This document shows positions 1 through 64,000 of a stretch of DNA of 64,000 nucleotides, piece by piece. Each line of letters starts with the position of its first letter. Positions within the stretch are counted from its first letter, which is position 1. Source of the DNA: a virus (Duplodnaviria > Caudoviricetes). Below the pieces are notes generated by a model. That model made no database searches and had not been told where the DNA came from. It was given only the letters and a program-made list of their open reading frames with translations. Where the stretch lies: the IMG/VR virus record IMGVR_UViG_3300032132_000748; one strand, 5' to 3'. Position numbers and translations under genes: made by a program.

Positions 1-57
1 TAATAATTCTAAGTACACAGATAAGCCTAGGCATAGAGTTAATATTACGTAGTTATT

Positions 58-810
58 ATGGGAATCAGGAACATATTCAGCCGACTATTTAGAAGCAAGT
101 CAAATATAGATAATGCTCCGCTAACACCGGAGTTAATAGAATCATTGCCTACGGCAGATGATCCTGTTTTTCATAGAGACTCAAAAAGGCTTATGCAACG
201 TTTTGATGAATACATCACAGCAGCAGAAGCTGAAAGCGAAATATTGAGTATCGAATTAGATAATACTTTGAATCAAGAAGATATACTACGAACTCAATTG
301 CAACATCTCAACAAACCTGGCTCTTGGCATGAACGTCATATTTTTCTAAAAATAGATAGACTTCAATTACATAGCACAAACCTAAAACAACGTATTGAAA
401 TTTATTCTCAAAATATAAAGATATACTTAAATTTAATTGCGAAAATTCAAGATGTAAAAGCTATGCGACTTAACGGCCTAGACCAAGAAAAGATAGAAAC
501 TATTTGGTTAGAATTTAAGGATACTCTTGAAGAGTACAGAGATAGGATTCAACACGAACAGGCTGGCTATCACAATGAGCAAGTTACTTCACAGCATCAA
601 GAAGAAAGAATTGTAGAGCTTCGAAAAGAAATCTTTCCCGAAGAAATTGAAAAAAAATCGGATCAAAAACAAGTCGTCGAATTTGAGCCAGAGCCCGAAG
701 TAATAAGACCATCTATCTCAAGTCTCATCGAGACTGAAGCTCAAGACCAGGAATTTGATATTGAGGACGATGATTACTACGAGGATGAGCAGGAGCTAGT
801 TTTAGAATAA
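58..810 (+). CDS. Coiled-coil protein with N-terminal amphipathic helix and acidic tail (possible PspA/ESCRT-III-like)
   Basis: 250-aa ORF; MGIRNIFSRLF start, long heptad region, GLDQEKIETIW segment, D/E-rich C-terminus; family is inference. Confidence 0.55.
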   Translation: MGIRNIFSRLFRSKSNIDNAPLTPELIESLPTADDPVFHRDSKRLMQRFDEYITAAEAESEILSIELDNTLNQEDILRTQLQHLNKPGSWHERHIFLKIDRLQLHSTNLKQRIEIYSQNIKIYLNLIAKIQDVKAMRLNGLDQEKIETIWLEFKDTLEEYRDRIQHEQAGYHNEQVTSQHQEERIVELRKEIFPEEIEKKSDQKQVVEFEPEPEVIRPSISSLIETEAQDQEFDIEDDDYYEDEQELVLE

Positions 811-1367
811 TGTTCATTAAAGAAGGGGATACTGTAATCCTCGTGGCAACAGAAGAACCTAACTTACGTCATTATATAGGATTAGAGTGGAAAGTTCGAG
901 CGGTCATATTTACCTACCATCCGGCGTCGGCAATCATTGTTCGAGACAATTTACAAGCTAGTTGCTATATAAAACAGCTTGAAGTTGTTCCTCCAGATCA
1001 TTGCCCTTTTGGGCACAACGAACTCGTTTCTATTAAAAAGGAAATACCAAAGGCTTCCTCCTGGGCAGCCCCCTACCATTTTCATACAGAATTGTTAGGA
1101 AAAGTAGGTCATGTTCGCGGATATGATTCAAGAAACGAGTATCTGCTCATTAGGGCAACTTCTGGAGGCGCAGGCTGGTTTCCGGTTCAGGCTCTCCTTC
1201 CCCTAGACTACAAAGGCGAAAGATTTTTTTATCCGCTCGAAACAGTTTTGTATAAGAACAAAGAACACGTCATCAGTAGGATTAAAAAATCTAGATTCAA
1301 ATGGGGTCAGCTACTGTTGATAGATGGAGAGTGGGTTCCGTCAACTGACGTTGAGCCACTCCCTTAG
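810..1367 (+). CDS. Hypothetical protein with repeated SH3/KOW-like beta units
   Basis: 185 aa, TAATG-coupled to upstream gene; IKEGDTVIL, LLGKVGHV, GWFPVQAL patterns. Confidence 0.55.
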   Translation: MFIKEGDTVILVATEEPNLRHYIGLEWKVRAVIFTYHPASAIIVRDNLQASCYIKQLEVVPPDHCPFGHNELVSIKKEIPKASSWAAPYHFHTELLGKVGHVRGYDSRNEYLLIRATSGGAGWFPVQALLPLDYKGERFFYPLETVLYKNKEHVISRIKKSRFKWGQLLLIDGEWVPSTDVEPLP

Positions 1368-1476
1368 CCCCGTCTATTGCCTCAAGCCCTTGGCTGAGGT
1401 AGTATAGATATATTAACCCACTATATGGTTTAATTTAAATGCTAGTAGTAAATAATAATTACAAAGGTAACTTGAT

Positions 1477-1764
1477 ATGGCGACATTCGAGGTCGGACTA
1501 ATCTATTCAGCACCCTCCACAAAGAAAAAAGAAAAAATTTATTTCGTTGCTATTCACGAGAAAACACTCGTAACGCACAGAAACGGTAGATTTGGTAAGT
1601 TTTCTTCTAAGAAAAAAGGACATTCGCTAGAAAGTAATATTTCAGTAGGTGATTTATGTAGACATTGGGATATTAAAGTCTCTAAGCTTGATGGATACAT
1701 GGTGGATCACTTCTCCCCTGATAATGAAGCTAGAGAGCGGGCTAAAAAGAGTCGAGATGGTTAA
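1477..1764 (+). CDS. Hypothetical protein
   Basis: 95-aa ORF in gene-dense context. Confidence 0.6.
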   Translation: MATFEVGLIYSAPSTKKKEKIYFVAIHEKTLVTHRNGRFGKFSSKKKGHSLESNISVGDLCRHWDIKVSKLDGYMVDHFSPDNEARERAKKSRDG

Positions 1765-1783
1765 TAAATAAAACATCAGACTA

Positions 1784-1812
1784 TTGACATATAGCGTTAT
1801 TTGACCTATTAT
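1784..1812 (+). promoter_or_regulatory. Sigma70-type promoter
   Basis: TTGACA-17 nt-TATTAT upstream of AGGAG and ATG 1838. Confidence 0.65.
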
Positions 1813-1837
1813 ATCTATAGTAGGAGAGTAGCGCTAT

Positions 1838-2287
1838 ATGGCACTTAAAGCAGTAAAAATAAGCACCAAAGCTCTTGGGCAATTAAACGATATAACTGCC
1901 GCCACTCCAGAAGCTCGTCAAAAGATTGGTGCTGCCCTTAATGGGGCTATAAACGATTTATGGATCAAAGTTTGCAAAGGAGAAGTTACCCTTCTTCTTT
2001 CAGATGATGAAGAATTTCTTGTGTCACCTAAATCCGAGTTTTCGCAAGACGCGAAGAATAAACTTGGTTGTTCAGGTCCTTACACAGTAGTCCAAACTTG
2101 TAAATCTTGGGTTGGGGTTTCTGAAGGTATCTACAAAATAAAAGATTGTGACGGCTTTGTTCCTGTTGCATGGTTCTCTAAAGTAGAGCCAAAAAAAGAA
2201 CAAAAGACTAACAATCTCTTAACTGTGGTTTTAGCGGTCGCCAGTTTGATTCAAAGTGGGGCGATCTTCGCTTTATTTTTACTCTAG
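1838..2287 (+). CDS. Hypothetical protein with C-terminal transmembrane helix
   Basis: AGGAG RBS; hydrophobic C-terminus. Confidence 0.7.
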   Translation: MALKAVKISTKALGQLNDITAATPEARQKIGAALNGAINDLWIKVCKGEVTLLLSDDEEFLVSPKSEFSQDAKNKLGCSGPYTVVQTCKSWVGVSEGIYKIKDCDGFVPVAWFSKVEPKKEQKTNNLLTVVLAVASLIQSGAIFALFLL

Positions 2288-2325
2288 AAATTGTTATTTT
2301 GCTATAATGATTTTGGAGTATTTAA

Positions 2326-2733
2326 ATGTATCAATTCGGTGAATTACCCTCAGACATAGATGATATGGATGACACCCTAGGACCGCCTCCAGCTTGGTTC
2401 AGGTCCGAGCAAAGCTATGTAAATCCCAGTTCTTATTATTACACTCCGGGCTATAACACTTTTTATGGTCTAGGAGATAGAGAACAGGAGCCTGAAGCAA
2501 ACCCAATTGAGGAATTGCAAGAACTTAAGTATAAGCAGGAATTAAACAGAAAAATTCCTTCTGTTGCTTACCGATACACCGCTATTGATCCTCTATCCCC
2601 GATGTTCCGCGACAGAAGAACAAAATACGGGTATGGTGGTCTGGGTGAAGATGGTAAAGCTAAAAAAGCCGTCCTACCTCTCCTAATCGCCGGTGTAGCA
2701 TTTTGGTTTTTATTTCTTAGAAAGACTGCATAA
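2326..2733 (+). CDS. Tail-anchored membrane protein with G-tag motifs (putative virion membrane protein)
   Basis: FGE, FYGLGD, YGGLGE; C-terminal TM followed by RK; TGCTATAAT and GGAG upstream. Confidence 0.7.
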   Translation: MYQFGELPSDIDDMDDTLGPPPAWFRSEQSYVNPSSYYYTPGYNTFYGLGDREQEPEANPIEELQELKYKQELNRKIPSVAYRYTAIDPLSPMFRDRRTKYGYGGLGEDGKAKKAVLPLLIAGVAFWFLFLRKTA

Positions 2734-2805
2734 CTTAGCCAACGTTGACCCTGATACATTCCTTGGTAACCTATACGTAGCCTCATAGGTTAAGGAGTGT
2801 TATTT

Positions 2806-3195
2806 ATGGCTACTAATGAAGTACCGTTTAATAGAGTTGTTGTTCCAAGCGAGGGTGGTAACCCTGGCGTTAAATTCGCTGAATTTCTCAATATTGATGA
2901 GGATAGCGAAATCACTTTTGCAGAAATGCAAAGCTACATCTACGACCGCCTGTTCCGCCTAGGAATGGTTCGTCATGTTGATGGCACTAGGGCTCGTCGC
3001 CCTCGCGCGAGAGACAGAGATGCTGCAAGGCGTCGTCGTAGTGGTGCCCGTGCTGTTACCGTAAAGGTAGGCAAAAAGGCTAAAGCTAAGACTAAAGCTA
3101 AGACTAAAGCTAAAGCTAAGACCAAAACCAAGACCAAAGGTGTCAAGGCTAAAGGTCGCAGCCGCAAAGCTAAAGCTAAAGCTAAAGCTAAATAA
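2806..3195 (+). CDS. Basic DNA-binding protein, SWIB-like N-domain plus H1-like K/A/T tail
   Basis: AAGGAG RBS 8 nt before ATG 2806; FAEFLNID..ITFAEMQSYIYD resembles SWIB; KAKAKTK repeats; followed by terminator. Confidence 0.7.
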   Translation: MATNEVPFNRVVVPSEGGNPGVKFAEFLNIDEDSEITFAEMQSYIYDRLFRLGMVRHVDGTRARRPRARDRDAARRRRSGARAVTVKVGKKAKAKTKAKTKAKAKTKTKTKGVKAKGRSRKAKAKAKAK

Positions 3196-3207
3196 CTCCT
3201 CTGTTAG

Positions 3208-3242
3208 AGAATAGCCCCTAGGTTTTCTTAGGGGCTATTTCT
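3208..3242 (+). terminator. Intrinsic terminator
   Basis: AATAGCCCCTA/TAGGGGCTATT hairpin after gene 2806. Confidence 0.75.
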
Positions 3243-3246
3243 CTGG

Positions 3247-4149
3247 GTGAAAATAATGAAAATAGAACTGATAAGTCAACGCTCGGGAATTTACGGCGGT
3301 CTTAAAAGACTTTACCGATTAGCTGCTTATTTCATCGAGGCTGGTCACGAAGCCGTTATCAATATCGATGATGGCTCTACCTGTGATTGGTTTGAACACT
3401 CCGTAACAGAGAATGTTGATATAGACCCTGATGTCAGAATCATGCCAGAAACCTGGCAAAAGCCTCACCCGACAGCTAAAAATATTCTCTACGTTCAAGC
3501 TCAGTTCGATCCTCCCGAAGATCGCTTCGATGGTATAGTCACTACTACTGATTTCCTGGCTGAAACTATTTCAGAAGAAGGCTTTGCGCCTGATTGGGTC
3601 ATCCCCTATGGTTTTGATTCTAATAAGTTCAAAGAGAGTGGGAGAGACAGAAGTAAAAACTGGCCTTGGAATCGAACTGCCTATATGCCCAGAAAAAATA
3701 AGCAGGAAGCGGACTTAGTCGAGATGCTCTATCCGGCAGACCCTACTTATGGTGCAATATTTGATCCAATAGAAGGGTGTAATGAGCAAGAAGTTATCGA
3801 GAAACTACAGAAAGCAGACATATTTCTAGCGCTATCCCGCGTCGAAGGCTTCGGAATGCCACCTTTTGAGGCTTCTTTGTGTGGCTGTTTAGTTATCGGA
3901 TATCACGGTAAAGGCGGAAGAGAATGGCTCAACTCCAACACATCCGTTATGTGTGGAAATCCTCAAGAAATTGTTGCAGCTATCGCTGACGCCGCGCAAG
4001 GTAAGCATGAACCTGAGAGACTTGCCTTGCAAGAGCTTATCAAGACGGATCTTACACTGGAAAAAGAAGCGGCTGCATGGTTAAATATTATTAATGATGT
4101 CAACGACGGAGCTAACCAAATCACAGATATTGAGGGGGAACTCGCTTAG
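3247..4149 (+). CDS. Glycosyltransferase, GT-B fold (GT4-like)
   Basis: ADIFLALSRVEGFGMPPFEASLCG (EGFG-x4-EA motif); N-terminal GG. Confidence 0.85.
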   Translation: MKIMKIELISQRSGIYGGLKRLYRLAAYFIEAGHEAVINIDDGSTCDWFEHSVTENVDIDPDVRIMPETWQKPHPTAKNILYVQAQFDPPEDRFDGIVTTTDFLAETISEEGFAPDWVIPYGFDSNKFKESGRDRSKNWPWNRTAYMPRKNKQEADLVEMLYPADPTYGAIFDPIEGCNEQEVIEKLQKADIFLALSRVEGFGMPPFEASLCGCLVIGYHGKGGREWLNSNTSVMCGNPQEIVAAIADAAQGKHEPERLALQELIKTDLTLEKEAAAWLNIINDVNDGANQITDIEGELA

Positions 4150-4801
4150 CTGGCTTCCGTTACTCCCAAAAAACCAATTTTCTCTTCTTTTAAGTGATCC
4201 TCCTTATGAAATTAGTAGAGATAATAATTTTGATTCTATGGGTCGTCGAGGAATGGATTTTGGTGAGTGGGATAAAAACTTTAATCAAACGGACTGGATC
4301 AAATTAGCGGAGCCCACTCTCAAGCCTTGGGCTAATGTAGTTATCTGGAATGACTGGAAAAAATTAGGGACTATTGCTACTTTTCTTGAAGAAGAACTAG
4401 GCTTTCAGATCAAAACAGTCTTGACGTGGATTAAATCCAACCCAAACCCTGCCAACTGTAAACGTAGATTCCTACAAGGAACAGAACACGCGATTTGGGC
4501 TGTTAAACCTGGTCCGAAAAAGAAAGGTGTATCCTGGACGTATAATGAGAGCTACCATCCTGGCTGGTTTAAGCACTCTGTCATAACTAACTCTAAACAT
4601 CCTACTAAAAAACCTGACGTAATTTTTGAAGAGATAATCAAGAAACTTACTAACCCCGGTGATTGGATCTTAGACCCTTTTGCTGGTGGGGGTACGACCG
4701 CATACGCTGCAGAAAAAACAGGTAGGCAGCACCTCTCAATTGAGCTTGACGAAGCTTATCATAAAATAGCAACGGATCATTGGGGGAAAGCTCTTGTTTA
4801 A
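4094..4801 (+). CDS. DNA N4/N6 methyltransferase, beta class
   Basis: DPPY catalytic motif first, then HPTKKP and ILDPFAGGGTT. Confidence 0.9.
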   Translation: MMSTTELTKSQILRGNSLSWLPLLPKNQFSLLLSDPPYEISRDNNFDSMGRRGMDFGEWDKNFNQTDWIKLAEPTLKPWANVVIWNDWKKLGTIATFLEEELGFQIKTVLTWIKSNPNPANCKRRFLQGTEHAIWAVKPGPKKKGVSWTYNESYHPGWFKHSVITNSKHPTKKPDVIFEEIIKKLTNPGDWILDPFAGGGTTAYAAEKTGRQHLSIELDEAYHKIATDHWGKALV

Positions 4802-5120
4802 TTTAGGTAATTTTTTAAAGGAAGCGTTTAATCCTGAAGATATCCTCTATCAAAATACGTCTAACTCATTTCTCCCGGAACTTGTGATCAGTCCTACCCT
4901 TAAAAAGGGTATAGATCAAATATCATTAGATTTTTTAACCAGTCTTTATTTTGCTTCTAAAAAATCACAATCGTTACGAGAACAGTCAGAAGTATGGTTT
5001 CTTGAAGAGATAAACCAGGGAATTCATGATGTCTATCCAAATAAATCTCGTAGAGAATACGTCGCTATATTACAACAAATTATAAAAATGTCAGATCCAG
5101 ATTATGGGACGGAGAAATAG
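4794..5120 (+). CDS. Hypothetical protein
   Basis: 108-aa ORF filling the gap between two operon genes. Confidence 0.55.
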   Translation: MFNLGNFLKEAFNPEDILYQNTSNSFLPELVISPTLKKGIDQISLDFLTSLYFASKKSQSLREQSEVWFLEEINQGIHDVYPNKSRREYVAILQQIIKMSDPDYGTEK

Positions 5121-5123
5121 ATT

Positions 5124-6095
5124 ATGGAAAGATTACTAATAACTGGTGGAGCGGGATTTATCGGTTCTAACTTTATTCACTATATGCAAAAGAAGCATAA
5201 GAAGCTTGTCATTATGAACTATGACAAACTTACCTATGCAGGTAACCTTAATAATTTAAAAGACATAGACGTAACACGATATACATTCTGTAAGGGAGAC
5301 ATAGTTCTTGAAGAGGATTTTAAGACTGCTGTTAAAGCGTTTAACCCTGATGCTATTGTTGCTTTCGCAGCAGAAAGTCACGTAGATAATTCAATTGATG
5401 ATCCTCAACTCTTTATCACTACAAACGTCTTAGGTTCTGAAAATATTTTAAGAGTTTCCAGAGATTTAGGAATTAAAAAAATAGTTCATATCTCTACTGA
5501 TGAGGTGTATGGCAGTTTAGACGCACCCATAGAAGCAAACGAAAATTTCACATTTAAACCAAATAGCCCCTATTCTGCATCCAAAACTTCTGGAGACCTT
5601 TTCTGTCGCGCCTATTATGTAACCTATGGAACTCCTGTGACTGTGATCCGTGGTAGTAATTGCTACGGGCCTCGCCAGCACCCGGAAAAACTAATTCCGA
5701 AGTCTATTACCAATCTCCTATCGGACAAGCCTGTATCGATTTACGGGGACGGTAAACAGATCAGGGAATGGATATATACCGAAGATTTCTGTAGCGGGGT
5801 AGAAACAGCTTTACTTAGAGGTAAGCCAGGAGAGGCTTATAACTTAGGTGGTGGCAAAGATAACAGAATTTTCAATTTAGACATTGCTTGTGAGTTACTC
5901 CAAAACCTTAATTTGGACAAAGAAAGTAATATTGAATATGTTGCAGACAGACCCGGCCATGACATGAGATACGCACTTAATAGTAATAAATTAAAGGCTT
6001 TAGGTTGGCAACCAAAGTATAGCCTTACTACCGGGCTCAAAAATACTGTTGAATGGTATAAGAAAAATGAGTGGTGGTGGAAACCTTTGATTTAA
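5124..6095 (+). CDS. rfbB: dTDP-glucose 4,6-dehydratase
   Basis: TGGAGFIGSNF, DKLTYAGN, AAESHVD, STDEVYG, YSASK, DRPGHDxRY. Confidence 0.95.
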   Translation: MERLLITGGAGFIGSNFIHYMQKKHKKLVIMNYDKLTYAGNLNNLKDIDVTRYTFCKGDIVLEEDFKTAVKAFNPDAIVAFAAESHVDNSIDDPQLFITTNVLGSENILRVSRDLGIKKIVHISTDEVYGSLDAPIEANENFTFKPNSPYSASKTSGDLFCRAYYVTYGTPVTVIRGSNCYGPRQHPEKLIPKSITNLLSDKPVSIYGDGKQIREWIYTEDFCSGVETALLRGKPGEAYNLGGGKDNRIFNLDIACELLQNLNLDKESNIEYVADRPGHDMRYALNSNKLKALGWQPKYSLTTGLKNTVEWYKKNEWWWKPLI

Positions 6096-6125
6096 CTTCG
6101 AATCATTTGCTATACTTAGACTATC

Positions 6126-6599
6126 ATGGGATACACTAGATTAGGACAATTAGTTCAGACTCAACAGCAGACTTATAGACAAGCCTACCGTTTCCCTCCC
6201 GTATACATGCCCTATGGACATCCCGCCGCTTATGCTGCAGCACAGCAGCGACAACAGGCTAATGTTGATCCAGAGGAAGTACAGAAGGCTATCTATAAAG
6301 ATCTCACAAAAGAGATTAAAAAAGAGCCTTCGGCTGCGGGGACGGAACCTCAGAAAATTCTAAAGCTCAGCTCGGGCCTCGAAGTTCCGCAGTATATAGT
6401 TCAAAGAGACGTTGCTAGAAAGAAGAATGATAAGTTAGCCGCCGAAGCTGCAGCTAAAGGCCCGCCTCCTGAAATTCCACCTATTTTTTACACAATAGGT
6501 GTGTTTGCATCAGAACAACCAGCGATGGCTTCGATCATAGCCGTGGGTTTGGGTGCTGTTGCGGGCAACGTTTATTTTAACTCCCGAAAAGACCATTAA
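6126..6599 (+). CDS. Tail-anchored membrane protein
   Basis: N-terminal RLGQ, Q/Y/A-rich region, C-terminal hydrophobic helix. Confidence 0.7.
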   Translation: MGYTRLGQLVQTQQQTYRQAYRFPPVYMPYGHPAAYAAAQQRQQANVDPEEVQKAIYKDLTKEIKKEPSAAGTEPQKILKLSSGLEVPQYIVQRDVARKKNDKLAAEAAAKGPPPEIPPIFYTIGVFASEQPAMASIIAVGLGAVAGNVYFNSRKDH

Positions 6600-6648
6600 T
6601 ATTTCAACATTAGTACACACTTTTGTATAATAGACTAGAGGTGTATAA

Positions 6649-8208
6649 ATGTATAGTTCTCCATTCGGATCTATTTTCGGGCAAGACGATTCTGCCCCTA
6701 AAGCTGCCCCACCCAAGGCTGTAACTAAACCTGCTCCAAAAAAGCAGTCCGCTAAAATTATGCGCGAAATGCAAGAGCGTATGGAAAGTGTGGAAAAAGA
6801 AGAGGTTTATAAACCGGGCCAAACGAAGGGCAAGGATTCTGATAAGAAAAAACTCTTTGACAACACTCTTCCCCAATTTAGAGCAGAAGTTGAGGTGGAG
6901 AGTAAAAACCCTGAAGTTCGTAACGAGCAAGCCAAGTTCGCATTAGAAAAAATGCAAACAAAGTATGCGGCTGTTAAAAGAAAACTAGCAGAACTCAAGA
7001 GAAAACATGCCTCTGCACGCCTATATAATGATATGTTGGTGCAATACACCCAATTAGACCCCCAACACAAGCAAGATATAACCGGCTGGCTTAATCAAAA
7101 TATTGATGCGGTTAAGCAACTCGCTTCAGCTAGAAAACTTAAAAAGCTGACCAAAGACACAAAAGAAGCGGCTAGGGCCACTGATTTAGAGATTAAGCAT
7201 CTTGAAAAATTATCTGAGATAAAAGATACCGGAGTTAATGTTACCGGGGGAAGAACCCTTAAGAGCTTTAGAACTAAGGGTATGAAAAAAATACAAGATT
7301 CGTCAATCTCAGCCGATACCGGCCCCCTACCTAAGCTTGGAGGAAAAGTTTCTCTCAAGGATATAGTTCGCCTAGGAAACCGAGGGGTTTCTGAAATTCA
7401 AGGCTATGGAGAGGACGTTGATGAATTCGCCAGCCAAACAGAACGACCTTCAAAAAAGATCCCTAAAAAGGAAAAAGATGTCGTTCTTACCAGAAAGCTA
7501 GCTAAGCAACTTCACAAAAAGGACAGTTTCAAAGAACTCTTTGCTAAGGGGTTGAAGGGCAAGCGATATTACATGAATCAGCGTAAGTCTCGCGGGAAGG
7601 TTGAAAGACTTGAACATGGAACAGAACTGGCTCTGCTAGATCGCATGCAAATTAAATGGAAGCTTGAAAAACTTGAGACAAGAGTTAATAAAGAGCTAAG
7701 TGCTTACAAGGATACTCAAAAATCCATAAAGGGTTTAATATCTAAAGTCAAGAATAGCGGTGTTGAAGGTGGTAAGGTTACGACAGTGATTGGGATCCTA
7801 TCTGAAGCACGCCCAGAAAAATTTGTAGCCTCCGCTACACTACTCGACGCCCTCAAGAACTCTTTCAAACAACTATCACAGCTCGGATATTTTGGTCAGG
7901 AAGCTAAAACTCCTTCACAGGAAGCTAAAACTCTTCTTGCTACCTCAGCTAAAGAGTCAGAAGACGCAATAAGAGAGCTTGAAAGCCGCCAAAATGCAGC
8001 AGCTAAGCTTAAAGCAAAAGTAGAAGATAAACCTGCCCCAGCACCTGTTAGAACGCCAACTCCTGTTATTATTATTCAAATTAAGCAAGAACTTGAACAA
8101 CAAGAACAGGCGCAGCAAAAGAAAGAAGATACAATTAAAAAAGCAGGCACCATATTTCCTCTACTAATCGGTGGACTTATCCTGTATAAGATACTGGTAG
8201 GTAACTAA
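6649..8208 (+). CDS. Large K-rich coiled-coil protein with C-terminal TM and G-tags
   Basis: 519 aa; FGSIFGQ, IQGYGE, LGYFGQ; TM IFPLLIGGLILYKIL. Confidence 0.75.
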   Translation: MYSSPFGSIFGQDDSAPKAAPPKAVTKPAPKKQSAKIMREMQERMESVEKEEVYKPGQTKGKDSDKKKLFDNTLPQFRAEVEVESKNPEVRNEQAKFALEKMQTKYAAVKRKLAELKRKHASARLYNDMLVQYTQLDPQHKQDITGWLNQNIDAVKQLASARKLKKLTKDTKEAARATDLEIKHLEKLSEIKDTGVNVTGGRTLKSFRTKGMKKIQDSSISADTGPLPKLGGKVSLKDIVRLGNRGVSEIQGYGEDVDEFASQTERPSKKIPKKEKDVVLTRKLAKQLHKKDSFKELFAKGLKGKRYYMNQRKSRGKVERLEHGTELALLDRMQIKWKLEKLETRVNKELSAYKDTQKSIKGLISKVKNSGVEGGKVTTVIGILSEARPEKFVASATLLDALKNSFKQLSQLGYFGQEAKTPSQEAKTLLATSAKESEDAIRELESRQNAAAKLKAKVEDKPAPAPVRTPTPVIIIQIKQELEQQEQAQQKKEDTIKKAGTIFPLLIGGLILYKILVGN

Positions 8209-8639
8209 TGGCAACATATGAATACGCAAGCGCCCAGACAAGCCGCCTTGGAGAATTTCAAATAGCTCAAGGAGAGCGAGCATTTGGAGAATTCGGGCAA
8301 AGTGACGTTGTCGCGGGAATTAATGCAGTCGGTAATGCAGTTAATGGCATTGTAGGCTCCATAACTAGGGCTAGTGTACTCAAAACGCAGTCCAAAGACA
8401 GACGAAAAATTGCTCTCCATGTTGCAACAGAAAACACTAAAAAACTTGATATTCAAACTAGAGGTGCGGTGGAGCAAAAAGCCATCGAAGTAGAGCAAAC
8501 TAAGGCTACCCTAGGATCAATCTCTAAGCTTGTTCTAGTGGGAGGAAGCGTATTCATAGGAGTGATAATTGCCGGGGCCGTGGCCTATAAAGTAGCGGCA
8601 GGAGACTCAGGAGAATACGACCTAGAATACGCATACTAG
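8208..8639 (+). CDS. Membrane protein, paralog 1 of triplet
   Basis: LGEF..FGEFGQ, short coil, TM, acidic Tyr tail. Confidence 0.75.
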   Translation: MATYEYASAQTSRLGEFQIAQGERAFGEFGQSDVVAGINAVGNAVNGIVGSITRASVLKTQSKDRRKIALHVATENTKKLDIQTRGAVEQKAIEVEQTKATLGSISKLVLVGGSVFIGVIIAGAVAYKVAAGDSGEYDLEYAY

Positions 8640-8648
8640 GAGGTACGG

Positions 8649-9014
8649 ATGTATGTTACAGAATCCAGCCAACTAGGTGAATTTGGTGAATTTGGAATAA
8701 TCATCCAAGGCATCGTAGCTGCCGTACAAGGAGTTACTCTAGGGGCTGCAGCGGCAGTCGAGCATCAGGGAGTCAAAAAGTATCTCAAAAAGGAAGGGCG
8801 AACTTTTCAAATAGAGAGAGACGAAGCCCTCAAAGTAACAAAGCAACATCTGGCCAATAAAGAACGTCTTTTACGCGTCCAAGGACAGATAGAACTCACA
8901 AAAGATGCAAATGTTAAGAAATTAGTTATACTAGGTAGTGTGACTTTAACTGTAGTAACTCTTGTTGGATTAGGTGCTTATTACATGGTGTCCGTGGGAG
9001 ATGACGATGAGTAA
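8649..9014 (+). CDS. Membrane protein, paralog 2 of triplet
   Basis: AGGAGG RBS; LGEFGEFG, coil, TM, GDDDE tail. Confidence 0.75.
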   Translation: MYVTESSQLGEFGEFGIIIQGIVAAVQGVTLGAAAAVEHQGVKKYLKKEGRTFQIERDEALKVTKQHLANKERLLRVQGQIELTKDANVKKLVILGSVTLTVVTLVGLGAYYMVSVGDDDE

Positions 9015-9354
9015 CTTTGGCCAAATAATGGCTATCTTTGACACAGTCAACAGAGCAGGTGCCTTAACCTCCCATACTATAATTCAGAACAAAAAACTTA
9101 AAGGTGAACAAAAACTTGCTAGCCAACGAATTTCTAGCCAAGAACGCCTATCCAAGCTCGGAATTGATTTTCAAGGGAAAGAGCTAGAAGCCAAACTAAT
9201 TATCTCTCAACGAAGAGATAAGTTATTTAAAGATATTGCCCTTTATGCTGGTATAGGTATTGGAACAATTGCTATGATAATAACAGTAGGGGTGCTTTTT
9301 GTTGGAGCAAAGAGAGAAGATCAATACGAATATATGGAGGAAATAGTAGTTTAA
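9007..9354 (+). CDS. Membrane protein, paralog 3 of triplet
   Basis: Probable start ATG 9007 after GGAG; NFGQ, coil, TM, acidic tail. Confidence 0.7.
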   Translation: MSNFGQIMAIFDTVNRAGALTSHTIIQNKKLKGEQKLASQRISSQERLSKLGIDFQGKELEAKLIISQRRDKLFKDIALYAGIGIGTIAMIITVGVLFVGAKREDQYEYMEEIVV

Positions 9355-9597
9355 ATGGCCTATTATGAAACATTTGGAGGGTTTGGAAAAGGTTTCGCAC
9401 CGCCGCCCCCACCACCACCAGAGGACCCTACCGCGCCTACCATCACTCCTGAAGAGGAGGCTGCAATATTGCAAGCTACTCTTCCCATCCCAGAGCCAGA
9501 ACCTAGTTTTCTGCGGCGTAATGCTGTTCCACTTTTTGTCGGGGGCGGGATTCTAGTCCTAGGTACCGTAGGCATGCTCTTAATGATCAGAGTATAA
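9355..9597 (+). CDS. Pro-rich tail-anchored membrane protein
   Basis: GGAGG RBS; FGGFG, poly-Pro, C-terminal TM. Confidence 0.7.
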   Translation: MAYYETFGGFGKGFAPPPPPPPEDPTAPTITPEEEAAILQATLPIPEPEPSFLRRNAVPLFVGGGILVLGTVGMLLMIRV

Positions 9598-9637
9598 AAA
9601 CCTTGTACCTAGTTTCTATTTTTGGTAAAATACTGTT

Positions 9638-10639
9638 ATGGCGTGGAAAGAGCAACTTTTATTTTACAAACAAAGCCCCTATCAGCGTATAGCTTTCTTC
9701 ACGGAGAGTGATGGATCTCTGTCACTAACTCTTGATGATTATTGGCAGTTTAATAGCAAATGTGAGCACATCTATCATGAATGCCTCTTCACAATGCCAG
9801 GACTTTTCCCTAAGAACCTCAAAAACGTTCTGATTCTTGGTGGTGGTGATGGTTTGGGTGTGCGAGAGCTGCTTAAATACAAAACAGTCGAACATATTGA
9901 TATGGTAGATCTTGACCCTGAGATGATCAAATTTGCTAAGACAAATATCTTCATGAAGAATCTAAATAAAGATAGCATGAATAACCCTAAATTAAAGGTA
10001 GAGGTTACTGACGCTAAAAAATGGTTGGCTAAGCCAGTAACTAGAAAATATGATCTAGTTATTGTAGATTTCCCGGATCCAACGTCGGACCTCTTATGGA
10101 CTCTATATACTAAAGAACTTTACGGACAAATAGCCAGCAGGCTATCTAAAACCGGTATAGTTGCTATTCAGTCATCTACATATAACACAAAGACATTTGA
10201 ATTAATTTATGACAAATTAGATAAGGTATTTCCGTTCATTTTGGGTTACCACACAGGAGCCTCATCTGTATTTTGTGGATTTTTCCTAACTTCCTTTACT
10301 CCGATCAAAATGCAGCGTCCTATTCCGGTAAGCTGTCGCTGGTTGAAACCAGAATTGATCAATATGATACTTGGGCTACCCGTTGCTAACTCTAAAACTA
10401 AAAAGAAAAAATCCAGGCAGATACTTGACCCCGACAAGCTGGTCCTCAGAGCAAAACCCCAACTCAAAGGTCCAGCTAGTTTAGGTGAGCTAGGTCAGCC
10501 AGACCCTAATTTTTTCCCAGATAAAAATCCCATTAACGTACCACAGGAAGGTCCTTCCTTGTTTGCCAGCCCTGTCGTTAAGGGAGGGCTTGCAGTAGCG
10601 TTCATTATTCCGTTACTCTTGAAGGTGATGGGTAAGTAA
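9638..10639 (+). CDS. speE: Spermidine synthase (aminopropyltransferase) with added G-tag and C-terminal TM
   Basis: SPYQRI, EHIYHE, LILGGGDG, VDLD, DFPDP; extra tail LGELGQ plus hydrophobic helix. Confidence 0.9.
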   Translation: MAWKEQLLFYKQSPYQRIAFFTESDGSLSLTLDDYWQFNSKCEHIYHECLFTMPGLFPKNLKNVLILGGGDGLGVRELLKYKTVEHIDMVDLDPEMIKFAKTNIFMKNLNKDSMNNPKLKVEVTDAKKWLAKPVTRKYDLVIVDFPDPTSDLLWTLYTKELYGQIASRLSKTGIVAIQSSTYNTKTFELIYDKLDKVFPFILGYHTGASSVFCGFFLTSFTPIKMQRPIPVSCRWLKPELINMILGLPVANSKTKKKKSRQILDPDKLVLRAKPQLKGPASLGELGQPDPNFFPDKNPINVPQEGPSLFASPVVKGGLAVAFIIPLLLKVMGK

Positions 10640-11010
10640 TGGAACAACAAGATATACATAATACTGAAGCAACCCACTACGTCGTAGATTTTTATCAAAT
10701 AAAAAACGGGTCCTTACTTGATGATATGGATTTTTGTCTTACTGCAGTAAAAGACGCGGTCAACGCGGCTGGTTGTGGTATTTTGAATGAATTTTCCCAT
10801 AAATTTCATCCCCAAGGAGTCAGCATCAATCTAACTCTATCTGAAAGTCACTGCGCTATTCATACTTGGCCGGAGAGGGGTTACTGCGCCATAGATTTGT
10901 ATGGGTGTGGTGACGTGGATCTTCAAGCAGGAATTGATCTTTTTGCGGAAAGGTTTCAACCGGGTAAATCTGTAGTTCAAAAAATTAAAAGAGGTCACGA
11001 GCATGATTAA
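10639..11010 (+). CDS. speD: S-adenosylmethionine decarboxylase proenzyme (class 1B)
   Basis: HKFHPQGVS, LSESHCAIHTWPE autocleavage motif; coupled to speE. Confidence 0.92.
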   Translation: MEQQDIHNTEATHYVVDFYQIKNGSLLDDMDFCLTAVKDAVNAAGCGILNEFSHKFHPQGVSINLTLSESHCAIHTWPERGYCAIDLYGCGDVDLQAGIDLFAERFQPGKSVVQKIKRGHEHD

Positions 11011-11410
11011 ATTCGATGATGCAAAGTCTGACGACGAAAAAAAGATCGAACGCTCCTCTGAAATACTCTCTCGTACTATCCCAGAACAAACTGAAGATGC
11101 AATGAGTGACTACACTGCCGTGTTAGCTATCCTTAGAAAAGGGAAAGATTGGAGATTTGAGCCTCTGGTAAAGATGCTTGAAGACGTTTACATCTATCCT
11201 CGCAGAAGTGCCCATAACGAACTTGTAAGTGAGCTAAATGATCTCAAAGAGACACTATTAGAAGAAAGAATACAGAGAGTTCTTTCAAGCAAAGAAGCTA
11301 GTAAGCATTCTCAAAAATTCTTAGGGGATAATAAGCCTGCTAGTAAGATTACTCTTTGGAGAGTCTTGGTTGTTGGGGCGCTGGCCTACCTATTGTTTGG
11401 GCGAAAATAG
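11003..11410 (+). CDS. Tail-anchored membrane protein
   Basis: FLGD before C-terminal TM plus RK. Confidence 0.65.
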   Translation: MIKFDDAKSDDEKKIERSSEILSRTIPEQTEDAMSDYTAVLAILRKGKDWRFEPLVKMLEDVYIYPRRSAHNELVSELNDLKETLLEERIQRVLSSKEASKHSQKFLGDNKPASKITLWRVLVVGALAYLLFGRK

Positions 11411-11961
11411 TGAAAATACCGCGTAGTCCTCAAATCTTGCGCCCCCTACCTTATGCTTATGACGCCATAGAACCTGTTCTCAGTGCCGAAGCTATGCTTA
11501 TACATCACGTAAATCATCAAGGCGGTTATGTTAAAAAATTTAATAAGCTACTAAAGAATGGAGGATCAGAAGAAGATTTAGAATTTAATTACTCTGCCCA
11601 CATCCTACACACCTTATATTTTAACAACCTTGCCTCACCCCACTCTACCCACCCCGGACCAAAATTCCTTGCCAGCTTCCCCTCTGCTGAGAACTGTCTT
11701 CTTGAGATGCTTCAAGAAGCTTCAAACATTAAAGGCTCAGGCTGGGCTTTACTTGTGGAAGACAATAAGGGTCTTTCTATCAAATCAATCCCTAACCATG
11801 AACTTGGTCGAGTTGTAAATAAGTGTAAACCTATACTGGTATTAGACTTATGGGAACATGCCTGGTATCTAGATTATCAATCTGATAAAGCAGATTTTTT
11901 AGAATCTATTAAGAGTTGTATTAACTGGGATAAAGTAGAATCTCGTTTAGCACAAGTTTAA
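11410..11961 (+). CDS. sod: Fe/Mn superoxide dismutase
   Basis: LPYAYDAIEP, HHVNHQGGYV, HILH, GSGW, DLWEHAWYLDY; probable GTG start 11410. Confidence 0.9.
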   Translation: MKIPRSPQILRPLPYAYDAIEPVLSAEAMLIHHVNHQGGYVKKFNKLLKNGGSEEDLEFNYSAHILHTLYFNNLASPHSTHPGPKFLASFPSAENCLLEMLQEASNIKGSGWALLVEDNKGLSIKSIPNHELGRVVNKCKPILVLDLWEHAWYLDYQSDKADFLESIKSCINWDKVESRLAQV

Positions 11962-11978
11962 ATTTAGTATAATACAGC

Positions 11979-12401
11979 ATGAGTAGATTCGGCGTAGTTC
12001 CAGACCCATACAGTGTATTTAATCCACCGGATTACTGGACACAAATGATTGACGACCCCACCCAGGTTCCGGTCCAAATTAACCCGTATGGTGGAGGATA
12101 TGGGCCTCAAGGTCCTTATCCCGGTTTTTATTACGGTCAACGCACGTTCACTCCTGAAGATATGCGTAGAGAAGCTCGCCGTAGAGCCGACTATATGGAT
12201 AGGCGCGCTGACGTATCAGAAGACCCTTCGCATAGATACCTTAACCCTGAAGGAAGACTAAAAGGCCCTGCTGGGTCAGTTCTTCGAGCTTTGAGAGCTA
12301 AAAAGAAGGCTCCTGCACAACAGGACATAGTAAAACAAATCCAAAAGAAAGTCATAACAACGGTTCTAATTGGAGCGGTGCTATCCGCACTATTAAAGTA
12401 A
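11979..12401 (+). CDS. Tail-anchored membrane protein, P/Y/G-rich
   Basis: TATAAT 5 nt before ATG; YYGQ; C-terminal hydrophobic helix. Confidence 0.7.
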   Translation: MSRFGVVPDPYSVFNPPDYWTQMIDDPTQVPVQINPYGGGYGPQGPYPGFYYGQRTFTPEDMRREARRRADYMDRRADVSEDPSHRYLNPEGRLKGPAGSVLRALRAKKKAPAQQDIVKQIQKKVITTVLIGAVLSALLK

Positions 12402-12402
12402 A

Positions 12403-12714
12403 ATGAAAATTGCGGCGGGGCGGAAAGAAGATCCGTCAGACTTCTCAGTTACCTACTCTATACAAGAAATACTAAGAAGAGCTACAAAAAAACTCAAGAT
12501 ACATGATAGAGGCATCCCCCTTACTTCGGATGTTTTTGGTAGGTTTCCTACTTTGGTAGGGCGGCTACGTCGATTTGGTAAGTGGAATAGGGACGGAGTT
12601 TCTCACGTAAAAGTGTTCTATGATCCCAACTACTATCATAGAAACGCCCATACTGTTCATCTGATGGATCCTATTCACATCTATGCGGTGTTAAAGTATG
12701 CAGGTATTAAGTAG
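12403..12714 (+). CDS. Hypothetical protein
   Basis: 103-aa ORF directly after upstream stop. Confidence 0.55.
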   Translation: MKIAAGRKEDPSDFSVTYSIQEILRRATKKLKIHDRGIPLTSDVFGRFPTLVGRLRRFGKWNRDGVSHVKVFYDPNYYHRNAHTVHLMDPIHIYAVLKYAGIK

Positions 12715-13255
12715 TTATTTTATTAACTATCCACTGCTCATCAGGCTTCTTCATCAGTTTTCCTTTAGATATAGTTTGTATGGAAGGTTGCCAAAGATCT
12801 ACTTGTTTTGACACAAAAATTGTATCAGCAGGCATACCATAGTCATATAATCTTTGTGCCATGTGTCGTAATCTGAGATTCAAATAATTTATGTTTGTGG
12901 TTTCAAGAAAATCAAAAACAACAACTGGTGCGTGGTGTTGTATAGTTTCTTCTGTGTGTTCAATTCCCGACATCTCCTGCTCAATGTCTGAATAGGTTAG
13001 TCGAGGTGAGCTATCTTTTGGATATACAATTCCATATTCTCTTTTGTCATCCATATCAAATATTTTATCTATGTGATGAGGATAGACCGAAAATTGTCCT
13101 ACATATAGATTATATTGACCATCGAAAGCGAAGATATGCCTAAATTTTGCATTTTCCCATTGGTTATGGGGGTTAATGTAAAATCCGATGCTACGGAGAA
13201 TCTCTCCTGGGGAATAATACCAGTTGAAAAGTTGACGTAGCTTATCTTTGTCCAC
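12707..13255 (-). CDS. Hypothetical protein
   Basis: 182-aa ORF, last gene of minus-strand block. Confidence 0.65.
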   Translation of the reverse strand: MDKDKLRQLFNWYYSPGEILRSIGFYINPHNQWENAKFRHIFAFDGQYNLYVGQFSVYPHHIDKIFDMDDKREYGIVYPKDSSPRLTYSDIEQEMSGIEHTEETIQHHAPVVVFDFLETTNINYLNLRLRHMAQRLYDYGMPADTIFVSKQVDLWQPSIQTISKGKLMKKPDEQWIVNKITT

Positions 13256-13264
13256 GTCTATAAT

Positions 13265-13591
13265 TTAGACTTTTTTGCGGAGTAAAACCAGCCCTAAAAT
13301 GATAAGGCCGATAGTGGCGAGGCTGGTTTTTGTCTTTTTCTCGGTCTCAAGCTGTCCTAACTCTGTTAGAACGTCACGAGGAGGAAAGTGGCTATCAATA
13401 TAGTACTTATCTACAATAGATTCTGAATCTCCGTAACCTTGAAAAGTACTTCCAGTGTTTACTTTACGTCGAATCTTATTAACGAATCGCGTAAGATCAT
13501 ATTTTCCACGTAAGGATTTTCTAGATTCGTATTTTTTACTAAACTTCATCTCGTCCCTATTTTTTCTCTCAGCTCTATGCTTATATTTCAT
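13265..13591 (-). CDS. Basic tail-anchored membrane protein
   Basis: K/R-rich N-terminus, FQGYGD, LGQ, C-terminal TM. Confidence 0.7.
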   Translation of the reverse strand: MKYKHRAERKNRDEMKFSKKYESRKSLRGKYDLTRFVNKIRRKVNTGSTFQGYGDSESIVDKYYIDSHFPPRDVLTELGQLETEKKTKTSLATIGLIILGLVLLRKKV

Positions 13592-13911
13592 TAAGCCCCC
13601 TTTAGGCTCTTAACTCTAAAAATCATAGCCACTAACAGGGCAGCAAGAATTGTTTTTGTGCTAAATCCGTAGTATTCATCCGGAAAAATGGCACCTGTTT
13701 TAATTTGAGTGAGTAAGTCGTCTTCCATCCCAAAATCTCCTAATCCTTCTAGCTGTCCGGTAGCGCGCGCTGCGGTAAACGCAGTTCTTTCAATCTTATT
13801 ATGAAATTTACTTACTCCAGAGATTTTTGTTTCTCTATCAGCAAGAGCAACTCCTTTATGGAGTCTTTTCATGATATTTTTGTATTTCATAGCAGAGCCT
13901 GTTAATCTCAT
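13591..13911 (-). CDS. Basic tail-anchored membrane protein
   Basis: LEGLGDFG, C-terminal TM; TAATG coupling. Confidence 0.7.
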   Translation of the reverse strand: MRLTGSAMKYKNIMKRLHKGVALADRETKISGVSKFHNKIERTAFTAARATGQLEGLGDFGMEDDLLTQIKTGAIFPDEYYGFSTKTILAALLVAMIFRVKSLKGA

Positions 13912-14888
13912 TAGTAACTCCTATTCCATCGATATGGATTTCTTCTAGCGTAGATTGAGGAATAAAGCCCGCTCTTAGGAAATAATCCTTCAGGGTTTCT
14001 TCTCCTTCTAGCGTAGATTGAGGAATAGAGACCATTCTTAGGAAATAATCCTTCGGGGTTTCTTCTCCTTCTTCGTGGGGCTCTTGGGGCTGCGGTTGGT
14101 GTGCGGCCCCAATCTTCAAGTTTTCTTCCTGCCGTCTCTGCGAGACGAGCGCCTTCCGTAGTTAAAGCTCGTCCAGTTACTCGCGCAGCACCTTTAACTC
14201 CTTCCATAAAGGAGTTTCTACGATACCTTTTATCCGGTTTTTTGCGAGTAGGATACATGGCGTCAAGCTCTCTGTCATGAGAGACAGGTCGTCCGCTATT
14301 AAAGCTCCATCCCGGATTACGGCGATACCTATCGGCTCCATAATCTCTTCTGTGTATTTTTGGTCGGCCACCTCTGAAACTCCATCCAGATATTTCTTCA
14401 TGGTCAAAATGCCTCTTTGGTCGATTTCCCGTAAAGCTCCACCCAGGGTTTCTACGATAGCTTCTAGCGCGCAGAGGGTTCCGTCTGCGGGTTCTTCTGC
14501 TATTCCAGGGGTTTCGCCTGCTATTGTGTCTACGTCGTCCCCAGGGGTTTCTACGGCGGCGTGAGTAGATACTATCGAATAACCCGTCGTCGCCCTGTAG
14601 GGGATTCTTTTTATAAAGCTTAGAGATTACATTTTTATAATGACTCTCATCTTTGAATTTATTATTTTTGTCGGCTAGAGGATCATACAGTGAAGGTCCC
14701 CAAGGGTTTCCTTCTGGGTCTGGATTCCTTCGGAAAGAAGATAAGCGGTCAAAATCTACATTTCTTCTGCGAAATGAAAGTAATCTACCGGGATCTAAAG
14801 AGTTACGTCGTCTAGATAGTCCAGAAGAGCGGGTTAGAGGTCGTGGGTGATTTCCCCATCTGTTATATCTACGTGCATATCTTCTCAT
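13911..14888 (-). CDS. Arg-rich RRNP-repeat protein (putative DNA-condensing core polyprotein)
   Basis: More than ten RRN(P/S) units, three GWSFxxxRP repeats, 60-nt tandem repeat near the 3' end. Confidence 0.75.
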   Translation of the reverse strand: MRRYARRYNRWGNHPRPLTRSSGLSRRRNSLDPGRLLSFRRRNVDFDRLSSFRRNPDPEGNPWGPSLYDPLADKNNKFKDESHYKNVISKLYKKNPLQGDDGLFDSIYSRRRRNPWGRRRHNSRRNPWNSRRTRRRNPLRARSYRRNPGWSFTGNRPKRHFDHEEISGWSFRGGRPKIHRRDYGADRYRRNPGWSFNSGRPVSHDRELDAMYPTRKKPDKRYRRNSFMEGVKGAARVTGRALTTEGARLAETAGRKLEDWGRTPTAAPRAPRRRRRNPEGLFPKNGLYSSIYARRRRNPEGLFPKSGLYSSIYARRNPYRWNRSY

Positions 14889-14940
14889 GCATTGATTATA
14901 TCAATTGGTTAAGTAATTAACAAATAATTAGGTTAAGCTA

Positions 14941-15579
14941 TTACGCTTTATTAAGCAGCTTCCAAGCGGCAGCGGCAATAATGGCCCAGCCAAGGAGTTT
15001 AACTATTCCAGCAGGTTTTCCTTCACCGAAACCAGATAGCCCTTTGCTTTTCATGCTCTTCTTGTATTCTGCGGCTTCTTTTGCGTTAAGTTTTTTGCCG
15101 AACTGATCGAATAATGGATAACCTTTTCTAACTTTCATAGCTGTTCCTACATAAGTAGAAACACCTGTAGCATTTTTGTTATCTTTAACAACCTTTTTAA
15201 TAACAGAATCCAACCCCGGCATATTCTTTGCATAGAGGGAGTAGAGTTTTTCTAGGTCCTCAGACTTAATAAATTCAATAGGATAATTAGTCATCAAGTG
15301 TTTAATGACTTCAAGACGAACCTTTAATTTTCTATATCTTTTACCCGCATCAGAATCGTAACCCAGGACTTTCATTTGCTGAGCGGCTGCTTCAACTTGC
15401 ATTGAAACACGATCAGCTTCTCTTTTCATATTAACTGTAAACTCTTTACGACCAAGATTGTGCGTTAGAGGATACATCTTATATGATGATACTTGTGTAG
15501 TCTCTTCTGGGACATCAACGTTAACGTTGAATCCTTGTCCAGTCGAGTATCTATAAGTTGCGTGACGATAAGTCTCCAT
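14941..15579 (-). CDS. Tail-anchored membrane protein
   Basis: GAGGG RBS; LSGFGE then TM. Confidence 0.7.
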   Translation of the reverse strand: METYRHATYRYSTGQGFNVNVDVPEETTQVSSYKMYPLTHNLGRKEFTVNMKREADRVSMQVEAAAQQMKVLGYDSDAGKRYRKLKVRLEVIKHLMTNYPIEFIKSEDLEKLYSLYAKNMPGLDSVIKKVVKDNKNATGVSTYVGTAMKVRKGYPLFDQFGKKLNAKEAAEYKKSMKSKGLSGFGEGKPAGIVKLLGWAIIAAAAWKLLNKA

Positions 15580-15625
15580 AGTCCCTCATTAACAGTATAT
15601 CAAATTAGAGTAAATATTAGGCTAA

Positions 15626-16765
15626 TTAAGCTCTAACTTTTTTAACCCGTTTTGTTCTTTTGACAATGGGTATTAATCTTCCCGGTTGACTATCCTTGGC
15701 TTTGGTTCGGGTCTTGGCTTTAGCTGGTTTAGAAGGTTTCATCGGTTTCTTTGTAGTAACTTCTTTATTTACAGGTGCTTTCTTTTTTCTTCTAGGTTTG
15801 GGTAGGGAGGGTCCTGCGCTAATTATGGGAGTTTCCACTACAGGGGCTGGTTTTGGTTTTCTTTTCCGCTTCCTTTTTGGTTTTGGTTTTTCTACAGAGG
15901 GACTCTCATCTTTATTAGATCTTGTTAGTTTGATAATCGCGTTTGGGTCAATGCCTCTTGGTTCTGGTAGTTGAGGTAAGTCAACCTTAACTTTTGGTTT
16001 AGTACCTATAACATGAAAAGCCGAATCCATGTTACGCATGAGAGCGCGCTCTTCCTGATCCCATTCAGTAGACTTGTCCATTTCTGGCTTTTTCTTAACC
16101 TTTCGGGGTTCAACTGTTTGTTTACCCATCACCAGGGCTTCGTAATCACCCATGAAATCGGGATCCTTACTCGCCTGAGTGAAGGCTCTATATCGTTGAA
16201 TAGATTTGATCGTTTTATCAAAACCGCTTTCTTTTTCTTCGGGATTTTCTTTCTTTGTTTCATCCTTTGTTAAGAACTTATACATCCAAAAAAGGCCGCC
16301 GACAGATGATGCTAGTGCAGTTCCTAGTAGGAGTGTCTTTTTCTTTGATTTAAGCCAATTAACAACCATTAAAGGCCCATTCAAGCCACTAAACGCACTT
16401 GCTTTGACCATTTGTTTCTTATTACTCTCTTTTTTGGGAGGTTTCGGAGCTGGTTGTACTTTTTGTGGAACTGGTTTAGGCGGTTCAGGCGCTATTTTTG
16501 CGCTTTTAAGGACTACATATAAATCTCTATATTTCTGGTCTAAATTAGACACCTGTTGAGGATGTCCTTGGTATTGTTGTAGTTCAGTTGCTTGTTTTTT
16601 CCTCATTGTGCGAGCAATGGCATCCCTCGCAAAGTGGGCATCAGCAGGTGGGGTAAAAGCCATCATTCTTATGATGGTGTCTTTGAGGGTTACGTAGTCA
16701 TCTACAGTCTGGATGACTTTCAGCCCTTCTCTAAAGGTTATAAGTGTTTCGCGACTTGGCATCAT
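15626..16765 (-). CDS. Membrane protein with K/P-rich basic C-terminus
   Basis: Central TM, FSGLNG, KKENP, H1-like tail. Confidence 0.7.
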   Translation of the reverse strand: MMPSRETLITFREGLKVIQTVDDYVTLKDTIIRMMAFTPPADAHFARDAIARTMRKKQATELQQYQGHPQQVSNLDQKYRDLYVVLKSAKIAPEPPKPVPQKVQPAPKPPKKESNKKQMVKASAFSGLNGPLMVVNWLKSKKKTLLLGTALASSVGGLFWMYKFLTKDETKKENPEEKESGFDKTIKSIQRYRAFTQASKDPDFMGDYEALVMGKQTVEPRKVKKKPEMDKSTEWDQEERALMRNMDSAFHVIGTKPKVKVDLPQLPEPRGIDPNAIIKLTRSNKDESPSVEKPKPKRKRKRKPKPAPVVETPIISAGPSLPKPRRKKKAPVNKEVTTKKPMKPSKPAKAKTRTKAKDSQPGRLIPIVKRTKRVKKVRA

Positions 16766-17061
16766 TTACTCCGAGACTTTATTTTAGCAAACTTTCTCCA
16801 GACCTTGAAACCGATGTACACTAAAGTCATAGTTCCTACTACTGTCAAAGTGCTTCTTACAGGAAAATCTTTTACCGCAGAAAAAACATTCTTAAAGTCA
16901 TCCCGAAGACCGGATAATTCATTGGCTGCCATTTCTCCGAAATTTATTCCACCGAAGTTCATTCCCATAAAAGGGTTACCTGGATTCTCAGAAGAGGGTT
17001 GCTCAGCGGCATCTGGCTCCTCCGTGTAATAATCACTCGATTTGTAAACTTTGTCTGCCAT
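16762..17061 (-). CDS. Small membrane protein
   Basis: NFGE, C-terminal TM, basic end; leaderless-type promoter. Confidence 0.7.
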   Translation of the reverse strand: MADKVYKSSDYYTEEPDAAEQPSSENPGNPFMGMNFGGINFGEMAANELSGLRDDFKNVFSAVKDFPVRSTLTVVGTMTLVYIGFKVWRKFAKIKSRSK

Positions 17062-17073
17062 CTTTCTATTATA

Positions 17074-17916
17074 TCAATTTTTTTCAAGACCATTAGTCAA
17101 TCGGTCAAAGTCTTTCTCTAGTTTATAAAGTCTGCGAGCTAGTCTGCTACTCATCTCTCCGTAGACATCAGAAAATTTGATATCTACAATTGTTCCATCA
17201 TCAAATTCAAGACTAGTTTCATGCTCACCTTCGTGATCATAATTCAAACCCATCGTACACCCACCGATCGATCTGCTGAGCAATTTTAGGTCTTTAGCCG
17301 TTTTGATTATTAATTTCTCTTCACTTCTCTGAAGAACATTAACAACATGCCCTTCTTTGGGTTCCTCATGGTCTTCAAAACTACCCCACTCAGCCATTAT
17401 CCACTCGGAAATGAAATCATCGCTGCTTATATAGTCTCCTGCAACCGGACGTTCGAGAGTAATAGTGTCTTGCCCAAGCCCCCAGGAATTTGAGGCGTTT
17501 CTTTCTGTTGCTTCTATTTTTGTGTCTTTTAAGAACGAAAGATCTATTTCCGTAGCTATAAGAGAGTCTAATGCGCGCCTTGATTCTTCATCTCTTCCTG
17601 CGCGTTTGAGCGCAGTTGCCCACGAAAGAATATCCCCAACAGATCCAGTTGTCCTAGCTCGTCTCTCTAGAGAACGAAGATCAGTGTCTGCATTTCGCCT
17701 ATAAACAGGATTTCTTCTTTTGGAAGTTGCTGGTTCAGGGAGAGCTTTGACTGCAAGGATATACCACTGATCTAAGTAGTATCGAAGATCCTTTTCCATA
17801 CTCTCTTGATATTTATCAGGATCCCAGCCTTTTTTGACTAAGATTTTCTCGACAATATCTGGGTCTTTACTCTTTTCGGAAGCCCAAGAGGTTACGTGTT
17901 GCTTCCAATAATTCAT
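17074..17916 (-). CDS. Hypothetical protein with RRNP/RRNA motifs
   Basis: KRRNPVYRRNADTDLRSLERRA. Confidence 0.7.
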   Translation of the reverse strand: MNYWKQHVTSWASEKSKDPDIVEKILVKKGWDPDKYQESMEKDLRYYLDQWYILAVKALPEPATSKRRNPVYRRNADTDLRSLERRARTTGSVGDILSWATALKRAGRDEESRRALDSLIATEIDLSFLKDTKIEATERNASNSWGLGQDTITLERPVAGDYISSDDFISEWIMAEWGSFEDHEEPKEGHVVNVLQRSEEKLIIKTAKDLKLLSRSIGGCTMGLNYDHEGEHETSLEFDDGTIVDIKFSDVYGEMSSRLARRLYKLEKDFDRLTNGLEKN

Positions 17917-18815
17917 TACTTACAACCGAAAAGTAAGAGTGCTCCTAGAGTAGCGCCTGCTGCAACTGCAGCTAATGCAAGTTTAGGATCTACCGATTTA
18001 GCAGTGGCCGGAGCCTTTCCTGCGTTTGTTAAAGCAGTTGCTGCTTCTTTTTCTATCGCCCCTTCAGTTGCTGCAACAACGTCGTCTGCGAGGTAACTAT
18101 ATCCATTCATTGCCCTATCGTTAGTAGGGTTATAAGAGGTTGAATTTATCTTATCCATACCTTTGGATAGTGACTTATTATGCATCATAGCGATTTTATC
18201 TACCTGATGCTCTCTATTGAGGTTTTCTCTGGCTTTTGGAGGTAACTTGATGCTAGCCTTGTGCATCAGCTTCTGAATTCCTTCAGATAACTGTCTCATT
18301 TGTTTTTTCTGTAAAGCTACTGCTTGAAAGCAACGGTTAAAGTCGGAATCTATGTCGTCTAATCTTAGTCCGATTTCTTTACGCATTCCGATTTTTTTAT
18401 GTCGGTCGGCAAGAGCACTTTTAAGTGTTTCTCCGATTAATTGATAGTTAACAGTTGTCTCATGTAGAACGCGTTTACACCTATCTAGGGTATACCCAAT
18501 TCCATCATTTTGGGTTGCCAGAGTTCTGTGCATATTCTCAAGAAATTCTAGTCTTTCTCTGTCCTTAAATGTGACGATACTTTCTAGGCGCTTCAACCCT
18601 ACGGTTGCCATATCACCTTTCTTGGTTAATTCTCTATGTGCGGATGCCAGTTTATCATATTTGGCTCTGTGATCACGAAGGGTTTCGGTAATCCATTTCA
18701 AAACTTCTGTCGGATTTGGCGGGACTAGACGCCTATCCTGAGCAGCAGATTCTTGTTTAGCTAGATCACCTAATAAATCTTCATATCCGTTAAACCCATT
18801 AGGTATTATTGTCAT
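17916..18815 (-). CDS. Coiled-coil tail-anchored protein
   Basis: Probable ATG 18815 after GAGG; FNGYE, LLGD, long heptads, C-terminal TM. Confidence 0.7.
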   Translation of the reverse strand: MTIIPNGFNGYEDLLGDLAKQESAAQDRRLVPPNPTEVLKWITETLRDHRAKYDKLASAHRELTKKGDMATVGLKRLESIVTFKDRERLEFLENMHRTLATQNDGIGYTLDRCKRVLHETTVNYQLIGETLKSALADRHKKIGMRKEIGLRLDDIDSDFNRCFQAVALQKKQMRQLSEGIQKLMHKASIKLPPKARENLNREHQVDKIAMMHNKSLSKGMDKINSTSYNPTNDRAMNGYSYLADDVVAATEGAIEKEAATALTNAGKAPATAKSVDPKLALAAVAAGATLGALLLFGCK

Positions 18816-18879
18816 ATGGAACCTCAACTGTAATTATAACAAAAGGCTTGCTGTAATCGGATAAATAGATTTTTAATTC

Positions 18880-19188
18880 CTACGAAGCTGCTTGCTTCTT
18901 TCGTCTCATGGACCAGGCAAAACCTAAAAGGAAGAGTCCAATAAGCCATGTAGGGAAACCTTTGTATTTTTCAGAGAATAATGCGGCCTTCTTAGGGCCA
19001 GGAACAGTAGGTTTCTCGTCGTCATCGTCATCGTCATCGTCTTCAGCCTCAGCCTGTCCGAAGTAACCCCCTAAACCACCTAACCGAATATCGGTTCTTT
19101 GGGTGGGCGGTGATGATCCTCGTTTGCTATAAAGATCATTATAGATACCATCTTTAGAGTAAATTGATTTAAATAATCCTTTAGACAT
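18880..19188 (-). CDS. Tail-anchored membrane protein with poly-Asp
   Basis: LGGLGGYFGQ, poly-Asp tract, TM. Confidence 0.7.
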   Translation of the reverse strand: MSKGLFKSIYSKDGIYNDLYSKRGSSPPTQRTDIRLGGLGGYFGQAEAEDDDDDDDDEKPTVPGPKKAALFSEKYKGFPTWLIGLFLLGFAWSMRRKKQAAS

Positions 19189-19589
19189 TAGAGCCCCCTC
19201 AATGATCTTGCGGCAAAATACATCCTAAAAGTTGTCTGTGCTGCTCCGCCGTTAACATATACAACTCTAGCAAAAGGGGCCACTATTTGCACTTGTAATG
19301 CATTGTCTGTAATATTGCCCCCTGTGATAGCATGAGTTGATATTGTAGTGTGTGTTGTCGATAGTGCTCCTGAAGGAAAATCAGCAGGAGATAGTCCTTG
19401 TTCTATGATGATTCCATCAGGAGAAGCACTATCAACGTCTGAGAAGGCAAACCCTGATATGTGTGCGTAACCTGCTACAGTGATTACTTCTCCGAAGAAT
19501 GAGGCCCCTGCGCCGAGAATATCGGCATCAACGGCTGCGCCCACAATAAGTGTATCAATCTGAGAAAGGTGAACTTTATTACTACTCAT
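19188..19589 (-). CDS. Small beta-rich protein, putative minor capsid/vertex jelly-roll
   Basis: AAGGAG RBS; alternating beta pattern, APFARVVYVNG; fold is inference. Confidence 0.55.
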   Translation of the reverse strand: MSSNKVHLSQIDTLIVGAAVDADILGAGASFFGEVITVAGYAHISGFAFSDVDSASPDGIIIEQGLSPADFPSGALSTTHTTISTHAITGGNITDNALQVQIVAPFARVVYVNGGAAQTTFRMYFAARSLRGL

Positions 19590-19601
19590 TTATCTCCTTT
19601 A

Positions 19602-20342
19602 TTAGCGGTTACGGAATACATCGTCTAGTTCATCAATAGGGAACATATGACCAAATATTACTGCTTTAACTGCAATATCTCTTGCTGCAATTGCTGTTGT
19701 GGCAATGCAGTTTTTTACACTTACCTGAATCGGCGTATTTTCGTTAACTATAGCAAACATCTTTGTGTTGTTATCTAAAGAAGATATCATGCAGGGGAAG
19801 TTGCCATAGTTGAAAACGGGTGTCCCACCCGCTTGGACACTCCAGGCTATGTCGTCAGGAGAGCCGTCTGGTTTCTGGAATGCAGTGCTATCACCGATCC
19901 ACTGACCGAAGCTTGTAATAACCGCAGAAAAACCTGATGGGATGTCTAGCGTCCCACTAGACCCAGTTTGGGGTGATCCAGGTGATATAACTGTAGTTGC
20001 ATCAACAAATAGATCAACAAAAGTTGTGGGATCTGGAGGAAGCAGAGCAGAACCAAAAGCAAAGAATCGCTGGGAACGGAACGATTCAAAGTTTGCTCTT
20101 GGTAAGTAGTTGATAGCCGCAAAGCTAACCTGATTACCGCTTAGAGAGGGTGGTATCGGTTCAACGAAGGATCTATAAGATCCTCCAGATGTTTGATAAA
20201 CATCACCCTCAAATCCCGGTAAGAAAGTTCCATCGGGCAAGGATACTGGACCCATGCCACGAAGGTCCTCAGGGAGTTCTCCGAACTCCCCAAAGCCTGA
20301 AAAATCAGGTAACTCTCTTTCAGTAAATTCCCGATCTGCCAT
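19602..20342 (-). CDS. Putative single jelly-roll minor capsid protein with N-terminal G-tag
   Basis: FSGFGEFGE; IPSGFSAVITSF..IAWSV..GTPVFNY..AVIFGHMFP beta-sandwich pattern. Confidence 0.55.
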   Translation of the reverse strand: MADREFTERELPDFSGFGEFGELPEDLRGMGPVSLPDGTFLPGFEGDVYQTSGGSYRSFVEPIPPSLSGNQVSFAAINYLPRANFESFRSQRFFAFGSALLPPDPTTFVDLFVDATTVISPGSPQTGSSGTLDIPSGFSAVITSFGQWIGDSTAFQKPDGSPDDIAWSVQAGGTPVFNYGNFPCMISSLDNNTKMFAIVNENTPIQVSVKNCIATTAIAARDIAVKAVIFGHMFPIDELDDVFRNR

Positions 20343-20347
20343 AAAAA

Positions 20348-20956
20348 TTATCCAGTAGTGGTCTTAAGATCTTCAACGTGATAGACCTTATAACCGATCA
20401 GACCAAGACGAACTTCGTTAGAAGCAAGTGAGAGGTCAGTTAGTTCTATTGTTATTGTTGAAGCACGAGCAATAAAGCGTGGCTTCGGCAAAATTAGCGG
20501 TAGCTGTGCTGTTCCTGCACCGATATCGGAGTGAACAGCAATGTTTGACCACTGACGATCGTTGGACGAATCTCGAACCAGGAACGCAAAAGGGGCTGTA
20601 GCTACACGAACCAACTTAGTTAGATAGAAGTCGGCTTCACGGGTAATTGAGATCGTGGTTGTTGCTGTTCCGCCTGAAGCGAGAGTTATAGGACTAGTAG
20701 CGTAAATGAAATACTCATCGAAGTTACCAGATTCGATCTTTCTGATCTTTTCTGCTAGCTTGAAGTTATCTTTACGTAGTCTTTTATTTTCTTCCTGCAT
20801 AGATAGCAGAATTTCTTGTAGAGTTTGTAGGTTTAAGCTTCCGCCTGCAGCGGCACCGCCGCCTGCGTCTGCTTGACCGAAGCCATTACCACCACCATAT
20901 CCACTAAATTGTGGTTGCTGTGGTTGACCCCAGTTTCCAATATTATTGTAAGGCAT
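20348..20956 (-). CDS. Putative single jelly-roll capsid protein with N-terminal G-tag and coil
   Basis: FSGYGG, FGQ; YFIY..EADFYL..GTAQLPLILPKP..LIGYKVY beta-rich domain. Confidence 0.55.
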   Translation of the reverse strand: MPYNNIGNWGQPQQPQFSGYGGGNGFGQADAGGGAAAGGSLNLQTLQEILLSMQEENKRLRKDNFKLAEKIRKIESGNFDEYFIYATSPITLASGGTATTTISITREADFYLTKLVRVATAPFAFLVRDSSNDRQWSNIAVHSDIGAGTAQLPLILPKPRFIARASTITIELTDLSLASNEVRLGLIGYKVYHVEDLKTTTG

Positions 20957-21089
20957 GTTATTTTCCTGATTCTTATTCGATTATCTCGAACGTTTTTAAT
21001 TCAACCTGTGTATCATTAGTTGGCCACTAATTCAGGCTAGTTTAATTAGATCAAATTATTGATTGTAAAACAAGTTTCTAATTTGTACA

Positions 21090-21125
21090 TAAAAATAGCC
21101 CAGAAGTATTTCTGGGCTATTTTTA
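21090..21125. terminator. Intrinsic terminator (symmetric)
   Basis: TAAAAATAGCCCAGAA-GTAT-TTCTGGGCTATTTTTA after histone-like gene. Confidence 0.8.
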
Positions 21126-21143
21126 GTCTAACTAAAGGAGCCC

Positions 21144-21731
21144 TTAGCGACGGCGGCGGCGAGCCTTCTTACGACCACGTTTCTTGGCCTTGCCTACCTT
21201 AGCGAGTTTCTTGATTCCCTTTGACTTAAGCCACTTACGGCCAACCTTTGACTTACGCAACTTTCTAACTGCGCGGTTGAAAACCTTACGTGCTGCGATG
21301 GTTCTACCCTTTCCACGACTAATGCAAGCCTTAGCTGAGCGGACTGTTGGTGCCTTACGAGTCTTAGGGCAACGGCTGCTCTTACGCTTACGTGCGGAAA
21401 GCTTAGGGCGTCCGACCTTACGTTTGCGTCCGCGCTTCTTGGCCTTAGCCTTACGACGCTTCATCTTGCGCTTCTTACCGGCCATTACGCCATTCTTAGT
21501 CTTCCAAACAGAGAGAAGCTTTCCTCTCTTACCCTTAAGATAAAGAACAATTTTTCCTGCTTTTCTAGCTTTAACTAGATCTTTGCCTACAGCACTTTTA
21601 ACAAGAACGGAACCTTGACCCTTCTTGAAGGGCTTGTTGCATCGAACGTTACCTTTTTTATCAATCCAGCAACTGGATTTAATCTTGGGACGCTTTGTCT
21701 TAAGCGCAGCGACTTTTGTTTTCTTTGCCAT
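21144..21731 (-). CDS. Histone H1/protamine-like highly basic protein
   Basis: 195 aa dominated by K/R; GAGGAG RBS; own terminator. Confidence 0.8.
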   Translation of the reverse strand: MAKKTKVAALKTKRPKIKSSCWIDKKGNVRCNKPFKKGQGSVLVKSAVGKDLVKARKAGKIVLYLKGKRGKLLSVWKTKNGVMAGKKRKMKRRKAKAKKRGRKRKVGRPKLSARKRKSSRCPKTRKAPTVRSAKACISRGKGRTIAARKVFNRAVRKLRKSKVGRKWLKSKGIKKLAKVGKAKKRGRKKARRRRR

Positions 21732-21817
21732 TGTGGTTACTCCTCGAACAAGTTAATTTTAACAAACTTAGATATTGTTATGCTAACAAAATCTACGATT
21801 AATTAACATCATTTTTC

Positions 21818-22735
21818 TTAATTTTCAGATTTATTGCTATTTTTCCAGTATTTTTCCAGCCATTTAAATGTCTCAGATAGATCTTCTTTATTCGCATAAT
21901 CGATTAAATTGTCCAAAATTCCAACATTATCAAGCGCAACTTTCTCATTAAAAATCGAATCAATTCGATGGTATTTGTCTCCCAGCAAGCGACTGCACTG
22001 ATACTCTGTAGTGAATTTCATGCAATCGAAGAAAATATCGATGAGAAGGGGAGCCCACTGGCTAACACCCCAGTCTAATTTTTTCCCGGATACAAAGGTT
22101 GGGGAAAATCCAGGGCCTATAGATAGAAGATTGATATCTTCTAACTTTTGCTGTCCGGTTTTGGTGTCTAAAGCCTGGGCAACCGCTGAAATACAAGGGC
22201 TATTAGCTGCAAACCCTCCATCCACGTACCCTTGATACGAAGGGAAATAAGTAGGTGCTGCAGCGCCCTTTATGAGAGCGTCAACAACAAGCTCCTCTAG
22301 GTCCGTATCCTGATAATTATTGTAGAATTTAGGTTTCCAAGTTCTTGGGGTAGATTCATTATCTAAATCAAAAGCTGGGATTAGTATTTTTTTCTCTAGG
22401 TCCCCTAGTTTCTTGCTTCCGAAGTATTTTTTCAATACAGATTTGAGATTTGCATAATCATAGTCTGCACCGATGAGCTTTCCAAGATCCTTTATGTCAT
22501 CCCAATAAGAATCTTTGAATATTTTCTTTAGGTTGCTTCGATATAGGTCTACTATCTGCTCTGGGGCTACTTTCGCAGCTATGGCAGCAGCTATAATTGC
22601 ACCTGTAGACGCTCCAGCCAGAGCGTCTATGTTATTAATTAATTCGGGATACTCTTTGAAGCATCTTAATAAGATTTGTGCGGAATAGAGGCCCTTAACG
22701 CCTCCACCATCTATAACTAAAATATTGTAGCTCAT
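21818..22735 (-). CDS. Patatin-like phospholipase
   Basis: DGGGVKG oxyanion loop, GASTG nucleophile, APTYFP, DGG catalytic Asp. Confidence 0.92.
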   Translation of the reverse strand: MSYNILVIDGGGVKGLYSAQILLRCFKEYPELINNIDALAGASTGAIIAAAIAAKVAPEQIVDLYRSNLKKIFKDSYWDDIKDLGKLIGADYDYANLKSVLKKYFGSKKLGDLEKKILIPAFDLDNESTPRTWKPKFYNNYQDTDLEELVVDALIKGAAAPTYFPSYQGYVDGGFAANSPCISAVAQALDTKTGQQKLEDINLLSIGPGFSPTFVSGKKLDWGVSQWAPLLIDIFFDCMKFTTEYQCSRLLGDKYHRIDSIFNEKVALDNVGILDNLIDYANKEDLSETFKWLEKYWKNSNKSEN

Positions 22736-22764
22736 ATTTAAATAATATCAAATATGAGCTACAA
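22725..22764. repeat. Perfect 15-bp inverted repeat over patatin start
   Basis: TTGTAGCTCATATTT-10 nt-AAATATGAGCTACAA. Confidence 0.85.
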
Positions 22765-22776
22765 AAATTTCTAATT

Positions 22777-23280
22777 TCAGTCTGCTGTATCTGGGCCTAA
22801 ATTAATAAAAGGGCGGCTAAGTCTAATGTCATTAGCTATCTGTGAACCCCTCAGATCTCTGCTCGGCCAATCTATATGGTCATGATTTACATCCCCGCCA
22901 GGAGTATTGAGATGCCACAACTCATGATACATGGCAGGAACTTCAAATTTTTGTCCAGAAATAACAGTAATATTACCCCCAGGAAATCTAATACAGCCAA
23001 TTGCATTTTGGGTATCACCACAATCAACTGTTGTTTCTGTCGTAACTGCAGCTACCGCGAAAGCTGTTGTTTCTCCAAAATCTTTTTCGAACTCATCCAG
23101 ATGAATCTCAACAGCGTCTAGTATTAGTTTTTGATTCTCTTCTGAGACAGCGGGTAGTTGAATAATTAAATTTCCTACAACTACTCCAGGGGGTGTTCTA
23201 TTTTTCTTTTTATGATTTCCACAGCCAACAGGTGTTAGCAGTAAAAGAACCATTGCCACGTAAGTAGCTACTTTAGTCAT
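22777..23280 (-). CDS. Lipoprotein with zincin HExxH motif
   Basis: Start MTKV after AAGGA; LLLLTPVGC lipobox-like; HELWH. Confidence 0.65.
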   Translation of the reverse strand: MTKVATYVAMVLLLLTPVGCGNHKKKNRTPPGVVVGNLIIQLPAVSEENQKLILDAVEIHLDEFEKDFGETTAFAVAAVTTETTVDCGDTQNAIGCIRFPGGNITVISGQKFEVPAMYHELWHLNTPGGDVNHDHIDWPSRDLRGSQIANDIRLSRPFINLGPDTAD

Positions 23281-23290
23281 ATATCCTTCT

Positions 23291-24331
23291 TTAAAAGACA
23301 AGCACTTCACCCCAGCGGTGAAGATGCTTGTCTAACATATAATTGCTATTAATGTATTTCATTGCGTTCTTGATTAACTTCTCTCTGAGAGCCTCGTTCT
23401 CTATGAGAAGTGACAAACACGTAAACCATTCTTTTTCGTTTGAGGCTAAAAACCCATCCTCTCCGTGGTCTATATGCTTGTAGGGGCCATAGTTTGATCC
23501 TATAAAAGCCGCCTCCATCAAAGTCATCTGGCTGTATTTCAAATTAGATTTTGATGCGTTAAAAACATGTGGGCGAAGAGGTGCTATTGCGATATCTGCA
23601 TTTATATCTTGAATTGTGTTTAAGTAATCGCCAAAAGGAACTGCAGGGTGGCATATAGCTCCAGGTATGAGTTCTTGAAGAGTTTTCTCGTCTAAAGTGC
23701 TTTGAAGATGTATTTCAATCTTATCTCCATATTCATCACTTATTTTTTGAAGAGGGCCTTTTACAAGCTCCAAGTCTGGTAGATGACTTGAACTCCCAGT
23801 CCAGAGTATTCTAATTTTTTCATTCTTAGTTTTTGGGATATCCCGACGCATCTCGTCTGAGACACAGTTAGGGATTACTTTTATATTTTTATTCCATGTC
23901 TGATAAAGAGCTTTGAGTTCATTTGTCGTAACAATTACCATATCTGCAAGTTGTATGAACATTTGCACATAAATGCTTCTCATCTCTGGAGGAAAGCTAT
24001 ATGTCTCTCCGGTAGTTTTATCTATAATTTCAGTTTGCTCAGGAGAGTCCTCAGGAATATTGAGATAGTCGTCATCAAAATCGATGATAATTTTCTTTCC
24101 TTTTGCTTTCCAATCAGCATAGAACTGGTAAGCCGAAGGGGCATACAGGCACTGTATATAGAGTATCTCTGCCCACTCATACTGCTCTAGCTGATTTTCC
24201 TTTTCTCCGAGAAATTGGACAGGATGTCCTTGTTCCATCAGACTATACAGGGGTTGAATTACCCTGTGATAGGAAGTGGCGTTATTATCTAGGGGGACGC
24301 CTAGGACTCGACGTTTACTCTTAATTAGCAT
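23291..24331 (-). CDS. Glycosyltransferase, GT-B fold
   Basis: DFDD, WTGSSSH, DIAIAPL..FNASKSNLK. Confidence 0.85.
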   Translation of the reverse strand: MLIKSKRRVLGVPLDNNATSYHRVIQPLYSLMEQGHPVQFLGEKENQLEQYEWAEILYIQCLYAPSAYQFYADWKAKGKKIIIDFDDDYLNIPEDSPEQTEIIDKTTGETYSFPPEMRSIYVQMFIQLADMVIVTTNELKALYQTWNKNIKVIPNCVSDEMRRDIPKTKNEKIRILWTGSSSHLPDLELVKGPLQKISDEYGDKIEIHLQSTLDEKTLQELIPGAICHPAVPFGDYLNTIQDINADIAIAPLRPHVFNASKSNLKYSQMTLMEAAFIGSNYGPYKHIDHGEDGFLASNEKEWFTCLSLLIENEALREKLIKNAMKYINSNYMLDKHLHRWGEVLVF

Positions 24332-24368
24332 ACTCTAACGTTACGATAATTTCTTAACGTCGCAAGAC

Positions 24369-25202
24369 CTACTTACCTACTGGTCTATGTCTAAACCCTA
24401 CGTGATATACAATATAACCTGTCATTACTTCCTTATCTTCTAACAAGAGAGTAGAAAAATTTCGTTCTACTCCTATAATCACCCCGTATCTTAATGCTCT
24501 ATTCAATTCAGCTATCTGCTTCTTCGCCATCTCCTCACGCTCTTCTCCAGTTAGGTCCTCACGGGGATGTTTCATCCCGATAGCATATCTATCAACCCAC
24601 CTAATATCAGGAATATCATAAGTGACCATACTATAGGTTTGATCGATGCTTGGTCCGTGAAGAGGTTCTCTTTGTAAAATTAATAATCCATTATTTTTTC
24701 TTTCGTTAAAAACAATTTCCCAATGATTATTTTTTTCTAAAAACTCAAGAACTGCATCCATTATTCCAGGAGAATTTCCATCTTCTCCCCTACTGGCGAA
24801 GGCATAGGAACTAACAATCACTAAATATTTAGTAACGCTACCTGCGTGCTTCAATAATTCTTGTTTTAGTTGCGAATAGCTGTGATAAGTATCTAGAACC
24901 AGCATTTCGGTTTGTTCGATCTGAATCGAAAGGGGGTCACCTATTCTTACCTTTAAATGTGTTCTTCCAGCAGACTCGGGTAATTTTTTAGCAAGAGCAT
25001 CTATGATATTTTGATTTTTCCCATAGGCTATGAACATTGGTGGTTGTCCCGCCATTATGGAAATACATACCCCAGAGGAATTCAGCCCTAATTCCGTAAC
25101 ATGTTGACATCTTGATGCGAACTCACGAATAGTAGGGCAATGCATAAATACGTCACTTACTTTATTGCATGCCTCCGCATATAATTCATCTAAACTTGCC
25201 AC
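24369..25202 (-). CDS. SAM-methyltransferase-like domain fused to small C-terminal domain
   Basis: HVTELG, LDTYHSYSQLKQEL pattern; motifs partly degenerate. Confidence 0.55.
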   Translation of the reverse strand: MASLDELYAEACNKVSDVFMHCPTIREFASRCQHVTELGLNSSGVCISIMAGQPPMFIAYGKNQNIIDALAKKLPESAGRTHLKVRIGDPLSIQIEQTEMLVLDTYHSYSQLKQELLKHAGSVTKYLVIVSSYAFASRGEDGNSPGIMDAVLEFLEKNNHWEIVFNERKNNGLLILQREPLHGPSIDQTYSMVTYDIPDIRWVDRYAIGMKHPREDLTGEEREEMAKKQIAELNRALRYGVIIGVERNFSTLLLEDKEVMTGYIVYHVGFRHRPVGK

Positions 25203-25237
25203 ATAGTCTCCATCGTATTTTGTTATAATAAACCATT

Positions 25238-27406
25238 ATGGCAGTAAATTTCAATATTGGTGACACAATTATAGTCAACCAAACATACGTACAAAATATT
25301 TTAGCTCCAAGACCCTCCACTAATGAGAGAAAAGCCCTTCTTGAACACCTAGGTAGGCTAGGAGATAGCAGTTTACTCGTTAGTAAATTTTTTCCTGTCG
25401 TCCCTACGATGAGAGTTACAAAAATAGAGGATAACTCCTCTAAAGTTTTGAGTTTTGAGACTGAGAATGATTTGAACAGTTGCTTCACGTTTGTAAGTGA
25501 TTTTACCATGACTACAAACAAGGTTGTTAACGTTCAAAACGGGACAACTGGCGTAATTAAGAAAGGATCCTTTGTCTATCAAACCGGATTCATCGGGTCC
25601 AACCCACAGAAAGCAGTTATTGCTTCCCCGAAGGCCAACCAAATAGCTGGAGCCGCCATATTTGGTATTGCTATACAGGATATTTTTGCTGGTAGCACCG
25701 GAAACGTTTTAGTAGAAGGTACTTTTAAAGGATTAGACACTCGTGCCGCCAATACTCAGGCAGAGTGTTATGTAGGAGTAGAGGGCGGCCAAGCTGTCTC
25801 AATTCCTGGTGGAGACTTTCACAAGAAAGGAATAGTTATAGACGCAGCAAGAAATGGCACCGTTTTTCTCCCGCGCCAACCTTCCGGTCCCTATAACTGC
25901 TTCGAAGTAAGGCAGCTTGATGGTCTTTGTAATCATAAGGAAAATCATGATCAGGGTCTCGCAGGTCACACGTATCGTAGAGTAATACCAGCTAAATATG
26001 CAGATGGGAAATCAGTTCCTTTCGTAGCGGCTACCAGAACAAATCCTAGAAATATAAGTAATTTAATTTTTGATAAGGGTGCTGACAAGCCAAACCACTT
26101 AAATGCCACAGACTTTGTTTGGTTGTGGGGTCAATTCCTAGATCATGATATTGCCCTAACTAAAGATACTGCGGAATATTTTCCTATAGCTGTTCCTGCG
26201 GACGACACCGTCTTTACTCCCGGATCATCTTTGCCTTTTGTGAGATCGGAATTTGATTCTGATACAGGAACTACGAACGTCCGCCAACAAGTTAACCAAC
26301 AGAGTGCCTATATAGACGCGTCCAATGTTTATGGAGCTGATCCTGTTCGCGAAGCAGCTTTGCGAGCTAATGATGGTTCTGGTAAGCTTCGCACCAGCTC
26401 AGGAGATTTACTTCCTTTCAACACAACACTTCTTGATAACGCCCCAAATAATCACGACCCCCAATACTTCCTGGCAGGAGATATCAGAGCCAACGAACAT
26501 CTTTTGCTTACGGCCTTACACACTCTTTGGGTTAGGGAGCACAATCGTCTTGCTGTTGAAATAAAATCAGTTAACAGCCATTTAACCGGGGATCAGGTCT
26601 ATGAAGTGACTAGACGAAAGGTTACGGCCTTGATTCAAGCTATCACGTATAATGAATTTTTGCCAATTTTATTGGGCTCTGATGCTATTAGTAAGTATAC
26701 CGGATATGACTCAAGCACCAATCCGCAGATAATGAACTCATTTGCTACAGCATTCTATAGATTAGGACACGCCATGGTTTCTTCTACTCTACAGCGTCTA
26801 GATAGCAACTTAGCTAGAATTTCATTAGGACACTCTAAATTAAGTGATTCTTTCTTCCGCCCAGACAGATTAACTGAGGGCGGGGGTATGGAACCTCTAC
26901 TTCGAGGAGCATCGCAACAAGTATGTCAAGCAATCACCCCTGGGACTGCAAATGAGCTTAGGAATCTTCTCTTTGCCAGTTCAGGTACCGGCGGCCAAGA
27001 CTTAGCTGCAAGAAACATTCAACGAGGTAGAGATCACGGGCTACCGGACCTAAACACTTGTAGAAAAGCTCTTGGTTTGGATACTCACAGGTCGTTTAGC
27101 AGTATCACTTCGGATTCTACTATCAAAGCAAACCTAGCTCTTGCTTACTCTAGCCTTAATGGAATAGATGCATGGGTCGGTGCTTTGGCAGAAGATGTTG
27201 ATGATGCCGGTGGCTTGGTTGGTTCAACAATTAAAAGATCGTGTAAGCTTCAGTTTGAAGCTCTAAGAGACGGCGATCGTTTTTGGTATGAGTGTCTCTT
27301 TGCTGGTGATTTGCTTGCGGAAATTAACAATACTAAGTTGTCAGATGTTATTCGTAGAAACACCACTATCGGTAGTGAGCTACAAGATAATGTGTTCATT
27401 AAGTAA
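25238..27406 (+). CDS. Animal-type heme peroxidase (peroxidase-cyclooxygenase superfamily) fused to N-terminal module shared with the collagen
   Basis: WGQFLDHD, GDIRANE, AFYRLGH, NIQRGRDHG, LRDGDRFWY; residues 1-210 align with collagen N-terminus. Confidence 0.92.
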   Translation: MAVNFNIGDTIIVNQTYVQNILAPRPSTNERKALLEHLGRLGDSSLLVSKFFPVVPTMRVTKIEDNSSKVLSFETENDLNSCFTFVSDFTMTTNKVVNVQNGTTGVIKKGSFVYQTGFIGSNPQKAVIASPKANQIAGAAIFGIAIQDIFAGSTGNVLVEGTFKGLDTRAANTQAECYVGVEGGQAVSIPGGDFHKKGIVIDAARNGTVFLPRQPSGPYNCFEVRQLDGLCNHKENHDQGLAGHTYRRVIPAKYADGKSVPFVAATRTNPRNISNLIFDKGADKPNHLNATDFVWLWGQFLDHDIALTKDTAEYFPIAVPADDTVFTPGSSLPFVRSEFDSDTGTTNVRQQVNQQSAYIDASNVYGADPVREAALRANDGSGKLRTSSGDLLPFNTTLLDNAPNNHDPQYFLAGDIRANEHLLLTALHTLWVREHNRLAVEIKSVNSHLTGDQVYEVTRRKVTALIQAITYNEFLPILLGSDAISKYTGYDSSTNPQIMNSFATAFYRLGHAMVSSTLQRLDSNLARISLGHSKLSDSFFRPDRLTEGGGMEPLLRGASQQVCQAITPGTANELRNLLFASSGTGGQDLAARNIQRGRDHGLPDLNTCRKALGLDTHRSFSSITSDSTIKANLALAYSSLNGIDAWVGALAEDVDDAGGLVGSTIKRSCKLQFEALRDGDRFWYECLFAGDLLAEINNTKLSDVIRRNTTIGSELQDNVFIK

Positions 27407-27602
27407 TTTTTCTATTCTTTAAAGAACAGCATAGTTCATCTAACTTTTTACTTGTTGTATGTACAAACAAAAATGGCAATACTGCGTGAGTTATTGCCAT
27501 CAATCCCAATCCAATTAATTTGGTGCCACAACAAAAGGCAAAGCAAAAATGCTGAAAGTAGGTTTCATTAACAGAATTGGGGTGTTTAGTAAATGGATTC
27601 AT
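27399..27602 (-). CDS. Small membrane protein (DUF6356-like)
   Basis: NPFTKHP..VNETYFQHF..HAVLPFLF. Confidence 0.65.
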   Translation of the reverse strand: MNPFTKHPNSVNETYFQHFCFAFCCGTKLIGLGLMAITHAVLPFLFVHTTSKKLDELCCSLKNRKIT

Positions 27603-27627
27603 CTATAAATTATAGCAAAGACTTGCC

Positions 27628-28278
27628 TCACTCAAACCTAGCGCTACGTCTCCCATTCCAGTTTATGCCTTCGTCTTGCGGTCCAACAATAGGCATATGT
27701 ATAACCGTCAGGTTATCTAGGCAGGCTTGATCTTTAAACTGCAACGCAAAGGACACGTCACTCTCAGCAGCGTTATGGCTATCTTCTGGATATAACTGTC
27801 CTGTATGGAATATCTGAGTATACCCAATAGGAATAAAGTGATTAATTACAGAGTTTTCTAATCTAAAGTAAGAAGCCTTAAGTTTTTGCCATTTTTTTGT
27901 GTGGCCTGTAAGTAGGTATTTTTCCCATGCGGATTTTGATGGGCACATTAAGCGTGGGCATCCGTATATAGTATTCTTGTCTAAATTTTCTAAATCTTTT
28001 ATATTTTTAGGTAGTAAAATATCAGAATCGAAATGGCAAACCCATCCGTCTAGGCCCCTAAGGGCCTCATTTATGGCTTTGCCTTTATTAAACTCTGCTC
28101 CGCCTTCATAAAACTTATTAGTTAAAATAACGTCAACTTGGTTTTCCTGGCAAATATTTTGAGTTTTAATGTCATCTGGGCTTGTTACTACAATCAAATG
28201 ATCAAACAAAGGTTTGTTGTGAGGTAAACTAATCTTCAGATAATCATCATAATTAACACAAACAGTTATAGCTTTCAT
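27628..28278 (-). CDS. Glycosyltransferase, GT-A fold (GT2-like)
   Basis: ITVCVNYDD, FNKGKAIN, DSD motif. Confidence 0.8.
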   Translation of the reverse strand: MKAITVCVNYDDYLKISLPHNKPLFDHLIVVTSPDDIKTQNICQENQVDVILTNKFYEGGAEFNKGKAINEALRGLDGWVCHFDSDILLPKNIKDLENLDKNTIYGCPRLMCPSKSAWEKYLLTGHTKKWQKLKASYFRLENSVINHFIPIGYTQIFHTGQLYPEDSHNAAESDVSFALQFKDQACLDNLTVIHMPIVGPQDEGINWNGRRSARFE

Positions 28279-30164
28279 AGATTCCTATAAATACTAGAAT
28301 TTACAAAGCTGTCTAAGAAATACTCTTTAGTTAGCTTTTCTTTGATGCTACTTGATTCTAGATACTTATGTGCAGAATAAATTAGATCATTATTGTCTGC
28401 CTTGGCTCCCGCCTCTTCCAAGCTGTTAAAATACAGAGGGTAGTCTTCCCCCAAATATTCAACTACAGGGTCCAGACGATTCACCAACACCGGGGTATTT
28501 CTGACAATACACTCTATTATGGCATTATTAGCGCTACTATCTATCAGATCCAAGAAAACTACATTCTGTGATAATAGCTGATCATAATCATCATTAGGTT
28601 GAAAAGGAAGCTCCATTACACATGAAAGATCCGTTCCCGTAGGGATCTTTAAATGCGTAGTCATTAGATGTTGCCAAGGGTTGTTCGTATTAAGCGTGGC
28701 TCGTATAAGCTTGGTAGTTATCTGATGTAACGAAAAAGGTCTTCTAAGCCACCAACCTACTTGAACTAGTTTTTTATCCTTATTCGCAAGATATCTATCA
28801 AAATCAAATTTTACTTCGGGTTCTTCTGTTGGATGAAAAAGAGAGACGACTGGAAGATTCGGGTATATTTTTTTAAGATCTTTTTTATGATATTCTGACA
28901 AAGTGAATAGCCCTTTACAGTGACCTATACTAGCCTGCCAATCTTTTTGAGAAAATATTTGTTGGTTACTACTTTTTCCATCTCCAAACCAATCTGGCAT
29001 GTTGGGAGGATTGTGTATGAAACCTACCCAGGGTCCTCTAAAAGGAATCTTACCTGAGGATGACATAAACTCTCTGTTCCAAGAAAAACTGCTCTCAATA
29101 AATCCGTCAAGTAACACCCCTTCTCTGGAGTGTAAGCAATTAAACGCTCCCGTGGCGTAGCCCCATCCGGACCTATGATTGTTACTGGACCATTGAGGAC
29201 CAATGTGTATTTTTCCTGGGTAGCCCCTATCTCCGCCAAAAATAGCGTCCCTATCTAAGCATCCTAGGAGGTCTTCTAGGCACTCAAAGACTACATTAAT
29301 CCCTTTCCCTTTATTAAACTTACGATGTTTCGTATCAATAGGGACCAAATTAGCAAGAAACTCTCCTTTTGTGAAGTCGCCGGTAAGACAAACTTCTACT
29401 TCCTCACCTTGTATCATACTTATTACACTTATAGTAGCCCGTAACTGTCTTGAAGGGGGTCTCCTTTTCATTTCGCTTAAATAATCTTTACTTACTTTAA
29501 CTATGTTTCCCACTCGAATCAAAGGTCCATGTTTTGCCTCTAGAGCAGAATCTACACAAAGAGCATTATAGAAACAATTAATTTTATCTATAAATACAAC
29601 TTTTTGTCCGTGTTGTTTGAAGATATCTTGTATGAAAAGACCATCCGCAGCATAATTATGGAGGCTCCATCTTCTTGGCCCTATCTGATAATTAGAAACA
29701 ACATATTGTGCGGAATCTATAGATCCCGGCTTAGTAAATTTAGCCCCTATATTTCTTCTTTGATCTTCCGAATCTAGCTGACTACATATGATGGATTTAT
29801 CATATTTGTGATCTTTGAATACCTTGTTTACCATAGGTAGGCAGTTATGATGTAGTAAGTTATCATCGTCTAAAAAGTAGACAAAACCTTCCGTTATTTG
29901 ATCTAAAGCATGATTTCTCTGGGCATTACCTACAATACTTTTCTTGTTAGCTATAAGATCAGTAATTATGTTTATATAGGCTTTGTAAGGTTGCAAACTC
30001 TCTACCGTAAGTTCATAGATTTCGGCCTCTACTACTGAGCCATCAAACATGATGTACCAATCAACATCAAAAGGGAGTCCGTTACTGTGATTTTTAATAG
30101 ACTTAGCTACTGCGCTAAGGTTATCGGGGCGGCTGCATGGAGTTACAATACTCAAGCGAATCAT
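28275..30164 (-). CDS. Multidomain glycosyltransferase: GT2 domain, shared ~90-aa domain, second GT-like domain
   Basis: IVTPCSR, YFLDDDN, ADG; C-terminal HRSGW..LIDSSANNAIIEC..EYLGEDYPL. Confidence 0.8.
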   Translation of the reverse strand: MIRLSIVTPCSRPDNLSAVAKSIKNHSNGLPFDVDWYIMFDGSVVEAEIYELTVESLQPYKAYINIITDLIANKKSIVGNAQRNHALDQITEGFVYFLDDDNLLHHNCLPMVNKVFKDHKYDKSIICSQLDSEDQRRNIGAKFTKPGSIDSAQYVVSNYQIGPRRWSLHNYAADGLFIQDIFKQHGQKVVFIDKINCFYNALCVDSALEAKHGPLIRVGNIVKVSKDYLSEMKRRPPSRQLRATISVISMIQGEEVEVCLTGDFTKGEFLANLVPIDTKHRKFNKGKGINVVFECLEDLLGCLDRDAIFGGDRGYPGKIHIGPQWSSNNHRSGWGYATGAFNCLHSREGVLLDGFIESSFSWNREFMSSSGKIPFRGPWVGFIHNPPNMPDWFGDGKSSNQQIFSQKDWQASIGHCKGLFTLSEYHKKDLKKIYPNLPVVSLFHPTEEPEVKFDFDRYLANKDKKLVQVGWWLRRPFSLHQITTKLIRATLNTNNPWQHLMTTHLKIPTGTDLSCVMELPFQPNDDYDQLLSQNVVFLDLIDSSANNAIIECIVRNTPVLVNRLDPVVEYLGEDYPLYFNSLEEAGAKADNNDLIYSAHKYLESSSIKEKLTKEYFLDSFVNSSIYRNL

Positions 30165-30247
30165 TCATTCAGTATAGCACCTCATTCACATCCCGTAAAG
30201 TCAAGACTATTTGGGGAAGCAGTAGACTCATGATAGAATTAGTAGTA

Positions 30248-30628
30248 ATGACCTTTGCACCGCGAAAATTTACTACCAAATCCGGCAAATCTATTCTGGT
30301 AGGCCGAAATAGCCGAGAAAACAACTACCTAACCTTGAAGATAGCTAAGCCGGAGGATCTTTTCTTTCACGCTACGGATTTTGCAGGCTCTCACGTTATC
30401 CTACAACTAGACAAAGATGAGTTTGTTAGCAGAGTTGATCTAGAAGAAGCTGCTCTATATGCGGCTTATTACTCCAAAGGAAAGGGTAAAAAACAAGTGA
30501 AAGTTGACTACACATATAAGAAATATGTAACTAAACCGAGGAAAGCTCCTGCGGGTTTGGTTGAGATAGAGAAATTTAAAACGATAAAAGTAACTAAAGA
30601 ACAGATGTCTACGCTGGTGTTGGGGTAG
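30248..30628 (+). CDS. NFACT-R (DUF814) RNA-binding domain protein
   Basis: VGRNSRENNYLT, DLFFH..GSHV, AAYYSK, VDYT..VTKP..PAGLV; probable start 30248. Confidence 0.85.
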   Translation: MTFAPRKFTTKSGKSILVGRNSRENNYLTLKIAKPEDLFFHATDFAGSHVILQLDKDEFVSRVDLEEAALYAAYYSKGKGKKQVKVDYTYKKYVTKPRKAPAGLVEIEKFKTIKVTKEQMSTLVLG

Positions 30629-30634
30629 CTTTAC

Positions 30635-30669
30635 AAAAAAATAGGGTAGCCCCGAAAGACTACCCTATT
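30635..30669 (-). terminator. Intrinsic terminator of dnaK
   Basis: AATAGGGTAG/CTACCCTATT hairpin with T-run on minus strand. Confidence 0.75.
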
Positions 30670-30697
30670 CCCGAAAGGAGGCCCTATGGGCCTTGTT

Positions 30698-32596
30698 TTA
30701 TTCTTCGCTTTCTTCACTAACTACGTCGGCTTCAATGACGTCATCATCAGCAACTGTCTCTTCAGTGGTTTCTGATTCGGAATTTGCTTGCTCAGCGTTT
30801 GCATACAGCTCTTGGGCAATTTCATGTTGTAGCGTCATTAATGAGTTACAAGCGTCTTCAATTGCTTCCATCGAATCCCCATCTCGTGCTTCCTTAAGCC
30901 GTTCTAGTAAAGATTTAATCTCTTCATCACGGCCCAGTAGTTGCTCAGGGGCTTCTTCGATTTGCTGTTCAACAGTATCAATTACTTGATCAGCCTTGTT
31001 TTTTGACTCAACAAAAGCAACGCGCTGTGCATCTTCTTCTGCATATTGCTCAGCTTCTTCCTTCATTCTCTTGATGTCGTCGTCTGAGAACCCAGTATTG
31101 GCTTCGATTGTAATGTGCTGCTCTCGTCCCGTTCCTAGATCCTTAGCTGATACATTTAAGATACCATCAGGGTTAATATCAAAAGCCACTTCAATCTTTG
31201 GGATCCCTTTAGGGGCAGGCGGAATTTGGTCCAACCGGAACACACCAAGAAGTCTGTTATCCTCTGCCATCTTTCTCTCACCCTGATAAACTTTAACATC
31301 TACGGCTGTTTGATTGTGACTAAAGGTAGTGAAGGTCTCTTTTTTGCCAGAAGGGATAGTGGTATTTCTGTCAATCATTACTGTCATGACACCACCTGCG
31401 GTTTCAACACCTAACGATAGGGGAGTTACATCCAATAAGAGCATATCAGTTTTATCTCCAGATAAAACTGCGCCCTGGACTGCAGCACCCATAGCAACGA
31501 CTTCGTCCGGGTTAACGGACTTATTTAGGTCCTTGCCACCAAAAAACTCCTTAACAGCATCTTGGACAGCAGGAATTCGCGTTGATCCACCGACCATGAT
31601 AATTTCGTCGATATCGGTGATGCTATACTTTGCATCCTTTAAGGCTTTCTCTAGTGGAATTTTAGTTCTGTCAATCAAGCTCTTAGTTAGAGAATCAAAT
31701 TTGGCTCTCGTAACATCGACTTCCAGGTGTAGTGGGTGTCCTCCATCTCCTTGAGTGACAAAAGGCAGGTTTACCTTAGTTGACTTTGAGTTGGATAACT
31801 CACATTTTGCTTTTTCGCAAGCTTCCTTAAGTCTTTGGAGGGCTAACTTATCCTTTCGGAGATCTATTCCACCGGAAGATTTCTTAAACTCATCCGCAAC
31901 AAAATCAATAAGAACCTGGTCAAAGTTATCGCCGCCAAGATGTGTGTCACCGTTAGTTGACTTAACCTCAACAATTCCATCACCAACCTCTAGGACTGAA
32001 ACATCGAAAGTTCCTCCACCAAGGTCGAAGACAATAATTTTTTGATCAACAATTTTATCTAACCCATATGCAAGAGCAGCGGCAGTCGGCTCATTGATAA
32101 TACGGCGAACAGTTAGTCCTGCGATTTCTCCCGCATCTTTTGTAGCTTGGCGCTGTGAGTCGTTGAAATAGGCAGGAACAGTAATAACTGCTTCTGTTAC
32201 TTCTGCCCCTAGGTGCTCCTCTGCGTAGCTCTTAAGGTATGCGAGGGTCATAGCAGAAATTTCTGGGGGGCTAAATTGTTTGTCTCGGATCTGAACCTTA
32301 ACAGGGCTTTTTCCGGTTCCTACTAATTTGTATGGAACTTGTTGTTCTTCTTCTGCGACCTCATCTCTACGACGACCCATGAAACGTTTAATTGAGTAAA
32401 CGGTATTTTCAGGATTGGTAACTGCCTGGTTTCTGGCTCGTTGTCCAACCAGACGCTCACCATCCTCTTTAAAACCAACTACTGAAGGAGTAGTTCTCGC
32501 ACCCGAAGTATTTTCAATTATTTTGACTTCGCTGCCTTCCATGACGGAAACTACGGAGTTCGTAGTTCCCAAATCTATTCCAATTATTTTACCCAT
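30698..32596 (-). CDS. dnaK: Hsp70 chaperone DnaK
   Basis: [44 protein letters not shown]; ATG 32596 after GAGG. Confidence 0.97.
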
Positions 32597-32668
32597 AGTT
32601 ATCCTCAAACGGTTTAGTTACTTATAAAATAGGCGATTAGTAGTATTGGCGCAAGCTTTAGACATCAA

Positions 32669-33412
32669 TTAAATAAGTTCTTTGCTCTTCAAAACTCTCA
32701 TTATTTTAGCCACACTTTCTTTGACCGTCTCTTCGTCCGTCCTGCAGATAAGATCCGGTGTTTCGGGTTTCTCATAGGGATCGTCTACCCCCGTGAAACC
32801 TTTAATCTCTCCCGCATAAGCTTTTGCATACATACCTTTAACATCACGTTTTGCACAAACTTCAACTGGTGCATCTACAAAGACTTCAATATGATTATTA
32901 ACACAACTCTTAACGAAAGCTCTTGCCTTTCTGTATGGTGATACAAAGGAGCATATAGTAATAGCTTTTTGGGATAAATATGAAGATATTCTAGTTATTC
33001 TTTGAATATTTTCATTCCTGTCTTCTGCGGTGAACCCAAGGCTCCAGTTAGGTAGCTTTCTAACCACATCTCCGTCTAAATACTCAACTCGTTTAAGTTG
33101 TTTCTCTAGCTGACTCTTAAGCTCTACCGCAATAGTGGTCTTACCAGAACATGGTAAACCTGTAAGCCATACTGTACAGCCTTCTTTTTCCTCTAGATTT
33201 CTTCCAAATTTTATTTTCTTCCAAACTGATTCATGGAAGTAATAAACGATAGATTTAAATACACCATCACCTAACGCGGCTAAGGATAATAATCCTACGG
33301 CTATGGCTGCCTCTTTAGTTACTATCATAAGAGTAATTAAAGTAATAAAAACAGCAATGACTCTCCAAGATACTGTTTTGGCGATGGTTCTAGTTTCTGT
33401 GTCTTTTATCAT
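32669..33412 (-). CDS. cysC: Adenylyl-sulfate kinase fused to N-terminal DUF2061-like membrane domain
   Basis: WLTGLPCSGKTT, LDGDVVR, RDVKGMY, FTGVDDPYE; N-terminal KTVSWRV..YYFHESVW. Confidence 0.9.
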   Translation of the reverse strand: MIKDTETRTIAKTVSWRVIAVFITLITLMIVTKEAAIAVGLLSLAALGDGVFKSIVYYFHESVWKKIKFGRNLEEKEGCTVWLTGLPCSGKTTIAVELKSQLEKQLKRVEYLDGDVVRKLPNWSLGFTAEDRNENIQRITRISSYLSQKAITICSFVSPYRKARAFVKSCVNNHIEVFVDAPVEVCAKRDVKGMYAKAYAGEIKGFTGVDDPYEKPETPDLICRTDEETVKESVAKIMRVLKSKELI

Positions 33413-33832
33413 TTATTTACCTGAAAATTTTTCTTCCAATTGTTTTTCAACGCCGGGCATAACTACATCACGCCATCCGTCCTCTCCTGCTCGAATTTGA
33501 CGGCGTATTTCTGTAGCACTTATTCTTTTAATATGCTCTGGAGCAGCGCCCTCGTGACATACAACAGCATATCCAACACCTCTTCCATAGTTTATGGAAG
33601 CTATGTCTGGGATAATCTGAAGAGCCACAAGTCCTGCATCGATCTCATCTTTAAAGGCCGCCCCCAGCATAGATTCGACCTCTGCTGCAGTGAAGGGGTT
33701 ATTTTCATCAGTAGGTACGTCCCGTATCATAATCAACACTGGTTCGTCTTTATCCAGGTGCTGATCAATAATAAATCTGTGGCCTTTGTGGGGACTCTGC
33801 CATCTCCCGATATACGCGTTATACTTTGTCAT
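33413..33832 (-). CDS. HxGH nucleotidyltransferase (cytidylyltransferase-like)
   Basis: GRWQSPHKGH, NPF, YGRGVGY, ISATEIR. Confidence 0.85.
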   Translation of the reverse strand: MTKYNAYIGRWQSPHKGHRFIIDQHLDKDEPVLIMIRDVPTDENNPFTAAEVESMLGAAFKDEIDAGLVALQIIPDIASINYGRGVGYAVVCHEGAAPEHIKRISATEIRRQIRAGEDGWRDVVMPGVEKQLEEKFSGK

Positions 33833-33904
33833 AATTCCTCCCTACTAGTGTAAAATAGAAAATTTAGATTCACAGGTCTAAACACAAATTGTTATAATTA
33901 GGCT

Positions 33905-34384
33905 ATGAGTTACGAGAAATTAGAGCAGCAGGGAAGGGGCAGCCGAGAAGCTGTAAAATTCTTGCCTAAAAATATGCAAGATGACTTGGTTTCCCGTCAA
34001 GGTGAAACTGAAGTAGAAAAATACCCGATGGAATCCGTCAGTCCTTCAACAGAATCTAACTGGAAAGAAGGAGCTAAACTAAAGAAAAAGGCTATCCACT
34101 CTACTGATCTAACACATCAGGACTTAATGTCTCGTCTAAGATCAGCTCAAATAACTGCTGTTCAGGGTGACATAACAAGTGAATTTGGAGACGCAGCCAC
34201 TAACGCAATCTACGCTAAAGCAGGTGTTGCTGCTATAAGCTCATTGATAACAGGAAAGCCTCCTGCCCAACAAGAACAAGAACGCCAACAACAAGCTGAA
34301 GCTAAGAAAAAACAAGTTCCCATGATGCTTATCGGTGGCGGTCTTATTTTAGTTTTACTTTCTTATATACTATTTATTAAGTAA
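33905..34384 (+). CDS. Tail-anchored membrane protein
   Basis: EFGD, Q-rich linker, C-terminal TM; leaderless-type promoter. Confidence 0.7.
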   Translation: MSYEKLEQQGRGSREAVKFLPKNMQDDLVSRQGETEVEKYPMESVSPSTESNWKEGAKLKKKAIHSTDLTHQDLMSRLRSAQITAVQGDITSEFGDAATNAIYAKAGVAAISSLITGKPPAQQEQERQQQAEAKKKQVPMMLIGGGLILVLLSYILFIK

Positions 34385-34441
34385 ACCACCATTGCTACTT
34401 AAACTCTAAATGATACCCTCTATTCTTCGGAGGGTATTTTT

Positions 34442-35191
34442 ATGGCCTATCGCACTTTGGAACAAGAAAACTCATTCGCTAGATCGGGAGATTTTGCAGT
34501 AGGTGACGGGACGGCGTCTTTGTATTACGACACGGCATCTTCACACGCCGCAGGAGCAATAACTATTAGTGGTGGTTGTGGGGCTGGTAGTGGTTCTGGT
34601 GGGGCAGTCTCTATAACTGCAGGCCAGTCAAGCTACTCAAGCTACTCTCGCGGAGCAAGAGCAATCACGCCCCTTACGCGGCTCTATCAACCTATTTACG
34701 ATAAGCAGGAAGTTTCTTCTGAAAGTTGGGCGCGATCCAATGTAAGAAAAATTGAGTTCTTTCAAAATCCAGTAATTAAGTCTTGGAAAGAAGAGGTTCA
34801 GGTTCGTGGTTCGAACGGACGATTTGCAAATAAAAAGATTCTTTCTCATCCCCAGCAAAGAACTTATGCAGATACTAATATGGAACATTCTGGTTATTTG
34901 GATCAAAGTTACAGAGTGACTGGCCTAGGCTTAATGACCCCCTCTTCTGCCAAAAAAGCTAATGTTTTGGATTTTGCTGAAAAATCATTTCTGTGTTTTG
35001 GTGTAGCAGGAAAAGAATACCTTCGACTTCCGGTTGTTATGCTCTTATCGGAAGCTGGCCCAGCTTACACCTTTGTAGACGCTATAGATATAAACCCTTC
35101 GGAACAATTTCAAGTGTACATAGAATCGAAGGGACTTAACTTATCAAGCCCCTTCGATATTCGATGCGTTTTAAGCGGTTACTACGATTAG
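34442..35191 (+). CDS. Diverged paralog of the putative major capsid protein with Gly/Ser-rich N-terminal extension
   Basis: QPIYD, FFQNP, TNMEHSG, GKEYL, IDINPSEQF, LSGYY match QPLYD, FFQVP, TNMDQGG, TKDYL, IDLIPQQNF, LDGFF. Confidence 0.7.
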   Translation: MAYRTLEQENSFARSGDFAVGDGTASLYYDTASSHAAGAITISGGCGAGSGSGGAVSITAGQSSYSSYSRGARAITPLTRLYQPIYDKQEVSSESWARSNVRKIEFFQNPVIKSWKEEVQVRGSNGRFANKKILSHPQQRTYADTNMEHSGYLDQSYRVTGLGLMTPSSAKKANVLDFAEKSFLCFGVAGKEYLRLPVVMLLSEAGPAYTFVDAIDINPSEQFQVYIESKGLNLSSPFDIRCVLSGYYD

Positions 35192-37059
35192 AACTCGTAG
35201 CCGATAACGTCAGCAGAGAATATACCTGTATTTCCAGCCATTCCAGTAACACCAAGTGTTAGGGTGGCACCTGCAGTTCCTACAACAGCTTTAGCACTTG
35301 AACTGAAGGTCCATAGATCATCTGCTGCTGTGACTCCTGTTGTTACTGTAGGAGCAAACACGTTACTTGTAGGTGCTGCACCGAATCCGGCAGCCGCAGT
35401 TGTGGCTGTTGTAATACCATCTGCGGTTGTTAGACGCAAGACAACTTCTGTAATTACTGCACTGGTTCCGCCAGGAACGTTATAGAGGAATATTTGAGTA
35501 GCTCCTAGGACTGCGTCGATATCGTCAACAGTTGCTAGGACTCCAACACCACCGGCAGCACCGATTCCTGTTACTCCTTGATCACCAGTAATACCAGTTG
35601 CTCCAGTTGCGGCTGGCGCACCCAGAATACCTGTTAATCCTTGGATACCAGTATCACCGTCAACGCCAGTTGTACCACTCATTCCAGTAATACCTTCGAA
35701 TCCAGTATTACCTTGGACACCGGTATCACCCATCATTCCGCCAGGACCTTGAATACCTGTCGCGCCAAGAATGGCAACTCCAGTATCACCTTGTTCGCCT
35801 TGAATACCCGTATCACCAACTACGCCGGTGACGCCGTCAGCACCAAGACCTGTATCACCTTGGACACCCGCACCAGTATTACCAGTTAATCCTAGGATAC
35901 CTGTATCACCTTGGGTTCCAACAACACCTGTGTCACCTTGAACGCCAACACCTGTATCACCAGTTAATCCGATAATACCTGTATCTCCTTGTGTTCCTTG
36001 TAGCCCCGCAACACCAGTATCACCTTGAATACCAACAACACCAGTATCACCTTGTGTTCCTTGTAGCCCTGCAACACCAGTATCTCCCTGAGCGCCTACA
36101 ACGCCGGTATCGCCTTGTGTTCCTTGAATGCCTTGAAGTCCAGTTACGCCTTGGGTTCCTACGCCTGTATCACCAGTCACACCGATAATACCAGTATCAC
36201 CAACTAAACCAGTAATACCTTGAGAGCCGGGAGCACCTGATGAACCTGGGGTTCCTTCAAGACCAGTTGTTCCTTCGAGACCAGTAACACCTTGACCACC
36301 GTCTACGCCGGTGCAACCTTTAATACCCGTATCACCTTGAGGGCCAGCTAATCCGGTTGTTCCTTGTGAACCGCCACCGCCGCCACTACCAAAAGGTTGG
36401 TTACCGCTAACGCTAATAGATCCACTTGTTCCTGTGGACTCAACAAGTCCTACAGGAACACTTACTGAACCGGCACTGCTGGTGGGATTAATCATACCAG
36501 GGGTGTCTGATAGGAAAGCTGTCTCACCAATGGTCATTGTTCCTACGTCAATTACAACAGATCCGCTGATAACACAGCTACCACACTCACCATCGTCTAG
36601 AGCTTCTTCGAGGATTCCAAAAGCTAACGCAGTAGGGGAGGCCGCAGCGCTGGCTAGATCGACAGTGGCGAGCTGTTGTGCTGTGTCATAGCCGGTGTTA
36701 TAGACAACACTACCTTTAGGTAGTGTGCTTCCAGTGCTGTTTAAGACTTTAATGCATTTATAGTCGCAAAGGAAGGCGTTTGATAGTTCGAATGAGTTAT
36801 TTAACTCTTCGTCAGTATCAAAATATACAATTGTTCCTCGTCCGGTTTTGTACCCCGGAACGGTTGTATCCGCAGGGAGGATTTTAATATAACTTAAATT
36901 TCCTATAGCTCCTACTGCGGTTACTGTTCCAGTCCCTGATCCTAAAGAACCGAGACTCGCGGCAGCGACTTTTCCAGTCCTACCTTGTTGTTTAAGCGTA
37001 ATACCTACGTATGAAGATACTACTCTCACTACATCGTTTACTGAAAAGTTTATGGCCAT
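35188..37059 (-). CDS. Collagen-like fibre protein (shared N-module, ~270-aa interrupted Gly-X-Y, C-terminal beta domain)
   Basis: GDT/GVT/GxQ triplets at about 35560-36363; C-terminal LYNVPGGTSAVITEV..VIGYEF. Confidence 0.9.
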   Translation of the reverse strand: MAINFSVNDVVRVVSSYVGITLKQQGRTGKVAAASLGSLGSGTGTVTAVGAIGNLSYIKILPADTTVPGYKTGRGTIVYFDTDEELNNSFELSNAFLCDYKCIKVLNSTGSTLPKGSVVYNTGYDTAQQLATVDLASAAASPTALAFGILEEALDDGECGSCVISGSVVIDVGTMTIGETAFLSDTPGMINPTSSAGSVSVPVGLVESTGTSGSISVSGNQPFGSGGGGGSQGTTGLAGPQGDTGIKGCTGVDGGQGVTGLEGTTGLEGTPGSSGAPGSQGITGLVGDTGIIGVTGDTGVGTQGVTGLQGIQGTQGDTGVVGAQGDTGVAGLQGTQGDTGVVGIQGDTGVAGLQGTQGDTGIIGLTGDTGVGVQGDTGVVGTQGDTGILGLTGNTGAGVQGDTGLGADGVTGVVGDTGIQGEQGDTGVAILGATGIQGPGGMMGDTGVQGNTGFEGITGMSGTTGVDGDTGIQGLTGILGAPAATGATGITGDQGVTGIGAAGGVGVLATVDDIDAVLGATQIFLYNVPGGTSAVITEVVLRLTTADGITTATTAAAGFGAAPTSNVFAPTVTTGVTAADDLWTFSSSAKAVVGTAGATLTLGVTGMAGNTGIFSADVIGYEF

Positions 37060-37151
37060 CTAAAGATCCTCTTTTCCCATTATACAAAATAACGGACCTC
37101 TTATACTATTTTTATACTTGTATTGATGGCTTTTTAAGGCACTCTAGTAAG

Positions 37152-37769
37152 GTGTCCGATAAAAAACCGTGGTTCATCAAGAGATGGTTACTTCAAGGGA
37201 TAGCAGTTGCCCTACCCGTCGTCATAACTGCTATTATTCTATACTATTCAGTTATATATGCTGATGCTTTTCTTTGGTTTTGTTGGGATTTGCTCCCCTG
37301 GGACTTACTTCCTTGGGAAGTGTCTAAGCCCTATTTTCCTGGTGTTGGTTTACTGGTAGTAACCAGCGGATTAATTGTCCTCGGATTTTTAACCGAATCT
37401 TGGCTTATCAATAAGGGTATAAATATATTTAACAATATCATGTCCAGACTGCCATTTATTAGAAATATCTACTCTACCGCATTAAAGGTTGTGCAAAGCA
37501 CAGTAGGAAACATGGACAACTTTTCTAGTGTAGTTCTTATAGAATTTCCGATGAAGGGTGTGTATTCCGTGGCTTTTAAAACTAGCGATAGTTCACAAGT
37601 GGTTAAGAACGCCACAGGGAAAAATTTAGTCAATATTTTTCTTCCTACAACACCCAGCCCGGCAAGCGGCTTCTATTTAATGATCCCAGAAGAGCAAATT
37701 ATTGAAACAGATATTACTACAGAAGAAGCTTTTAAGCTGATAATATCTGCAGGAATTGTTCAAAAATAA
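37152..37769 (+). CDS. DUF502 (COV1-like) membrane protein
   Basis: LPVVIT, RLPFIRNIY, VLIEFP, FLPTTPSPASGF, AFKLIISAG; probable GTG start. Confidence 0.85.
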   Translation: MSDKKPWFIKRWLLQGIAVALPVVITAIILYYSVIYADAFLWFCWDLLPWDLLPWEVSKPYFPGVGLLVVTSGLIVLGFLTESWLINKGINIFNNIMSRLPFIRNIYSTALKVVQSTVGNMDNFSSVVLIEFPMKGVYSVAFKTSDSSQVVKNATGKNLVNIFLPTTPSPASGFYLMIPEEQIIETDITTEEAFKLIISAGIVQK

Positions 37770-38600
37770 TTATAGGGTGCGGTGAATTTTAATAGGGTCA
37801 TTGGATATGTAAGTATAGCATTCTGGTCCAATAACCTTTAGATCAACACTGGCGTAAGCTACATGGGCTCTCTTTGACCAATATTTGATTTCTTCCAGAT
37901 CTTTAACTCGATCAGCCATCCATTCTGCTCGACGGGCAGGATCTGTATGGAAGAGAATCTCTCCGTCATCTTTAGCCATAAAATACCTATTAAGTTTAAG
38001 TAGAGGGTTATACTTTGTTAAAGGCTTCACTCTGACTAGCGGATCCATAATACAAGCCACACCACCAGGGTTTAGCTTACTAAGCAAACAATCTAAATAT
38101 TTTTTATACCTAGCTTCATTCTTCTTCTTATCTCCTGGCTGAGTTGTATAATCAAACTCACAGTCGTCAATAATGATGTCGTATTTATATGGTGTTTCTA
38201 TTAAAAACTTTATACCGTCTCCAACTTTTAATTTAACTCGTGGATCGTTAAAAGAATCATTTGTGAGCTGTCTCATCACTGGATGAGTCTTTGTTAGATT
38301 AACTAATACTGGATCTAACTCAACATTTGTTAATTCTTTAACTATGTTCTTATGTCTTAGAAATTCTCTGGCAGCCAACCCGTCCCCACCACCAATTACT
38401 AGTATTCTTCTGGGGGTTTTTGCCAGCATTAACGGGTATTTTGCCATATATTGATGAGAAATATAACATTCTTTAGTATGAAACTGCAATATATTATTCA
38501 GAGCGAGCCAGTGATGCCTACCATTTTGATATAAATCAATTGTTTGGTAAGGAGACTTGCCTTTATAAAGCGCTACGTTTTTTCCTCTGGGTATCCACAT
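37770..38600 (-). CDS. Second spermidine-synthase-like aminopropyltransferase
   Basis: SPYQTI, LQF, VIGGGDG, VELD, DDCEFD in place of DxxDP; probable start ATG 38600. Confidence 0.8.
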   Translation of the reverse strand: MWIPRGKNVALYKGKSPYQTIDLYQNGRHHWLALNNILQFHTKECYISHQYMAKYPLMLAKTPRRILVIGGGDGLAAREFLRHKNIVKELTNVELDPVLVNLTKTHPVMRQLTNDSFNDPRVKLKVGDGIKFLIETPYKYDIIIDDCEFDYTTQPGDKKKNEARYKKYLDCLLSKLNPGGVACIMDPLVRVKPLTKYNPLLKLNRYFMAKDDGEILFHTDPARRAEWMADRVKDLEEIKYWSKRAHVAYASVDLKVIGPECYTYISNDPIKIHRTL

Positions 38601-38602
38601 AA

Positions 38603-39325
38603 TTAGAAAAATGCACAGCAAAGTAAATAGCGAACACCACCTGTCGTTGGTAATCCTATATGCTCGTGCGAGACCCCTCCTGGCCACATTGCAGCTTGCC
38701 CTGGTTTGGCAGGCTGCATTCTAAACTTCCATCGAGGGAAATAGGTCCCACCTCCGGCATAATCAGTATTTAGATATACAACCATAGCAACAGTCTCTAA
38801 ATCATAATGTAAGTTCATTTTATTTACTTTATCTGGCTCGTATTTTAGTAGATAGGGTTGATCATACCTCTCAACACTAAAAGATTTCCATAATTTATCT
38901 ATCAGAGGAGCCACATGTTTTTTATTTGTTTCTTGTATTGTCTTAGTGAGAGATTTCGTTTTTGTGCTAGGGAAGCTTTTGAGAGACAGCGTTGTGTCTT
39001 TTTCATTTTCGACTCTGCTACTTTCTAGAAGTTTTGAATCAATCTTCATCATTCCGAGACCAGATTCGTTATCCACTCCGGTTTCCCAGCCTCCTTGAAA
39101 CTCTGCTTCTTCTATTAGTTTTCTACAAAATTCAGGGGTGAATAGTTCAAATGTATATATTTGTTCAGCCGCCTCCACTACTTTGGCTTTTCTTGCCTGG
39201 GCTGATTTCACTAAGTGTTTTTCACTGTATTGATAGATATCCGGATGTAGTACTTTCGGGGCAGCGAGCTTTTCCTGCTGACCAAACCAATAATCGCCTA
39301 ATCCATATAAGTTTCCCGGTCTCAT
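38603..39325 (-). CDS. 2OG-Fe(II) dioxygenase, PLOD lysyl-hydroxylase-like domain
   Basis: FTPEFCRKLIEEAE, HYD, GGGTYF, WPGGVSHEHIGLPTTGGVRY; N-terminal LYGLGDYWFGQ tag. Confidence 0.85.
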   Translation of the reverse strand: MRPGNLYGLGDYWFGQQEKLAAPKVLHPDIYQYSEKHLVKSAQARKAKVVEAAEQIYTFELFTPEFCRKLIEEAEFQGGWETGVDNESGLGMMKIDSKLLESSRVENEKDTTLSLKSFPSTKTKSLTKTIQETNKKHVAPLIDKLWKSFSVERYDQPYLLKYEPDKVNKMNLHYDLETVAMVVYLNTDYAGGGTYFPRWKFRMQPAKPGQAAMWPGGVSHEHIGLPTTGGVRYLLCCAFF

Positions 39326-39361
39326 ATCGCTATTTTAACATTCCAAACGACGGAAATCAAA

Positions 39362-40123
39362 TTATCTAGCATGTTGAGGCTCACCTTCTTCCCAAACTGA
39401 AACGGAATCTCCGTTTAAGACCTTATCATAGATAGCGTGGAGTATTAGATACCGCCTACCTTTGGTTATTTTTTTTCCACGATGAAGGTGGCTTAGACCT
39501 CCAGGGTAAAGTAGTATAACTCCGGGCTTGGCGTGAACCGTTACGTTGAATTTAGGAAAATGTGTTCCGCCTCCGACAAACTCATCATTTAAACCTAATA
39601 TACAGGCTAAGGGCTCCCCGTCGTAGTGATCATCCATCTTTTCCTGCCCGTCTTTTCCTGCTACATACCTTAATATGTAGACCTCATCATGATGGGTAGG
39701 GCTAAAGGTTGGAAACAATTTACTTGCGCAGGGGAAGACGTATTTCTTAATTGCATCGGAATATTTTTTCTGGAGTTCTGACATAAAATCTAAGGATAAA
39801 GTCATACCTACGCTTTCACCGCCACCTTTAGAAGCATTACCCCAAGTTCCATATTTTTCGGACACCCTAACTAAGGCATCGCACCACTCTTTATCGAAAA
39901 GCTTAACTGCATAGATTTGGCATGTTTTTGGTCCCATCTCCTTGGCGCGATGCTTTTTAGCATCAGGGTGTATATGATTCTCAATATCTAAAAGAATTTT
40001 CACGTCGGGATCTGAAAAGTCTCCCAAAGCTTTGGGAGACTTTTTTCGAAATTTTTTCCACGTCATATATGCGATTATTGCAGATAAAAACCCAATTCCG
40101 AATTTAATGTGAGGATTATTCAT
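39362..40123 (-). CDS. 2OG-Fe(II) dioxygenase, PLOD-like, N-terminal TM
   Basis: FDKEWCDALV, HYD, GGGTHF, YPGGLSHLHRGKKITKGRRY; TM then LGDF. Confidence 0.85.
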   Translation of the reverse strand: MNNPHIKFGIGFLSAIIAYMTWKKFRKKSPKALGDFSDPDVKILLDIENHIHPDAKKHRAKEMGPKTCQIYAVKLFDKEWCDALVRVSEKYGTWGNASKGGGESVGMTLSLDFMSELQKKYSDAIKKYVFPCASKLFPTFSPTHHDEVYILRYVAGKDGQEKMDDHYDGEPLACILGLNDEFVGGGTHFPKFNVTVHAKPGVILLYPGGLSHLHRGKKITKGRRYLILHAIYDKVLNGDSVSVWEEGEPQHAR

Positions 40124-40164
40124 TAATATAATTGTAACAAAAGCCCAGATGTTATAATTGATAT

Positions 40165-40701
40165 ATGAAAAAAGTTCTCCTAACCCTAGTGATATGCATG
40201 CCTCTTATGAGTGTCGGTTGCGCATCTTTTAAAGAAGACGTCGGACAATACGTCACGGAAGCTGTTCGTGACAAGGTTGTTGCTGATGTGGATAGCCTGC
40301 TAGAACGGAGAGGACTAAGTCGGCAAGAAATAGAACAAGTTATTGATGAAAATGGAGATGGTCAGATTGACCGTGCAGAAATTCTTGAAACAACCAAAGC
40401 CGCGACCCGCGATGCTGTTCTTTTACAAGCTAGAACTTTAGTAGATCAGCAAATTGCTGAACAAAGAGAAGGGTTTGTGGATAATGGAGATCTTAAGTCT
40501 AAGTTAAATGAGTTTTGGTTGTGGATCTTAGGTTTAGTTTCTGCTTATCTAACAAAACAAATTTATTCTGCGAAGCAGGATGGTAAGCGTGACCAGCGTA
40601 TAGCAGTCATTGAAAAACTGCTAAACAAAGATATAGATGGTGATGGTATCATCGGTGCTCCACCTTCTGATGTAGAACCAGAAATAGTTGCCGAGACTTA
40701 G
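40165..40701 (+). CDS. Lipoprotein with EF-hand-like Ca-binding motifs and TM
   Basis: MKK..SVGC; DENGDGQIDRAE and DIDGDGIIG. Confidence 0.7.
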   Translation: MKKVLLTLVICMPLMSVGCASFKEDVGQYVTEAVRDKVVADVDSLLERRGLSRQEIEQVIDENGDGQIDRAEILETTKAATRDAVLLQARTLVDQQIAEQREGFVDNGDLKSKLNEFWLWILGLVSAYLTKQIYSAKQDGKRDQRIAVIEKLLNKDIDGDGIIGAPPSDVEPEIVAET

Positions 40702-40766
40702 AGCAGTTAAAGCTTCTCTTGATCCTCGCTCTTACATTATGTTCTTATATTTGCTATAATTGAGAT

Positions 40767-41015
40767 GTGGGGATACTCCTACAACTTTTGAATAGTCTTT
40801 TGTCTATTATTTTTAGCCTCCTAGCTATAACTTTGCTCGGCTTGTTTTGCGTGCTATTTTCAATCTATCCCCTATCTGTTATGCTTTTCATGTTCTTTTC
40901 CTATGCCACCTACGTTGGCTATAAGGAGGATATGCGAAAGAGAAAGAAACAGGCTTCAAAATATAGAAATCTTGCAAAGTTCCGTCGCGATGATACAGTC
41001 TCTGAAACGGAGTAA
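40767..41015 (+). CDS. Small membrane protein
   Basis: Long hydrophobic N-terminus, basic C-terminus; TGCTATAAT 6 nt before GTG. Confidence 0.6.
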   Translation: MGILLQLLNSLLSIIFSLLAITLLGLFCVLFSIYPLSVMLFMFFSYATYVGYKEDMRKRKKQASKYRNLAKFRRDDTVSETE

Positions 41016-41018
41016 GTT

Positions 41019-42515
41019 ATGGGTAGCTATAATGTTGCCTGTTCTGTAAGTAATTTAAGCATTAGTTCTGGAACAGAAGTAGCCTTTTTTCTTTTATTGC
41101 CAAATTGTCGTCCATGGGGGTATAGTCGCTCTCTCGGTAAGGATCAATTCGACCATCAGGATGATAGAAGTCTTGAAAAAATACATCGGGTGGGTATTCA
41201 TACTCACTTAATGTATTCTAACTGCTATTTCAACCCTCTGGCATTACCTATATTTGCTGAATATAACGATTACGGTGGTCTTGAGTGTATTGAAGAAGAC
41301 GCAAACACTCGGGCCTTGGAAAAGTTCTTTGGGCTCTCAATAGAAAAAATTGTAGAAATAGTTTGCTGCCATAGAGAAGTTACCTGCACCCTTAGTGCCG
41401 CCCATAAGATATTAGGTATAAGTGGAGAGAAAGAGTTTGATTTCAGCGGGAAATTTGATGGGAAATACCTAGAGAGCTTTGGTTTTAAAAAACAGCTAAA
41501 CGGTAGGTATGCACTTATCAAGAAGGACCACACTGAGGTTTATAAAACTTGGCAAATTGAACTTACGGAGCCGAAAGAAAAAGAAAAAGGCCACCCCTAT
41601 ATGGATCATGGCTTTCGTCTCTATAAGACTGGAATTCCTGCGGGAGAAGAACTCTTAGCAGAATGTGATGGTCGTGATGCTAGAAAGCAACTTCAGAAGT
41701 TTTACTTACGTCATGTAGGCTACTATTTGAATGTTCCAGAGGATATGCAAGATAGATTCAAGGTTCTCTGTAAACTTTCCGGTATGTTTGTTATTAAAGA
41801 CGTTTATGACGACCTGGCTCGTTACGTTCCGACGGATTCTTGGTCAGAAGTAACGGTTGCTGATTCGAGACCCTCAGAGAGCATTCTCAAGGAACTTAAT
41901 TTTGAGCTTATTTCTGAGGACCCAAACCCTAAAGAGAGGTACAACAAACGTTGGCATAGAAAAGGTAATGATAAACTAGCTTTAATTACTGACGACTCTG
42001 GTTATTCCTATGTGGAAATAGTAAAAACCGGAGACCGACAAAGGGCCGGGGCACTTAAACGGATTAAGAAGACTTGGGAAGAACTAAGTTCTCAAACTGT
42101 GGATATTTCAAAATATGAAACAATCCCCTTGCATGGTCAAAAATTTGAAGACTTTTCCAAAAAGGTAAATGCCTACGATTCAAAAACTAGTCAAGAAAAG
42201 TTTGATATGTTATTGCTATCAGGGCCTTTCTCAACTTGGGGTGCTGAAAGCTACGATACTTTTTATGTTTATTATAAAGATTGGTCCTTTTTTGAAAAAC
42301 TATATAGAAATCAAATCAAAGAGTGTAATCAGGAAATAAAGCAAAAGTTTATTAATCAATATAGGTTTGAACATATGATGTATGGATGCAACAAATTTTA
42401 CTTCCCTGCGATGAATGGTCCTCAATGCGGAGAGCCTGAAGAAGAAACGTATCTATTAAAATCATCTCTGAAGTTCCTAGAAAAGCAAAAATTAGAAAGA
42501 GAAGAATGGGATTGA
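41019..42515 (+). CDS. Hypothetical phage protein
   Basis: 498 aa; MGSYNVACSVSNL, LPIFAEYNDYG N-terminal motifs. Confidence 0.75.
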   Translation: MGSYNVACSVSNLSISSGTEVAFFLLLPNCRPWGYSRSLGKDQFDHQDDRSLEKIHRVGIHTHLMYSNCYFNPLALPIFAEYNDYGGLECIEEDANTRALEKFFGLSIEKIVEIVCCHREVTCTLSAAHKILGISGEKEFDFSGKFDGKYLESFGFKKQLNGRYALIKKDHTEVYKTWQIELTEPKEKEKGHPYMDHGFRLYKTGIPAGEELLAECDGRDARKQLQKFYLRHVGYYLNVPEDMQDRFKVLCKLSGMFVIKDVYDDLARYVPTDSWSEVTVADSRPSESILKELNFELISEDPNPKERYNKRWHRKGNDKLALITDDSGYSYVEIVKTGDRQRAGALKRIKKTWEELSSQTVDISKYETIPLHGQKFEDFSKKVNAYDSKTSQEKFDMLLLSGPFSTWGAESYDTFYVYYKDWSFFEKLYRNQIKECNQEIKQKFINQYRFEHMMYGCNKFYFPAMNGPQCGEPEEETYLLKSSLKFLEKQKLEREEWD

Positions 42516-42886
42516 TGTACAAACTTAGAAAAGATAAGCACGGATTTTGGGTTAATTTAGATATTTCTACGGTTGGGTCGGGAGATGAGAATGATAGGAG
42601 ATGGAGATTTGAGGCAGCACGTCAACTTCTGTTACTTGTAATGACTGAAGAAAAAGCTGACCAGTTAATACAAAAATCACTTATCAACTCCGAGTGGTAT
42701 GACAGAACTAGAACAATAATTCTCCCAGAACCTTTTGAAATTGAAGGGTCCCCATTCTCTTTGATTCATGTTCGCACTACAGGGCACGGACCTGATTCTG
42801 TTTCTTCTGCATCAGCAGGTAGAGAACCAGTGCGGGCTTTGTCAACAGAAGGGTTAGAAGGGTATACCCCTTATGAAAGCTTATAA
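42506..42886 (+). CDS. Hypothetical protein
   Basis: 126-aa ORF overlapping its neighbours. Confidence 0.6.
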   Translation: MGLMYKLRKDKHGFWVNLDISTVGSGDENDRRWRFEAARQLLLLVMTEEKADQLIQKSLINSEWYDRTRTIILPEPFEIEGSPFSLIHVRTTGHGPDSVSSASAGREPVRALSTEGLEGYTPYESL

Positions 42887-43517
42887 AGAAATAACTAAAA
42901 ATACGTATAATAGCCGAGCTGATGAAATATCAGCTCGATTTGCTTCATATTTCTCTATCTACAGAGAACCCGTGATCGGTAAATTTCTAAAATTTCTACC
43001 GGATTCAGATGAATTTTCTATCCTAGATATAGGATGTGGTAGTGGTGATGCTGCTGCTTATGTTAGTGAACGTCTTGCTAATAAATTTAAGAAGTTAAAC
43101 TTAATAGGAATTGACATATCTGCAGGAATGCTTCGTAAGGCTAAAGAAAAAGGTGTTACAACCCTCCAAATGGATATTGAACACCTCGCTTTTGTCCCCG
43201 AGAGCTTCGATGCTTGCTGGGCTATGAACTCTTTGCTTCACTTACCAAAAAGTAACGTCCCAAAAGTTATAAATCAGATAGTGAATATCCTCAAGCCCAG
43301 GGGAACACTATTTGTTTCTATGAAAAAAGGTGAAGGTGAGGGGTTCGTTGAGGCTCCTGAGTTGGAGCAGCGATTTTATTCCTTTTGGCAAAAGGACGAG
43401 TTCTTAGATCTAACTGAAGATTTTGAGTTGTTAGATTTTGATGAGACTAAGAGAGCGGACAATACTTTTCTTAATTTCTATTTGAAGAAACTGGCTGTAC
43501 ATGACAAAAGCCAGTAG
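42873..43517 (+). CDS. Class I SAM-dependent methyltransferase
   Basis: ILDIGCGSG, GIDIS, FDACWAMNSLLH, LKPRG. Confidence 0.9.
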   Translation: MKAYKEITKNTYNSRADEISARFASYFSIYREPVIGKFLKFLPDSDEFSILDIGCGSGDAAAYVSERLANKFKKLNLIGIDISAGMLRKAKEKGVTTLQMDIEHLAFVPESFDACWAMNSLLHLPKSNVPKVINQIVNILKPRGTLFVSMKKGEGEGFVEAPELEQRFYSFWQKDEFLDLTEDFELLDFDETKRADNTFLNFYLKKLAVHDKSQ

Positions 43518-43535
43518 CTTTCACTACTGGCTTTG
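43506..43535. terminator. Intrinsic terminator between convergent genes
   Basis: AAAGCCAGTAG-CTTTCA-CTACTGGCTTT. Confidence 0.75.
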
Positions 43536-43576
43536 CCTTCTTCCTTAGTGGAGTGCGAACTAGGTTCGCGACTAAA

Positions 43577-44134
43577 CTAGTGGACCTCGCGCTTGAAGAA
43601 ACCGTCGAGGTAAACACTAAGTGCTACTGTGGCGGACAAAGTCTGAGGTGTTGGAAGGTTTACTTCACAACGGAAGTTTTGCTGTGGGATCAAGTCAATG
43701 GGCTCGGCCAAGACGTAGATACCACGTTGGTCAGGACGACCGTTGGTTACTGAAACAACGTCAGTAGAACCAGCGGCAACACCGTCAAGACCGACACCAG
43801 CGGTCAACATGAAAAGGTTGACAACTAGATAGTCCTTAGTTCCGATGAAAAGACGGAACCAAGCGTTGTTGAAGATAGCGTTGAGGTCGGCAACAGCACT
43901 GTCGTACTGGTTGATTAAACGGATTGCGTGAATCTCAAAGTTCTTCGGGTATGGCAGGCTTCCACCCTGGTCCATATTGGTTTGAACTTGTGTCTTAGGT
44001 AGCACGCCACCTGGGGTAGTTCCACCGAGTGGAACCTGGAAGAAGTTCAATTGTGAAGTACCACTTGTAGCGACGGTGTTACGGTCGTATAGTGGTTGTT
44101 GGATGCGTTCTAGCAATCCTGGAATACGAGGCAT
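43577..44134 (-). CDS. Putative single jelly-roll major capsid protein A
   Basis: 185 aa beta-rich, AAGGAG RBS, tandem paralog, end of promoter/terminator-bounded operon; fold is inference. Confidence 0.65.
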   Translation of the reverse strand: MPRIPGLLERIQQPLYDRNTVATSGTSQLNFFQVPLGGTTPGGVLPKTQVQTNMDQGGSLPYPKNFEIHAIRLINQYDSAVADLNAIFNNAWFRLFIGTKDYLVVNLFMLTAGVGLDGVAAGSTDVVSVTNGRPDQRGIYVLAEPIDLIPQQNFRCEVNLPTPQTLSATVALSVYLDGFFKREVH

Positions 44135-44248
44135 ATGTATTCTCCTTTTTTTTACTTTTATTTACTTGTTTATGCCGCTCACTCCGAAGAGTGAGCTCAT
44201 AAACCCTTTTACTTCTTATTTACAAACAACGTCTGTAAATAAATCCAA

Positions 44249-44818
44249 TTAGTGGACCTCACGTTTGAAGAATCCATCCAAGTATACACTTAGATCGACG
44301 CTTGCAGTTAGAGGAGCACCAGCAGCAAATGGCGTTGGGAAATTAATTTCGCAACGGAAGTTCTGCTGAGGAATCAAGTCAATTGGCTCGGCCAATACAT
44401 AGATTCCACGTTGGTCTGGACGACCGTTAACAACTGAAACAACGTCGGTTGTTCCTGCTGCTACACCGTCAAGTCCAACTCCAGCAGTAAGCATGAAGGA
44501 GTTAACAACTAGATAGTCCTTAGTTCCGATAAAGAGACGGAACCATGAGCTGTCATAAATGCGGTTAAGGTCTGCAACCTCAGCACCGTATTCGTTGATT
44601 AGACGGATAGCATGAATCTCGAAGTTCTTCGGGTAAGGAAGACTTCCTCCTTGATCCATGTTTGTTTGTACCTGCGTTTTAGCAGTTACTGATCCAGCTG
44701 CGGCTCCACCAAGTGGGACTTGGAAGTAATTTAGCTGGCCGGTGCCGCTCGTTGCAACCGTGTTACGGTCGTAGAGAGGCTGTTGAATGCGTTCTAGCAA
44801 TCCTGGAATACGAGGCAT
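44249..44818 (-). CDS. Putative single jelly-roll major capsid protein B
   Basis: 189 aa, about 85% identical to protein A by manual alignment. Confidence 0.65.
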   Translation of the reverse strand: MPRIPGLLERIQQPLYDRNTVATSGTGQLNYFQVPLGGAAAGSVTAKTQVQTNMDQGGSLPYPKNFEIHAIRLINEYGAEVADLNRIYDSSWFRLFIGTKDYLVVNSFMLTAGVGLDGVAAGTTDVVSVVNGRPDQRGIYVLAEPIDLIPQQNFRCEINFPTPFAAGAPLTASVDLSVYLDGFFKREVH

Positions 44819-44941
44819 ATTGCCACCTTTCCTTTTTTATAAAATTAGCTTCGCACCGATTTCGGTTTGGACATACGAAGTTTTTAAACTACCCTAAGTA
44901 ACAGTATAAATACTGTCCGTATTACTCAGGACCTGTTGACT

Positions 44942-45895
44942 TTATTCAAAGTCGGCGGCAGCGGCGGTGTCCCACAATGATCCGTCAAGACCTTCGTAGC
45001 CACCATAGTGCCCTGCACTGTGTTTCATTGTATCGGCAACTTGCTGATCACGGGGGTTAGCAGTCTCTGGGACGAATCCTGCAAGACCTGATTCCGCTTC
45101 GAAAGAACCGAGACGTTGTGAGTTGTAGATATCGCCTAGGGGCTCGTATCCACTTAGGAATGGGTTGTCCTCTGGATCAACTAAATCAGTTGCGGCAACA
45201 ACTGGTTGACCGAAGTAACCTTCCATGCCTGGAGCTACACCAGTGGTGAACTCGTCATAATATGCTTGTCCGTAAGGTGAGTAACCTTCAAACTCTTTTG
45301 ACCAGCTTCCCCATCCTGCGAGACCTTTAGCCTCAAGGAATCCTTCGACTGGTGCTTGTGCGATCTTCCAGAAACCGAGTGTCATAGCACCGATTGCTCC
45401 AGGGATTGCTGCTTGACGTAGGAAGTCACCAACGGTTCCTGCACCTAACATCTCAGAGATCTTTAGTGCAGCAACGCCGCCACCGATACCACTAGCAACA
45501 GCTAGAATACCTTGACCGACACTACCTTCGCCTACTCTTTCACCAAGTAGTTTACTGCCTATCGCTAGGACGGCACCGCCGCCAACTGCTGCGACACCAG
45601 CATACATAATGTTTTTTCCACCTTCACCTGCAACGCTCTTAACAAGGTCACCCATTGCTGGGTTACGACGACGACGTGACAATGGGTTACGACGTTTCTT
45701 GCTGCGGCTGCGGCTCCGGCTCTTTTTGCTTCGGCTTTTTTTTGCCTTGCGCTTTTTACTTGCCATTTTAGCCCTCTTTTTCATTTTCGGACCGTCTTCA
45801 TCATCTAGTGAATACGGGTTTACGATTAAAAGTTCTGGGTTTCGCCTTCTTTTCTTTTTGTTTGGGAGATTAGACGGATTTACCATATAAAACAT
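44942..45895 (-). CDS. RRNP-rich multi-TM protein with G-tagged acidic tail (putative major virion membrane/core protein)
   Basis: RRNP x3, three Gly/Ala-rich hydrophobic helices, LAGWG, MEGYFGQ, LSGYEPLGD; probable ATG 45895. Confidence 0.75.
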   Translation of the reverse strand: MFYMVNPSNLPNKKKRRRNPELLIVNPYSLDDEDGPKMKKRAKMASKKRKAKKSRSKKSRSRSRSKKRRNPLSRRRRNPAMGDLVKSVAGEGGKNIMYAGVAAVGGGAVLAIGSKLLGERVGEGSVGQGILAVASGIGGGVAALKISEMLGAGTVGDFLRQAAIPGAIGAMTLGFWKIAQAPVEGFLEAKGLAGWGSWSKEFEGYSPYGQAYYDEFTTGVAPGMEGYFGQPVVAATDLVDPEDNPFLSGYEPLGDIYNSQRLGSFEAESGLAGFVPETANPRDQQVADTMKHSAGHYGGYEGLDGSLWDTAAAADFE

Positions 45896-45911
45896 TGTTG
45901 TTTTCTCCAAT

Positions 45912-45952
45912 AAAAAAAGAGCATGTAGTAGGCTCTTCCCACTTCATGCTCT
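45912..45952 (-). terminator. Terminator hairpin in the 5' leader of the capsid operon (attenuator candidate)
   Basis: AGAGCATG-A-AGTGGG-AAGAG-CCTACT-A-CATGCTCT then T-run directly before the GGAG RBS. Confidence 0.65.
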
Positions 45953-46026
45953 GTACTTCAGTCGCAAGATTATTTTATTTCTTTACCATCAAGACTCCGC
46001 ATGAACGGTTGTTCTTAACTTCCTCA

Positions 46027-46080
46027 ATCATAGTATAAGACGTAGTATCGTGTCAACACTTTTTTTGAGTTTTTTTTACA
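46027..46080 (-). promoter_or_regulatory. Sigma70-type promoter with A-tract UP element for capsid operon
   Basis: Minus strand TTGACA-18 nt-TATGAT with upstream A-runs. Confidence 0.6.
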
Positions 46081-46118
46081 TAAAAAAAGGGCGGCGAATT
46101 AACACCGCCCTTTTTTAT
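46081..46118. terminator. Intrinsic terminator (symmetric)
   Basis: AAAAAAGGGCGG/CCGCCCTTTTTT. Confidence 0.8.
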
Positions 46119-46131
46119 AGAAAACTAAGGC

Positions 46132-47037
46132 TTATTCTGGTTCCTGATCACCGGGAGGTGTCGGAGGACCTGGGCATTGGCAATTAACACCGAAGGTAAG
46201 TAGTCTTCTTACAGGTAAACTACCGAATCCTGAGCCACCTCGACCAGCAACCCATTGTTGGCATTGTGAAGTAGTTTGTCCATTACCACCACCGACAGCA
46301 GAGAACTTGTGTTTTGCGGTGTTGTTAGTTCCACCAACAACAGTTGCAAACTCGCACTCAACTCGGTTTTCGCAGCTAAAGACAACGCTTAGAGGTCCAT
46401 CGAGATGGTTAAATGCACCACCACAAATACCTCCGTAGCTAGTCCACTGTGAATCACGCCCAACAATAATGTTGTGAGATCCTGTGCGCTCTGGGGCCTT
46501 TCCGAACAATCCAGCAAACCCTGCATCTTCGTTATAACCCATAATTAGGTTACCTAAGCTGTTGGTTGTAGCTGTAGTTCCTTCACCGTTCTTAATTTGA
46601 ACGTTAGTTCCACTAAAACAAGTGGTTGTCCCATCAACGCTCTGGAATTGAGTTTTGGTCTCAAGAGTTTCTATTCTTGTATTATGGGTATCTTTACATT
46701 CCTCTAATACAGTAATACTAGAAACAACTGCGACACACTTCTCTTGAAGTGCAGTGATGTTCGTTTCGTTGGTTTCAATTTTATTGATGTGTTGGTTAAC
46801 AAGGTCTATAAATGCATTTACTTGCGCGGGGTCTAGCCCAGCCAGTAATTCGATCGCAGTGCAGTTGCCCTGAATCTTAGCATCTAATAGTGCAAAGTTT
46901 TCATTTACTTGTGCTGATGAAATTACTTCACCAGGACTGAATATATGAAGACCTCCTGCAGGGACTGCCGCCCACGCAACGCTAGCGACAAGCATACCTG
47001 CCAAAGCACCTCCAAAAAATGTTTTTCTATTTTTCAT
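46132..47037 (-). CDS. Signal-peptide fibre/adhesin-like protein
   Basis: Signal peptide ending AWA, FSPGEVISSAQVNENF, coiled coil, GNLIMGYNE..TGSHNIIVG beta repeats. Confidence 0.65.
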   Translation of the reverse strand: MKNRKTFFGGALAGMLVASVAWAAVPAGGLHIFSPGEVISSAQVNENFALLDAKIQGNCTAIELLAGLDPAQVNAFIDLVNQHINKIETNETNITALQEKCVAVVSSITVLEECKDTHNTRIETLETKTQFQSVDGTTTCFSGTNVQIKNGEGTTATTNSLGNLIMGYNEDAGFAGLFGKAPERTGSHNIIVGRDSQWTSYGGICGGAFNHLDGPLSVVFSCENRVECEFATVVGGTNNTAKHKFSAVGGGNGQTTSQCQQWVAGRGGSGFGSLPVRRLLTFGVNCQCPGPPTPPGDQEPE

Positions 47038-47066
47038 TTAATAAATAATCTCCTTAATGATTGTTA

Positions 47067-47231
47067 TTAATTGCCCCAGACAGAATTGTCCCATCCAGTT
47101 TGATCCCATTTAGCTACGTCTAATCCTTTAGGATCAGTAGGTGCTGATGGGCGTCGCTTTCTATCACCACAACCGGGTAGAAAGAGGCAAATAGTTGTTA
47201 AAAGCACACAGCTACGTAAAAAGTTCTTCAT
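47067..47231 (-). CDS. Small lipoprotein (54 aa, not in ORF track)
   Basis: GGAGGGAG RBS; MKNFLRSCVLLTTICLFLPGC.. ending WDQTGWDNSVWGN. Confidence 0.6.
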   Translation of the reverse strand: MKNFLRSCVLLTTICLFLPGCGDRKRRPSAPTDPKGLDVAKWDQTGWDNSVWGN

Positions 47232-47306
47232 GTAAAAATATACTCCCTCCTAAGACACTAGGGTAATAGAAAAAGACCTATCTTCAAGTTCGGGACAGCA
47301 ATTTAC

Positions 47307-47337
47307 AAAAAAAGGGTGAGTCTTTCGACCCACCCTG
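47307..47337 (-). terminator. Intrinsic terminator
   Basis: AGGGTG.GTC/GAC.CACCCT hairpin with T-run on minus strand. Confidence 0.7.
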
Positions 47338-47360
47338 CTTACTTTATATAGAAACTTATT

Positions 47361-47720
47361 TTAAGAGCGTTTTCTTAACTTCTCGGTTTTGTTAAATCCT
47401 TCTATTTTAGAATCTTTCAATAAAATAGTTAACTGCTGAAAAGGTTTACTTCTAATATGATTGATAGTTAGTATTTCATCAGGCGATAGTTTTAAAGGAA
47501 CACCTGGTTTAAGGTTTACTTTATTAATTAAACTAAAAACTAGACCGCCACCTTTTTTACGCCTATACTTTAATGTTTGATTAACAGAAGATATTACTCC
47601 ATCTTGTAGCTGTACTACAATCTCCTGGTAAGCAAATCTACGCATCATAGTGATGACATCAATTTCTTCAGGAGCAAGCTTCAAGCTTTTGAATGCTGTA
47701 GCGGTTGTTTTTCCAGTCAT
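47361..47720 (-). CDS. Tandem DUF2292/YezD-like domain protein
   Basis: Two internal repeats LKLxPxEI..Y/FQ....QDG/KDS.I....TxKxR. Confidence 0.65.
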   Translation of the reverse strand: MTGKTTATAFKSLKLAPEEIDVITMMRRFAYQEIVVQLQDGVISSVNQTLKYRRKKGGGLVFSLINKVNLKPGVPLKLSPDEILTINHIRSKPFQQLTILLKDSKIEGFNKTEKLRKRS

Positions 47721-48367
47721 TATCCTATGATACCTCTTTCGGTAAACTCAAATTGTACACCATACATCACTAAAAAGTCTCTCTTCGGACTAAGACAAAC
47801 TATAGGCTTCTCTTTTGCTTCGGGAACACCGTCTCCTCGATCTTTTGCTGTGTGGATAAAGGGGACACCGCGTCTCTCTGAATATTCAGGAACACTATAT
47901 ACAATATGATTTAGATGACCCCAGAAAACTAACCAATCTGTGTCATCAGTCTCTACTTTTTTAATTTTATCGTGCTTCACGCCGTGGAAAGCTTCATGCA
48001 AATCTACAGCTTCTTTAATATCTTCGTGCTCAGGATCAATCCAAACGTCTCCTGTTATCTTATCTCCAGAAACTATTGCAACTACTTTGCCATCACCGGA
48101 GGCGGTTACGACCGCTTTCTTTTTAGATTTTATTAATCCAAGCGAATCTATTTTTGCTTCTGCAGGGGTTTCACACTCCAGTTCTTCGAGTTCTCCGACT
48201 AATAAAAACCCTTTAGGCATATTATTAATATCGAACTCACATTGAAGTTCTTTCTTTTTACCACTAAATCGTGCTTCACCTCTAATACGGCCAGACGTAT
48301 AGGGAGACACAACTTTGTTAGATCTTTCTGCTAATGCTGGATTTTTACGTTTACGTCTTTTTCGCAC
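47720..48367 (-). CDS. Hypothetical protein with N-terminal RKRKNP
   Basis: 215 aa; basic start ending in NP; LHEAFHG. Confidence 0.7.
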   Translation of the reverse strand: MRKRRKRKNPALAERSNKVVSPYTSGRIRGEARFSGKKKELQCEFDINNMPKGFLLVGELEELECETPAEAKIDSLGLIKSKKKAVVTASGDGKVVAIVSGDKITGDVWIDPEHEDIKEAVDLHEAFHGVKHDKIKKVETDDTDWLVFWGHLNHIVYSVPEYSERRGVPFIHTAKDRGDGVPEAKEKPIVCLSPKRDFLVMYGVQFEFTERGIIG

Positions 48368-48376
48368 AGGGCCACC

Positions 48377-48592
48377 TTATCTATTAAGTAATTTGTAAGC
48401 TACTACTAGTATAAATAAAGTACCTAAAAGCCCAAATGATTTTTTAGTTTCAGTGACTCTTTTGGCCTCTTCAGAGCCAAGCTGCCACCCATCTAGAGCT
48501 GCGTGTCTAGCATGAATTCGTTGTTCCGGTTTAGCCTTCAAGCCCATACCCAGAGATAAATTATCTAAGTTTCCAAACATATTACCTCGCAT
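48377..48592 (-). CDS. Small tail-anchored protein
   Basis: MFGN, LDGWQLG, C-terminal TM. Confidence 0.6.
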   Translation of the reverse strand: MRGNMFGNLDNLSLGMGLKAKPEQRIHARHAALDGWQLGSEEAKRVTETKKSFGLLGTLFILVVAYKLLNR

Positions 48593-48938
48593 GTTTTAGC
48601 CTCTTCAGCTTTTTAGCCATCATGGCTATTTTTTTCTTTTGTTGATCTTGTTTATATAGCAATAAAGCAACACCTAATAATAGCAAAAGTATCACACCTA
48701 TAGTCAACATTTTCTTATTCTGGAGTAAACCAGAAAATTGCCCCAACCCTGCTAAGGTGTTAGGGCTTTTAAAAACATTTATAATGGGTGTTGGTGCTTG
48801 TTGCGGCACTACAGGACCCGTTCTTTGTTTTGAAACTTTATTTCCCAAGGCTTTCATTTCTTTGAGAGCCTTGATCATTTCAGGATGTTTACTTGGATCT
48901 TCTCCCCCAAACATGGGTTGAAATGGGAAATTTTTCAT
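48582..48938 (-). CDS. Tail-anchored membrane protein
   Basis: LAGLGQFSG then TM and basic tail. Confidence 0.7.
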   Translation of the reverse strand: MKNFPFQPMFGGEDPSKHPEMIKALKEMKALGNKVSKQRTGPVVPQQAPTPIINVFKSPNTLAGLGQFSGLLQNKKMLTIGVILLLLLGVALLLYKQDQQKKKIAMMAKKLKRLKHAR

Positions 48939-48943
48939 ATGTT

Positions 48944-49984
48944 TTATTTACGCTTCCTGCGGCGCTTATTTCTCTTAGCGGCAGCGGCAACTTTTTGTTT
49001 GTTCTTATACCACCAGATAACACCGACAATAGCAAGACCTGCTGCAGCAAAACCAATATACTTGGTTGCGCCACCGCCATGGAAGTCTCCTAGACCGGCA
49101 AGACCTTGACTCTTGTTGATATTTGAAAGAAGTTTTTTGCCTAAGGCCATATCCTTCTCGGCTTTAATCTGAGCTTTTTCACCCATGCCAAGCTTGGCCC
49201 CAACAGCACCTACTGCTTTATTAAGCATAGCACCAAAACCACCTGTTTTTGGAAGTGATGGGTTTATTAGCCAGCCAATGTTACTTTCTATTTCGGCACG
49301 CTGTAGATCTAAATACCGCATATTAGTTTTCTTACGTCGTTTGAGCATTTCAGTTGCGAGATTATAATAATCTTGTTTAACACTCATTGGAGTATCGTCT
49401 CCTACAACAGCTACTGCTTTTGCGAGAGCCTTAATTAATCCGGTTTCAGTATTAGATTTTGAAGCTTTGTGGAAATAGGTGTGAAAACTTTCAAGAGGTG
49501 TGTCTCCTAGACCACCATAACCGTCAAAAGCATCGTCATCATCGTCATCATCGTCGTCAATGCCTGCTTCTTTTGCAGTTCTAGAAATCATAGCAGACCC
49601 CATACCTTCGTAACCTGCGAAAGCGTCGTCCTGCGTTCCTGCGAAAGCGTCGTCTTCTATTCCGCCGAAGCTCATACCTTCAGCGCCAGCCATGTTCATG
49701 TCTGGACCTTCAATGGAGTAGCTGTTTTTCTGAGCCAGCCTAGACAACGCTTTGGTTCCTAGGTTACCACCGCTGGTTAAGGACTGTTCCATTTCTTGCA
49801 AATAATCTGCATAGGGCTCATATCCTGCGAGTCCCTGCAATCCTGCAGGAAGTCTATTACTGTTTTGTTCGGCGATACGGGCGATGTTGTTGGTGGTTTG
49901 CTTTTGCCCAGTTACAGCAGAACCAAACCCTTCACCCATTTGATATTCAGCAAAGCTGTCACTGTCTGATCTATTATAGGCCAT
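48944..49984 (-). CDS. Tail-anchored protein with many G-tags and poly-Asp
   Basis: AAGGAG RBS; MGEGFG, LAGYE, YEGMG, FDGYGGLGD, LAGLGDF; TM; basic end. Confidence 0.75.
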   Translation of the reverse strand: MAYNRSDSDSFAEYQMGEGFGSAVTGQKQTTNNIARIAEQNSNRLPAGLQGLAGYEPYADYLQEMEQSLTSGGNLGTKALSRLAQKNSYSIEGPDMNMAGAEGMSFGGIEDDAFAGTQDDAFAGYEGMGSAMISRTAKEAGIDDDDDDDDDAFDGYGGLGDTPLESFHTYFHKASKSNTETGLIKALAKAVAVVGDDTPMSVKQDYYNLATEMLKRRKKTNMRYLDLQRAEIESNIGWLINPSLPKTGGFGAMLNKAVGAVGAKLGMGEKAQIKAEKDMALGKKLLSNINKSQGLAGLGDFHGGGATKYIGFAAAGLAIVGVIWWYKNKQKVAAAAKRNKRRRKRK

Positions 49985-49986
49985 GG

Positions 49987-50712
49987 TTACTCCTTAGTTT
50001 TCCTTGATTTTATCAAATAATATATTGCGGTTGCTATTATTATACCGAAAATTAAATTTGAATGTGAGTGGCTGGAATCTTCAAAAGTTCCATCCAAGTT
50101 AAATATTTTTTTTGTTGCATACTTAGGCGCTTCCCAGCCCATTTTAGCTCCCGGAACAGAGCCATCCAAACCAATCCACTTATTGTTGATTTTAGTTTGG
50201 ATATAAATATGTGAATAATCTTCCTTGTCTTTATAGTTATTTCCAATAATGACAATTCTTACCGGGTGTCCGATGGACTGTAATAATGCTCCTGTTAGGA
50301 TGACAAAATCATCGCAGTCTGCAGCTTTATTATGTCTGCGCAATAGTTCTCTAGCGCGGTGTACTGTTTCAACTCTGTGAATATCCTTAGTATAGCGCAG
50401 TCTTCTTACGACAAAATTATAAACAGCCTTTACTTCTTTTTTATAATCCTTTTCTGGAATATATTGCGTTATTTTTTCTGCGAGAGTTCGGATAACCATA
50501 TCCTTTTTACCCTCATCAATAAGCTTTTTAATTACCTCAACAGACTCATAGGTAGCGCGGCTACTCTCAGAGAGTTTGACGTGATAAGTTTTCATATCTT
50601 CTTTGGGCAAAAACTTATCAAGCCATGATGCTATACGCGCATATTCAGCATCGTAATCATCCACGTCTGGATTGATATCGCCAATGAATCTAGGTAACTT
50701 ATTTTGAGACAT
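49987..50712 (-). CDS. Transglutaminase-like cysteine enzyme (putative maturation protease), C-terminal TM
   Basis: ADCDD (Cys), SHIY (His), WIGLD (Asp) papain-like triad order; RYTKD. Confidence 0.85.
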   Translation of the reverse strand: MSQNKLPRFIGDINPDVDDYDAEYARIASWLDKFLPKEDMKTYHVKLSESSRATYESVEVIKKLIDEGKKDMVIRTLAEKITQYIPEKDYKKEVKAVYNFVVRRLRYTKDIHRVETVHRARELLRRHNKAADCDDFVILTGALLQSIGHPVRIVIIGNNYKDKEDYSHIYIQTKINNKWIGLDGSVPGAKMGWEAPKYATKKIFNLDGTFEDSSHSHSNLIFGIIIATAIYYLIKSRKTKE

Positions 50713-50787
50713 ATAACACCAAATATTAGTATAGCAAAATATTATTGATTTGAATCAAGTTTCCACTATACGAAAATAAATCCGTGA

Positions 50788-51108
50788 TTATGGACGCTTT
50801 GGCTGTCCTCCAAGACCGCCTAGCAGGGGTCCTAAAGTTCCCAAATTGCCCATTAACTTAGTTATGATTTCAAACGACTTAACTTTTTCGTATAGATCTT
50901 TAATGCCAGTAGCTACTTGATCAAAAACCTCATTAGTTGACTTAATGGTTTCGTTAAGTGTTTCGATATTTTCGCACATCTTTGATGAAGTTTCTTCTTG
51001 TTTTTTAACTTGATCCTCTAACTTCTCTAATCTAGTTGATAGAGATTCAAATTTATTTACTAACAAGGTTACTAGCTCGTCTGAATCGTGACTCTTGGAA
51101 TCTACCAT
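50788..51108 (-). CDS. Small coiled-coil protein
   Basis: AAGGAG RBS; heptads; Gly/Leu-rich end. Confidence 0.7.
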   Translation of the reverse strand: MVDSKSHDSDELVTLLVNKFESLSTRLEKLEDQVKKQEETSSKMCENIETLNETIKSTNEVFDQVATGIKDLYEKVKSFEIITKLMGNLGTLGPLLGGLGGQPKRP

Positions 51109-51110
51109 TA

Positions 51111-53912
51111 TTATTTCTCCTTTGTGGTTGTGGTTTTCTTAGCTCTCTTACGAGGTTTTTTTGGCTCAGCCTCTACCTTAGCTTCTTTAGCTGGGGCCTT
51201 TTTCTTAGCTGCTGGCTTCTTAGCTGCTGGCTTCTTAGCCTTTGGCTTTTCCGCAGGTGCTTCGGCAACAGGCTCTGGTTCGGGCTCTTTAGTTGGTTCG
51301 ACAGCTTCCGGGTTAGCCATAACAGCAAGCATCTTATCCATCCATTCGATGGTAGGGGCTTGCATGAAGAAAGAGCAGAACTCTTCGTCAAACATTGTTT
51401 GAAGGAGAGGGAATAGTTGTCCTACAACGACTTCTGAACTTTGTCCTTCTTCTTGAAGGAAGGCAACAATAGGTACCGAAAGTCTGACTTTTGCTTCTTC
51501 AGCCGCCTGTGCTGGAGTAACTTCACCACTCTCAATCGCTAATTTTACGTATTGGAAGAAATCAGCAACCCGAGGGATCTCTTGCATAGGATCTATGCCA
51601 TAGAAATCATCTAGATTCTCTTCGTAATCATCCTCTTGAGTCTCCTCCTCATAAATCTCTTCCTCAACTTCATATTCTTCTTCCTCAACTTTTTGTTTTG
51701 GTTGGGGAACAACTGAAGGTGCTGGAGTTGCTGGTGTTGGGTTAACAACTCTTCTTTGTGCTGGTTGGGGTGGTGCGGGTATTTGCTGACGCATACCGCC
51801 CCCACCACCCATTCCTAGAATTTGTGCTAGAAGGGGTCCCCCATCAGTGAGAATCTTCTTAAGAGCACCCATCATACCGCCGGAATCATCATCATCTTCG
51901 ACTTTAAAGTTGAGATCATTTACCATATCTATCTGCAACTTACGCTGCAAATATTCCTTAATGGCGCTATCGAAGGGGTCTTCACCCTTTTTAGATTCAA
52001 GATTTGACAATTCATGCTTCATCTTAGACATCTGCATAGCAGTTCCGTGACGAATCTTTTCTAGTTCCATCTGCGCTTGCGTTTGGAGCATCTTAGATTC
52101 GCTATCACTAGTCATCTTAGCGATAGCCATTTCCATCTGTAGCTGTGATTCTCTTGTGCCGTAGTTATTGTTATAGATTTGCTCTAACAATTTATGCTCA
52201 ACACCAGTTCTTTGAGTATCCATTCCTCGCATCTTTTCATTGATTTCCATCTCTTTAAGACGCATCTCATCTTTCCACTCCATCTCTTTGCGACGCAGCT
52301 CTTCATCACGAAGTCTCATTTGTTCACGGAATTGTCGTTCTTCCTGAACCATTCTTTCACGATGTTCTCGTTCTGAACGACGAGCCTCTTCATCTCTTCT
52401 TCGTTGCTCCTCTCGCAATTTTTCTTCTCTTTCACGAGTTTCAATACGAGCCTTTTCCTCTTTTTCTCGGGATTCTCTGCGAGCTTGTTCTTCGCGAACA
52501 CGCATCTCTTCCCGCATTTTATCGTATTCTAATCGAAGACGATGTTCGGTATCGCTTGACTCTCTATGCTTTCCTTCAAGGGTTTCTCTCATCTGCGTAA
52601 GCATTGCTTGGTGTTGTTCCTGAGCCATCCTTTGTTGTTGCAAGAATCGTTCTTCCATCTTTGATTGATAGTCGAGCATTTCTCTTCTATTTAACTCTCT
52701 GTCTTTTCTTTCTTTCTCAGAGTGATCTTCTTTAGATTTATCCGTTATACGAACAAGATCCTGCATACCTTGCATAAGGCCGACCATCTCTTTATTCATA
52801 GAGCTGAATTGTCCAGCACTCGCGCTATCTCTATTACTCTTATTATCAAGCCAGTTAACAATTACCGGGGCTACCGCAGTTATAACTTCAGCATTTAAAA
52901 ATGATTCTGGTTTTTTGTTCATGCTGTTTGCCATAAGAGATATAGTGTCTGTTAGTTTTCCTAATTTTGAGTCGAGTTTATTAGTAATCTTATCTTCCAA
53001 TCCTCTCAACTCACCCTTAACCTCATCCTGCGGATCTCTTCTAAATGAAGATTGTCCATAAGGTGGGCTAAATCCGTGAGGAGGAGGGAAAGATCCCCCA
53101 CCATAAGGAGACGGGAAGGGTGATGAAAACCCGGAAGGACGTAAAGGTCTTCTGGGAGTAGGATCAAATGAATCGTCATCATCCCAACCATCGTCATCGT
53201 CATCGTCATCGCTTACTGTAGGGGCTGAAATTGCCGGTGTTGGGGCTACAGGTTCGGGCTGTGCTATTTGTATTGGGTCTTCTTCCGGCACCTCTCTAGG
53301 TATTTTAGGTAATCCAGAAATTTCGAAAGTTTTCGACTTTACATATTTTCCTGTTCCATCAACAATTCGAAGCTGGTATTTACCTCCGCCATATTTTTGG
53401 CCTACATTTTCAATAATGTCAGGAATGGTTGTTGGAAGATGGAAGGTGTCGAGGTAGCCGTTTATTTTAGTACCTTTGATCATTTGCGGTTCTAGCCGCA
53501 TTACCATTAGTTTATACTCAGTTAAACTAGAGGTATTCATCTCTTTCCATATATTGTTTAATTGTTCTGCGTGTGGGTCATCCTCACTTGCTAAAACAGA
53601 TCCCATAATCTTTTTTGTTCCTGACATACCAGTCTCCTTCGAGTTAGTTACTTTTTGTTTCGGTAATTTTGCTGTTGGTAAAGTTGCCGATGTTATTTTC
53701 TTTTTCTTAGCTGCAGTAGGGGTTAGTTTAATCCCACTGTCTACTAAATCATTAATTGATTCGTGAGTATCCTCACCTAATTTTGAGAAGTCTATTCCCA
53801 GCCCATCATCTATATCTGATAGAGAATCGAAAAAACTATCATCCATGATGTTTCCACCAGATTGGATATTCTTAGTTTTCCCTTTTGGGGCATCTAGCTC
53901 TTTTTCAGCCAT
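51111..53912 (-). CDS. 933-aa coiled-coil scaffold-like protein
   Basis: YGGGKY globular domain, poly-Asp, P/S/F-rich region, E/R/M/Q coil, PAAKK H1-like tail. Confidence 0.8.
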   Translation of the reverse strand: MAEKELDAPKGKTKNIQSGGNIMDDSFFDSLSDIDDGLGIDFSKLGEDTHESINDLVDSGIKLTPTAAKKKKITSATLPTAKLPKQKVTNSKETGMSGTKKIMGSVLASEDDPHAEQLNNIWKEMNTSSLTEYKLMVMRLEPQMIKGTKINGYLDTFHLPTTIPDIIENVGQKYGGGKYQLRIVDGTGKYVKSKTFEISGLPKIPREVPEEDPIQIAQPEPVAPTPAISAPTVSDDDDDDDGWDDDDSFDPTPRRPLRPSGFSSPFPSPYGGGSFPPPHGFSPPYGQSSFRRDPQDEVKGELRGLEDKITNKLDSKLGKLTDTISLMANSMNKKPESFLNAEVITAVAPVIVNWLDNKSNRDSASAGQFSSMNKEMVGLMQGMQDLVRITDKSKEDHSEKERKDRELNRREMLDYQSKMEERFLQQQRMAQEQHQAMLTQMRETLEGKHRESSDTEHRLRLEYDKMREEMRVREEQARRESREKEEKARIETREREEKLREEQRRRDEEARRSEREHRERMVQEERQFREQMRLRDEELRRKEMEWKDEMRLKEMEINEKMRGMDTQRTGVEHKLLEQIYNNNYGTRESQLQMEMAIAKMTSDSESKMLQTQAQMELEKIRHGTAMQMSKMKHELSNLESKKGEDPFDSAIKEYLQRKLQIDMVNDLNFKVEDDDDSGGMMGALKKILTDGGPLLAQILGMGGGGGMRQQIPAPPQPAQRRVVNPTPATPAPSVVPQPKQKVEEEEYEVEEEIYEEETQEDDYEENLDDFYGIDPMQEIPRVADFFQYVKLAIESGEVTPAQAAEEAKVRLSVPIVAFLQEEGQSSEVVVGQLFPLLQTMFDEEFCSFFMQAPTIEWMDKMLAVMANPEAVEPTKEPEPEPVAEAPAEKPKAKKPAAKKPAAKKKAPAKEAKVEAEPKKPRKRAKKTTTTKEK

Positions 53913-54997
53913 TAACTTATCTCCTTACTATCTGGATCTTGCAAAAATTCTTCCGGTATAGGTATGTCATCTGGTAGTTGCCAGGTTGGTTTTGCTGCAG
54001 GTATCTCAGGGTCATTTCCCGCGTGCGGCCTTGATGTTGGATGTAGTCCAGGCATTTCTTCTTTTATCTCTGGTAAAGGAGGGCTTGGGTGCAAACCCGG
54101 CATTTCTGGGACTAATTTTGAAGCAGCTAGTATTTCCGCCAGAGGATCATCATCAGGCTTAACTTCAATTACTGGTTCGGGCTTAACTTCAATTACTGGT
54201 TCGGGCTTAACTTCAATTACTGGTGTTGGCTCGGGCTTAACTTCAATTACTGGTTCTGATCTCCAATCTCTAGTCATAGGATTTGAAACTAAAGGTTCAG
54301 GTCTAACTATTTCTGCCATCTCTTTATCTAGCGGCTTTGAAATAATTGGTAGTTCTGAAATTGGTATAGAAGGGGGATTAAGTAAATCAGAGAAATCTTT
54401 TGGAGTAGTAATAGGAGGAGCCGCTACAGATGGTTTTGTTACTGCCTCTTTAACTTCTTTAGGGGCAACTTCTGCGGGGTTAACAATAGGTCCAATTTTT
54501 TCTACAATCGGTAGTGTAAGATTATTTTCACTATTTTTATTTACGTCCTTAACAGGAGGAGTTGGAGGAACAGTTGTTTTTTGTTCAACAACCGGGGTTG
54601 TTGCGACAGCCCCCACAGCAGCACCTACCAAAGCAGGCTTCTTTGCAACAGTTACGCCTTGGCTTGCTGCTACAGATGCTGGGGTAGCTGACTCTACTTT
54701 TCTAGGGGGAGGTCCTGCGGTTGGCAGCTTTTTACGGAGCTTATCGAAAGTGGAAAGCATTCCCCCGCTAACAGCACCAACTAGTTTTTCTCGTCTCTGA
54801 TGTTGTCTTACGGGAATACCCCCACCTTCTGCAAGCATTCCAAAGGAGTCAACTGCAGACTTTAATCCGCATTGTTCATATGATTCATCCCACAAGGCAC
54901 ACGCCTCCTCAACACAATGATGCGCTCCCCCTGCTTGGGAGTTTTCCTTGTTTACGTAGAAGGAGAAGAAACTTAATGGGCAAAATTTTCGGGCCAT
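53912..54997 (-). CDS. Cys-cluster N-domain plus Pro-rich repeat protein
   Basis: CPL..HC...CALWD...QC; PVIEVKP x4; EMPGLHP x2. Confidence 0.75.
   Translation of the reverse strand: MARKFCPLSFFSFYVNKENSQAGGAHHCVEEACALWDESYEQCGLKSAVDSFGMLAEGGGIPVRQHQRREKLVGAVSGGMLSTFDKLRKKLPTAGPPPRKVESATPASVAASQGVTVAKKPALVGAAVGAVATTPVVEQKTTVPPTPPVKDVNKNSENNLTLPIVEKIGPIVNPAEVAPKEVKEAVTKPSVAAPPITTPKDFSDLLNPPSIPISELPIISKPLDKEMAEIVRPEPLVSNPMTRDWRSEPVIEVKPEPTPVIEVKPEPVIEVKPEPVIEVKPDDDPLAEILAASKLVPEMPGLHPSPPLPEIKEEMPGLHPTSRPHAGNDPEIPAAKPTWQLPDDIPIPEEFLQDPDSKEIS
54156..54256. repeat. 24-bp coding tandem repeat, four copies
   Basis: GGCTTAACTTCAATTACTGGT at 54156, 54180, 54204, 54234. Confidence 0.9.
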
Positions 54998-55202
54998 AAT
55001 TACACTTTCTTACAAAGTAAGTAATTTTAGGCTTTTATGGAAGCCCTGGACACCAAAAAAAGGTAAAAGTACAGAGAGTAATTTATAGTGGATATTGACG
55101 TGTCATGTTGACTGGTTTTTTTGTGCCCTTTTTCTGGACTTTTTTAGTCAAATTAGGTTCAAAACCCTCATTATATTTACGGCAATTAAATCAGCCTACG
55201 GG

Positions 55203-55320
55203 TTGACACACAAGCTTTCCGTGATATACTAGACGGGTCAGCAGGGAAAGACCGTTGACAAAATAAACTTGGCTGCTACTTTAAAAACTTGGTGCCCTTA
55301 GTGGGACGACCAGGTATAAT
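55203..55320 (+). promoter_or_regulatory. Cluster of sigma70-type promoters at divergent junction
   Basis: TTGACA-16-TATACT with TG extension (55203-55230), second TTGACA at 55255, GGTATAAT at 55313. Confidence 0.6.
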
Positions 55321-55322
55321 AG

Positions 55323-55592
55323 TTGATGGGGATCATCATGAGCGAAGTGGCGACTGTTAAGACAGGTATTTTTTCAACTTTTGAGGAATTGGAGGGGCCT
55401 GTTGATGTAAAAATCACGGAACCTGTAGTAGAATCGGCTGATTCTAGTGAAACCCCTCAAACTGATAAAGACAAATTAGAGAACATCCTAGCATTACTTG
55501 ATGAGGCAAGATTGAATCTGAAAGACACAAGTGGTCAAGGATTTCTATTTAACGCTCAACATCAAATAATTGCGTATCTTAATACGAGATAA
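55323..55592 (+). CDS. Hypothetical protein
   Basis: First ORF after promoter cluster; start uncertain (ATG 55326 or 55338). Confidence 0.6.
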   Translation: MMGIIMSEVATVKTGIFSTFEELEGPVDVKITEPVVESADSSETPQTDKDKLENILALLDEARLNLKDTSGQGFLFNAQHQIIAYLNTR

Positions 55593-55594
55593 CA

Positions 55595-56551
55595 GTGGAA
55601 GAAAAACTCGTTTTCGATAACACGATTTATCGTGTACGCCACGGTAGTATGGCCTATGGGACCAATATAGCCGGATCGGATATCGATGAAAAGGGGATTT
55701 GCATCCTACCTGATCCCAGCTATTACTACGGATTTAAACGGTTCGAACAAAAAGATGGTGAGTGGGAGGATGGCAATGATCGGGTTATTTACGATATTCG
55801 TAAATTTGTAAAGCTCGCTCTAGAGTGTAATCCTTCTATTATTGAAATTCTGTTCGTTGACGAAGCCGATATACTATATATCGATGATATGGGTCAGCAG
55901 CTTCGTGATAGTAGGGACATGTTTCTCTCTAAACAAGCTGCGCGCAAGTTTAGCGGATATGCTTTTAGCCAACTTCACAGAATTAAGAATCATAAGGTAT
56001 GGCAAGACGGTGAATTAGAGGAACCGAAGCCAGAAGATTTTGTCAAAGTAACTCAACTTACGACCGATAGTAAGAAATTTACTATTGAACTAGACAATCA
56101 TATGTTCGCAGTAAATCCTCCGAAGACTCTTCTTACAAACGATGCAGATATTTCTGTAGCTATTGAGCACTTTGATAAGCACGGACTCCGGGTTGCTAAT
56201 AAAAGATACGGTCAGTACCTTCGCTACATGAAGCATAGGAACCCTAAACGAGCAAAACTAGAGGAACAGTTCGGTTACGATACCAAACATGGGATGCATT
56301 TAATTCGGCTTCTTAGGATGGGAGTTGAACTGATTCGTGATGGTAACGTAATTGTTCGTCGCCCGGATAAGGATGAACTATTAGCCATCCGTAACGGAGA
56401 AGTTTCCTACGATAAGCTAGTTGAAGAGGCGGATAGACTTGACGCAGAGCTTAAGACGGCAATACCAAACAGTCCGCTCCCCGAAGAGCCAGATTACAAG
56501 AAGGCCCAAGAGCTTTTAGTGAAACTTGTTAAAGAAAAACTGGGTAACTAG
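55595..56551 (+). CDS. Pol-beta superfamily nucleotidyltransferase (RlaP/YcgL-like)
   Basis: GSMAYGT..SDIDEKG, NPSIIEIL, FSGYAFSQL, YDTKHGMHLIRL, LLAIRNG. Confidence 0.88.
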   Translation: MEEKLVFDNTIYRVRHGSMAYGTNIAGSDIDEKGICILPDPSYYYGFKRFEQKDGEWEDGNDRVIYDIRKFVKLALECNPSIIEILFVDEADILYIDDMGQQLRDSRDMFLSKQAARKFSGYAFSQLHRIKNHKVWQDGELEEPKPEDFVKVTQLTTDSKKFTIELDNHMFAVNPPKTLLTNDADISVAIEHFDKHGLRVANKRYGQYLRYMKHRNPKRAKLEEQFGYDTKHGMHLIRLLRMGVELIRDGNVIVRRPDKDELLAIRNGEVSYDKLVEEADRLDAELKTAIPNSPLPEEPDYKKAQELLVKLVKEKLGN

Positions 56552-56620
56552 AATGGTAAAGTGTGGTTGAAAGGTTCGCGCCTTAGTATGAACAGCTAAA
56601 AGCTCTCATATGTTATCACA

Positions 56621-56782
56621 GGTTTGACAGATCATTGTAATATTCAAGCAGGAGTAGCCCGGTGAGGTCAATTCATGCATGAAACTTTTGTGGGGTGGCT
56701 GTAATGGTACGCGAGACAATATTACGATGGGGCTGGATGTTTGGTCGAGAATGCATCGCGGGTTCGAATCCTGCTTAAACCA
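56621..56782 (+). ncRNA. tRNA-like structured RNA candidate (~162 nt)
   Basis: GGTTTGA/TTAAACC-A acceptor-like stem, GCGGG-TTCGAAT-CCTGC T-arm, internal 12-bp helix; no canonical anticodon arm. Confidence 0.45.
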
Positions 56783-56802
56783 TAACTAACGAGGTAGCTT
56801 TA

Positions 56803-57087
56803 ATGTCTAAAACAAATGAATTTGATTTAATGGAGTGGTCTGCTCCGAATCTTTGTAACTCCCACGCTAAGCTTGAAGTCAAAGGTTATGATAATGGCGA
56901 CGGTGATGGTCCCCATTATTTCAATTTACATATTGATACTTGTGGTGGCGGGGATTTTGGGGCGTCGATGGATATATCGATTCAGTCAATTGAAGATCTA
57001 AGAAAACTTTCCGAGAGTTTTACTCGCGCTTACCATAAAGCGTTGAGCATTAAGGAGCAAAATGAGTCGCTTCAAAGAAGTACTTAG
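56803..57087 (+). CDS. Hypothetical protein
   Basis: GAGG RBS; 94 aa. Confidence 0.65.
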   Translation: MSKTNEFDLMEWSAPNLCNSHAKLEVKGYDNGDGDGPHYFNLHIDTCGGGDFGASMDISIQSIEDLRKLSESFTRAYHKALSIKEQNESLQRST

Positions 57088-57181
57088 TAACTTTTGGCAC
57101 AGATTGGATCGAGATGAGAAAGCAATTATCGTTTTACCGATGTTGTTGATTCTTGTAATACTTATTAGCGCCTTAGGATGA
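57062..57181 (+). CDS. Small membrane protein (39 aa, not in ORF track)
   Basis: AAGGAG RBS; MSRFKEVLSNFW..IIVLPMLLILVILISALG; ATGA overlap with next gene. Confidence 0.55.
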   Translation: MSRFKEVLSNFWHRLDRDEKAIIVLPMLLILVILISALG

Positions 57182-57402
57182 AAATTGATTTAGGGATAAA
57201 ACCTAAAAAAGAAATTAAACCCAAACCTTCACGCCCCACGTTGACTAATAAACAGCGGAAAGAGGTAATGAAGGGTTGGTACATACACTGTAATAGTAGT
57301 TTTTACGTTGGCTACGGCTGGCGAACATTACCACCCTGCCCGAAATGCAATAAAAAATCCGAGAAAGCAACTCAAGGGCAAGTCTATGATGAGCATTCAT
57401 AA
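57178..57402 (+). CDS. Small Zn-ribbon-like protein
   Basis: HC...CPKC. Confidence 0.55.
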   Translation: MKIDLGIKPKKEIKPKPSRPTLTNKQRKEVMKGWYIHCNSSFYVGYGWRTLPPCPKCNKKSEKATQGQVYDEHS

Positions 57403-57424
57403 AATAACAATATAGAGAATACAA

Positions 57425-58249
57425 ATGCCTAAAGCAGTTAAAGAAAAAGAGCCGCCCGTAAGGTGGTTTAAGTCAAACAAACAATTGGGTGAGGTTAGAT
57501 TACTACCAAGTAATATAGATTCCAGAGTTCTTATCAGAAAACCAAAAAAGGAACACCAGTGCGGCGGTTATGGGAGTTGTCATCAATTCTCAATTGTATG
57601 TATGTTAAACCCAAAAACCAGAACTATAAATAATAATGGTGGGGCGGATAGAGCATACGGGAGTCAAACTAAAGGAATAAAAACTCCTAAGATAATTTTT
57701 CAATATGATTTGAATACTTTGGCCCTTAACGCCACGACTAACATTGGTTACTATTATCGACCAGAGAAAGAAAGAGAAACTCTAGCAGAGATGCTTGAGA
57801 CTCCTATAGCATTTAATTTTACACACGTTTATGATCCAAGCGGATACATGTGTCTAACAAATCGGCACCACACGTCTCCCCGAGTTTTGAACAATATATT
57901 TTGGGATAGTAGTTTCGGCGCTTGTTGGGGTGGAATCTATGGTAATGGTCTCGGAGGAACCTCTAAAAAAGCGTATCATGATTATATTGCTTTTAAAAAA
58001 CCGGAAAGAGATGCAGAACATAAACGTGTTTTGAGTAATTACAAAAATTACTTTGAGACAGACAAAAAACCTACTGCTATATTCTTCTCTAAGAACCCGA
58101 AAATTCTTGCGAAGGCGGGTAAGGAAGGGCTTTTTCCTGGTAAACCTTATGTTGTCGGATTTGCTTGGTTCGCAAAAAACCGCTGGTGGGTCCAACTTAA
58201 GGGTGACGTTTTTCTAAAGCTGACTCCCGAGCAAGTTAAAGCTACCTAA
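57425..58249 (+). CDS. Hypothetical protein
   Basis: 274-aa ORF. Confidence 0.7.
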   Translation: MPKAVKEKEPPVRWFKSNKQLGEVRLLPSNIDSRVLIRKPKKEHQCGGYGSCHQFSIVCMLNPKTRTINNNGGADRAYGSQTKGIKTPKIIFQYDLNTLALNATTNIGYYYRPEKERETLAEMLETPIAFNFTHVYDPSGYMCLTNRHHTSPRVLNNIFWDSSFGACWGGIYGNGLGGTSKKAYHDYIAFKKPERDAEHKRVLSNYKNYFETDKKPTAIFFSKNPKILAKAGKEGLFPGKPYVVGFAWFAKNRWWVQLKGDVFLKLTPEQVKAT

Positions 58250-58719
58250 TGACTACCTATAAAATTTCAGTAGTTATTCAACCCTTTATACTTGAGGGTA
58301 AAACCTTCACGTTGTTCAATGATTTCGTTGTCAGGAGTATTGGCTGGTCTTACAAGTATACTGACGTGGGTATACCTTCTGCCCAGCAGATTCCTGTAGT
58401 TCCGGTTAAGGTTTCAGTAGGAAGTTTTCTAGTAGATGCTATTGATTCAAATAATTTACCTCTGCCCCAAAAAGTAACCGCAGGTATGTTAGAGTGCTCA
58501 GTAATTAATACTAATATAGCCAATAGCCATAAACTAGAAGTTGATATTTACCTTTCTGATAAAGCCGGTTTTAACTCTCACCAACTAATGAGTCGGCCCT
58601 CAATTACTCTTCCAGCCATCAGGCTTAAACCTGCGGCAGGGAGTAGATCAAAGGCTTCTTGCGATTGCTCCTTACAGACTTTGATAGCTCGTGGGTGCCA
58701 AGATCCGAGCCATACTTAA
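58249..58719 (+). CDS. Hypothetical protein with C-terminal CxC-x4-LIxRGCQ motif
   Basis: TAATG coupling; ends CDCSLQTLIARGCQDPSH. Confidence 0.65.
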   Translation: MTTYKISVVIQPFILEGKTFTLFNDFVVRSIGWSYKYTDVGIPSAQQIPVVPVKVSVGSFLVDAIDSNNLPLPQKVTAGMLECSVINTNIANSHKLEVDIYLSDKAGFNSHQLMSRPSITLPAIRLKPAAGSRSKASCDCSLQTLIARGCQDPSHT

Positions 58720-58800
58720 ATAGTGCGAACTTTACTTAGTATAGTTTATTTATCCTAATAAATAAGCACGGCTTATTACAAATTCGATATCTCAGGAGGT

Positions 58801-59115
58801 TTGATGGACATCAAACATTCTTCCCTAATCGAACAATTACTTAAAAATATTTATGCCCATTCTTGCGATATGCGTGACGCTTTTCAGCATTACGTCGAAC
58901 ACTCAGATAGTGTTTTAGTCGCACAGTTGGATAATGAAGTAATGGCTTGTGCGCAGGGTATTGCTTTCGGGGCTCTCGCCCAGGAAGCCAAGCAGTATGT
59001 TTATCGCGTTAACAGTCAGCCACGACCCAAAGGTTTTGGCTGCTCTTATTTCTTTCGCGGTGATGAAAAAGAAATAATTAATCTTCTAAATAAAATCATC
59101 TGGAAAATAGACTAA
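58801..59115 (+). CDS. Hypothetical protein
   Basis: AGGAGG RBS. Confidence 0.65.
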   Translation: MMDIKHSSLIEQLLKNIYAHSCDMRDAFQHYVEHSDSVLVAQLDNEVMACAQGIAFGALAQEAKQYVYRVNSQPRPKGFGCSYFFRGDEKEIINLLNKIIWKID

Positions 59116-59124
59116 GGAAAAATT

Positions 59125-59304
59125 ATGTCGTCATTAAGTCGTGTTGAAAAATTAGATATGTTGAAGAAATTCTTCTTAAATAGTTTAGTTGAGGATCCAC
59201 AGGATGGGACTGAGTTTGATTGTGATGTTCTTGATGCAATTGAGTCTTTAGAGTCTCGATACGCTGAAGAGCAGGCTGTTGCATCAGACGATGTGACTGA
59301 ATGA
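59125..59304 (+). CDS. Small acidic protein (59 aa, not in ORF track)
   Basis: AAGGA RBS; MSSLSRVEKLDMLKKFF.. Confidence 0.5.
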   Translation: MSSLSRVEKLDMLKKFFLNSLVEDPQDGTEFDCDVLDAIESLESRYAEEQAVASDDVTE

Positions 59305-59367
59305 CCTGAGGGTTGCCTGAATAGCCGTTTCTCGATAAGATGGAGAGATACCCTAGGAGGAGCTTTT

Positions 59368-59709
59368 ATGATGAAAGCCAAAGATAAATGTATATTTAAT
59401 TTAGGTAGCTCTAGAGATAGCACTTGGATTGATGACTCTTATGAGGACGGCCATGTTTCAAATGATCTCTGTGACATCCACTCTGAATGGAGCAGCTTAG
59501 ACGGTAAAGAAGTAACCATCGCATCCGTAACGTCAGTTAAGACGGTTAACGGCTGTATTAATGTTGCAAAAGTATTTCTAACCACCTTAGGTGAAGCATT
59601 TTGGTTTACAGCCCTTACTAGCGAGCTAGCTCGTATAGGGGTAGAGAACAGATGCAAGTGCGACCTAGCATTGCTAATAACTCGCGGCTGTCAGTGTGGT
59701 GGCAACTAA
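59368..59709 (+). CDS. Hypothetical protein with C-terminal CxC-x4-LIxRGCQC motif
   Basis: GGAGGAG RBS; ends CKCDLALLITRGCQCGGN. Confidence 0.65.
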   Translation: MMKAKDKCIFNLGSSRDSTWIDDSYEDGHVSNDLCDIHSEWSSLDGKEVTIASVTSVKTVNGCINVAKVFLTTLGEAFWFTALTSELARIGVENRCKCDLALLITRGCQCGGN

Positions 59710-59715
59710 ACATTA

Positions 59716-59844
59716 ATGGCGTTCCTCATCTACGTATTAAAGCTAATTAAATATTATGTTATGGCTTTAGGCTTATTTATTGGAGTACTGATAGTAATGC
59801 CTTGGCTTGTGTGGAATGAGGTTCAGGATGACAGGCAAGAATGA
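59716..59844 (+). CDS. Small membrane protein (42 aa, not in ORF track)
   Basis: Hydrophobic ORF with ATGA overlap into endonuclease V. Confidence 0.45.
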   Translation: MAFLIYVLKLIKYYVMALGLFIGVLIVMPWLVWNEVQDDRQE

Positions 59845-60332
59845 AAGCTTGCTTTGATGTCCAATATAGTGATGACACCGCTCAAGTCGGGTGTCTCATC
59901 TTCCAAGACTGGATAGATGAAATTCCTAGCAACAGTTATTCGGTAACTATTGAGGATGTCGAGGAATATCAGTCGGGGCAATTCTATAAAAGGGAACTAC
60001 CTTGTCTACTTGAGGTTCTCAAGAAAGTAAAAGAGCCTGTTGACACTCTGATTATTGACGGTCATGTTTGGCTCTCTAGTCTGACCGATAAAGGTTTGGG
60101 CGCATATCTCCACCAAATTACTGGGCTACCAGTAATAGGGGTGGCTAAGAGTCAATTTAAAGATTCTGTTGCTACTGAGGTTTTGCGAGGTGAAAGTGCT
60201 CGCCCTCTATATGTGACATCGGCAGGAACAGCAGCTAAATTAGCCGCTGACTGTATTAAGAAAATGCACGGGTCTCATCGTATTCCAACACTATTGAAGG
60301 CAGTTGATCATGTGGCACGTGGATTGAGATAA
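59841..60332 (+). CDS. nfi: Endonuclease V family protein
   Basis: DVQY, YQSGQFYKRELP, IIDG, GLGA, PVIGVAKS, RIPTLLKAVD. Confidence 0.88.
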   Translation: MKACFDVQYSDDTAQVGCLIFQDWIDEIPSNSYSVTIEDVEEYQSGQFYKRELPCLLEVLKKVKEPVDTLIIDGHVWLSSLTDKGLGAYLHQITGLPVIGVAKSQFKDSVATEVLRGESARPLYVTSAGTAAKLAADCIKKMHGSHRIPTLLKAVDHVARGLR

Positions 60333-60354
60333 AAACTTACATCGGAGTTAGATC

Positions 60355-60819
60355 GTGAAGCATAAAAACATAAAAGACTTTAAAGAGGATTTGAATGAGT
60401 TATCAGAAAGGGAAATTAGGGAATTAGCGGCAGATACTCGTCTAAGACTTGGAGATATGGAAGCTCAACTTGCGGAAAGAAATGCTTACGACGAAGTCGA
60501 TGAAGTATTACTAGTCGAGGACGCCAGATGGCGGGCTAAGTGTTTAACCGCACTTAAATGGGAACGACGTAGATACGCCTTGCTCAAAAGAGCTATAGCC
60601 AAACGAGCGAACGTAGACGTAAGTATTCAATATCTGAGGTGTGCTTCAAAGCTATTGGGGAAATTTATTCACGAAGAAGCTCCTACTAAAGAAGATAGAA
60701 AAGCAGCCCTAGGTGTTTTTGATTACTTACGGAGTGTGGCTCCACCTGAAACCTTAGAGATTGAAGCTTCTGAAGAAAAACCTTCTGAAGAATTAACACT
60801 TTCTGTGTCGTTGACATAG
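60355..60819 (+). CDS. Hypothetical helical protein
   Basis: GGAG RBS, GTG start. Confidence 0.65.
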   Translation: MKHKNIKDFKEDLNELSEREIRELAADTRLRLGDMEAQLAERNAYDEVDEVLLVEDARWRAKCLTALKWERRRYALLKRAIAKRANVDVSIQYLRCASKLLGKFIHEEAPTKEDRKAALGVFDYLRSVAPPETLEIEASEEKPSEELTLSVSLT

Positions 60820-60841
60820 AGAACAACATCTGGAGAAAATC

Positions 60842-61231
60842 ATGGTTGGTTGGATAATTTGTGTTGAGGACTCTGTCGCTAAAGACAAAGCAACGAAACT
60901 GGTTCGTGGAGACCGTGAGACTGCGGAGGCTAAGCGAGATTCTTTACAGGAAAAGTATGACGCTATACAGAAGAATCGCTTTAGAGTTGTTATTTCCGCA
61001 CCCGTTAACGAGATTGAATTAGAGAGTCAAGCTAAAGTCAAGTTTACCTTGCCTGATGAGCTTGATTCTAGTCTTATGATGCGGGTTGTTTCTGAAATTG
61101 ATCCCTTTCTTGTTTCTGAAGATGAAAATATGATCGAGCTTGACTCGAACATGCTTCCTGATTTGGAGCAACTTGTAAGAGATTACAACGAAAAGTCGGA
61201 AACTGGTGGGCTATCATTTCAGGTGATGTGA
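60842..61231 (+). CDS. Hypothetical protein
   Basis: GGAG RBS. Confidence 0.65.
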   Translation: MVGWIICVEDSVAKDKATKLVRGDRETAEAKRDSLQEKYDAIQKNRFRVVISAPVNEIELESQAKVKFTLPDELDSSLMMRVVSEIDPFLVSEDENMIELDSNMLPDLEQLVRDYNEKSETGGLSFQVM

Positions 61232-61506
61232 TTCAACCACCCTTAGGTGCGTTTATTAGAATTACGAAACCAACTTTTGGATCTCGTATATCTAAGATGT
61301 ATACACACATAGCGGTACCTGCAGGTACTCTTGCAGTTGTTATAGAACACTGTAGCAATCCTAAGTTTGGTAATTTTCGAGTTGCTACTTTGAAATATGT
61401 GAAAAGCCGTAAGAGATGGGAACAAACAAAAGTTCTTGCCTTTTTAAGTTTTGGAGATGTCTTCAGCCCTACGATCTGGGAACCTGTAGGTTCTCTAACA
61501 CTATAG
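61228..61506 (+). CDS. Hypothetical protein
   Basis: GTGA overlap; followed by terminator. Confidence 0.55.
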   Translation: MIQPPLGAFIRITKPTFGSRISKMYTHIAVPAGTLAVVIEHCSNPKFGNFRVATLKYVKSRKRWEQTKVLAFLSFGDVFSPTIWEPVGSLTL

Positions 61507-61519
61507 CCAAAACTCAAGC

Positions 61520-61551
61520 AAAAATGCCCAGACCTAGGTCTGGGCATTTTT
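61520..61551. terminator. Perfect 32-bp palindrome, intrinsic terminator
   Basis: AAAAATGCCCAGACCTAGGTCTGGGCATTTTT. Confidence 0.85.
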
Positions 61552-61777
61552 TTGTACACTTTTATCTTGCCGTAACTTGTTTGTTCTCGATAATGTTATT
61601 TTGAGACTTTTGTAAACTATTGCTACTTAAGTATTTAGAGAAGGTGTAACATGTAACGTCAAAAAACCGGAATTCCAATCTTCTCTAACATCAGTTTAGC
61701 AACCTGCTGAAGTATATGCAAGATAATTTTAAAAGACTCTTCTCGCTTATTATAGTCTCAAATCCTATAATATAAAT

Positions 61778-62263
61778 ATGAAATGGATAAGACATAAGAA
61801 AAGTTGGGACATTGTTCCAATGCTCATCATAGAGGGAGACGTCGATATCATCACTAAATATATTTGGGAAACATCAGAGTCAGTTGGTGAGGCAGAACGA
61901 GAATTCATGATTGAAGATGAAGATACATGTAAACTCGACCCCGGTGGGATGTATAACATGAAAATTCCACACGCCCAATTTAATATTGATGGTGCATCCT
62001 TTGATATTCAACTTTCTAGAATAGAAGATGTTCTATACTTGATGGAACATGGAAAAGAAAGAATTCCAGGGTATATTAGATTCAGGCAGTGGAGATGGTT
62101 TGTGATCTTACCAAAGCTGATGTTTATTAAGCTCAAAGATAAGTTGAAGGAATTAGAGAAGAGTGATGCGGCAATGAACGCCGAGCTTACAGAACGGAAC
62201 ATCTATGATGATCTTGTTGAGGGTGGAATTATCATCAACGCTAAAAAGAAGCCAAATATTTGA
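61778..62263 (+). CDS. Hypothetical protein
   Basis: 161 aa; TATAAT just upstream of ATG. Confidence 0.65.
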   Translation: MKWIRHKKSWDIVPMLIIEGDVDIITKYIWETSESVGEAEREFMIEDEDTCKLDPGGMYNMKIPHAQFNIDGASFDIQLSRIEDVLYLMEHGKERIPGYIRFRQWRWFVILPKLMFIKLKDKLKELEKSDAAMNAELTERNIYDDLVEGGIIINAKKKPNI

Positions 62264-62507
62264 AAATTCTAGATGTAACAAAAAAGGGTGTAGATGCGAA
62301 ACATATTGGATGTTACAAAATTTGCCGCATAACTCGAAGCAATGAAATGACTTACGTAGGGTCCCCAAGGTGTAACATGAGATGTAGATGGTATATACCC
62401 TCATCAGAAGTTTTTCGGAACCTCACATTTGTAAAAAATACTTTCAAATAATTTCTAAATGGTGACCAACTTAAAATTCATTCGTAGTAGTTGGACCGTG
62501 AAATACA

Positions 62508-62785
62508 GTTACGGTGTTACACCCCACTAAAAACAGCTTTCGTTGGCTAAAAAAAGCTATTTCGCGTAACTAGCCATTAGTTACACTCTAGTTACACTCT
62601 AGTTACTATTTGTTACACCTCAAATATGACATATAAACAGATGTTACATGAAACATATATATCTATTTATTTTAGTACTTAATAAGATGTACATCTAGAT
62701 ATCTATCTAATTTAGTTTCAATTGGTCATATTCATCGTCTGTTAGGGGGTAACTTCCCGAGTAAGGTCTAGTTACTAGTGGTTAC
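62508..62785. repeat. GTTAC/GTAAC repeat cluster, replication-origin candidate
   Basis: 11 copies in ~280 bp including tandem TAGTTACACTC units, flanking an AT-rich tract. Confidence 0.7.
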
Positions 62786-62834
62786 GGCCATATCTGGCTA
62801 TTGCAAATATGTGAGACATAGATAATATCTATAT

Positions 62835-63182
62835 ATGAATGATATAGGGGGCATCCCAGGTTTTCAGGGTGGCGTAGGAACCGCACCACATATTGCATTA
62901 GGCACAACCACAGCTTCAACCATTGGCTGGGCCAGAGTCTATGGCGACGCTATGTTCCGTTGGCTGATGGCTAAGATGGAAGAGGCTCAAGAACTTGGCA
63001 ATGATTCTGATCACGCCTACTACCTAAGTAGGTGTGAAAGCTTTAATGAGGATTTCTTCGGAGAGATGAAAAAACATTTCACGAAGCTAGCAGGTAGGGC
63101 AGAAATTTTTTCCAAAAAAGATATGGAGATTTACAGAGAACAGGCAATGCTATTCGACTTCTTGCTGAGTCTGATTAATTAG
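62835..63182 (+). CDS. Hypothetical protein
   Basis: 115-aa ORF. Confidence 0.6.
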   Translation: MNDIGGIPGFQGGVGTAPHIALGTTTASTIGWARVYGDAMFRWLMAKMEEAQELGNDSDHAYYLSRCESFNEDFFGEMKKHFTKLAGRAEIFSKKDMEIYREQAMLFDFLLSLIN

Positions 63183-63216
63183 ATCGCGAAAGGTGCTGAT
63201 TTGATAATATACACAT

Positions 63217-63405
63217 ATGCGACTCCAAAGATTCATCCTCGATAACAACTATCGACCAAAGTTTGAAAATACAAAACCTCTCCGCAGAAACCCTAGAAGG
63301 TTTCCTCGCGAAAAGGCTGCATACTGCTTTAATCCTCACCCAAGCTATAACAGAGATATTTATAGCTGGTCAGACTACCTGAGAGGGAAACATCGATGGA
63401 AGTAA
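63217..63405 (+). CDS. Small basic protein with RRNP
   Basis: 62 aa, LRRNPRR. Confidence 0.5.
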   Translation: MRLQRFILDNNYRPKFENTKPLRRNPRRFPREKAAYCFNPHPSYNRDIYSWSDYLRGKHRWK

Positions 63406-64000
63406 TTCTACCCACTATTGAGGACTTCAACGAAATCCCAGCCGTTACCCTGACTACGGAACAATTAGAGGACCTTCAACATAATGGATGGAGAGTCCGG
63501 TGGTCCGAGCGTCGCCTTAACTATCGATCAGATTGGGACCTGTGGATGGGGTTCCGAGAGTTCGTTCAAAATGCTTTAGATGAAACTCAAGGTGTTGAGT
63601 GTAATTACGATATAGATTCTGGCACGTCTTATGTAGTTGACTATGGCGGCGGATTCAAGCCCATACACCTCTTACTTGGAGAGGTAAAAACATTTAGTTG
63701 GGAAGATAAGTATTGTGCTCGCGGTCATTTCGGAGAAGGGATGAAGATCGCCGTCCATCCCTTCTTAAGAAAGGATAAAAGAATATTCATTCGCACAGCA
63801 GGTTTCGACTTCACATTTGCGTCAGCACTTTACGAAAATAGTGATGTTCCTGTAGTCATTTCTTTACAGAGACCTAATAACTTCACGAAAGGTACAGTAG
63901 TGGCCTTAGAGGCTTTCGATTGCAGACCTTACCTAGAACGCTTTACCTTATCCCTGCCACCAAAAGAAATATTACTCAGTATTCAAAGCAATAGGCATAA
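63396..64000 (+). CDS. GHKL ATPase domain protein, truncated by window end
   Basis: Own translation: REFVQNALDE, VDYGGG, GHFGEGMK; open to position 64000. Confidence 0.8.
   Translation, partial: MEVILPTIEDFNEIPAVTLTTEQLEDLQHNGWRVRWSERRLNYRSDWDLWMGFREFVQNALDETQGVECNYDIDSGTSYVVDYGGGFKPIHLLLGEVKTFSWEDKYCARGHFGEGMKIAVHPFLRKDKRIFIRTAGFDFTFASALYENSDVPVVISLQRPNNFTKGTVVALEAFDCRPYLERFTLSLPPKEILLSIQSNRH

Follow-up and report, generated by a model that had tools for sequence, protein, structure and literature searches.

The 64,000-nt stretch of DNA analysed here (hereafter the window; 93 ORFs, 40% GC, gene-dense) probably holds the particle-building genes of an uncultured marine bacterial virus (genome ~0.86 Mb). 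The virion appears to be tailless, to contain an internal membrane and to be built of single jelly-roll proteins, and the closest studied relative of the virus is the Salisaeta phage SSIP-1. The window sits in a metagenomic contig of 858,992–859,269 bp, which bears out the statement of a first-pass annotation that the genome exceeds 64 kb. If the rest of the 859-kb contig is without tail genes, the virus would be ~20 times larger than any described virus of such build; no description of one was found in the literature searched. The first-pass annotation had proposed a giant member of a single jelly-roll lineage typified by P23-77 and SH1. The jelly-roll capsid-type proteins, a module homologous to that of SSIP-1 and the 859-kb contig partly support the proposal of a giant member, but the nearest relative is SSIP-1 and not P23-77 or SH1. 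More tentatively, the window may belong to a marine lineage of bacterial viruses, 0.5–0.94 Mb in genome size and with tailless, membrane-lined single-jelly-roll particles, which grew from ~23-kb SSIP-1-like viruses, bear a coat of cross-linked, sugar-modified collagen-like fibres and load their DNA perhaps with basic proteins and polyamines, without a known packaging motor. The features discussed are listed in Table 1.

Table 1. Features of the window, in order of position
Position	Strand	Feature	Evidence or remark
1838..18827		Cluster with 13 of the 16 strict tail-anchored proteins	Many with [FLY][GS]x[FLY]G motif
2797-3195		Basic protein	pI 11.3
9638-10639		Membrane-anchored spermidine synthase	In tail-anchor cluster
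13911..14888	-	Arg-rich protein, RRNP repeats; candidate core protein or polyprotein	pI 11.7; no family match
19188..20342	-	Two beta-rich neighbours of the 202-aa gene, 246 aa and 133 aa	No Pfam or PHROG match
20348..20956	-	202-aa candidate vertex (penton-like) protein	Disordered Gly/Gln-rich N-terminus, coiled-coil helix, C-terminal jelly roll
21144..21731	-	Very basic Lys/Arg-rich protein; candidate DNA-condensing core protein	pI 12.0; no family match
25238..40123		Fibre and modification region	Pfam
25238-27406		Haem peroxidase	Pfam
27628-30164		Glycosyltransferases	Pfam
30698-32608		DnaK	PF00012, E 4e-244
32669-33412		Membrane-linked APS kinase	Pfam
34442..35191	+	Third, diverged jelly-roll family member, 249 aa, Gly/Ser-rich N-terminal extension	hmmsearch with jelly-roll family profile, E 7e-21
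35188-37059		Collagen-repeat protein	Pfam
37011-37769		DUF502	Pfam
37770-38687		Second spermidine-synthase-like protein	Pfam
38603-39325		2OG-oxygenase-like protein	Pfam
43577..44134	-	Tandem paralogue of the 189-aa protein, 185 aa	Family profile E 7e-80
44249..44818	-	Single jelly-roll capsid-type protein, 189 aa	Large unnamed family
44942..45910	-	Protein with Arg/Lys-rich N-terminus (RRNP motifs) and Gly/Ala-rich hydrophobic middle	Directly upstream of jelly-roll genes
46027..46056	-	Sigma-70-type promoter, near-consensus, TTGACA-18-TATGAT	11/12 matches; precedes operon 44942 / 44249 / 43577
48377..48938	-	Two small tail-anchored proteins in the conserved morphogenesis block	Equivalents in relatives
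48944..49984	-	346-aa acidic protein, poly-Asp run, LG/FG motifs, C-terminal anchor; candidate scaffold or membrane protein	Position kept in relatives
49987..50712	-	Transglutaminase-like protein (cysteine protease or cross-linker fold)	PF01841, E 7e-11
51111..53912	-	933-aa protein, possibly scaffold or core	Conserved in lineage
53912..54997	-	361-aa Pro/Val-rich repeat protein, first gene of conserved block	No family match

Two tandem genes encode capsid-type proteins of 185 and 189 aa which are paralogues with 85% identity. AlphaFold2 models the 189-aa protein as an eight-stranded jelly roll (pLDDT 91.2, pTM 0.87), and its best structural matches are capsid proteins of the membrane-containing prokaryotic viruses SPV1 (Sulfolobus polyhedral virus 1), HHIV-2 and HCIV-1, with SPV1 at the top by both methods used. 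In BFVD the top match is an unnamed viral protein, I1ZBH9, whose length of 211 aa is that of SSIP-1 gp46. The jelly-roll proteins are also predicted to self-associate: a 3-copy model scored 0.68 and the best control 0.01, with contact agreement of at least 50% and partner pLDDT of at least 73 in the runs. Of 30 proteins solved as pairs, 20 reach this score, against one of 23 solved as single chains; as a calibration these counts are only approximate, because a custom alignment and three copies were used. Both tandem genes are preceded by a strong SD sequence. The pair recurs in the relatives L003 to L005, while the third, diverged family member has an equivalent position in a 531-kb relative, beside Hsp70 and sugar-modifying genes. 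The family profile matched no PDB chain sequence, and among 50,697 GenBank phage records no match was found to the 189-aa or 202-aa proteins (tblastn) or to 12.9 kb of the DNA (megablast).

The second jelly roll is found in the 202-aa protein, where a helix at residues 43–75 is followed by a jelly roll at residues 80–192 with an average pLDDT of 88–96 per ten-residue block. No sequence relation is detectable between the 189-aa and 202-aa families. The earlier suggestion that the small beta-rich proteins are single jelly rolls holds with a confident fold for the tandem pair and a C-terminal jelly roll for the 202-aa protein. For the fourth candidate, 19602–20342(-), the Atlas model is weak (pLDDT 0.51) and gives only faint leads to VP17-barrel and C1q/BclA-like folds, and the sequence has no similarity to the jelly-roll family profile. 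The 202-aa protein is conserved more strongly than its surroundings. An IMG/VR scan with its alignment returned no relative, and the GTDB representative genomes gave a single match, on a 12-kb contig in a MAG labelled Anaerolineaceae; this contig is probably mis-binned, because the MAG has no gene of the jelly-roll family. Homology of the 202-aa family to SSIP-1 gp1 was considered and dropped (hhalign probability 3.8%).

One link to SSIP-1 is the transglutaminase-like enzyme, whose presence the first-pass annotation had recognised and Pfam confirms. By sequence comparison it is a homologue of the SSIP-1 structural protein gp34 (phmmer, E 4.7e-12), and it shares 34% identity with a gene of a small relative (L006:1736-2683). 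For the 185/189-aa jelly rolls, weak but consistent sequence evidence suggests that they are distant homologues of the SSIP-1 structural proteins gp45 and gp46. Searched against SSIP-1, the jelly-roll family profile finds gp46 at E 6e-4 and gp45 at E 1e-3, and the protein ranked next scores 0.53, though the match is weak at about 11 bits; hhalign gives a colinear alignment over 156 columns with an E of 0.002 and a probability of only 13%. When gp46 was used as a phmmer query among about 270 proteins, family members alone were recovered. Like the pair in the window, gp45 and gp46 are paralogues of each other.

The conserved morphogenesis block includes the 933-aa protein, which consists of a conserved N-terminal domain, a long Arg/Glu-rich helical middle, a Pro-rich stretch and a conserved C-terminal domain. 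It has 28 homologues, all metagenomic and on contigs of up to 938 kb, with gene order kept. It has no Pfam or PHROG match; no relative was found in IMG/VR by scans with the protein and its alignment, or with the alignment in the representative genomes of 185,579 species (GTDB). The 346-aa acidic protein shows a weak PHROG match to a head scaffolding family (E 0.016). The protein encoded directly upstream of the tandem jelly rolls is a candidate link from DNA or membrane to the shell. In the small relatives L006 and L007 this position is taken by proteins of like composition, but they are positional analogues only, because BLAST gave no significant similarity; mutual homology of these RRNP/hydrophobic proteins is unsupported. 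The same holds for the N-terminal domain of the 933-aa protein and a 380-aa protein of the small relatives, which are likewise only positional analogues.

The small relatives are three virus-like contigs of 22.4–23.4 kb, which carry the module together with an integrase, a lytic transglycosylase and many C-terminal anchors. The core common to them and the window consists of a capsid-type jelly roll, a second jelly-roll protein, a transglutaminase-like protein and many C-terminally anchored proteins. None of the three has a Pfam match to tailed-phage parts or a Walker A motif in any frame. At the other end of the size range, giant contigs of 531, 599 and 938 kb keep the module order; they come from other samples, Tara Oceans among them.

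These comparisons bear on the rival view that the contig derives from a very large tailed phage (Caudoviricetes) which has its terminase, portal, HK97 capsid and tail genes elsewhere on the contig. The jelly-roll, transglutaminase and membrane set would then be accessory, serving for example as a decoration or fibre layer, as an infection-time membrane compartment or as a captured SSIP-1-like module. Every described phage above 200 kb is tailed (bioRxiv 10.1101/2025.02.27.640493), and the tool-based scans covered the window and 20 kb elsewhere on the 859-kb contig, so this view deserves real weight, but we consider it less likely. As the first-pass annotation had stated, the window shows no match to a terminase, portal, HK97 capsid, tape-measure or baseplate family (~80 of the 93 ORFs compared with Pfam, 10 with PHROGs). 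Nor did the 20 kb at 656–677 kb of the same contig, around 666 kb, match any family of tailed phages, and the Pfam annotation of L001, L003, L009 and L014 contains no HK97 capsid, portal, large terminase or tail gene. Furthermore, the jelly-roll family, the second jelly roll and the transglutaminase-like gene co-occur in ~23-kb elements without tailed-phage genes, and the corresponding proteins of SSIP-1 are virion proteins. The conservation of the 202-aa protein above its surroundings and the strong expression signals of the jelly-roll genes are what is expected of major structural proteins.

A packaging ATPase is not visible in the window, as noted previously, since the only true P-loop belongs to the APS kinase. 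No ATPase of the FtsK/HerA type (A32-like) was found in the window or in L009, 20 kb of the same contig. Nor was a homologue of the virion-associated SSIP-1 ATPase gp40 (PF13481), encoded in the structural block of that phage, found in the window or the loci read; a database search of low reach gave three relatives of gp40, none of them on a giant contig.

The window encodes 16 strict tail-anchored proteins, defined by one hydrophobic 19-mer within the last 50 residues, and at least one further case just under the threshold (e.g. 48944–49984), so that the earlier count of about 20 was fair. There are 20 copies of the [FLY][GS]x[FLY]G motif, distributed over 19 proteins, compared with 4.9 ± 2.3 sites (maximum 12) in 300 shuffles. 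An internal membrane is inferred from the anchored proteins only. In the proposed particle, the jelly-roll proteins would tile an icosahedral shell over a lipid vesicle carrying roughly 16–20 tail-anchored proteins, the 202-aa protein and its neighbours would build the vertices, and the transglutaminase-like enzyme would cut or cross-link virion proteins. To enclose 0.86 Mb of DNA with subunits of 185 aa, the shell would have to be a very large lattice, unprecedented among viruses with single-jelly-roll subunits. The basic, core-type proteins which the first-pass annotation had remarked on include three with a pI above 11 (Table 1). Those very basic and rich in RRNP may condense the DNA, helped by polyamines from the encoded SAM decarboxylase and spermidine synthases.

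The fibre and modification region accounts for many of the auxiliary genes reported earlier, which Pfam identifies as peroxidase, collagen, polyamine and sugar genes alongside DnaK. The collagen-repeat protein may be hydroxylated, glycosylated or sulfated and then cross-linked by the haem peroxidase to form an outer fibre layer, while DnaK may help assembly. Hsp70, collagen, an animal-type peroxidase, glycosyltransferases and polyamine enzymes are also typical cargo of giant viruses of eukaryotes, but a Nucleocytoviricota-like virus is scarcely credible here. SD sequences precede 38 of the 93 gene starts, four times above the background of 9%, sigma-70 promoters are present, and −10 boxes lie 6–7 nt before leaderless starts; the expression signals of the window are bacterial, and membership of the Nucleocytoviricota was dropped after this analysis of gene starts. 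The Hsp70 is of the bacterial/mitochondrial type, nearest to bacterial DnaK and mitochondrial mortalin. No double jelly-roll capsid protein or other hallmark family was seen in the window, and the structural module is common to bacterial elements of 68% GC and a bacterial phage.

It is likewise improbable that the contig is not a virus at all, but a giant element of plasmid type or a cell with a very reduced genome, in which the window represents an integrated or domesticated SSIP-1-like provirus enlarged by cargo genes. Sizes of 0.53–0.94 Mb do match those of small cellular genomes, and the small relatives carry integrases. On the other hand, most ORFs match none of the known families, in contrast to what a reduced cell would show, and among the GTDB representatives the 933-aa protein is absent and the 202-aa protein occurs only on the probably mis-binned 12-kb contig. 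Virion-type genes (tail-anchored proteins and jelly rolls) do not form one compact prophage: they extend over more than 50 kb of the window and recur at 666 kb.

Giant viruses of eukaryotes are thought to descend from small jelly-roll viruses. If the window does derive from a tailless virus of bacteria, genome gigantism would have arisen within the jelly-roll architecture in bacteria too, and the ~23-kb relatives would provide a series for studying the growth of such a genome. It would also be a size record, the described phages above 200 kb all being tailed and the described tailless membrane phages and their archaeal counterparts having genomes below about 50 kb. Detection based on terminase or HK97 genes would be blind to such contigs, which would explain their absence from phage catalogues. 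Questions of assembly are raised, namely how a very large shell is tiled with 185-aa subunits and how DNA is loaded without a visible motor, and the collagen, peroxidase, hydroxylase, sulfation and polyamine genes suggest a virion chemistry open to testing.

Several known systems share parts of this organisation. Giant viruses of eukaryotes that bear fibre layers, such as mimivirus, combine a very large genome, an inner membrane and a jelly-roll shell with collagen-like proteins, their hydroxylase and glycosyltransferases, Hsp70 and genes related to translation. The likeness is one of analogy only, with no shared hallmark genes found: their capsid protein is a double jelly roll, whereas that of the window is single and accompanied by bacterial expression signals. 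The Helvetiavirae (Sphaerolipoviridae, Simuloviridae and Matsushitaviridae; HHIV-2, HCIV-1, SH1, P23-77, IN93) have small single jelly-roll capsid genes side by side, like the window, and are tailless with an internal membrane, two properties that are proposed for the window virus. They build pseudo-hexamers from two different capsid proteins whose single jelly rolls stand upright. Their jelly rolls have no sequence similarity to those of the window, and the orientation of the barrels in the shell is not readable from sequence. They differ in having one small and one larger, two-storey capsid protein with an FtsK/HerA-type ATPase gene adjoining, and in their genomes of 16–31 kb as against ~0.86 Mb.

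SPV1 (Portogloboviridae) infects archaea, has a linear genome of 20 kb and shows no sequence similarity to the window. It has a jelly-roll shell over a lipid-wrapped core, with its DNA bound by a basic protein, and to our knowledge no packaging ATPase is recognisable in it. In this SPV1 resembles the window and its ~23-kb relatives, with their basic proteins and no packaging ATPase seen. SSIP-1 has been placed with the two-capsid-protein ‘vertical single beta-barrel’ membrane viruses (PMC4958249, PMC5332951). Its genome is ~20 times smaller than that described here, gp45 and gp46 are strongly diverged whereas the window pair is 85% identical, gp43 has no similarity to the 933-aa protein, and there are no counterparts of the collagen, peroxidase, DnaK, polyamine and sugar genes. 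Nevertheless SSIP-1 has paired paralogous structural proteins of ~210 aa, which the profile of the window's jelly-roll family recognises, and, like the window, a transglutaminase-like protein, which in SSIP-1 is structural. Its structural block also resembles the window in encoding a single very large protein together with several membrane proteins of small size.

The tandem genes 43577 and 44249 encode proteins of 185 and 189 aa (85% identical), for which an exhaustive search returned relatives in 601 representative clusters, mostly of 170-220 aa. An AlphaFold2 model of this family, built on an alignment of 100 of the 601 clusters, shows an eight-stranded jelly roll at high confidence (pLDDT 91.2, pTM 0.87); its scores lie only about 1 above those of unrelated jelly rolls such as PHM, so that the fold is established and the descent is not. 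A three-copy model scored 0.68 against 0.01 for the best control, with contact agreement of at least 50% between runs and a partner pLDDT of at least 73. In calibration, 20 of the 30 proteins solved as pairs reached this mark, as did 1 of the 23 solved as single chains; these counts hold only roughly for the three-copy run because it used its own alignment and three copies. The modelling supports self-association. The strongly conserved 202-aa protein 20348 (54 matches; 45-98% identity to aligned homologues) is predicted to start with a disordered Gly/Gln-rich stretch, to continue as a long helix and to end in a jelly roll; for these three genes the models bear out the first-pass annotation, which had named them and 19602 as jelly-roll candidates. 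Certain family members of 300-360 aa (P0035, P0037, P0039, P0043, P0067 and P0107) carry a conserved N-terminal domain of ~130-190 aa, with the motif VWRGG...PP...IEIEQP, fused before the jelly roll.

[quoted passage not shown] The jelly-roll family profile matches its adjacent structural proteins gp46 (E 6e-4) and gp45 (E 1e-3), the next protein being at 0.53. In hhalign, gp46 and the family are colinear over 156 columns with conserved motifs in register (E 0.002, probability only 13%), and a reverse search with gp46 returns family members only. The best BFVD fold match of the capsid-type protein is an unnamed viral protein of 211 aa, the length of gp46. SSIP-1 gp34, likewise a structural protein, matches the transglutaminase-like protein of the window at E 4.7e-12 and is, by sequence, its clear homologue.

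The jelly-roll family also occurs in three contigs with lengths of 22.4-23.4 kb and a GC content of ~68%; one belongs to the MAG GCA_041643095.1. Their common gene order runs from a ~385-aa protein through a transglutaminase-like protein (34% identical to that of the window), small membrane proteins and a 740-900-aa protein to an Arg-rich/hydrophobic protein, the jelly-roll protein and several small proteins; many of the products have C-terminal anchors, and an integrase, a lytic transglycosylase and methylases are additionally encoded. The 202-aa profile has weak matches (E 2e-4 and 9e-4) to a gene directly downstream of the capsid-type one in one of these loci, L007, and to an ORF region of the 23.4-kb contig that overlaps the counterpart of that gene. 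Pfam finds no tailed-phage parts in any of the three contigs, and all of their reading frames lack a Walker A motif. JBGGHE010000429.1 (loci L006 and L008; 23,410 bp) bears the same 31-bp tandem repeat at both ends, with a 51-bp identical overlap, and may be a complete circular genome. A module is common to the window and to these virus-like elements, and two of its genes are, by sequence, homologous to SSIP-1 virion proteins.

Within its 64 kb (40% GC) the window has 93 closely spaced ORFs and no tRNA genes. The protein classes first noticed by eye were recovered: DnaK and the transglutaminase-like enzyme by Pfam; 16 proteins, and at least one more just below threshold, with a single hydrophobic helix in the last 50 residues, where about 20 tail-anchored proteins had been counted; and three proteins with pI >11. 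As that reading had also held, no terminase, portal, HK97 capsid, tail or baseplate family was found among ~80 ORFs scanned with Pfam and ten with PHROGs, and no packaging ATPase is visible, the sole true P-loop in the window belonging to the APS kinase. An ATPase like SSIP-1 gp40 was found neither in the window, nor in the relative loci read, nor through database relatives of gp40 on giant contigs.

Features of the window, with coordinates where available
Feature	Position	Basis or remark
DnaK		Pfam
Transglutaminase-like protein		Pfam
Haem peroxidase, animal-type	within 25238-40123	Pfam
Collagen-repeat protein	within 25238-40123	Pfam
Glycosyltransferases, several	within 25238-40123	Pfam
APS kinase fused to membrane domain	within 25238-40123	Pfam
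2OG-oxygenase-like protein	within 25238-40123	Pfam
Sugar epimerase/dehydratase		Pfam
Patatin		Pfam
Fe/Mn superoxide dismutase		Pfam
DNA methylase		Pfam
Spermidine synthase, tail-anchored	9638-10639	terminal membrane anchor
SAM decarboxylase	10639-11010	directly after the spermidine synthase
Second spermidine-synthase-like protein	37770-38687	N-terminal hydrophobic helix
Small protein with NFACT-R RNA-binding domain	30137-30628	E 1e-13; domain familiar from ribosome quality control
Third, diverged jelly-roll family member	34442-35191	
RlaP (RNA-repair-linked nucleotidyltransferase)	within 55323-64000	
Endonuclease V-like protein	within 55323-64000	

The motif [FLY][GS]x[FLY]G is found 20 times, in 19 window proteins, against 4.9 +/- 2.3 in shuffles (~4x enriched). 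Its carriers include 8208, 8649, 9355, 13591, 19602 (246 aa), 20348, 48944, 50788, 51111 (933 aa), the peroxidase 25238 and the collagen protein 35188—membrane-anchored as well as soluble virion candidates—and it may be a common docking or sorting signal. The gene set grouped at 25238-40123 suggests a cross-linked, glycosylated, perhaps sulfated fibre, as do the neighbours of the jelly-roll paralogue in a 531-kb relative (L014), a sulfotransferase and an epimerase. The polyamine enzymes may supply polyamines for neutralising a very large genome. From 55323 to 64000 gene direction reverses, membrane proteins cease (past 55 kb) and many small acidic proteins appear; this is a separate functional block.

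Gene starts in the window are of the bacterial kind. Of the 93 genes, 38 have a Shine-Dalgarno-like motif ahead of them (9% of random positions do), and many others have a TAnnnT -10 box 6-7 nt ahead of the start codon and are thus leaderless. In the latter (e.g. 25238, 33905, 39362-, 40165, 40767) the box is TATAAT-like, often with TTG or TG in front; the two kinds are intermingled across the window, a mixture that suggests two expression classes. A near-consensus sigma-70 promoter lies ahead of the jelly-roll operon, and the Hsp70 is of the DnaK/mitochondrial type. An early reading from gene content, a giant virus of eukaryotes, was ruled out by these signals.

The parent metagenomic contig measures 858,992-859,269 bp, the window mapping to about 181-245 kb of ENA ERZ27248692 k141_839137 in reverse orientation. 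The 933-aa protein has 28 relatives, all metagenomic and some from Tara Oceans samples, on contigs of up to 938, 599, 531 and 204 kb, and the order of the genes from it to the two jelly-roll genes is kept in giant relatives; since large size recurs in independent samples, a single misassembly is unlikely. Apart from one stray 12-kb contig, IMG/VR and the GTDB species genomes contain no relative of the 933-aa or the 202-aa protein; the GenBank phage collection likewise lacks relatives of the two jelly-roll proteins. A 259-aa paralogue of the 202-aa protein led to a second region, L009 (a 20-kb stretch near 666 kb, at 656-677 kb in contig coordinates), which has no tail genes. There the paralogue is flanked by four very large proteins, 721-1324 aa long, that give numerous faint matches to helix-turn-helix domains; a DEAD-box helicase, a peptide deformylase and an AcrVA2-like/SEC-C protein are also present.

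The suggestion of a giant member of a single jelly-roll lineage is favoured by the jelly-roll models, the gp45/gp46 and gp34 matches and the ~859-kb contig, no tail genes being found in the window or L009. About a quarter of the probability stays with a huge tailed phage that carries an accessory jelly-roll system, because the tool-based reading covered the window and the 20 kb of L009 out of the ~859-kb contig. The largest phage genome cited is 841 kb, in a preprint that defines huge phages as tailed (bioRxiv 10.1101/2025.02.27.640493); no description of a tailless jelly-roll bacterial virus of ~859 kb was found in the literature.

In the favoured tailless virion, the 185/189-aa proteins would tile a shell over a lipid vesicle bearing the tail-anchored proteins, with vertices built by the 202-aa protein and its neighbours. 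DNA would be condensed by the very basic proteins 21144 and 13911, by the equally basic N-terminal part of 44942 and by spermidine from the encoded enzymes, and loaded either by an ATPase encoded elsewhere in the genome or through condensation and enclosure without a known motor, as proposed for Sulfolobus polyhedral virus 1 (SPV1). The transglutaminase-like enzyme might process or cross-link virion proteins, and DnaK might aid assembly. An outer fibre layer would consist of the collagen-repeat protein, which the oxygenase, glycosyltransferases and sulfation pathway would modify and the peroxidase would cross-link.

Giant viruses of eukaryotes resemble this system in scale and fibre chemistry, and SPV1 in fold and perhaps also in DNA handling, both by analogy only. 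Among known viruses SSIP-1 is the closest relative, and two of its defining genes are matched in the window.

Follow-up and report, generated by a model that had tools for sequence, protein, structure and literature searches.

A glycine-based tag shared by unrelated particle proteins of a giant uncultured virus, with a membrane-anchored transglutaminase-fold enzyme as its candidate reader

Some 20 unrelated particle proteins encoded in one region of the genome of a giant, uncultured, membrane-containing virus carry the same short linear motif, which in its minimal form reads [FLY]-G-[DEQ] and in full G-[FLY]-x-G-[FLY]-G-[DEQ]. The region analysed is a 64-kb stretch of DNA (hereafter the window) of an 859-kb genome, and we are highly confident that within the particle module the tag acts as a portable motif under selection. 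In particle building it probably serves as a signal for cutting or docking, and we infer that its reader is one common viral factor at the capsid-membrane interface. The leading reading, to which we assign a probability of about 0.4 as a specific mechanism, is that the tag is cleaved by the product of ORF 49987, a tail-anchored enzyme with a transglutaminase fold; a docking motif that is left uncut is nearly as likely. A search of the literature found no description of such a pairing of tag and transglutaminase-fold enzyme.

The relevant proteins of the window are listed below, each ORF being named by its lower coordinate.

2326..2733, + strand: tail-anchored protein of 135 aa with three tags, one of them 5 residues before the helix
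6649..8208, + strand: tail-anchored protein of 519 aa with one N-terminal and two internal tags
8208..9597, + strand: four consecutive small tail-anchored proteins with an N-terminal tag, often tandem, within the first ~30 residues
9638..10639, + strand: spermidine-synthase-like (SpeE-like) enzyme (Pfam Spermine_synth) with a tandem tag (residues 282-287) and a C-terminal membrane helix (from ~307)
11003..11410, + strand: tail-anchored protein of 135 aa with a minimal tag, the helix following 6 residues later
13265..13911, - strand: two small tail-anchored proteins of 108 and 106 aa, each with strict tags in the pre-helix linker
14941..15579, - strand: tail-anchored protein of 212 aa with a juxtamembrane tag
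18880..19188, - strand: tail-anchored protein of 102 aa with an acidic run after its tandem tag
19602..20342, - strand: single jelly-roll particle protein of 246 aa with a disordered, tag-bearing N-terminal arm
20348..20956, - strand: beta-rich particle protein of 202 aa with the tag in a Gly/aromatic N-terminal arm
38603..39325, - strand: 2OG-oxygenase-like enzyme whose residues 6-11 form a strict tag; its paralog is ORF 39362
44942..45910, - strand: membrane protein of 322 aa; its N-terminus is basic, and its C-terminal half holds several conserved h-G-[DEQ] words
47720..48367, - strand: protein of 215 aa whose C-terminal domain of ~100 aa is fused to the enzyme in distant relatives (BLASTP against P0060 and P0069, E = 9e-5 and 0.006)
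48582..48938, - strand: tail-anchored protein of 118 aa with a basic tail; its tag precedes the helix by 6 residues
48944..49984, - strand: tail-anchored protein of 346 aa directly downstream of the enzyme, with four tags (N-terminal, mid-linker and juxtamembrane) and a long basic tail
49987..50712, - strand: tail-anchored transglutaminase-fold Cys-His-Asp enzyme of 241 aa, the candidate tag reader or cutter

Frequency, position and conservation of the tag

Every motif instance listed in the original prediction is present at the ORF to which it had been assigned. The strict form, [FLY]xG[FLY]G[DEQ], occurs 10 times with ORF 38603 and 9 times in the gene set without it, against 0.41 expected from per-protein shuffles and 0.67 or 0.47 from local-composition shuffles in blocks of 8 or 15 residues, none of 300 of which reaches the observed count. 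The minimal core, [FLY]G[DEQ], is found 64 times against ~37 expected, and the five alternative orderings of its three residue classes occur 35-50 times, so that roughly 25-30 tags lie above chance; control patterns in the window proteins are flat. The initial figure of about 25 tagged proteins therefore holds loosely, as a count of tags above chance, the well-defined tag being found on ~17-21 proteins.

The tag is concentrated in tail-anchored proteins, as had been proposed: the pattern [GE]hG[DEQ] occurs 0.40 times per 100 aa there versus 0.05 elsewhere (Fisher p = 2e-4), an ~8-fold higher density in the 17-21 tail-anchored proteins. The predicted placement is also borne out, since within these proteins the density per 100 aa is 1.9 over the 30 N-terminal residues and 2.2 immediately ahead of the helix, compared with 0.56 in between. 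Half of the tags are N-terminal. Juxtamembrane tags lie 3-8 residues before the helix in six proteins and 19-20 residues before it in two more, and in nearly all of these proteins the helix is followed by Lys/Arg. The flanks of the tag are acidic and disorder-prone, and its third position is 24 times D, 25 times E and 21 times Q. The description of the carriers as otherwise unrelated is accurate: none are mutually similar at E <= 1e-3 except the hydroxylase pair 38603/39362. N-terminal hydrophobic segments and signal peptides were found on none of the carriers.

Judged from its conservation among homologs, the tag is maintained by purifying selection. In two families, with 56 and 57 homologs, it forms a conservation island within variable linkers. 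In the 14941 family, L-x-G-[FLYV] is kept ~8-12 residues before the helix in 53 of 56 homologs, with conservation of 0.9/0.6/0.9/0.8 at the tag positions versus 0.2-0.4 in the flanks, and the constrained positions correspond to P4 Leu, P2 Gly, P1 Phe/Leu and P1' Gly/Ala/Ser. In the 19602 family the word [FL]G[ED]LP.DL[RK] is kept in all 57 homologs, within a conserved stretch of ~14 residues that spans both sides of the tag; the N-terminal tag of the otherwise unrelated ORF 2326 is the identical word. In the AF2 model of 19602 the tag falls on a low-confidence arm (residues 1-23, pLDDT < 50; body ~90), and the structure matches include the viral proteins HHIV-2 6h82_b (Z 8.8) and SPV1 VP4 (Z 8.4). 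The tag positions of ORF 48944 are unchanged in 5-6 orthologs with divergent flanks, and the tag of ORF 44942 is likewise conserved in its orthologs.

It is very improbable, and already disfavoured, that the motif recurs as a side effect of flexible linkers rich in Gly and aromatic residues and has no specific reader. The motif was defined only after being noticed in the window, and related control patterns are themselves 1.7-fold richer in tail-anchored proteins, both of which would suit such an origin; against it stand the failure of local-composition shuffles to match the observed count, the specific order of the residues, the conservation islands in two large families and an enrichment that is repeated in independent lineages, for which the pattern had been fixed beforehand.

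ORF 49987 and the distribution of its family

The enzyme was originally described as a tail-anchored, Cys-His-Asp, transglutaminase-like protein, and the analysis agrees on each point. Its sequence matches Pfam PF01841 (Transglut_core) with 42.7 bits against a curated cut-off of 23 (E = 7e-11); Cys133, His168 and Asp183 are invariant in 29 homologs with identity down to 31%; and it has a single C-terminal helix (~residues 218-236) and no N-terminal hydrophobic segment. Conservation is 64-82% for the enzyme versus 35-55% for its neighbours. The AF2 model (pLDDT 87.6) was compared with solved structures, the closest of which include the cysteine proteases 3kd4 (VIA Z 13.4, rmsd 2.9, 143 residues aligned), 3isr, LapG and CPR-C4, the last with protease activity shown (PMC9108980). 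Factor XIII, TG2, TG3, 3isr and LapG all score within VIA Z 9.6-10.4, LapG (Z 9.6; Foldseek E ~1e-4 to 2e-3) being tied with transglutaminases and PNGase, and the pseudomurein isopeptidases PeiP and PeiW follow at Z 8.7 and 8.5. As modelled, the fold does not separate a protease from a transglutaminase, isopeptidase or amidase.

[quoted passage not shown] Sequence comparison indicates that enzyme and tag co-occur in distant virus lineages, though not always. In those lineages the tag reads [LMI]-x-G-[LM]-G. ORF 48944 is syntenic with the enzyme in the relative loci L001-L004 and L006. When 28 distant enzyme-bearing viral loci are pooled, the 103 tail-anchored proteins have a 5.6-fold higher density of h-x-G-h-G than the 695 others (0.22 versus 0.04 per 100 aa, p = 7e-15), the corresponding excess of a control pattern in the same loci being only 1.7-fold. 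Locus L007, with an enzyme of 33% identity and a GC content of 63%, repeats the layout of the window, and in a complete genome of 85.6 kb 12 of the 17 tags lie within the 15-kb block of the enzyme. The enzymes themselves carry the tag: among 142 diverse representatives, 42 tags fall in the enzyme's own C-terminal extension versus 6.6 expected (0.33 per 100 aa, compared with 0.02 in the catalytic domain), and in close homologs [LMF]-[DE]-G-x is kept at the domain-linker boundary in 53 of 56. At several single loci enzyme and tag do not go together: no enrichment is found in the enzyme-bearing loci L005 and L008, in SSIP-1, or in many of the 28 distant loci taken singly. A Peptidase_C39 gene lies inside the tag-rich module of L007.

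Cleavage, docking and other readings

The tag is displayed on flexible segments, namely N-terminal arms and linkers just above the C-terminal membrane helix. If ORF 49987 is a protease, it would be packaged together with its substrates, share a membrane face with them and cleave sites of the form hydrophobic-x-Gly-hydrophobic|Gly(small), much as the adenovirus protease cuts at (M/I/L)-X-G-X|G. During maturation this would remove N-terminal leaders and detach ectodomains from their anchors, and grafted enzymes such as the SpeE-like protein would be among those released. The constrained positions of the 14941 family match the shape of the adenovirus sites IVGL|G and QRGF|G (PMC4246237), and the likeness to such sites noted in the original prediction is real in that the tag shares their hydrophobic-x-Gly-x|Gly shape. 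The intact triad and the cysteine proteases among the closest folds, the pooled association in 28 loci and the tags on the enzyme's own tail also argue for cleavage by this enzyme, as does the finding that two complete genomes bearing both enzyme and tag encode no C39, C48 or S78 protease. Transglutaminases, PNGase, PeiP and PeiW, however, match the fold about as well as proteases do, tags 3-8 residues from a helix are sterically tight for a globular protease, and tags on its own tail are also expected if the enzyme is just another tagged membrane protein. The patchy enrichment over single loci and the C39 peptidase of L007 weigh on the same side.

The two-sided conservation in the 19602 family and the frequent tandem tags are better suited to docking. 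According to this tentative alternative, the tag would be an assembly peptide that is not cut; by binding to a single shared surface, for instance the inside of the jelly-roll capsid proteins or a scaffold, it would bring membrane proteins, capsid arms and grafted enzymes to the interface between capsid and membrane. The long conserved word of the 19602 family that also opens ORF 2326, the avidity suggested by tandem copies and the finding of the tag on both soluble jelly-roll proteins and membrane proteins are all in line with it. The enzyme would then have another job, for example that of a virion-borne cell-wall hydrolase acting in entry; PeiW and PeiP, both among its fold matches, cut pseudomurein, and P7 of PRD1 cuts peptidoglycan. 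Its occurrence in the SSIP-1 virion without tag enrichment fits such a role, as does the patchiness among loci. On the other hand, the conserved positions have the pattern of a protease site (P4, P2, P1 and a small P1') and not that of a continuous interface, the tags lie at domain boundaries, where cutting would make sense, and tags occur within the enzyme family itself in different lineages.

A different protease, either a C39-type double-glycine peptidase or an unrecognised one elsewhere in the genome, is an unlikely cutter. The Peptidase_C39 gene of L007 favours it, and the protease search covered 64 kb of 859 kb, with ~795 kb lying outside, which also tempers the case for ORF 49987. Yet tblastn and phmmer found no homolog of the L007 C39 protein in the window, the complete genomes cited above lack C39, C48 and S78 alike, and there is no peptidase among the 25 of 40 Pfam families listed for the window proteins. 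Nor do these 25 of 40 families include a sortase/exosortase-like one, which counts against a more improbable idea still, namely that the enzyme is a sortase- or transglutaminase-like transpeptidase or ligase that attacks the juxtamembrane tag and transfers the protein to a capsid-protein amine, a lipid or an exposed Gly N-terminus, making a covalent link between membrane and shell. Six to eight proteins do have the sortase/exosortase-like order of motif, helix and basic tail, and factor XIII, TG2 and TG3 rank high among the structures that match the fold; enzymes of the transglutaminase fold work through a thioester, so that acyl transfer is possible. The N-terminal half of the tags is nevertheless unfit as a C-terminal sorting signal, and the carriers lack signal peptides. 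The original prediction had allowed ligation at the tag beside cleavage; ligation of the classical transglutaminase type is unlikely because Asp and Glu freely replace Gln at the third position, so that a Gln donor is not required.

Parallels in known systems and implications

The adenovirus protease (AVP, adenain) cleaves (M/I/L)-X-G-X|G and (M/I/L)-X-G-G|X sites in capsid and core precursors (PMC4246237), and the candidate scheme would similarly employ one packaged viral cysteine enzyme and a short hydrophobic-x-Gly-x-Gly code shared by numerous, mutually unrelated proteins of a jelly-roll virus particle. The sites agree in the hydrophobic P4, the Gly at P2 and the Gly or small residue at P1', and differ in the acidic or Gln residue that follows the tag here. 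Unlike AVP, the enzyme has a transglutaminase-like rather than an adenain/Ulp1 (clan CE) fold and is membrane-anchored, and the known or inferred hosts of its relatives (SSIP-1, IMG/VR contigs) point to prokaryotes. LapG (BTLCP), tied with transglutaminases and PNGase in structural score, has the fold and the Cys-His-Asp triad in common with ORF 49987 and is a site-specific protease that frees a protein near its membrane anchor, like the candidate role proposed here; it is, however, a periplasmic, calcium-dependent, LapD-controlled enzyme with a signal peptide and a di-alanine cut (PMC3032545, PMC10990149), whereas ORF 49987 has no signal peptide and is anchored by a C-terminal helix, and the candidate site is based on Gly rather than on (T/A/P)-A-A-(G/V). 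The juxtamembrane tags resemble sortase, exosortase and rhombosortase signals in their motif, helix and basic tail, and here too a membrane-bound cysteine enzyme is encoded near the tagged proteins; in contrast to those systems, signal peptides are missing from the carriers, half of the tags are found at N-termini, the distance to the helix ranges between 3 and 20 residues and the enzyme belongs to an unrelated family.

Phage T4 has a capsid targeting sequence and the prohead protease gp21, and vaccinia has the A17 tail, the D13 scaffold and the I7 protease. In both, a shared short peptide targets proteins to the nascent particle and is then trimmed by a viral protease, with enzyme classes and a motif that differ from those described here. 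By analogy, a reading of this type would combine the docking and cleavage explanations.

In the current picture, a maturation protease is absent from PRD1-like bacterial jelly-roll viruses and was a later acquisition of the eukaryotic branch (polintons, virophages, adenoviruses and giant viruses; PMC6260650). It is possible, and we hold it with less than even confidence, that a large, mostly uncultured and probably prokaryote-infecting group of membrane-containing jelly-roll viruses, the 859-kb genome included, has its own membrane-tethered transglutaminase-fold maturation protease, which would recognise, on capsid arms and in the linkers of membrane proteins, a hydrophobic-x-Gly-x|Gly code resembling that of adenoviruses. 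A bolder version would have the enzyme transfer the cut proteins onto capsid or lipid amines in a sortase-like manner. If true, bacterial-type membrane-containing viruses would possess a maturation or sorting code of their own, an independent invention of a logic so far tied to the eukaryotic branch of the realm. The code would account for the loading of dozens of unrelated proteins, metabolic enzymes included, onto the internal membrane, and with the tag as a sequence rule, particle proteins could be predicted in uncultured viruses.

A direct test of the idea is possible in SSIP-1, the one cultured member of the enzyme family, a membrane-containing icosahedral phage with two capsid protein types (PMC6356626). 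A literature search found no functional study of its gp34, and in the phage G-[ML]-G words near N-termini are few and show no statistical enrichment. Like ORF 49987, gp34 (JN880423, 21296-22210) is tail-anchored; its annotation is that of a structural protein, and its gene stands first in a series coding for tail-anchored proteins.

Recurrence, placement and conservation of the tag

The window, which is part of an 859,269-base contig, is densely coding (about 88 genes, GC 40%), and 21 of its proteins end in a single C-terminal membrane helix. The original prediction described a short tag, [FLY]xG[FLY]G[DEQ], on otherwise unrelated proteins; all of the instances that it named are found in the window, and the carriers are indeed not paralogs. 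This strict form is present in 10 copies, compared with 0.41 expected from per-protein shuffles, and shuffling within blocks of 8 or 15 residues raised the expectation to 0.67 or 0.47, respectively, with none of 300 shuffles reaching 10. The three-residue core [FLY]G[DEQ] is seen 64 times against about 37 expected, the five other orderings of the same residue classes yielding 35–50, and control patterns are flat. It is very improbable that the recurrence is an effect of composition. Around the core, glycine is enriched 2.7-fold at position -1 and 3.1-fold at -4, and Phe, Tyr or Leu about twofold at -3, so that the consensus becomes G-[FLY]-x-G-[FLY]-G-[DEQ], within flanks that are acidic and disorder-prone. 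As had been proposed, the tag is enriched in tail-anchored proteins (0.40 versus 0.05 per 100 amino acids in the others, p = 2e-4), where it is concentrated within 30 residues of the N-terminus and in the 3–8 residues that precede the helix.

The tag persists in alignments of its carriers, here named by their start coordinates in the window. In the jelly-roll protein 19602, it is kept in all 57 homologs (42–87% identity) as part of a conserved N-terminal word that also opens the unrelated protein 2326. The linker of the tail-anchored 14941 family (56 homologs) is variable, with column conservation of 0.2–0.4, except for L-x-G-[FL], which is located about 8–12 residues above the helix, scores 0.9/0.6/0.9/0.8 and is kept in 53 of the 56. 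Among the orthologs of 48944 and 44942 in six syntenic loci, the tags hold their position while the flanks diverge. Judging from these alignments, selection acts to preserve the tag. AF2 models 19602 as a confident β-sandwich body with a tagged arm of low confidence; the best structural matches of the body, with modest scores, are jelly-roll proteins from viruses with an internal membrane (HHIV-2, Z 8.8; SPV1 VP4, Z 8.4).

The tail-anchored enzyme and its association with the tag

The candidate enzyme for the tag is encoded by the following gene:
49987-50712 (-), tail-anchored protein of 241 amino acids with a transglutaminase fold

Its assignment as a Cys-His-Asp enzyme holds, with a match to Transglut_core and an invariant triad, and its structure is predicted with confidence. 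The closest solved structures are those of putative or proven cysteine proteases (3kd4, 3isr, LapG, CPR-C4); since the fit to transglutaminases, PNGase and the pseudomurein isopeptidases PeiP and PeiW is just as good, the fold leaves the type of reaction unfixed. Apart from the capsid-like pair, this is the best-conserved gene in the neighbourhood, and the family comprises 785 clusters at E <= 1e-30. The enzyme has a single relative from a cultured phage, gp34 of SSIP-1 (Salisaeta icosahedral phage 1, a membrane-containing phage), which is a tail-anchored structural protein that heads a run of tail-anchored genes. Near the N-terminus of the enzyme, at about residues 9–13, [FLY]-x-G-D-[ILV] is kept in 53 of 56 close homologs. 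In distant relatives (P0060, P0063, P0066, P0069; L008:269-1174), the C-terminal domain (~100 amino acids) of the neighbouring 47720-48367 (-) product is fused to the enzyme C-terminus, a hint of joint action by the two proteins.

A scan of viral contigs with a single enzyme sequence returned no matches; an alignment-based scan succeeded. When 28 further viral loci were pooled, tail-anchored proteins had a 5.6-fold higher density of the tag (p = 7e-15), compared with 1.7-fold for a control pattern, although in many loci taken singly, and likewise in SSIP-1, the enrichment is absent. SSIP-1 does have G-[ML]-G words, in ORF36, gp53, ORF52 and the gp34 linker. The entire layout recurs in a locus with a GC content of 63% and an enzyme only 33% identical (L007), and a complete 85.6-kb genome carries 17 tags, 12 of them in the 15-kb block that holds the enzyme. 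Among 142 diverse representatives of the enzyme, the C-terminal extension itself contains 42 tags versus 6.6 expected, and [LMF]-[DE]-G-x is retained in close homologs where the catalytic domain ends. The enzyme-less phages PRD1, PM2, P23-77 and Bam35c have one tag in 1,367 tail-anchored residues versus 8 in 16,177 residues elsewhere, which agrees with the absence of the tag where there is no enzyme, the 16 proteins concerned being too few to count. Taken together, the tag goes with the enzyme in part.

Possible functions of the tag

The reading that we favour, with a probability of roughly 0.4, is that the anchored enzyme would cleave at the tag. It draws on the location of the tags at domain boundaries and on the constrained positions (P4 hydrophobic, P2 Gly, P1 hydrophobic, P1' small), which have the same shape as adenovirus protease sites (IVGL|G, QRGF|G). 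A docking peptide that stays uncut fits nearly as well and is a tenable if somewhat less probable explanation; it would suit the extended conserved word of the 19602 family, the occurrence of tags in tandem and the very short distance from tag to helix. That another protease cuts the tag is doubtful: no C39, C48 or S78 protease was found in two complete tag-bearing genomes. In its favour, a Peptidase_C39-like gene (L007:1872-2525 (+)) lies within a module rich in tags and tail anchors in L007, a GC-rich locus that also has the transglutaminase-like enzyme. Of the 859-kb contig, the analysis covered the window. A search for adenain (PF00770) was uninformative, as no control genome gave a match, and a Pfam search with every protein of the window covered the best 25 of 40 families, beyond which a weak peptidase match is possible. 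Sortase-like transfer at the tag appears less probable still, and classical Gln-Lys cross-linking is unlikely, given that Asp, Glu and Gln replace one another at the relevant position.

Cleavage by the anchored enzyme would differ from the accepted model, in which bacterial jelly-roll viruses have no maturation protease (PMC6260650). No description of a tag-plus-enzyme system was found in the literature on transglutaminase-like enzymes in membrane-containing phages, on tail-anchored virion proteins with a maturation protease or on giant tailless bacterial viruses.

Other features of the window

The window also codes for Hsp70, superoxide dismutase, spermidine synthase, AdoMet decarboxylase, patatin, haem peroxidase and a collagen-like protein. 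Hsp70 (30698-32608) was considered as a reader of the tag and dropped, as DnaK-type sites are hydrophobic-basic and the tag is hydrophobic-Gly-acidic. A highly conserved tandem pair of 185 and 189 amino acids (43577-44134 (-), 44249-44818 (-)) looks like the major capsid proteins, and a 249-residue protein (34442-35191 (+)) is a distant paralog of both (E = 3e-5 and 6e-4). Two spermidine-synthase paralogs, 9638-10639 (+) and 37770-38600 (-), are 35% identical; only the former combines a tag with a membrane helix at its C-terminus, as though adapted to the membrane of the particle. The animal-type haem peroxidase and the collagen-like protein (25238-27406 (+), 35188-37059 (-)) share an N-terminal module of ~120 amino acids (E = 2e-7).

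A second word, [RK][RK]-N-P, occurs in 16 copies versus 0.77 expected, in the following genes:
13911-14888 (-), protein of 325 amino acids with repeated units, 21% Arg, holding 10 of the 16 copies
44942-45910 (-), tag-bearing protein
47720-48367 (-), neighbour of the enzyme
63217-63405 (+), further carrier of the word

The 13911 product may be a core protein that condenses DNA, or it may carry a second processing signal. Finally, tyrosine is found at residues 2–4 in 19 of 88 window proteins, compared with 8.6 expected, and most of the 19 belong to the particle or are tail-anchored (for example 9355, 48944, 34442, 33905, 20348, 6126, 8208 and 14941).

Follow-up and report, generated by a model that had tools for sequence, protein, structure and literature searches.

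A two-domain N-terminal module shared by a collagen-like fibre and a heme peroxidase is probably a virion-surface anchor in very large uncultured viruses

The window analyzed here, a 64,000-nucleotide stretch of viral DNA, carries three genes that a preliminary description had connected through a single unnamed domain of ~90 residues: a collagen-like fibre, a heme peroxidase and a glycosyltransferase. All three genes, and the motifs quoted for them, are found where that description placed them. The fibre gene, on the minus strand, encodes an N-terminal domain A (residues 1–96, 36772..37059), a second domain B (residues 97–218, 36406..36771), a Gly-X-Y collagen stalk of ~91 triplets (35569..36372) and a C-terminal head (residues 498–623, 35188..35568) that is 83% identical to its counterpart in L001, the closest relative. 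The peroxidase gene, on the plus strand, also begins with A (residues 1–86, 25238..25495) and B (residues 94–212, 25517..25873) and continues into a heme peroxidase domain (25904..27406). A phmmer search among the 351 ORFs of the window detects the N-terminal similarity between the two proteins with an E value of 6e-10 over ~165 residues. In local alignments of the collagen with the peroxidase, domain A scored 70 (shuffle mean 24) and domain B, into which the similarity had been said to continue, scored 74; in neither case did any of 3000 shuffles score as high.

The copy of A in the glycosyltransferase is diverged. Direct comparison with the collagen A is weak, giving a score of 46 that was reached by 2 of 3000 shuffles of the segment and by 4 of 2000 shuffles of the whole glycosyltransferase, and direct comparison with the peroxidase A gave no signal. 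A profile made from 69 fibre-side A domains, with the peroxidase and glycosyltransferase left out, nevertheless matched glycosyltransferase residues 218–299 (about 29268–29513) at 33.3 bits (E 9e-10) and the peroxidase A at 36.6 bits, against 6.9 bits for the next-best ORF in the window and a maximum of 4.7 bits among 4000 shuffled glycosyltransferase sequences. The HMM alignment that the preliminary description had proposed as a check agrees, with hhalign placing residues 216–303 on the A profile at a probability of 94.9% (E 4.5e-8). The A segments of the collagen, peroxidase and glycosyltransferase are homologous, and the profile, shuffle and hhalign results together rule out that the last of these is a mere generic SH3 look-alike.

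While A is indeed present in the glycosyltransferase, it is not inserted inside a glycosyltransferase domain as had been thought, but lies between two separate modules. The minus-strand fusion gene encodes an N-terminal GT2-like (GT-A) module (residues 1–205, 29550..30164; Glycos_transf_2 at the gathering cut-off, E 7e-5, with a DxD-type motif), the A segment without B (residues 216–304, 29253..29519) and a C-terminal GT-B/GT4-like module (residues 314–629, 28275..29225; weak GT4 and SenB matches). Homologous matches to the GT-B module begin mostly at residues 310–330, and this module is widespread and mobile, with 55 homologous loci, none of which has A. Nor is the segment a recent copy of this genome's own collagen or peroxidase A, a possibility ruled out by identities of 17–20% and a long branch. 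It shares 17% identity with the collagen A, has neither the conserved N-terminal motif nor N87, agrees with the fibres at 7 of 26 conserved positions, and has a branch length of 1.95 in a tree in which its placement is unreliable.

The fusion occurs at one of nine related loci and is absent from L001 (71–76% identical). No further fusion of a glycosyltransferase with A was found among regional proteins, in viral and metagenome scans, in phages or at the 55 loci with the C-terminal module, searches in which diverged copies are poorly detectable. A small GT2-like gene (27628..28278, minus strand; Glyco_tranf_2_4, E 0.001) is likewise absent at this site in L001 and belongs to a lineage-specific two-gene glycosyltransferase cassette. 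The glycosyltransferase that is conserved at the locus is the neighboring GT4-like gene at 23291–24331, which has no A. On these sequence comparisons the fusion appears to be a one-lineage chimera of GT2, A and GT-B and not a conserved system, and its stray A may act as a linker or weak tether.

Domain A has earned the label "unnamed," since we found no Pfam family common to its members; it matched no PDB chain by sequence, and it was not found in searches of IMG/VR, GTDB genomes and INPHARED. Structure modeling nonetheless predicts that it is an SH3-like barrel. The collagen A model is confident, and the predicted barrel topology is that of small beta-barrels such as PsaE, KOW, Tudor and SH3b, to which domain A, that of the peroxidase included, adds helical inserts. 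Its structural matches are middling and tied (Z 5–6 to PsaE, KOW, Tudor, R67 DHFR and L21e, with 55–77 residues aligned). SH3_3 look-alikes reach a TM of 0.50–0.54, and an Atlas search with a single-sequence model of the glycosyltransferase segment returned nothing above TM 0.5. This barrel likeness is generic and tells nothing of function.

The second domain, in contrast, does have a name. Modeling identifies domain B as the known beta-tulip capsid-decoration fold (Phage_cement_2, PF09956). By sequence, the peroxidase B matches Phage_cement_2 with an E value of 0.007 (17.2 bits; cut-off 24), the head decoration family phrog_122 with an E value of 0.014 and the B profile at 65.5 bits; Phage_cement_2 matches occur in 26 of 72 homologs (E ≤ 0.01), and P0047 is above the Pfam cut-off. 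By structure, the collagen B model (pLDDT 93) aligns with the HFTV1 decoration protein (8qsy_JI) over 115 residues (Z 13.0, rmsd 2.7) and with the base of phi29 gp8.5 (6qyy) at Z 8.7, and Foldseek (E 1e-4) confirms a beta-tulip plus mixed alpha/beta subdomain. Nearly all of the best structural matches are capsid-associated or beta-tulip proteins of tailed viruses, and at Z 8.7–13 the predicted fold is that of phi29 gp8.5 and the beta-tulip decoration proteins (lambda gpD, HFTV1 and the Pam3, T1 and FCWL1 cement proteins). As in the base-plus-spike design of phi29 gp8.5 (PMC7602432), B stands at the base of a stalk expected to form trimers. It differs from these proteins in being preceded by an extra SH3-like domain, in carrying freely swapped cargo that includes a 500-residue enzyme, with several paralogs per genome, and in that the capsid here may be of the jelly-roll and not the HK97 type.

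In a census that was seeded with an A+B query and is biased towards that arrangement, A directly precedes B in 98 of 103 collected A copies. The cargo that follows is a collagen in 32 cases, a peroxidase in 8, some other sequence in 42, and absent or a fragment in 16; YadA head, beta-propeller and K1-lyase C are among the families represented. A+B carries swappable cargo, comprising collagens, YadA-like and other fibres, and the heme peroxidase. In the fibres A+B is N-terminal, with a Gly-rich linker and then a stalk behind it, which is a head-fibre layout, and stand-alone A+B proteins of ~240 residues resemble a plain decoration protein in both length and arrangement. We consider it probable that A+B is a two-domain N-terminal virion-surface anchor in a family of very large uncultured prokaryotic viruses, on which a lactoperoxidase-like enzyme is displayed as well as fibres, the glycosyltransferase copy being the chimera of one lineage. 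Domain B would trimerize, as implied by the collagen and YadA-type stalks fused to A+B, and would sit on the capsid surface like the phi29 gp8.5 base. Domain A would be a family-specific add-on, probably one that fits B to the capsid of these viruses or braces its trimer, and whatever follows A+B, whether collagen stalk, YadA-like or other fibre, or heme peroxidase, would be shown outward. The proposal that the shared domain mounts all three proteins on the virion thus holds up in part: it may well apply to the collagen and the peroxidase, which have A together with the decoration domain, the one of the two domains whose relatives are known to bind capsids, but not to the glycosyltransferase, in which B is missing and few of the conserved positions remain.

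The likely partner of A+B is a pair of tandem candidate major capsid proteins (43577..44818, minus strand) that are single-jelly-roll-like and 89–93% identical in L041 and L045. The candidate capsid model is of low confidence (pLDDT 61) and bears a weak likeness to single-jelly-roll tailless viruses of the SPV1, HHIV-2 and P23-77 type, the best match being the SPV1 capsid (Z 7.3, rmsd 4.0, 141 aligned). Since the solved beta-tulip relatives that we found are on HK97-type capsids or tail appendages, and the candidates here are jelly-roll-like by a weak model, the capsid site of A+B is putative. Beta-tulip-like domains are also present inside tail fibres and in the phi29 appendage, other large viruses encode peroxidases of this kind without an anchor, and, with some 87 kb of the 859-kb contig covered, tail or HK97 genes may lie elsewhere on it. 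These points would suit a module that anchors to something other than the capsid, such as a tail-like part or, in the infected cell, a membrane or virus-factory scaffold, or that only trimerizes a free intracellular peroxidase, but the head-fibre layout with its trimeric stalk and the resemblance of the stand-alone proteins to a plain decoration protein make this very unlikely.

The peroxidase itself matches An_peroxidase over the full length of the profile (positions 1–530 of 530, 469 bits, E 2.5e-140), and its best sequence matches are bacterial and amoebal lactoperoxidase-like enzymes, namely CyanoPOX (8S6C, E 4e-130, the best solved match) and Dictyostelium peroxinectin A (6ERC, E 1e-76). 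As in those enzymes, the distal Gln, His and Arg, the proximal His and Asn, the heme-linking Asp and Glu and the calcium-adjacent residues are all retained and align to CyanoPOX. Indeed, Q299, D302, H303, D304, R417, E420, R508, H511, N593 and R596 are invariant across seven homologs. Judged by its sequence, the enzyme is a lactoperoxidase-like member of the peroxidase-cyclooxygenase superfamily with an intact, catalytically complete active site. Instead of a cellular sorting signal, of which the terminal PEP-CTERM motif of CyanoPOX is an example, it carries a viral decoration module.

Two lines of evidence indicate that the anchor of the peroxidase is under purifying selection. First, A and B (71% and 76% identical to L001) match the catalytic domain (71%) in conservation. 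Second, pN relative to L001 is low (0.15–0.21, and 0.165 in domain A, with pS saturated). In a tree, a branch (88/93) separates the A+B peroxidases from seven other viral peroxidases, which lack A+B. Both A and B of the peroxidase have diverged from the fibres (12–16 of 26 conserved fibre-consensus positions are kept in A) and, being more diverged, may bind elsewhere.

As part of the surface-anchor reading, the peroxidase would most likely sit on the virion surface and, as bacterial lactoperoxidases do, use H2O2 to oxidize halides or small aromatics; it might thereby shield the particle from peroxide or change the host surface. CyanoPOX works best with iodide, and small aromatics are substrates as well (PMC11776367). 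The window also has a gene for an Fe/Mn superoxide dismutase, a possible source of H2O2. With that source, a complete active site, an anchor under selection and the precedent of animal structural proteins cross-linked by peroxidases of this superfamily (PMC5377774), one can also picture an A+B-mounted peroxidase that cross-links virion proteins during maturation, for example through dityrosine in the capsid or fibre heads, and so hardens the particle, with the glycosyltransferase incidental. We regard this as unlikely, because the peroxidase is absent at the locus in three of nine collagen-bearing relatives (L007, L043 and L045), a better fit to an accessory gene, because the collagen helix has no Tyr, and because the nearest characterized enzyme, CyanoPOX, prefers iodide.

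The collagen stalk has Thr at 36 and Gln at 20 of its ~91 Y positions. Thr-rich collagens of the BclA type are glycosylated. Glycosylation has been described for BclA3 (PMC7157674), and the Thr/Gln-rich, low-Pro stalk, N-terminal anchor and C-terminal head all resemble those of BclA-type collagens and of collagen-like phage fibres such as SPP1 gp12, although here the anchor is A+B and the head has no family match. The Gly-X-Thr-rich stalk would fit BclA-like glycosylation, but the linked glycosyltransferase is not conserved. Cross-linking of the peroxidasin type fares worse. The peroxidasin/collagen IV sulfilimine system does involve the same peroxidase superfamily, and a collagen gene is near, but peroxidasin cross-linking requires Ig domains (PMC5377774), and we found no LRR, Ig or VWC domain on the viral enzyme, whose 722 residues are fully covered by A, B and the catalytic domain. 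The 126-residue collagen head gave no match to Pfam, NC1 included, even at E 10 (sequence-level), which leaves no evident Met-hydroxylysine pair, and the helix has a single Lys. With such an enzyme and such a collagen, peroxidasin-type cross-linking appears unlikely here.

These results bear on the proposal that A is a docking tag by which both the peroxidase and the glycosyltransferase are recruited to the collagen for Thr glycosylation and cross-linking. The homology of A in all three proteins, the Thr-rich stalk, the proximity of the GT4-like gene and two 2OG oxygenases, and the co-occurrence of collagen and peroxidase at six of nine loci are what it would lead one to expect. Against this, the glycosyltransferase fusion is confined to one locus and its A is poorly conserved, the two other genes are not always together, the domains that define peroxidasin are missing, and many A+B proteins are not collagens. 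A conserved fibre-building and modifying system is at odds with this distribution, we consider the docking tag highly improbable, and the glycosylation-and-cross-linking system is much less likely than it had seemed.

The enzymes that virions carry are as a rule hydrolases or lyases located at the tips of fibres, and our literature search found no description of a capsid-decoration base that bears a lactoperoxidase-type enzyme. Such a fusion, with a conserved redox enzyme, would give the particle its own extracellular peroxide and halide chemistry, and a decoration fold typical of HK97 capsids may here sit on a jelly-roll capsid. A bolder version, which we think quite unlikely, is that of a giant tailless bacterial virus that has borrowed the beta-tulip fold from tailed phages and added an SH3-like adaptor, A sorting fibres, peroxidase and sometimes a glycosyltransferase into a matrix-like, chemically modified coat. 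If true, tag A would direct the fibres to the same virion sites as a peroxidase that cross-links or halogenates and, in certain lineages, as a glycosyltransferase.

A+B would also be a naturally occurring display platform that has been put to use repeatedly, and it marks what appears to be an undescribed group of viruses of very large size, on which our literature search found no paper. The contigs that carry the module are 240–860 kb in size. One locus (L013) has three A+B fibre genes in tandem, and a fourth A-bearing protein on the same contig as the window, ~190 kb away, is a non-collagen A+B fibre.

The collagen gene (35188-37059, minus strand) and the heme peroxidase gene (25238-27406, plus strand) encode proteins that have about 210 N-terminal residues in common, each half of this similarity scoring above 3000 of 3000 shuffles. 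The preliminary description had reported that the first half, domain A, also occurs in a glycosyltransferase (28275-30164, minus strand), for which the pairwise match is marginal. From 563 gathered relatives of the collagen N-terminus we built a profile of domain A using 69 fibre-side sequences; it matched three ORFs of the window, namely the collagen (109 bits), the peroxidase (37 bits) and residues 218-299 of the glycosyltransferase (33 bits), and the next ORF scored 7 bits. Since shuffled glycosyltransferase sequences reached at most 4.7 bits and the HMM alignment of the segment with hhalign gave a probability of 94.9%, the three segments are, by sequence comparison, homologous.

The model of collagen residues 1-225 (pLDDT 93) comprises two domains. 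Domain A (1-96) is modelled as an SH3-like barrel with inserted helices and has generic structural matches (PsaE, KOW, Tudor and R67 DHFR; Z 5-6); no sequence family for it was found in Pfam or the PDB, in keeping with its initial description as unnamed. Domain B (97-218) superposes on capsid decoration proteins of the beta-tulip fold, namely the HFTV1 decoration protein (Z 13.0), on FCWL1, T1 and Pam3 (Z 11-12) and on the phi29 head-fibre base (Z 8.7), and 26 of 72 homologs match Phage_cement_2. The clue to function comes from B, not from A. In phi29 gp8.5 a B-type domain forms the trimeric base that touches the capsid and bears the spike (PMC7602432). From fold and layout, we infer that B would trimerise and bind the capsid surface; A, with its set place ahead of B and a conserved N-terminus, may adapt or brace this contact, and the cargo would be displayed outward as in the head-fibre design. 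We regard this virion anchor, with the peroxidase acting on the particle and the A-bearing glycosyltransferase as a chimera, as the probable arrangement; a role for A+B away from the capsid appears very unlikely.

B directly follows A in 98 of the 103 distinct A domains gathered, a count that is biased because the query was itself A+B. A search with A alone and a scan for the A motif returned A+B proteins or their fragments and nothing else. The cargo of the 98 copies is collagen in 32, peroxidase in eight, none or a fragment in 16 and other in 42, the last including YadA-type heads, a beta-propeller and a K1-lyase C-terminal domain. One locus (L013) carries three A+B fibres in tandem, and on the contig of the window itself there is a fourth A-bearing protein, a 962-aa A+B fibre with weak matches to YadA head and beta-roll (L010:10001-12889; ~406.6-409.5 kb of the contig, ~190 kb from the window). 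Such an arrangement is what one expects of an anchor that is used repeatedly while its cargo is exchanged; the beta-tulip head-fibre base is known, and the SH3-like adaptor and an enzyme as one cargo are new. Around the 962-aa fibre lie genes for a tRNA synthetase, PspA, Clp_N, a flavoprotein/DFP (CoaBC-like) and an ion-channel-like protein. The five A domains without B are three short fragment-like pieces, the window glycosyltransferase and, as the sole other intact-looking example, a stand-alone 109-aa A (L009:14051-14380; 23-26 bits) that is flanked by the GT4-like gene on one side and an A+B collagen of 1578 aa on the other. Two loci (L012:8791-10732 and L046:8761-10723) encode ~240-aa A+B proteins without cargo; the gene is one of three running in the same direction, the other two coding for small unknown proteins, and the set may be a plain decoration or vertex module. 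On two large contigs (L047/L048:9828-10430) the A+B gene is broken or rearranged, each strand carrying parts of it around the match, which reflects an inversion or assembly artefact.

The glycosyltransferase has three modules, with A between a GT2-like domain (residues 1-205) and a GT-B or GT4-like domain (314-629; weak matches). The latter is present in 55 loci of bacteria and viruses, either by itself or as part of differing fusions, never with A (0/55). The copy of A in the glycosyltransferase retains seven of 26 strongly conserved fibre positions (12-16 in the peroxidases). Neither the N-terminal motif nor the nearly invariant N87 is kept, and its identity to this genome's other A copies is 17-20%. 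It does not appear decayed past use, because the putative barrel is open and full-length and the substrate-side loop motif is recognisable. Among nine related loci spanning the neighbourhood, this gene and its GT2 neighbour are confined to the window; L001, the closest relative, has the genes flanking the site side by side, and the conserved glycosyltransferase of the neighbourhood is a GT4-like gene (23291-24331) without A. This distribution points to a lineage-specific chimera. The GT-B-like domain itself (28275-29225) belongs to a widespread, well-conserved family in bacteria, cyanobacteria and large viruses; no Pfam model was found for it, with weak GT4 and SenB similarity at most.

Collagen and peroxidase are both present in the window, L001, L004, L005, L009 and L041; L007, L043 and L045 have the collagen, and the peroxidase is missing from its usual site there, though possibly located elsewhere in the genome. 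The preliminary description had joined collagen, peroxidase and glycosyltransferase in a fibre-building and modifying system. Its observation of homology stands and its interpretation survives in part; as a whole such a system is very unlikely, given the restriction of the A-bearing glycosyltransferase to one of nine loci and the differences from animal cross-linking. Peroxidasin forms a sulfilimine between NC1 Met and hydroxylysine and bears LRR, Ig and VWC domains (PMC5377774), whereas the viral peroxidase lacks all three and, unlike in collagen IV, no NC1 match was found in the viral collagen head. The collagen helix contains one Lys and no Tyr and thus offers little substrate for sulfilimine or dityrosine chemistry; that the peroxidase cross-links the virion during maturation is unlikely. 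O-glycosylation of the stalk is plausible from its composition because Thr occupies 36 of 91 Y positions, and no link to the A-bearing glycosyltransferase was found. Two paralogous 2OG-Fe(II) oxygenases (38603-40123), both also in L001, lie near this collagen almost devoid of Lys and Pro.

[quoted passage not shown] It is closest to the cyanobacterial lactoperoxidase CyanoPOX, for which iodide is the most efficient substrate and which also converts aromatics (PMC11776367). Eight A+B peroxidases fall on one side of a branch (88/93) and seven viral peroxidases without the module on the other, an arrangement compatible with a single fusion event. Identity to the L001 protein is 71% in A, 76% in B and 71% in the catalytic domain with synonymous sites saturated; the anchor is thus kept by selection. 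If carried on the particle by A+B, as its anchor suggests, the enzyme might consume H2O2 or, close to the surface of the host, produce oxidised halides, a purpose that is our guess; a putatively capsid-anchored heme peroxidase is the part deserving pursuit. Related heme peroxidases without A+B occur on viral contigs L022-L031, several labelled giant-virus bins. The window also encodes an Fe/Mn superoxide dismutase (11356-11961), which might supply H2O2 or act as a partner in protection against oxidation.

No match to the module was found among the GTDB genomes or INPHARED phages searched; contigs of 243, 313, 369 and 712 kb hold relatives. The window derives from an 859-kb metagenome contig (ENA ERZ27248692, k141_839137) and contains numerous small unknown genes along with DnaK, APS kinase and the dismutase. 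A tandem pair of candidate capsid genes (43577-44818) is 89-93% identical in relatives, and a low-confidence model of one product is similar to capsid proteins of the single-jelly-roll type (SPV1, Z 7.3). We read the element as a very large prokaryotic virus, perhaps tailless; if the pair is single jelly roll, the contig would represent an extremely large tailless prokaryotic virus. Beta-rich capsid-like genes lie at 43577-44818, 34442-35191 and 19188-20956. Finally, the window (13911-14888, 17074-17916, 44942-45910 and 49987-50712) encodes basic proteins in which an RR-N-P motif recurs, many small proteins that have Gly-Leu-Gly-like motifs and a hydrophobic helix at the C-terminus, and one protein resembling a transglutaminase; together they suggest virion parts that contain membrane and are processed by a protease.
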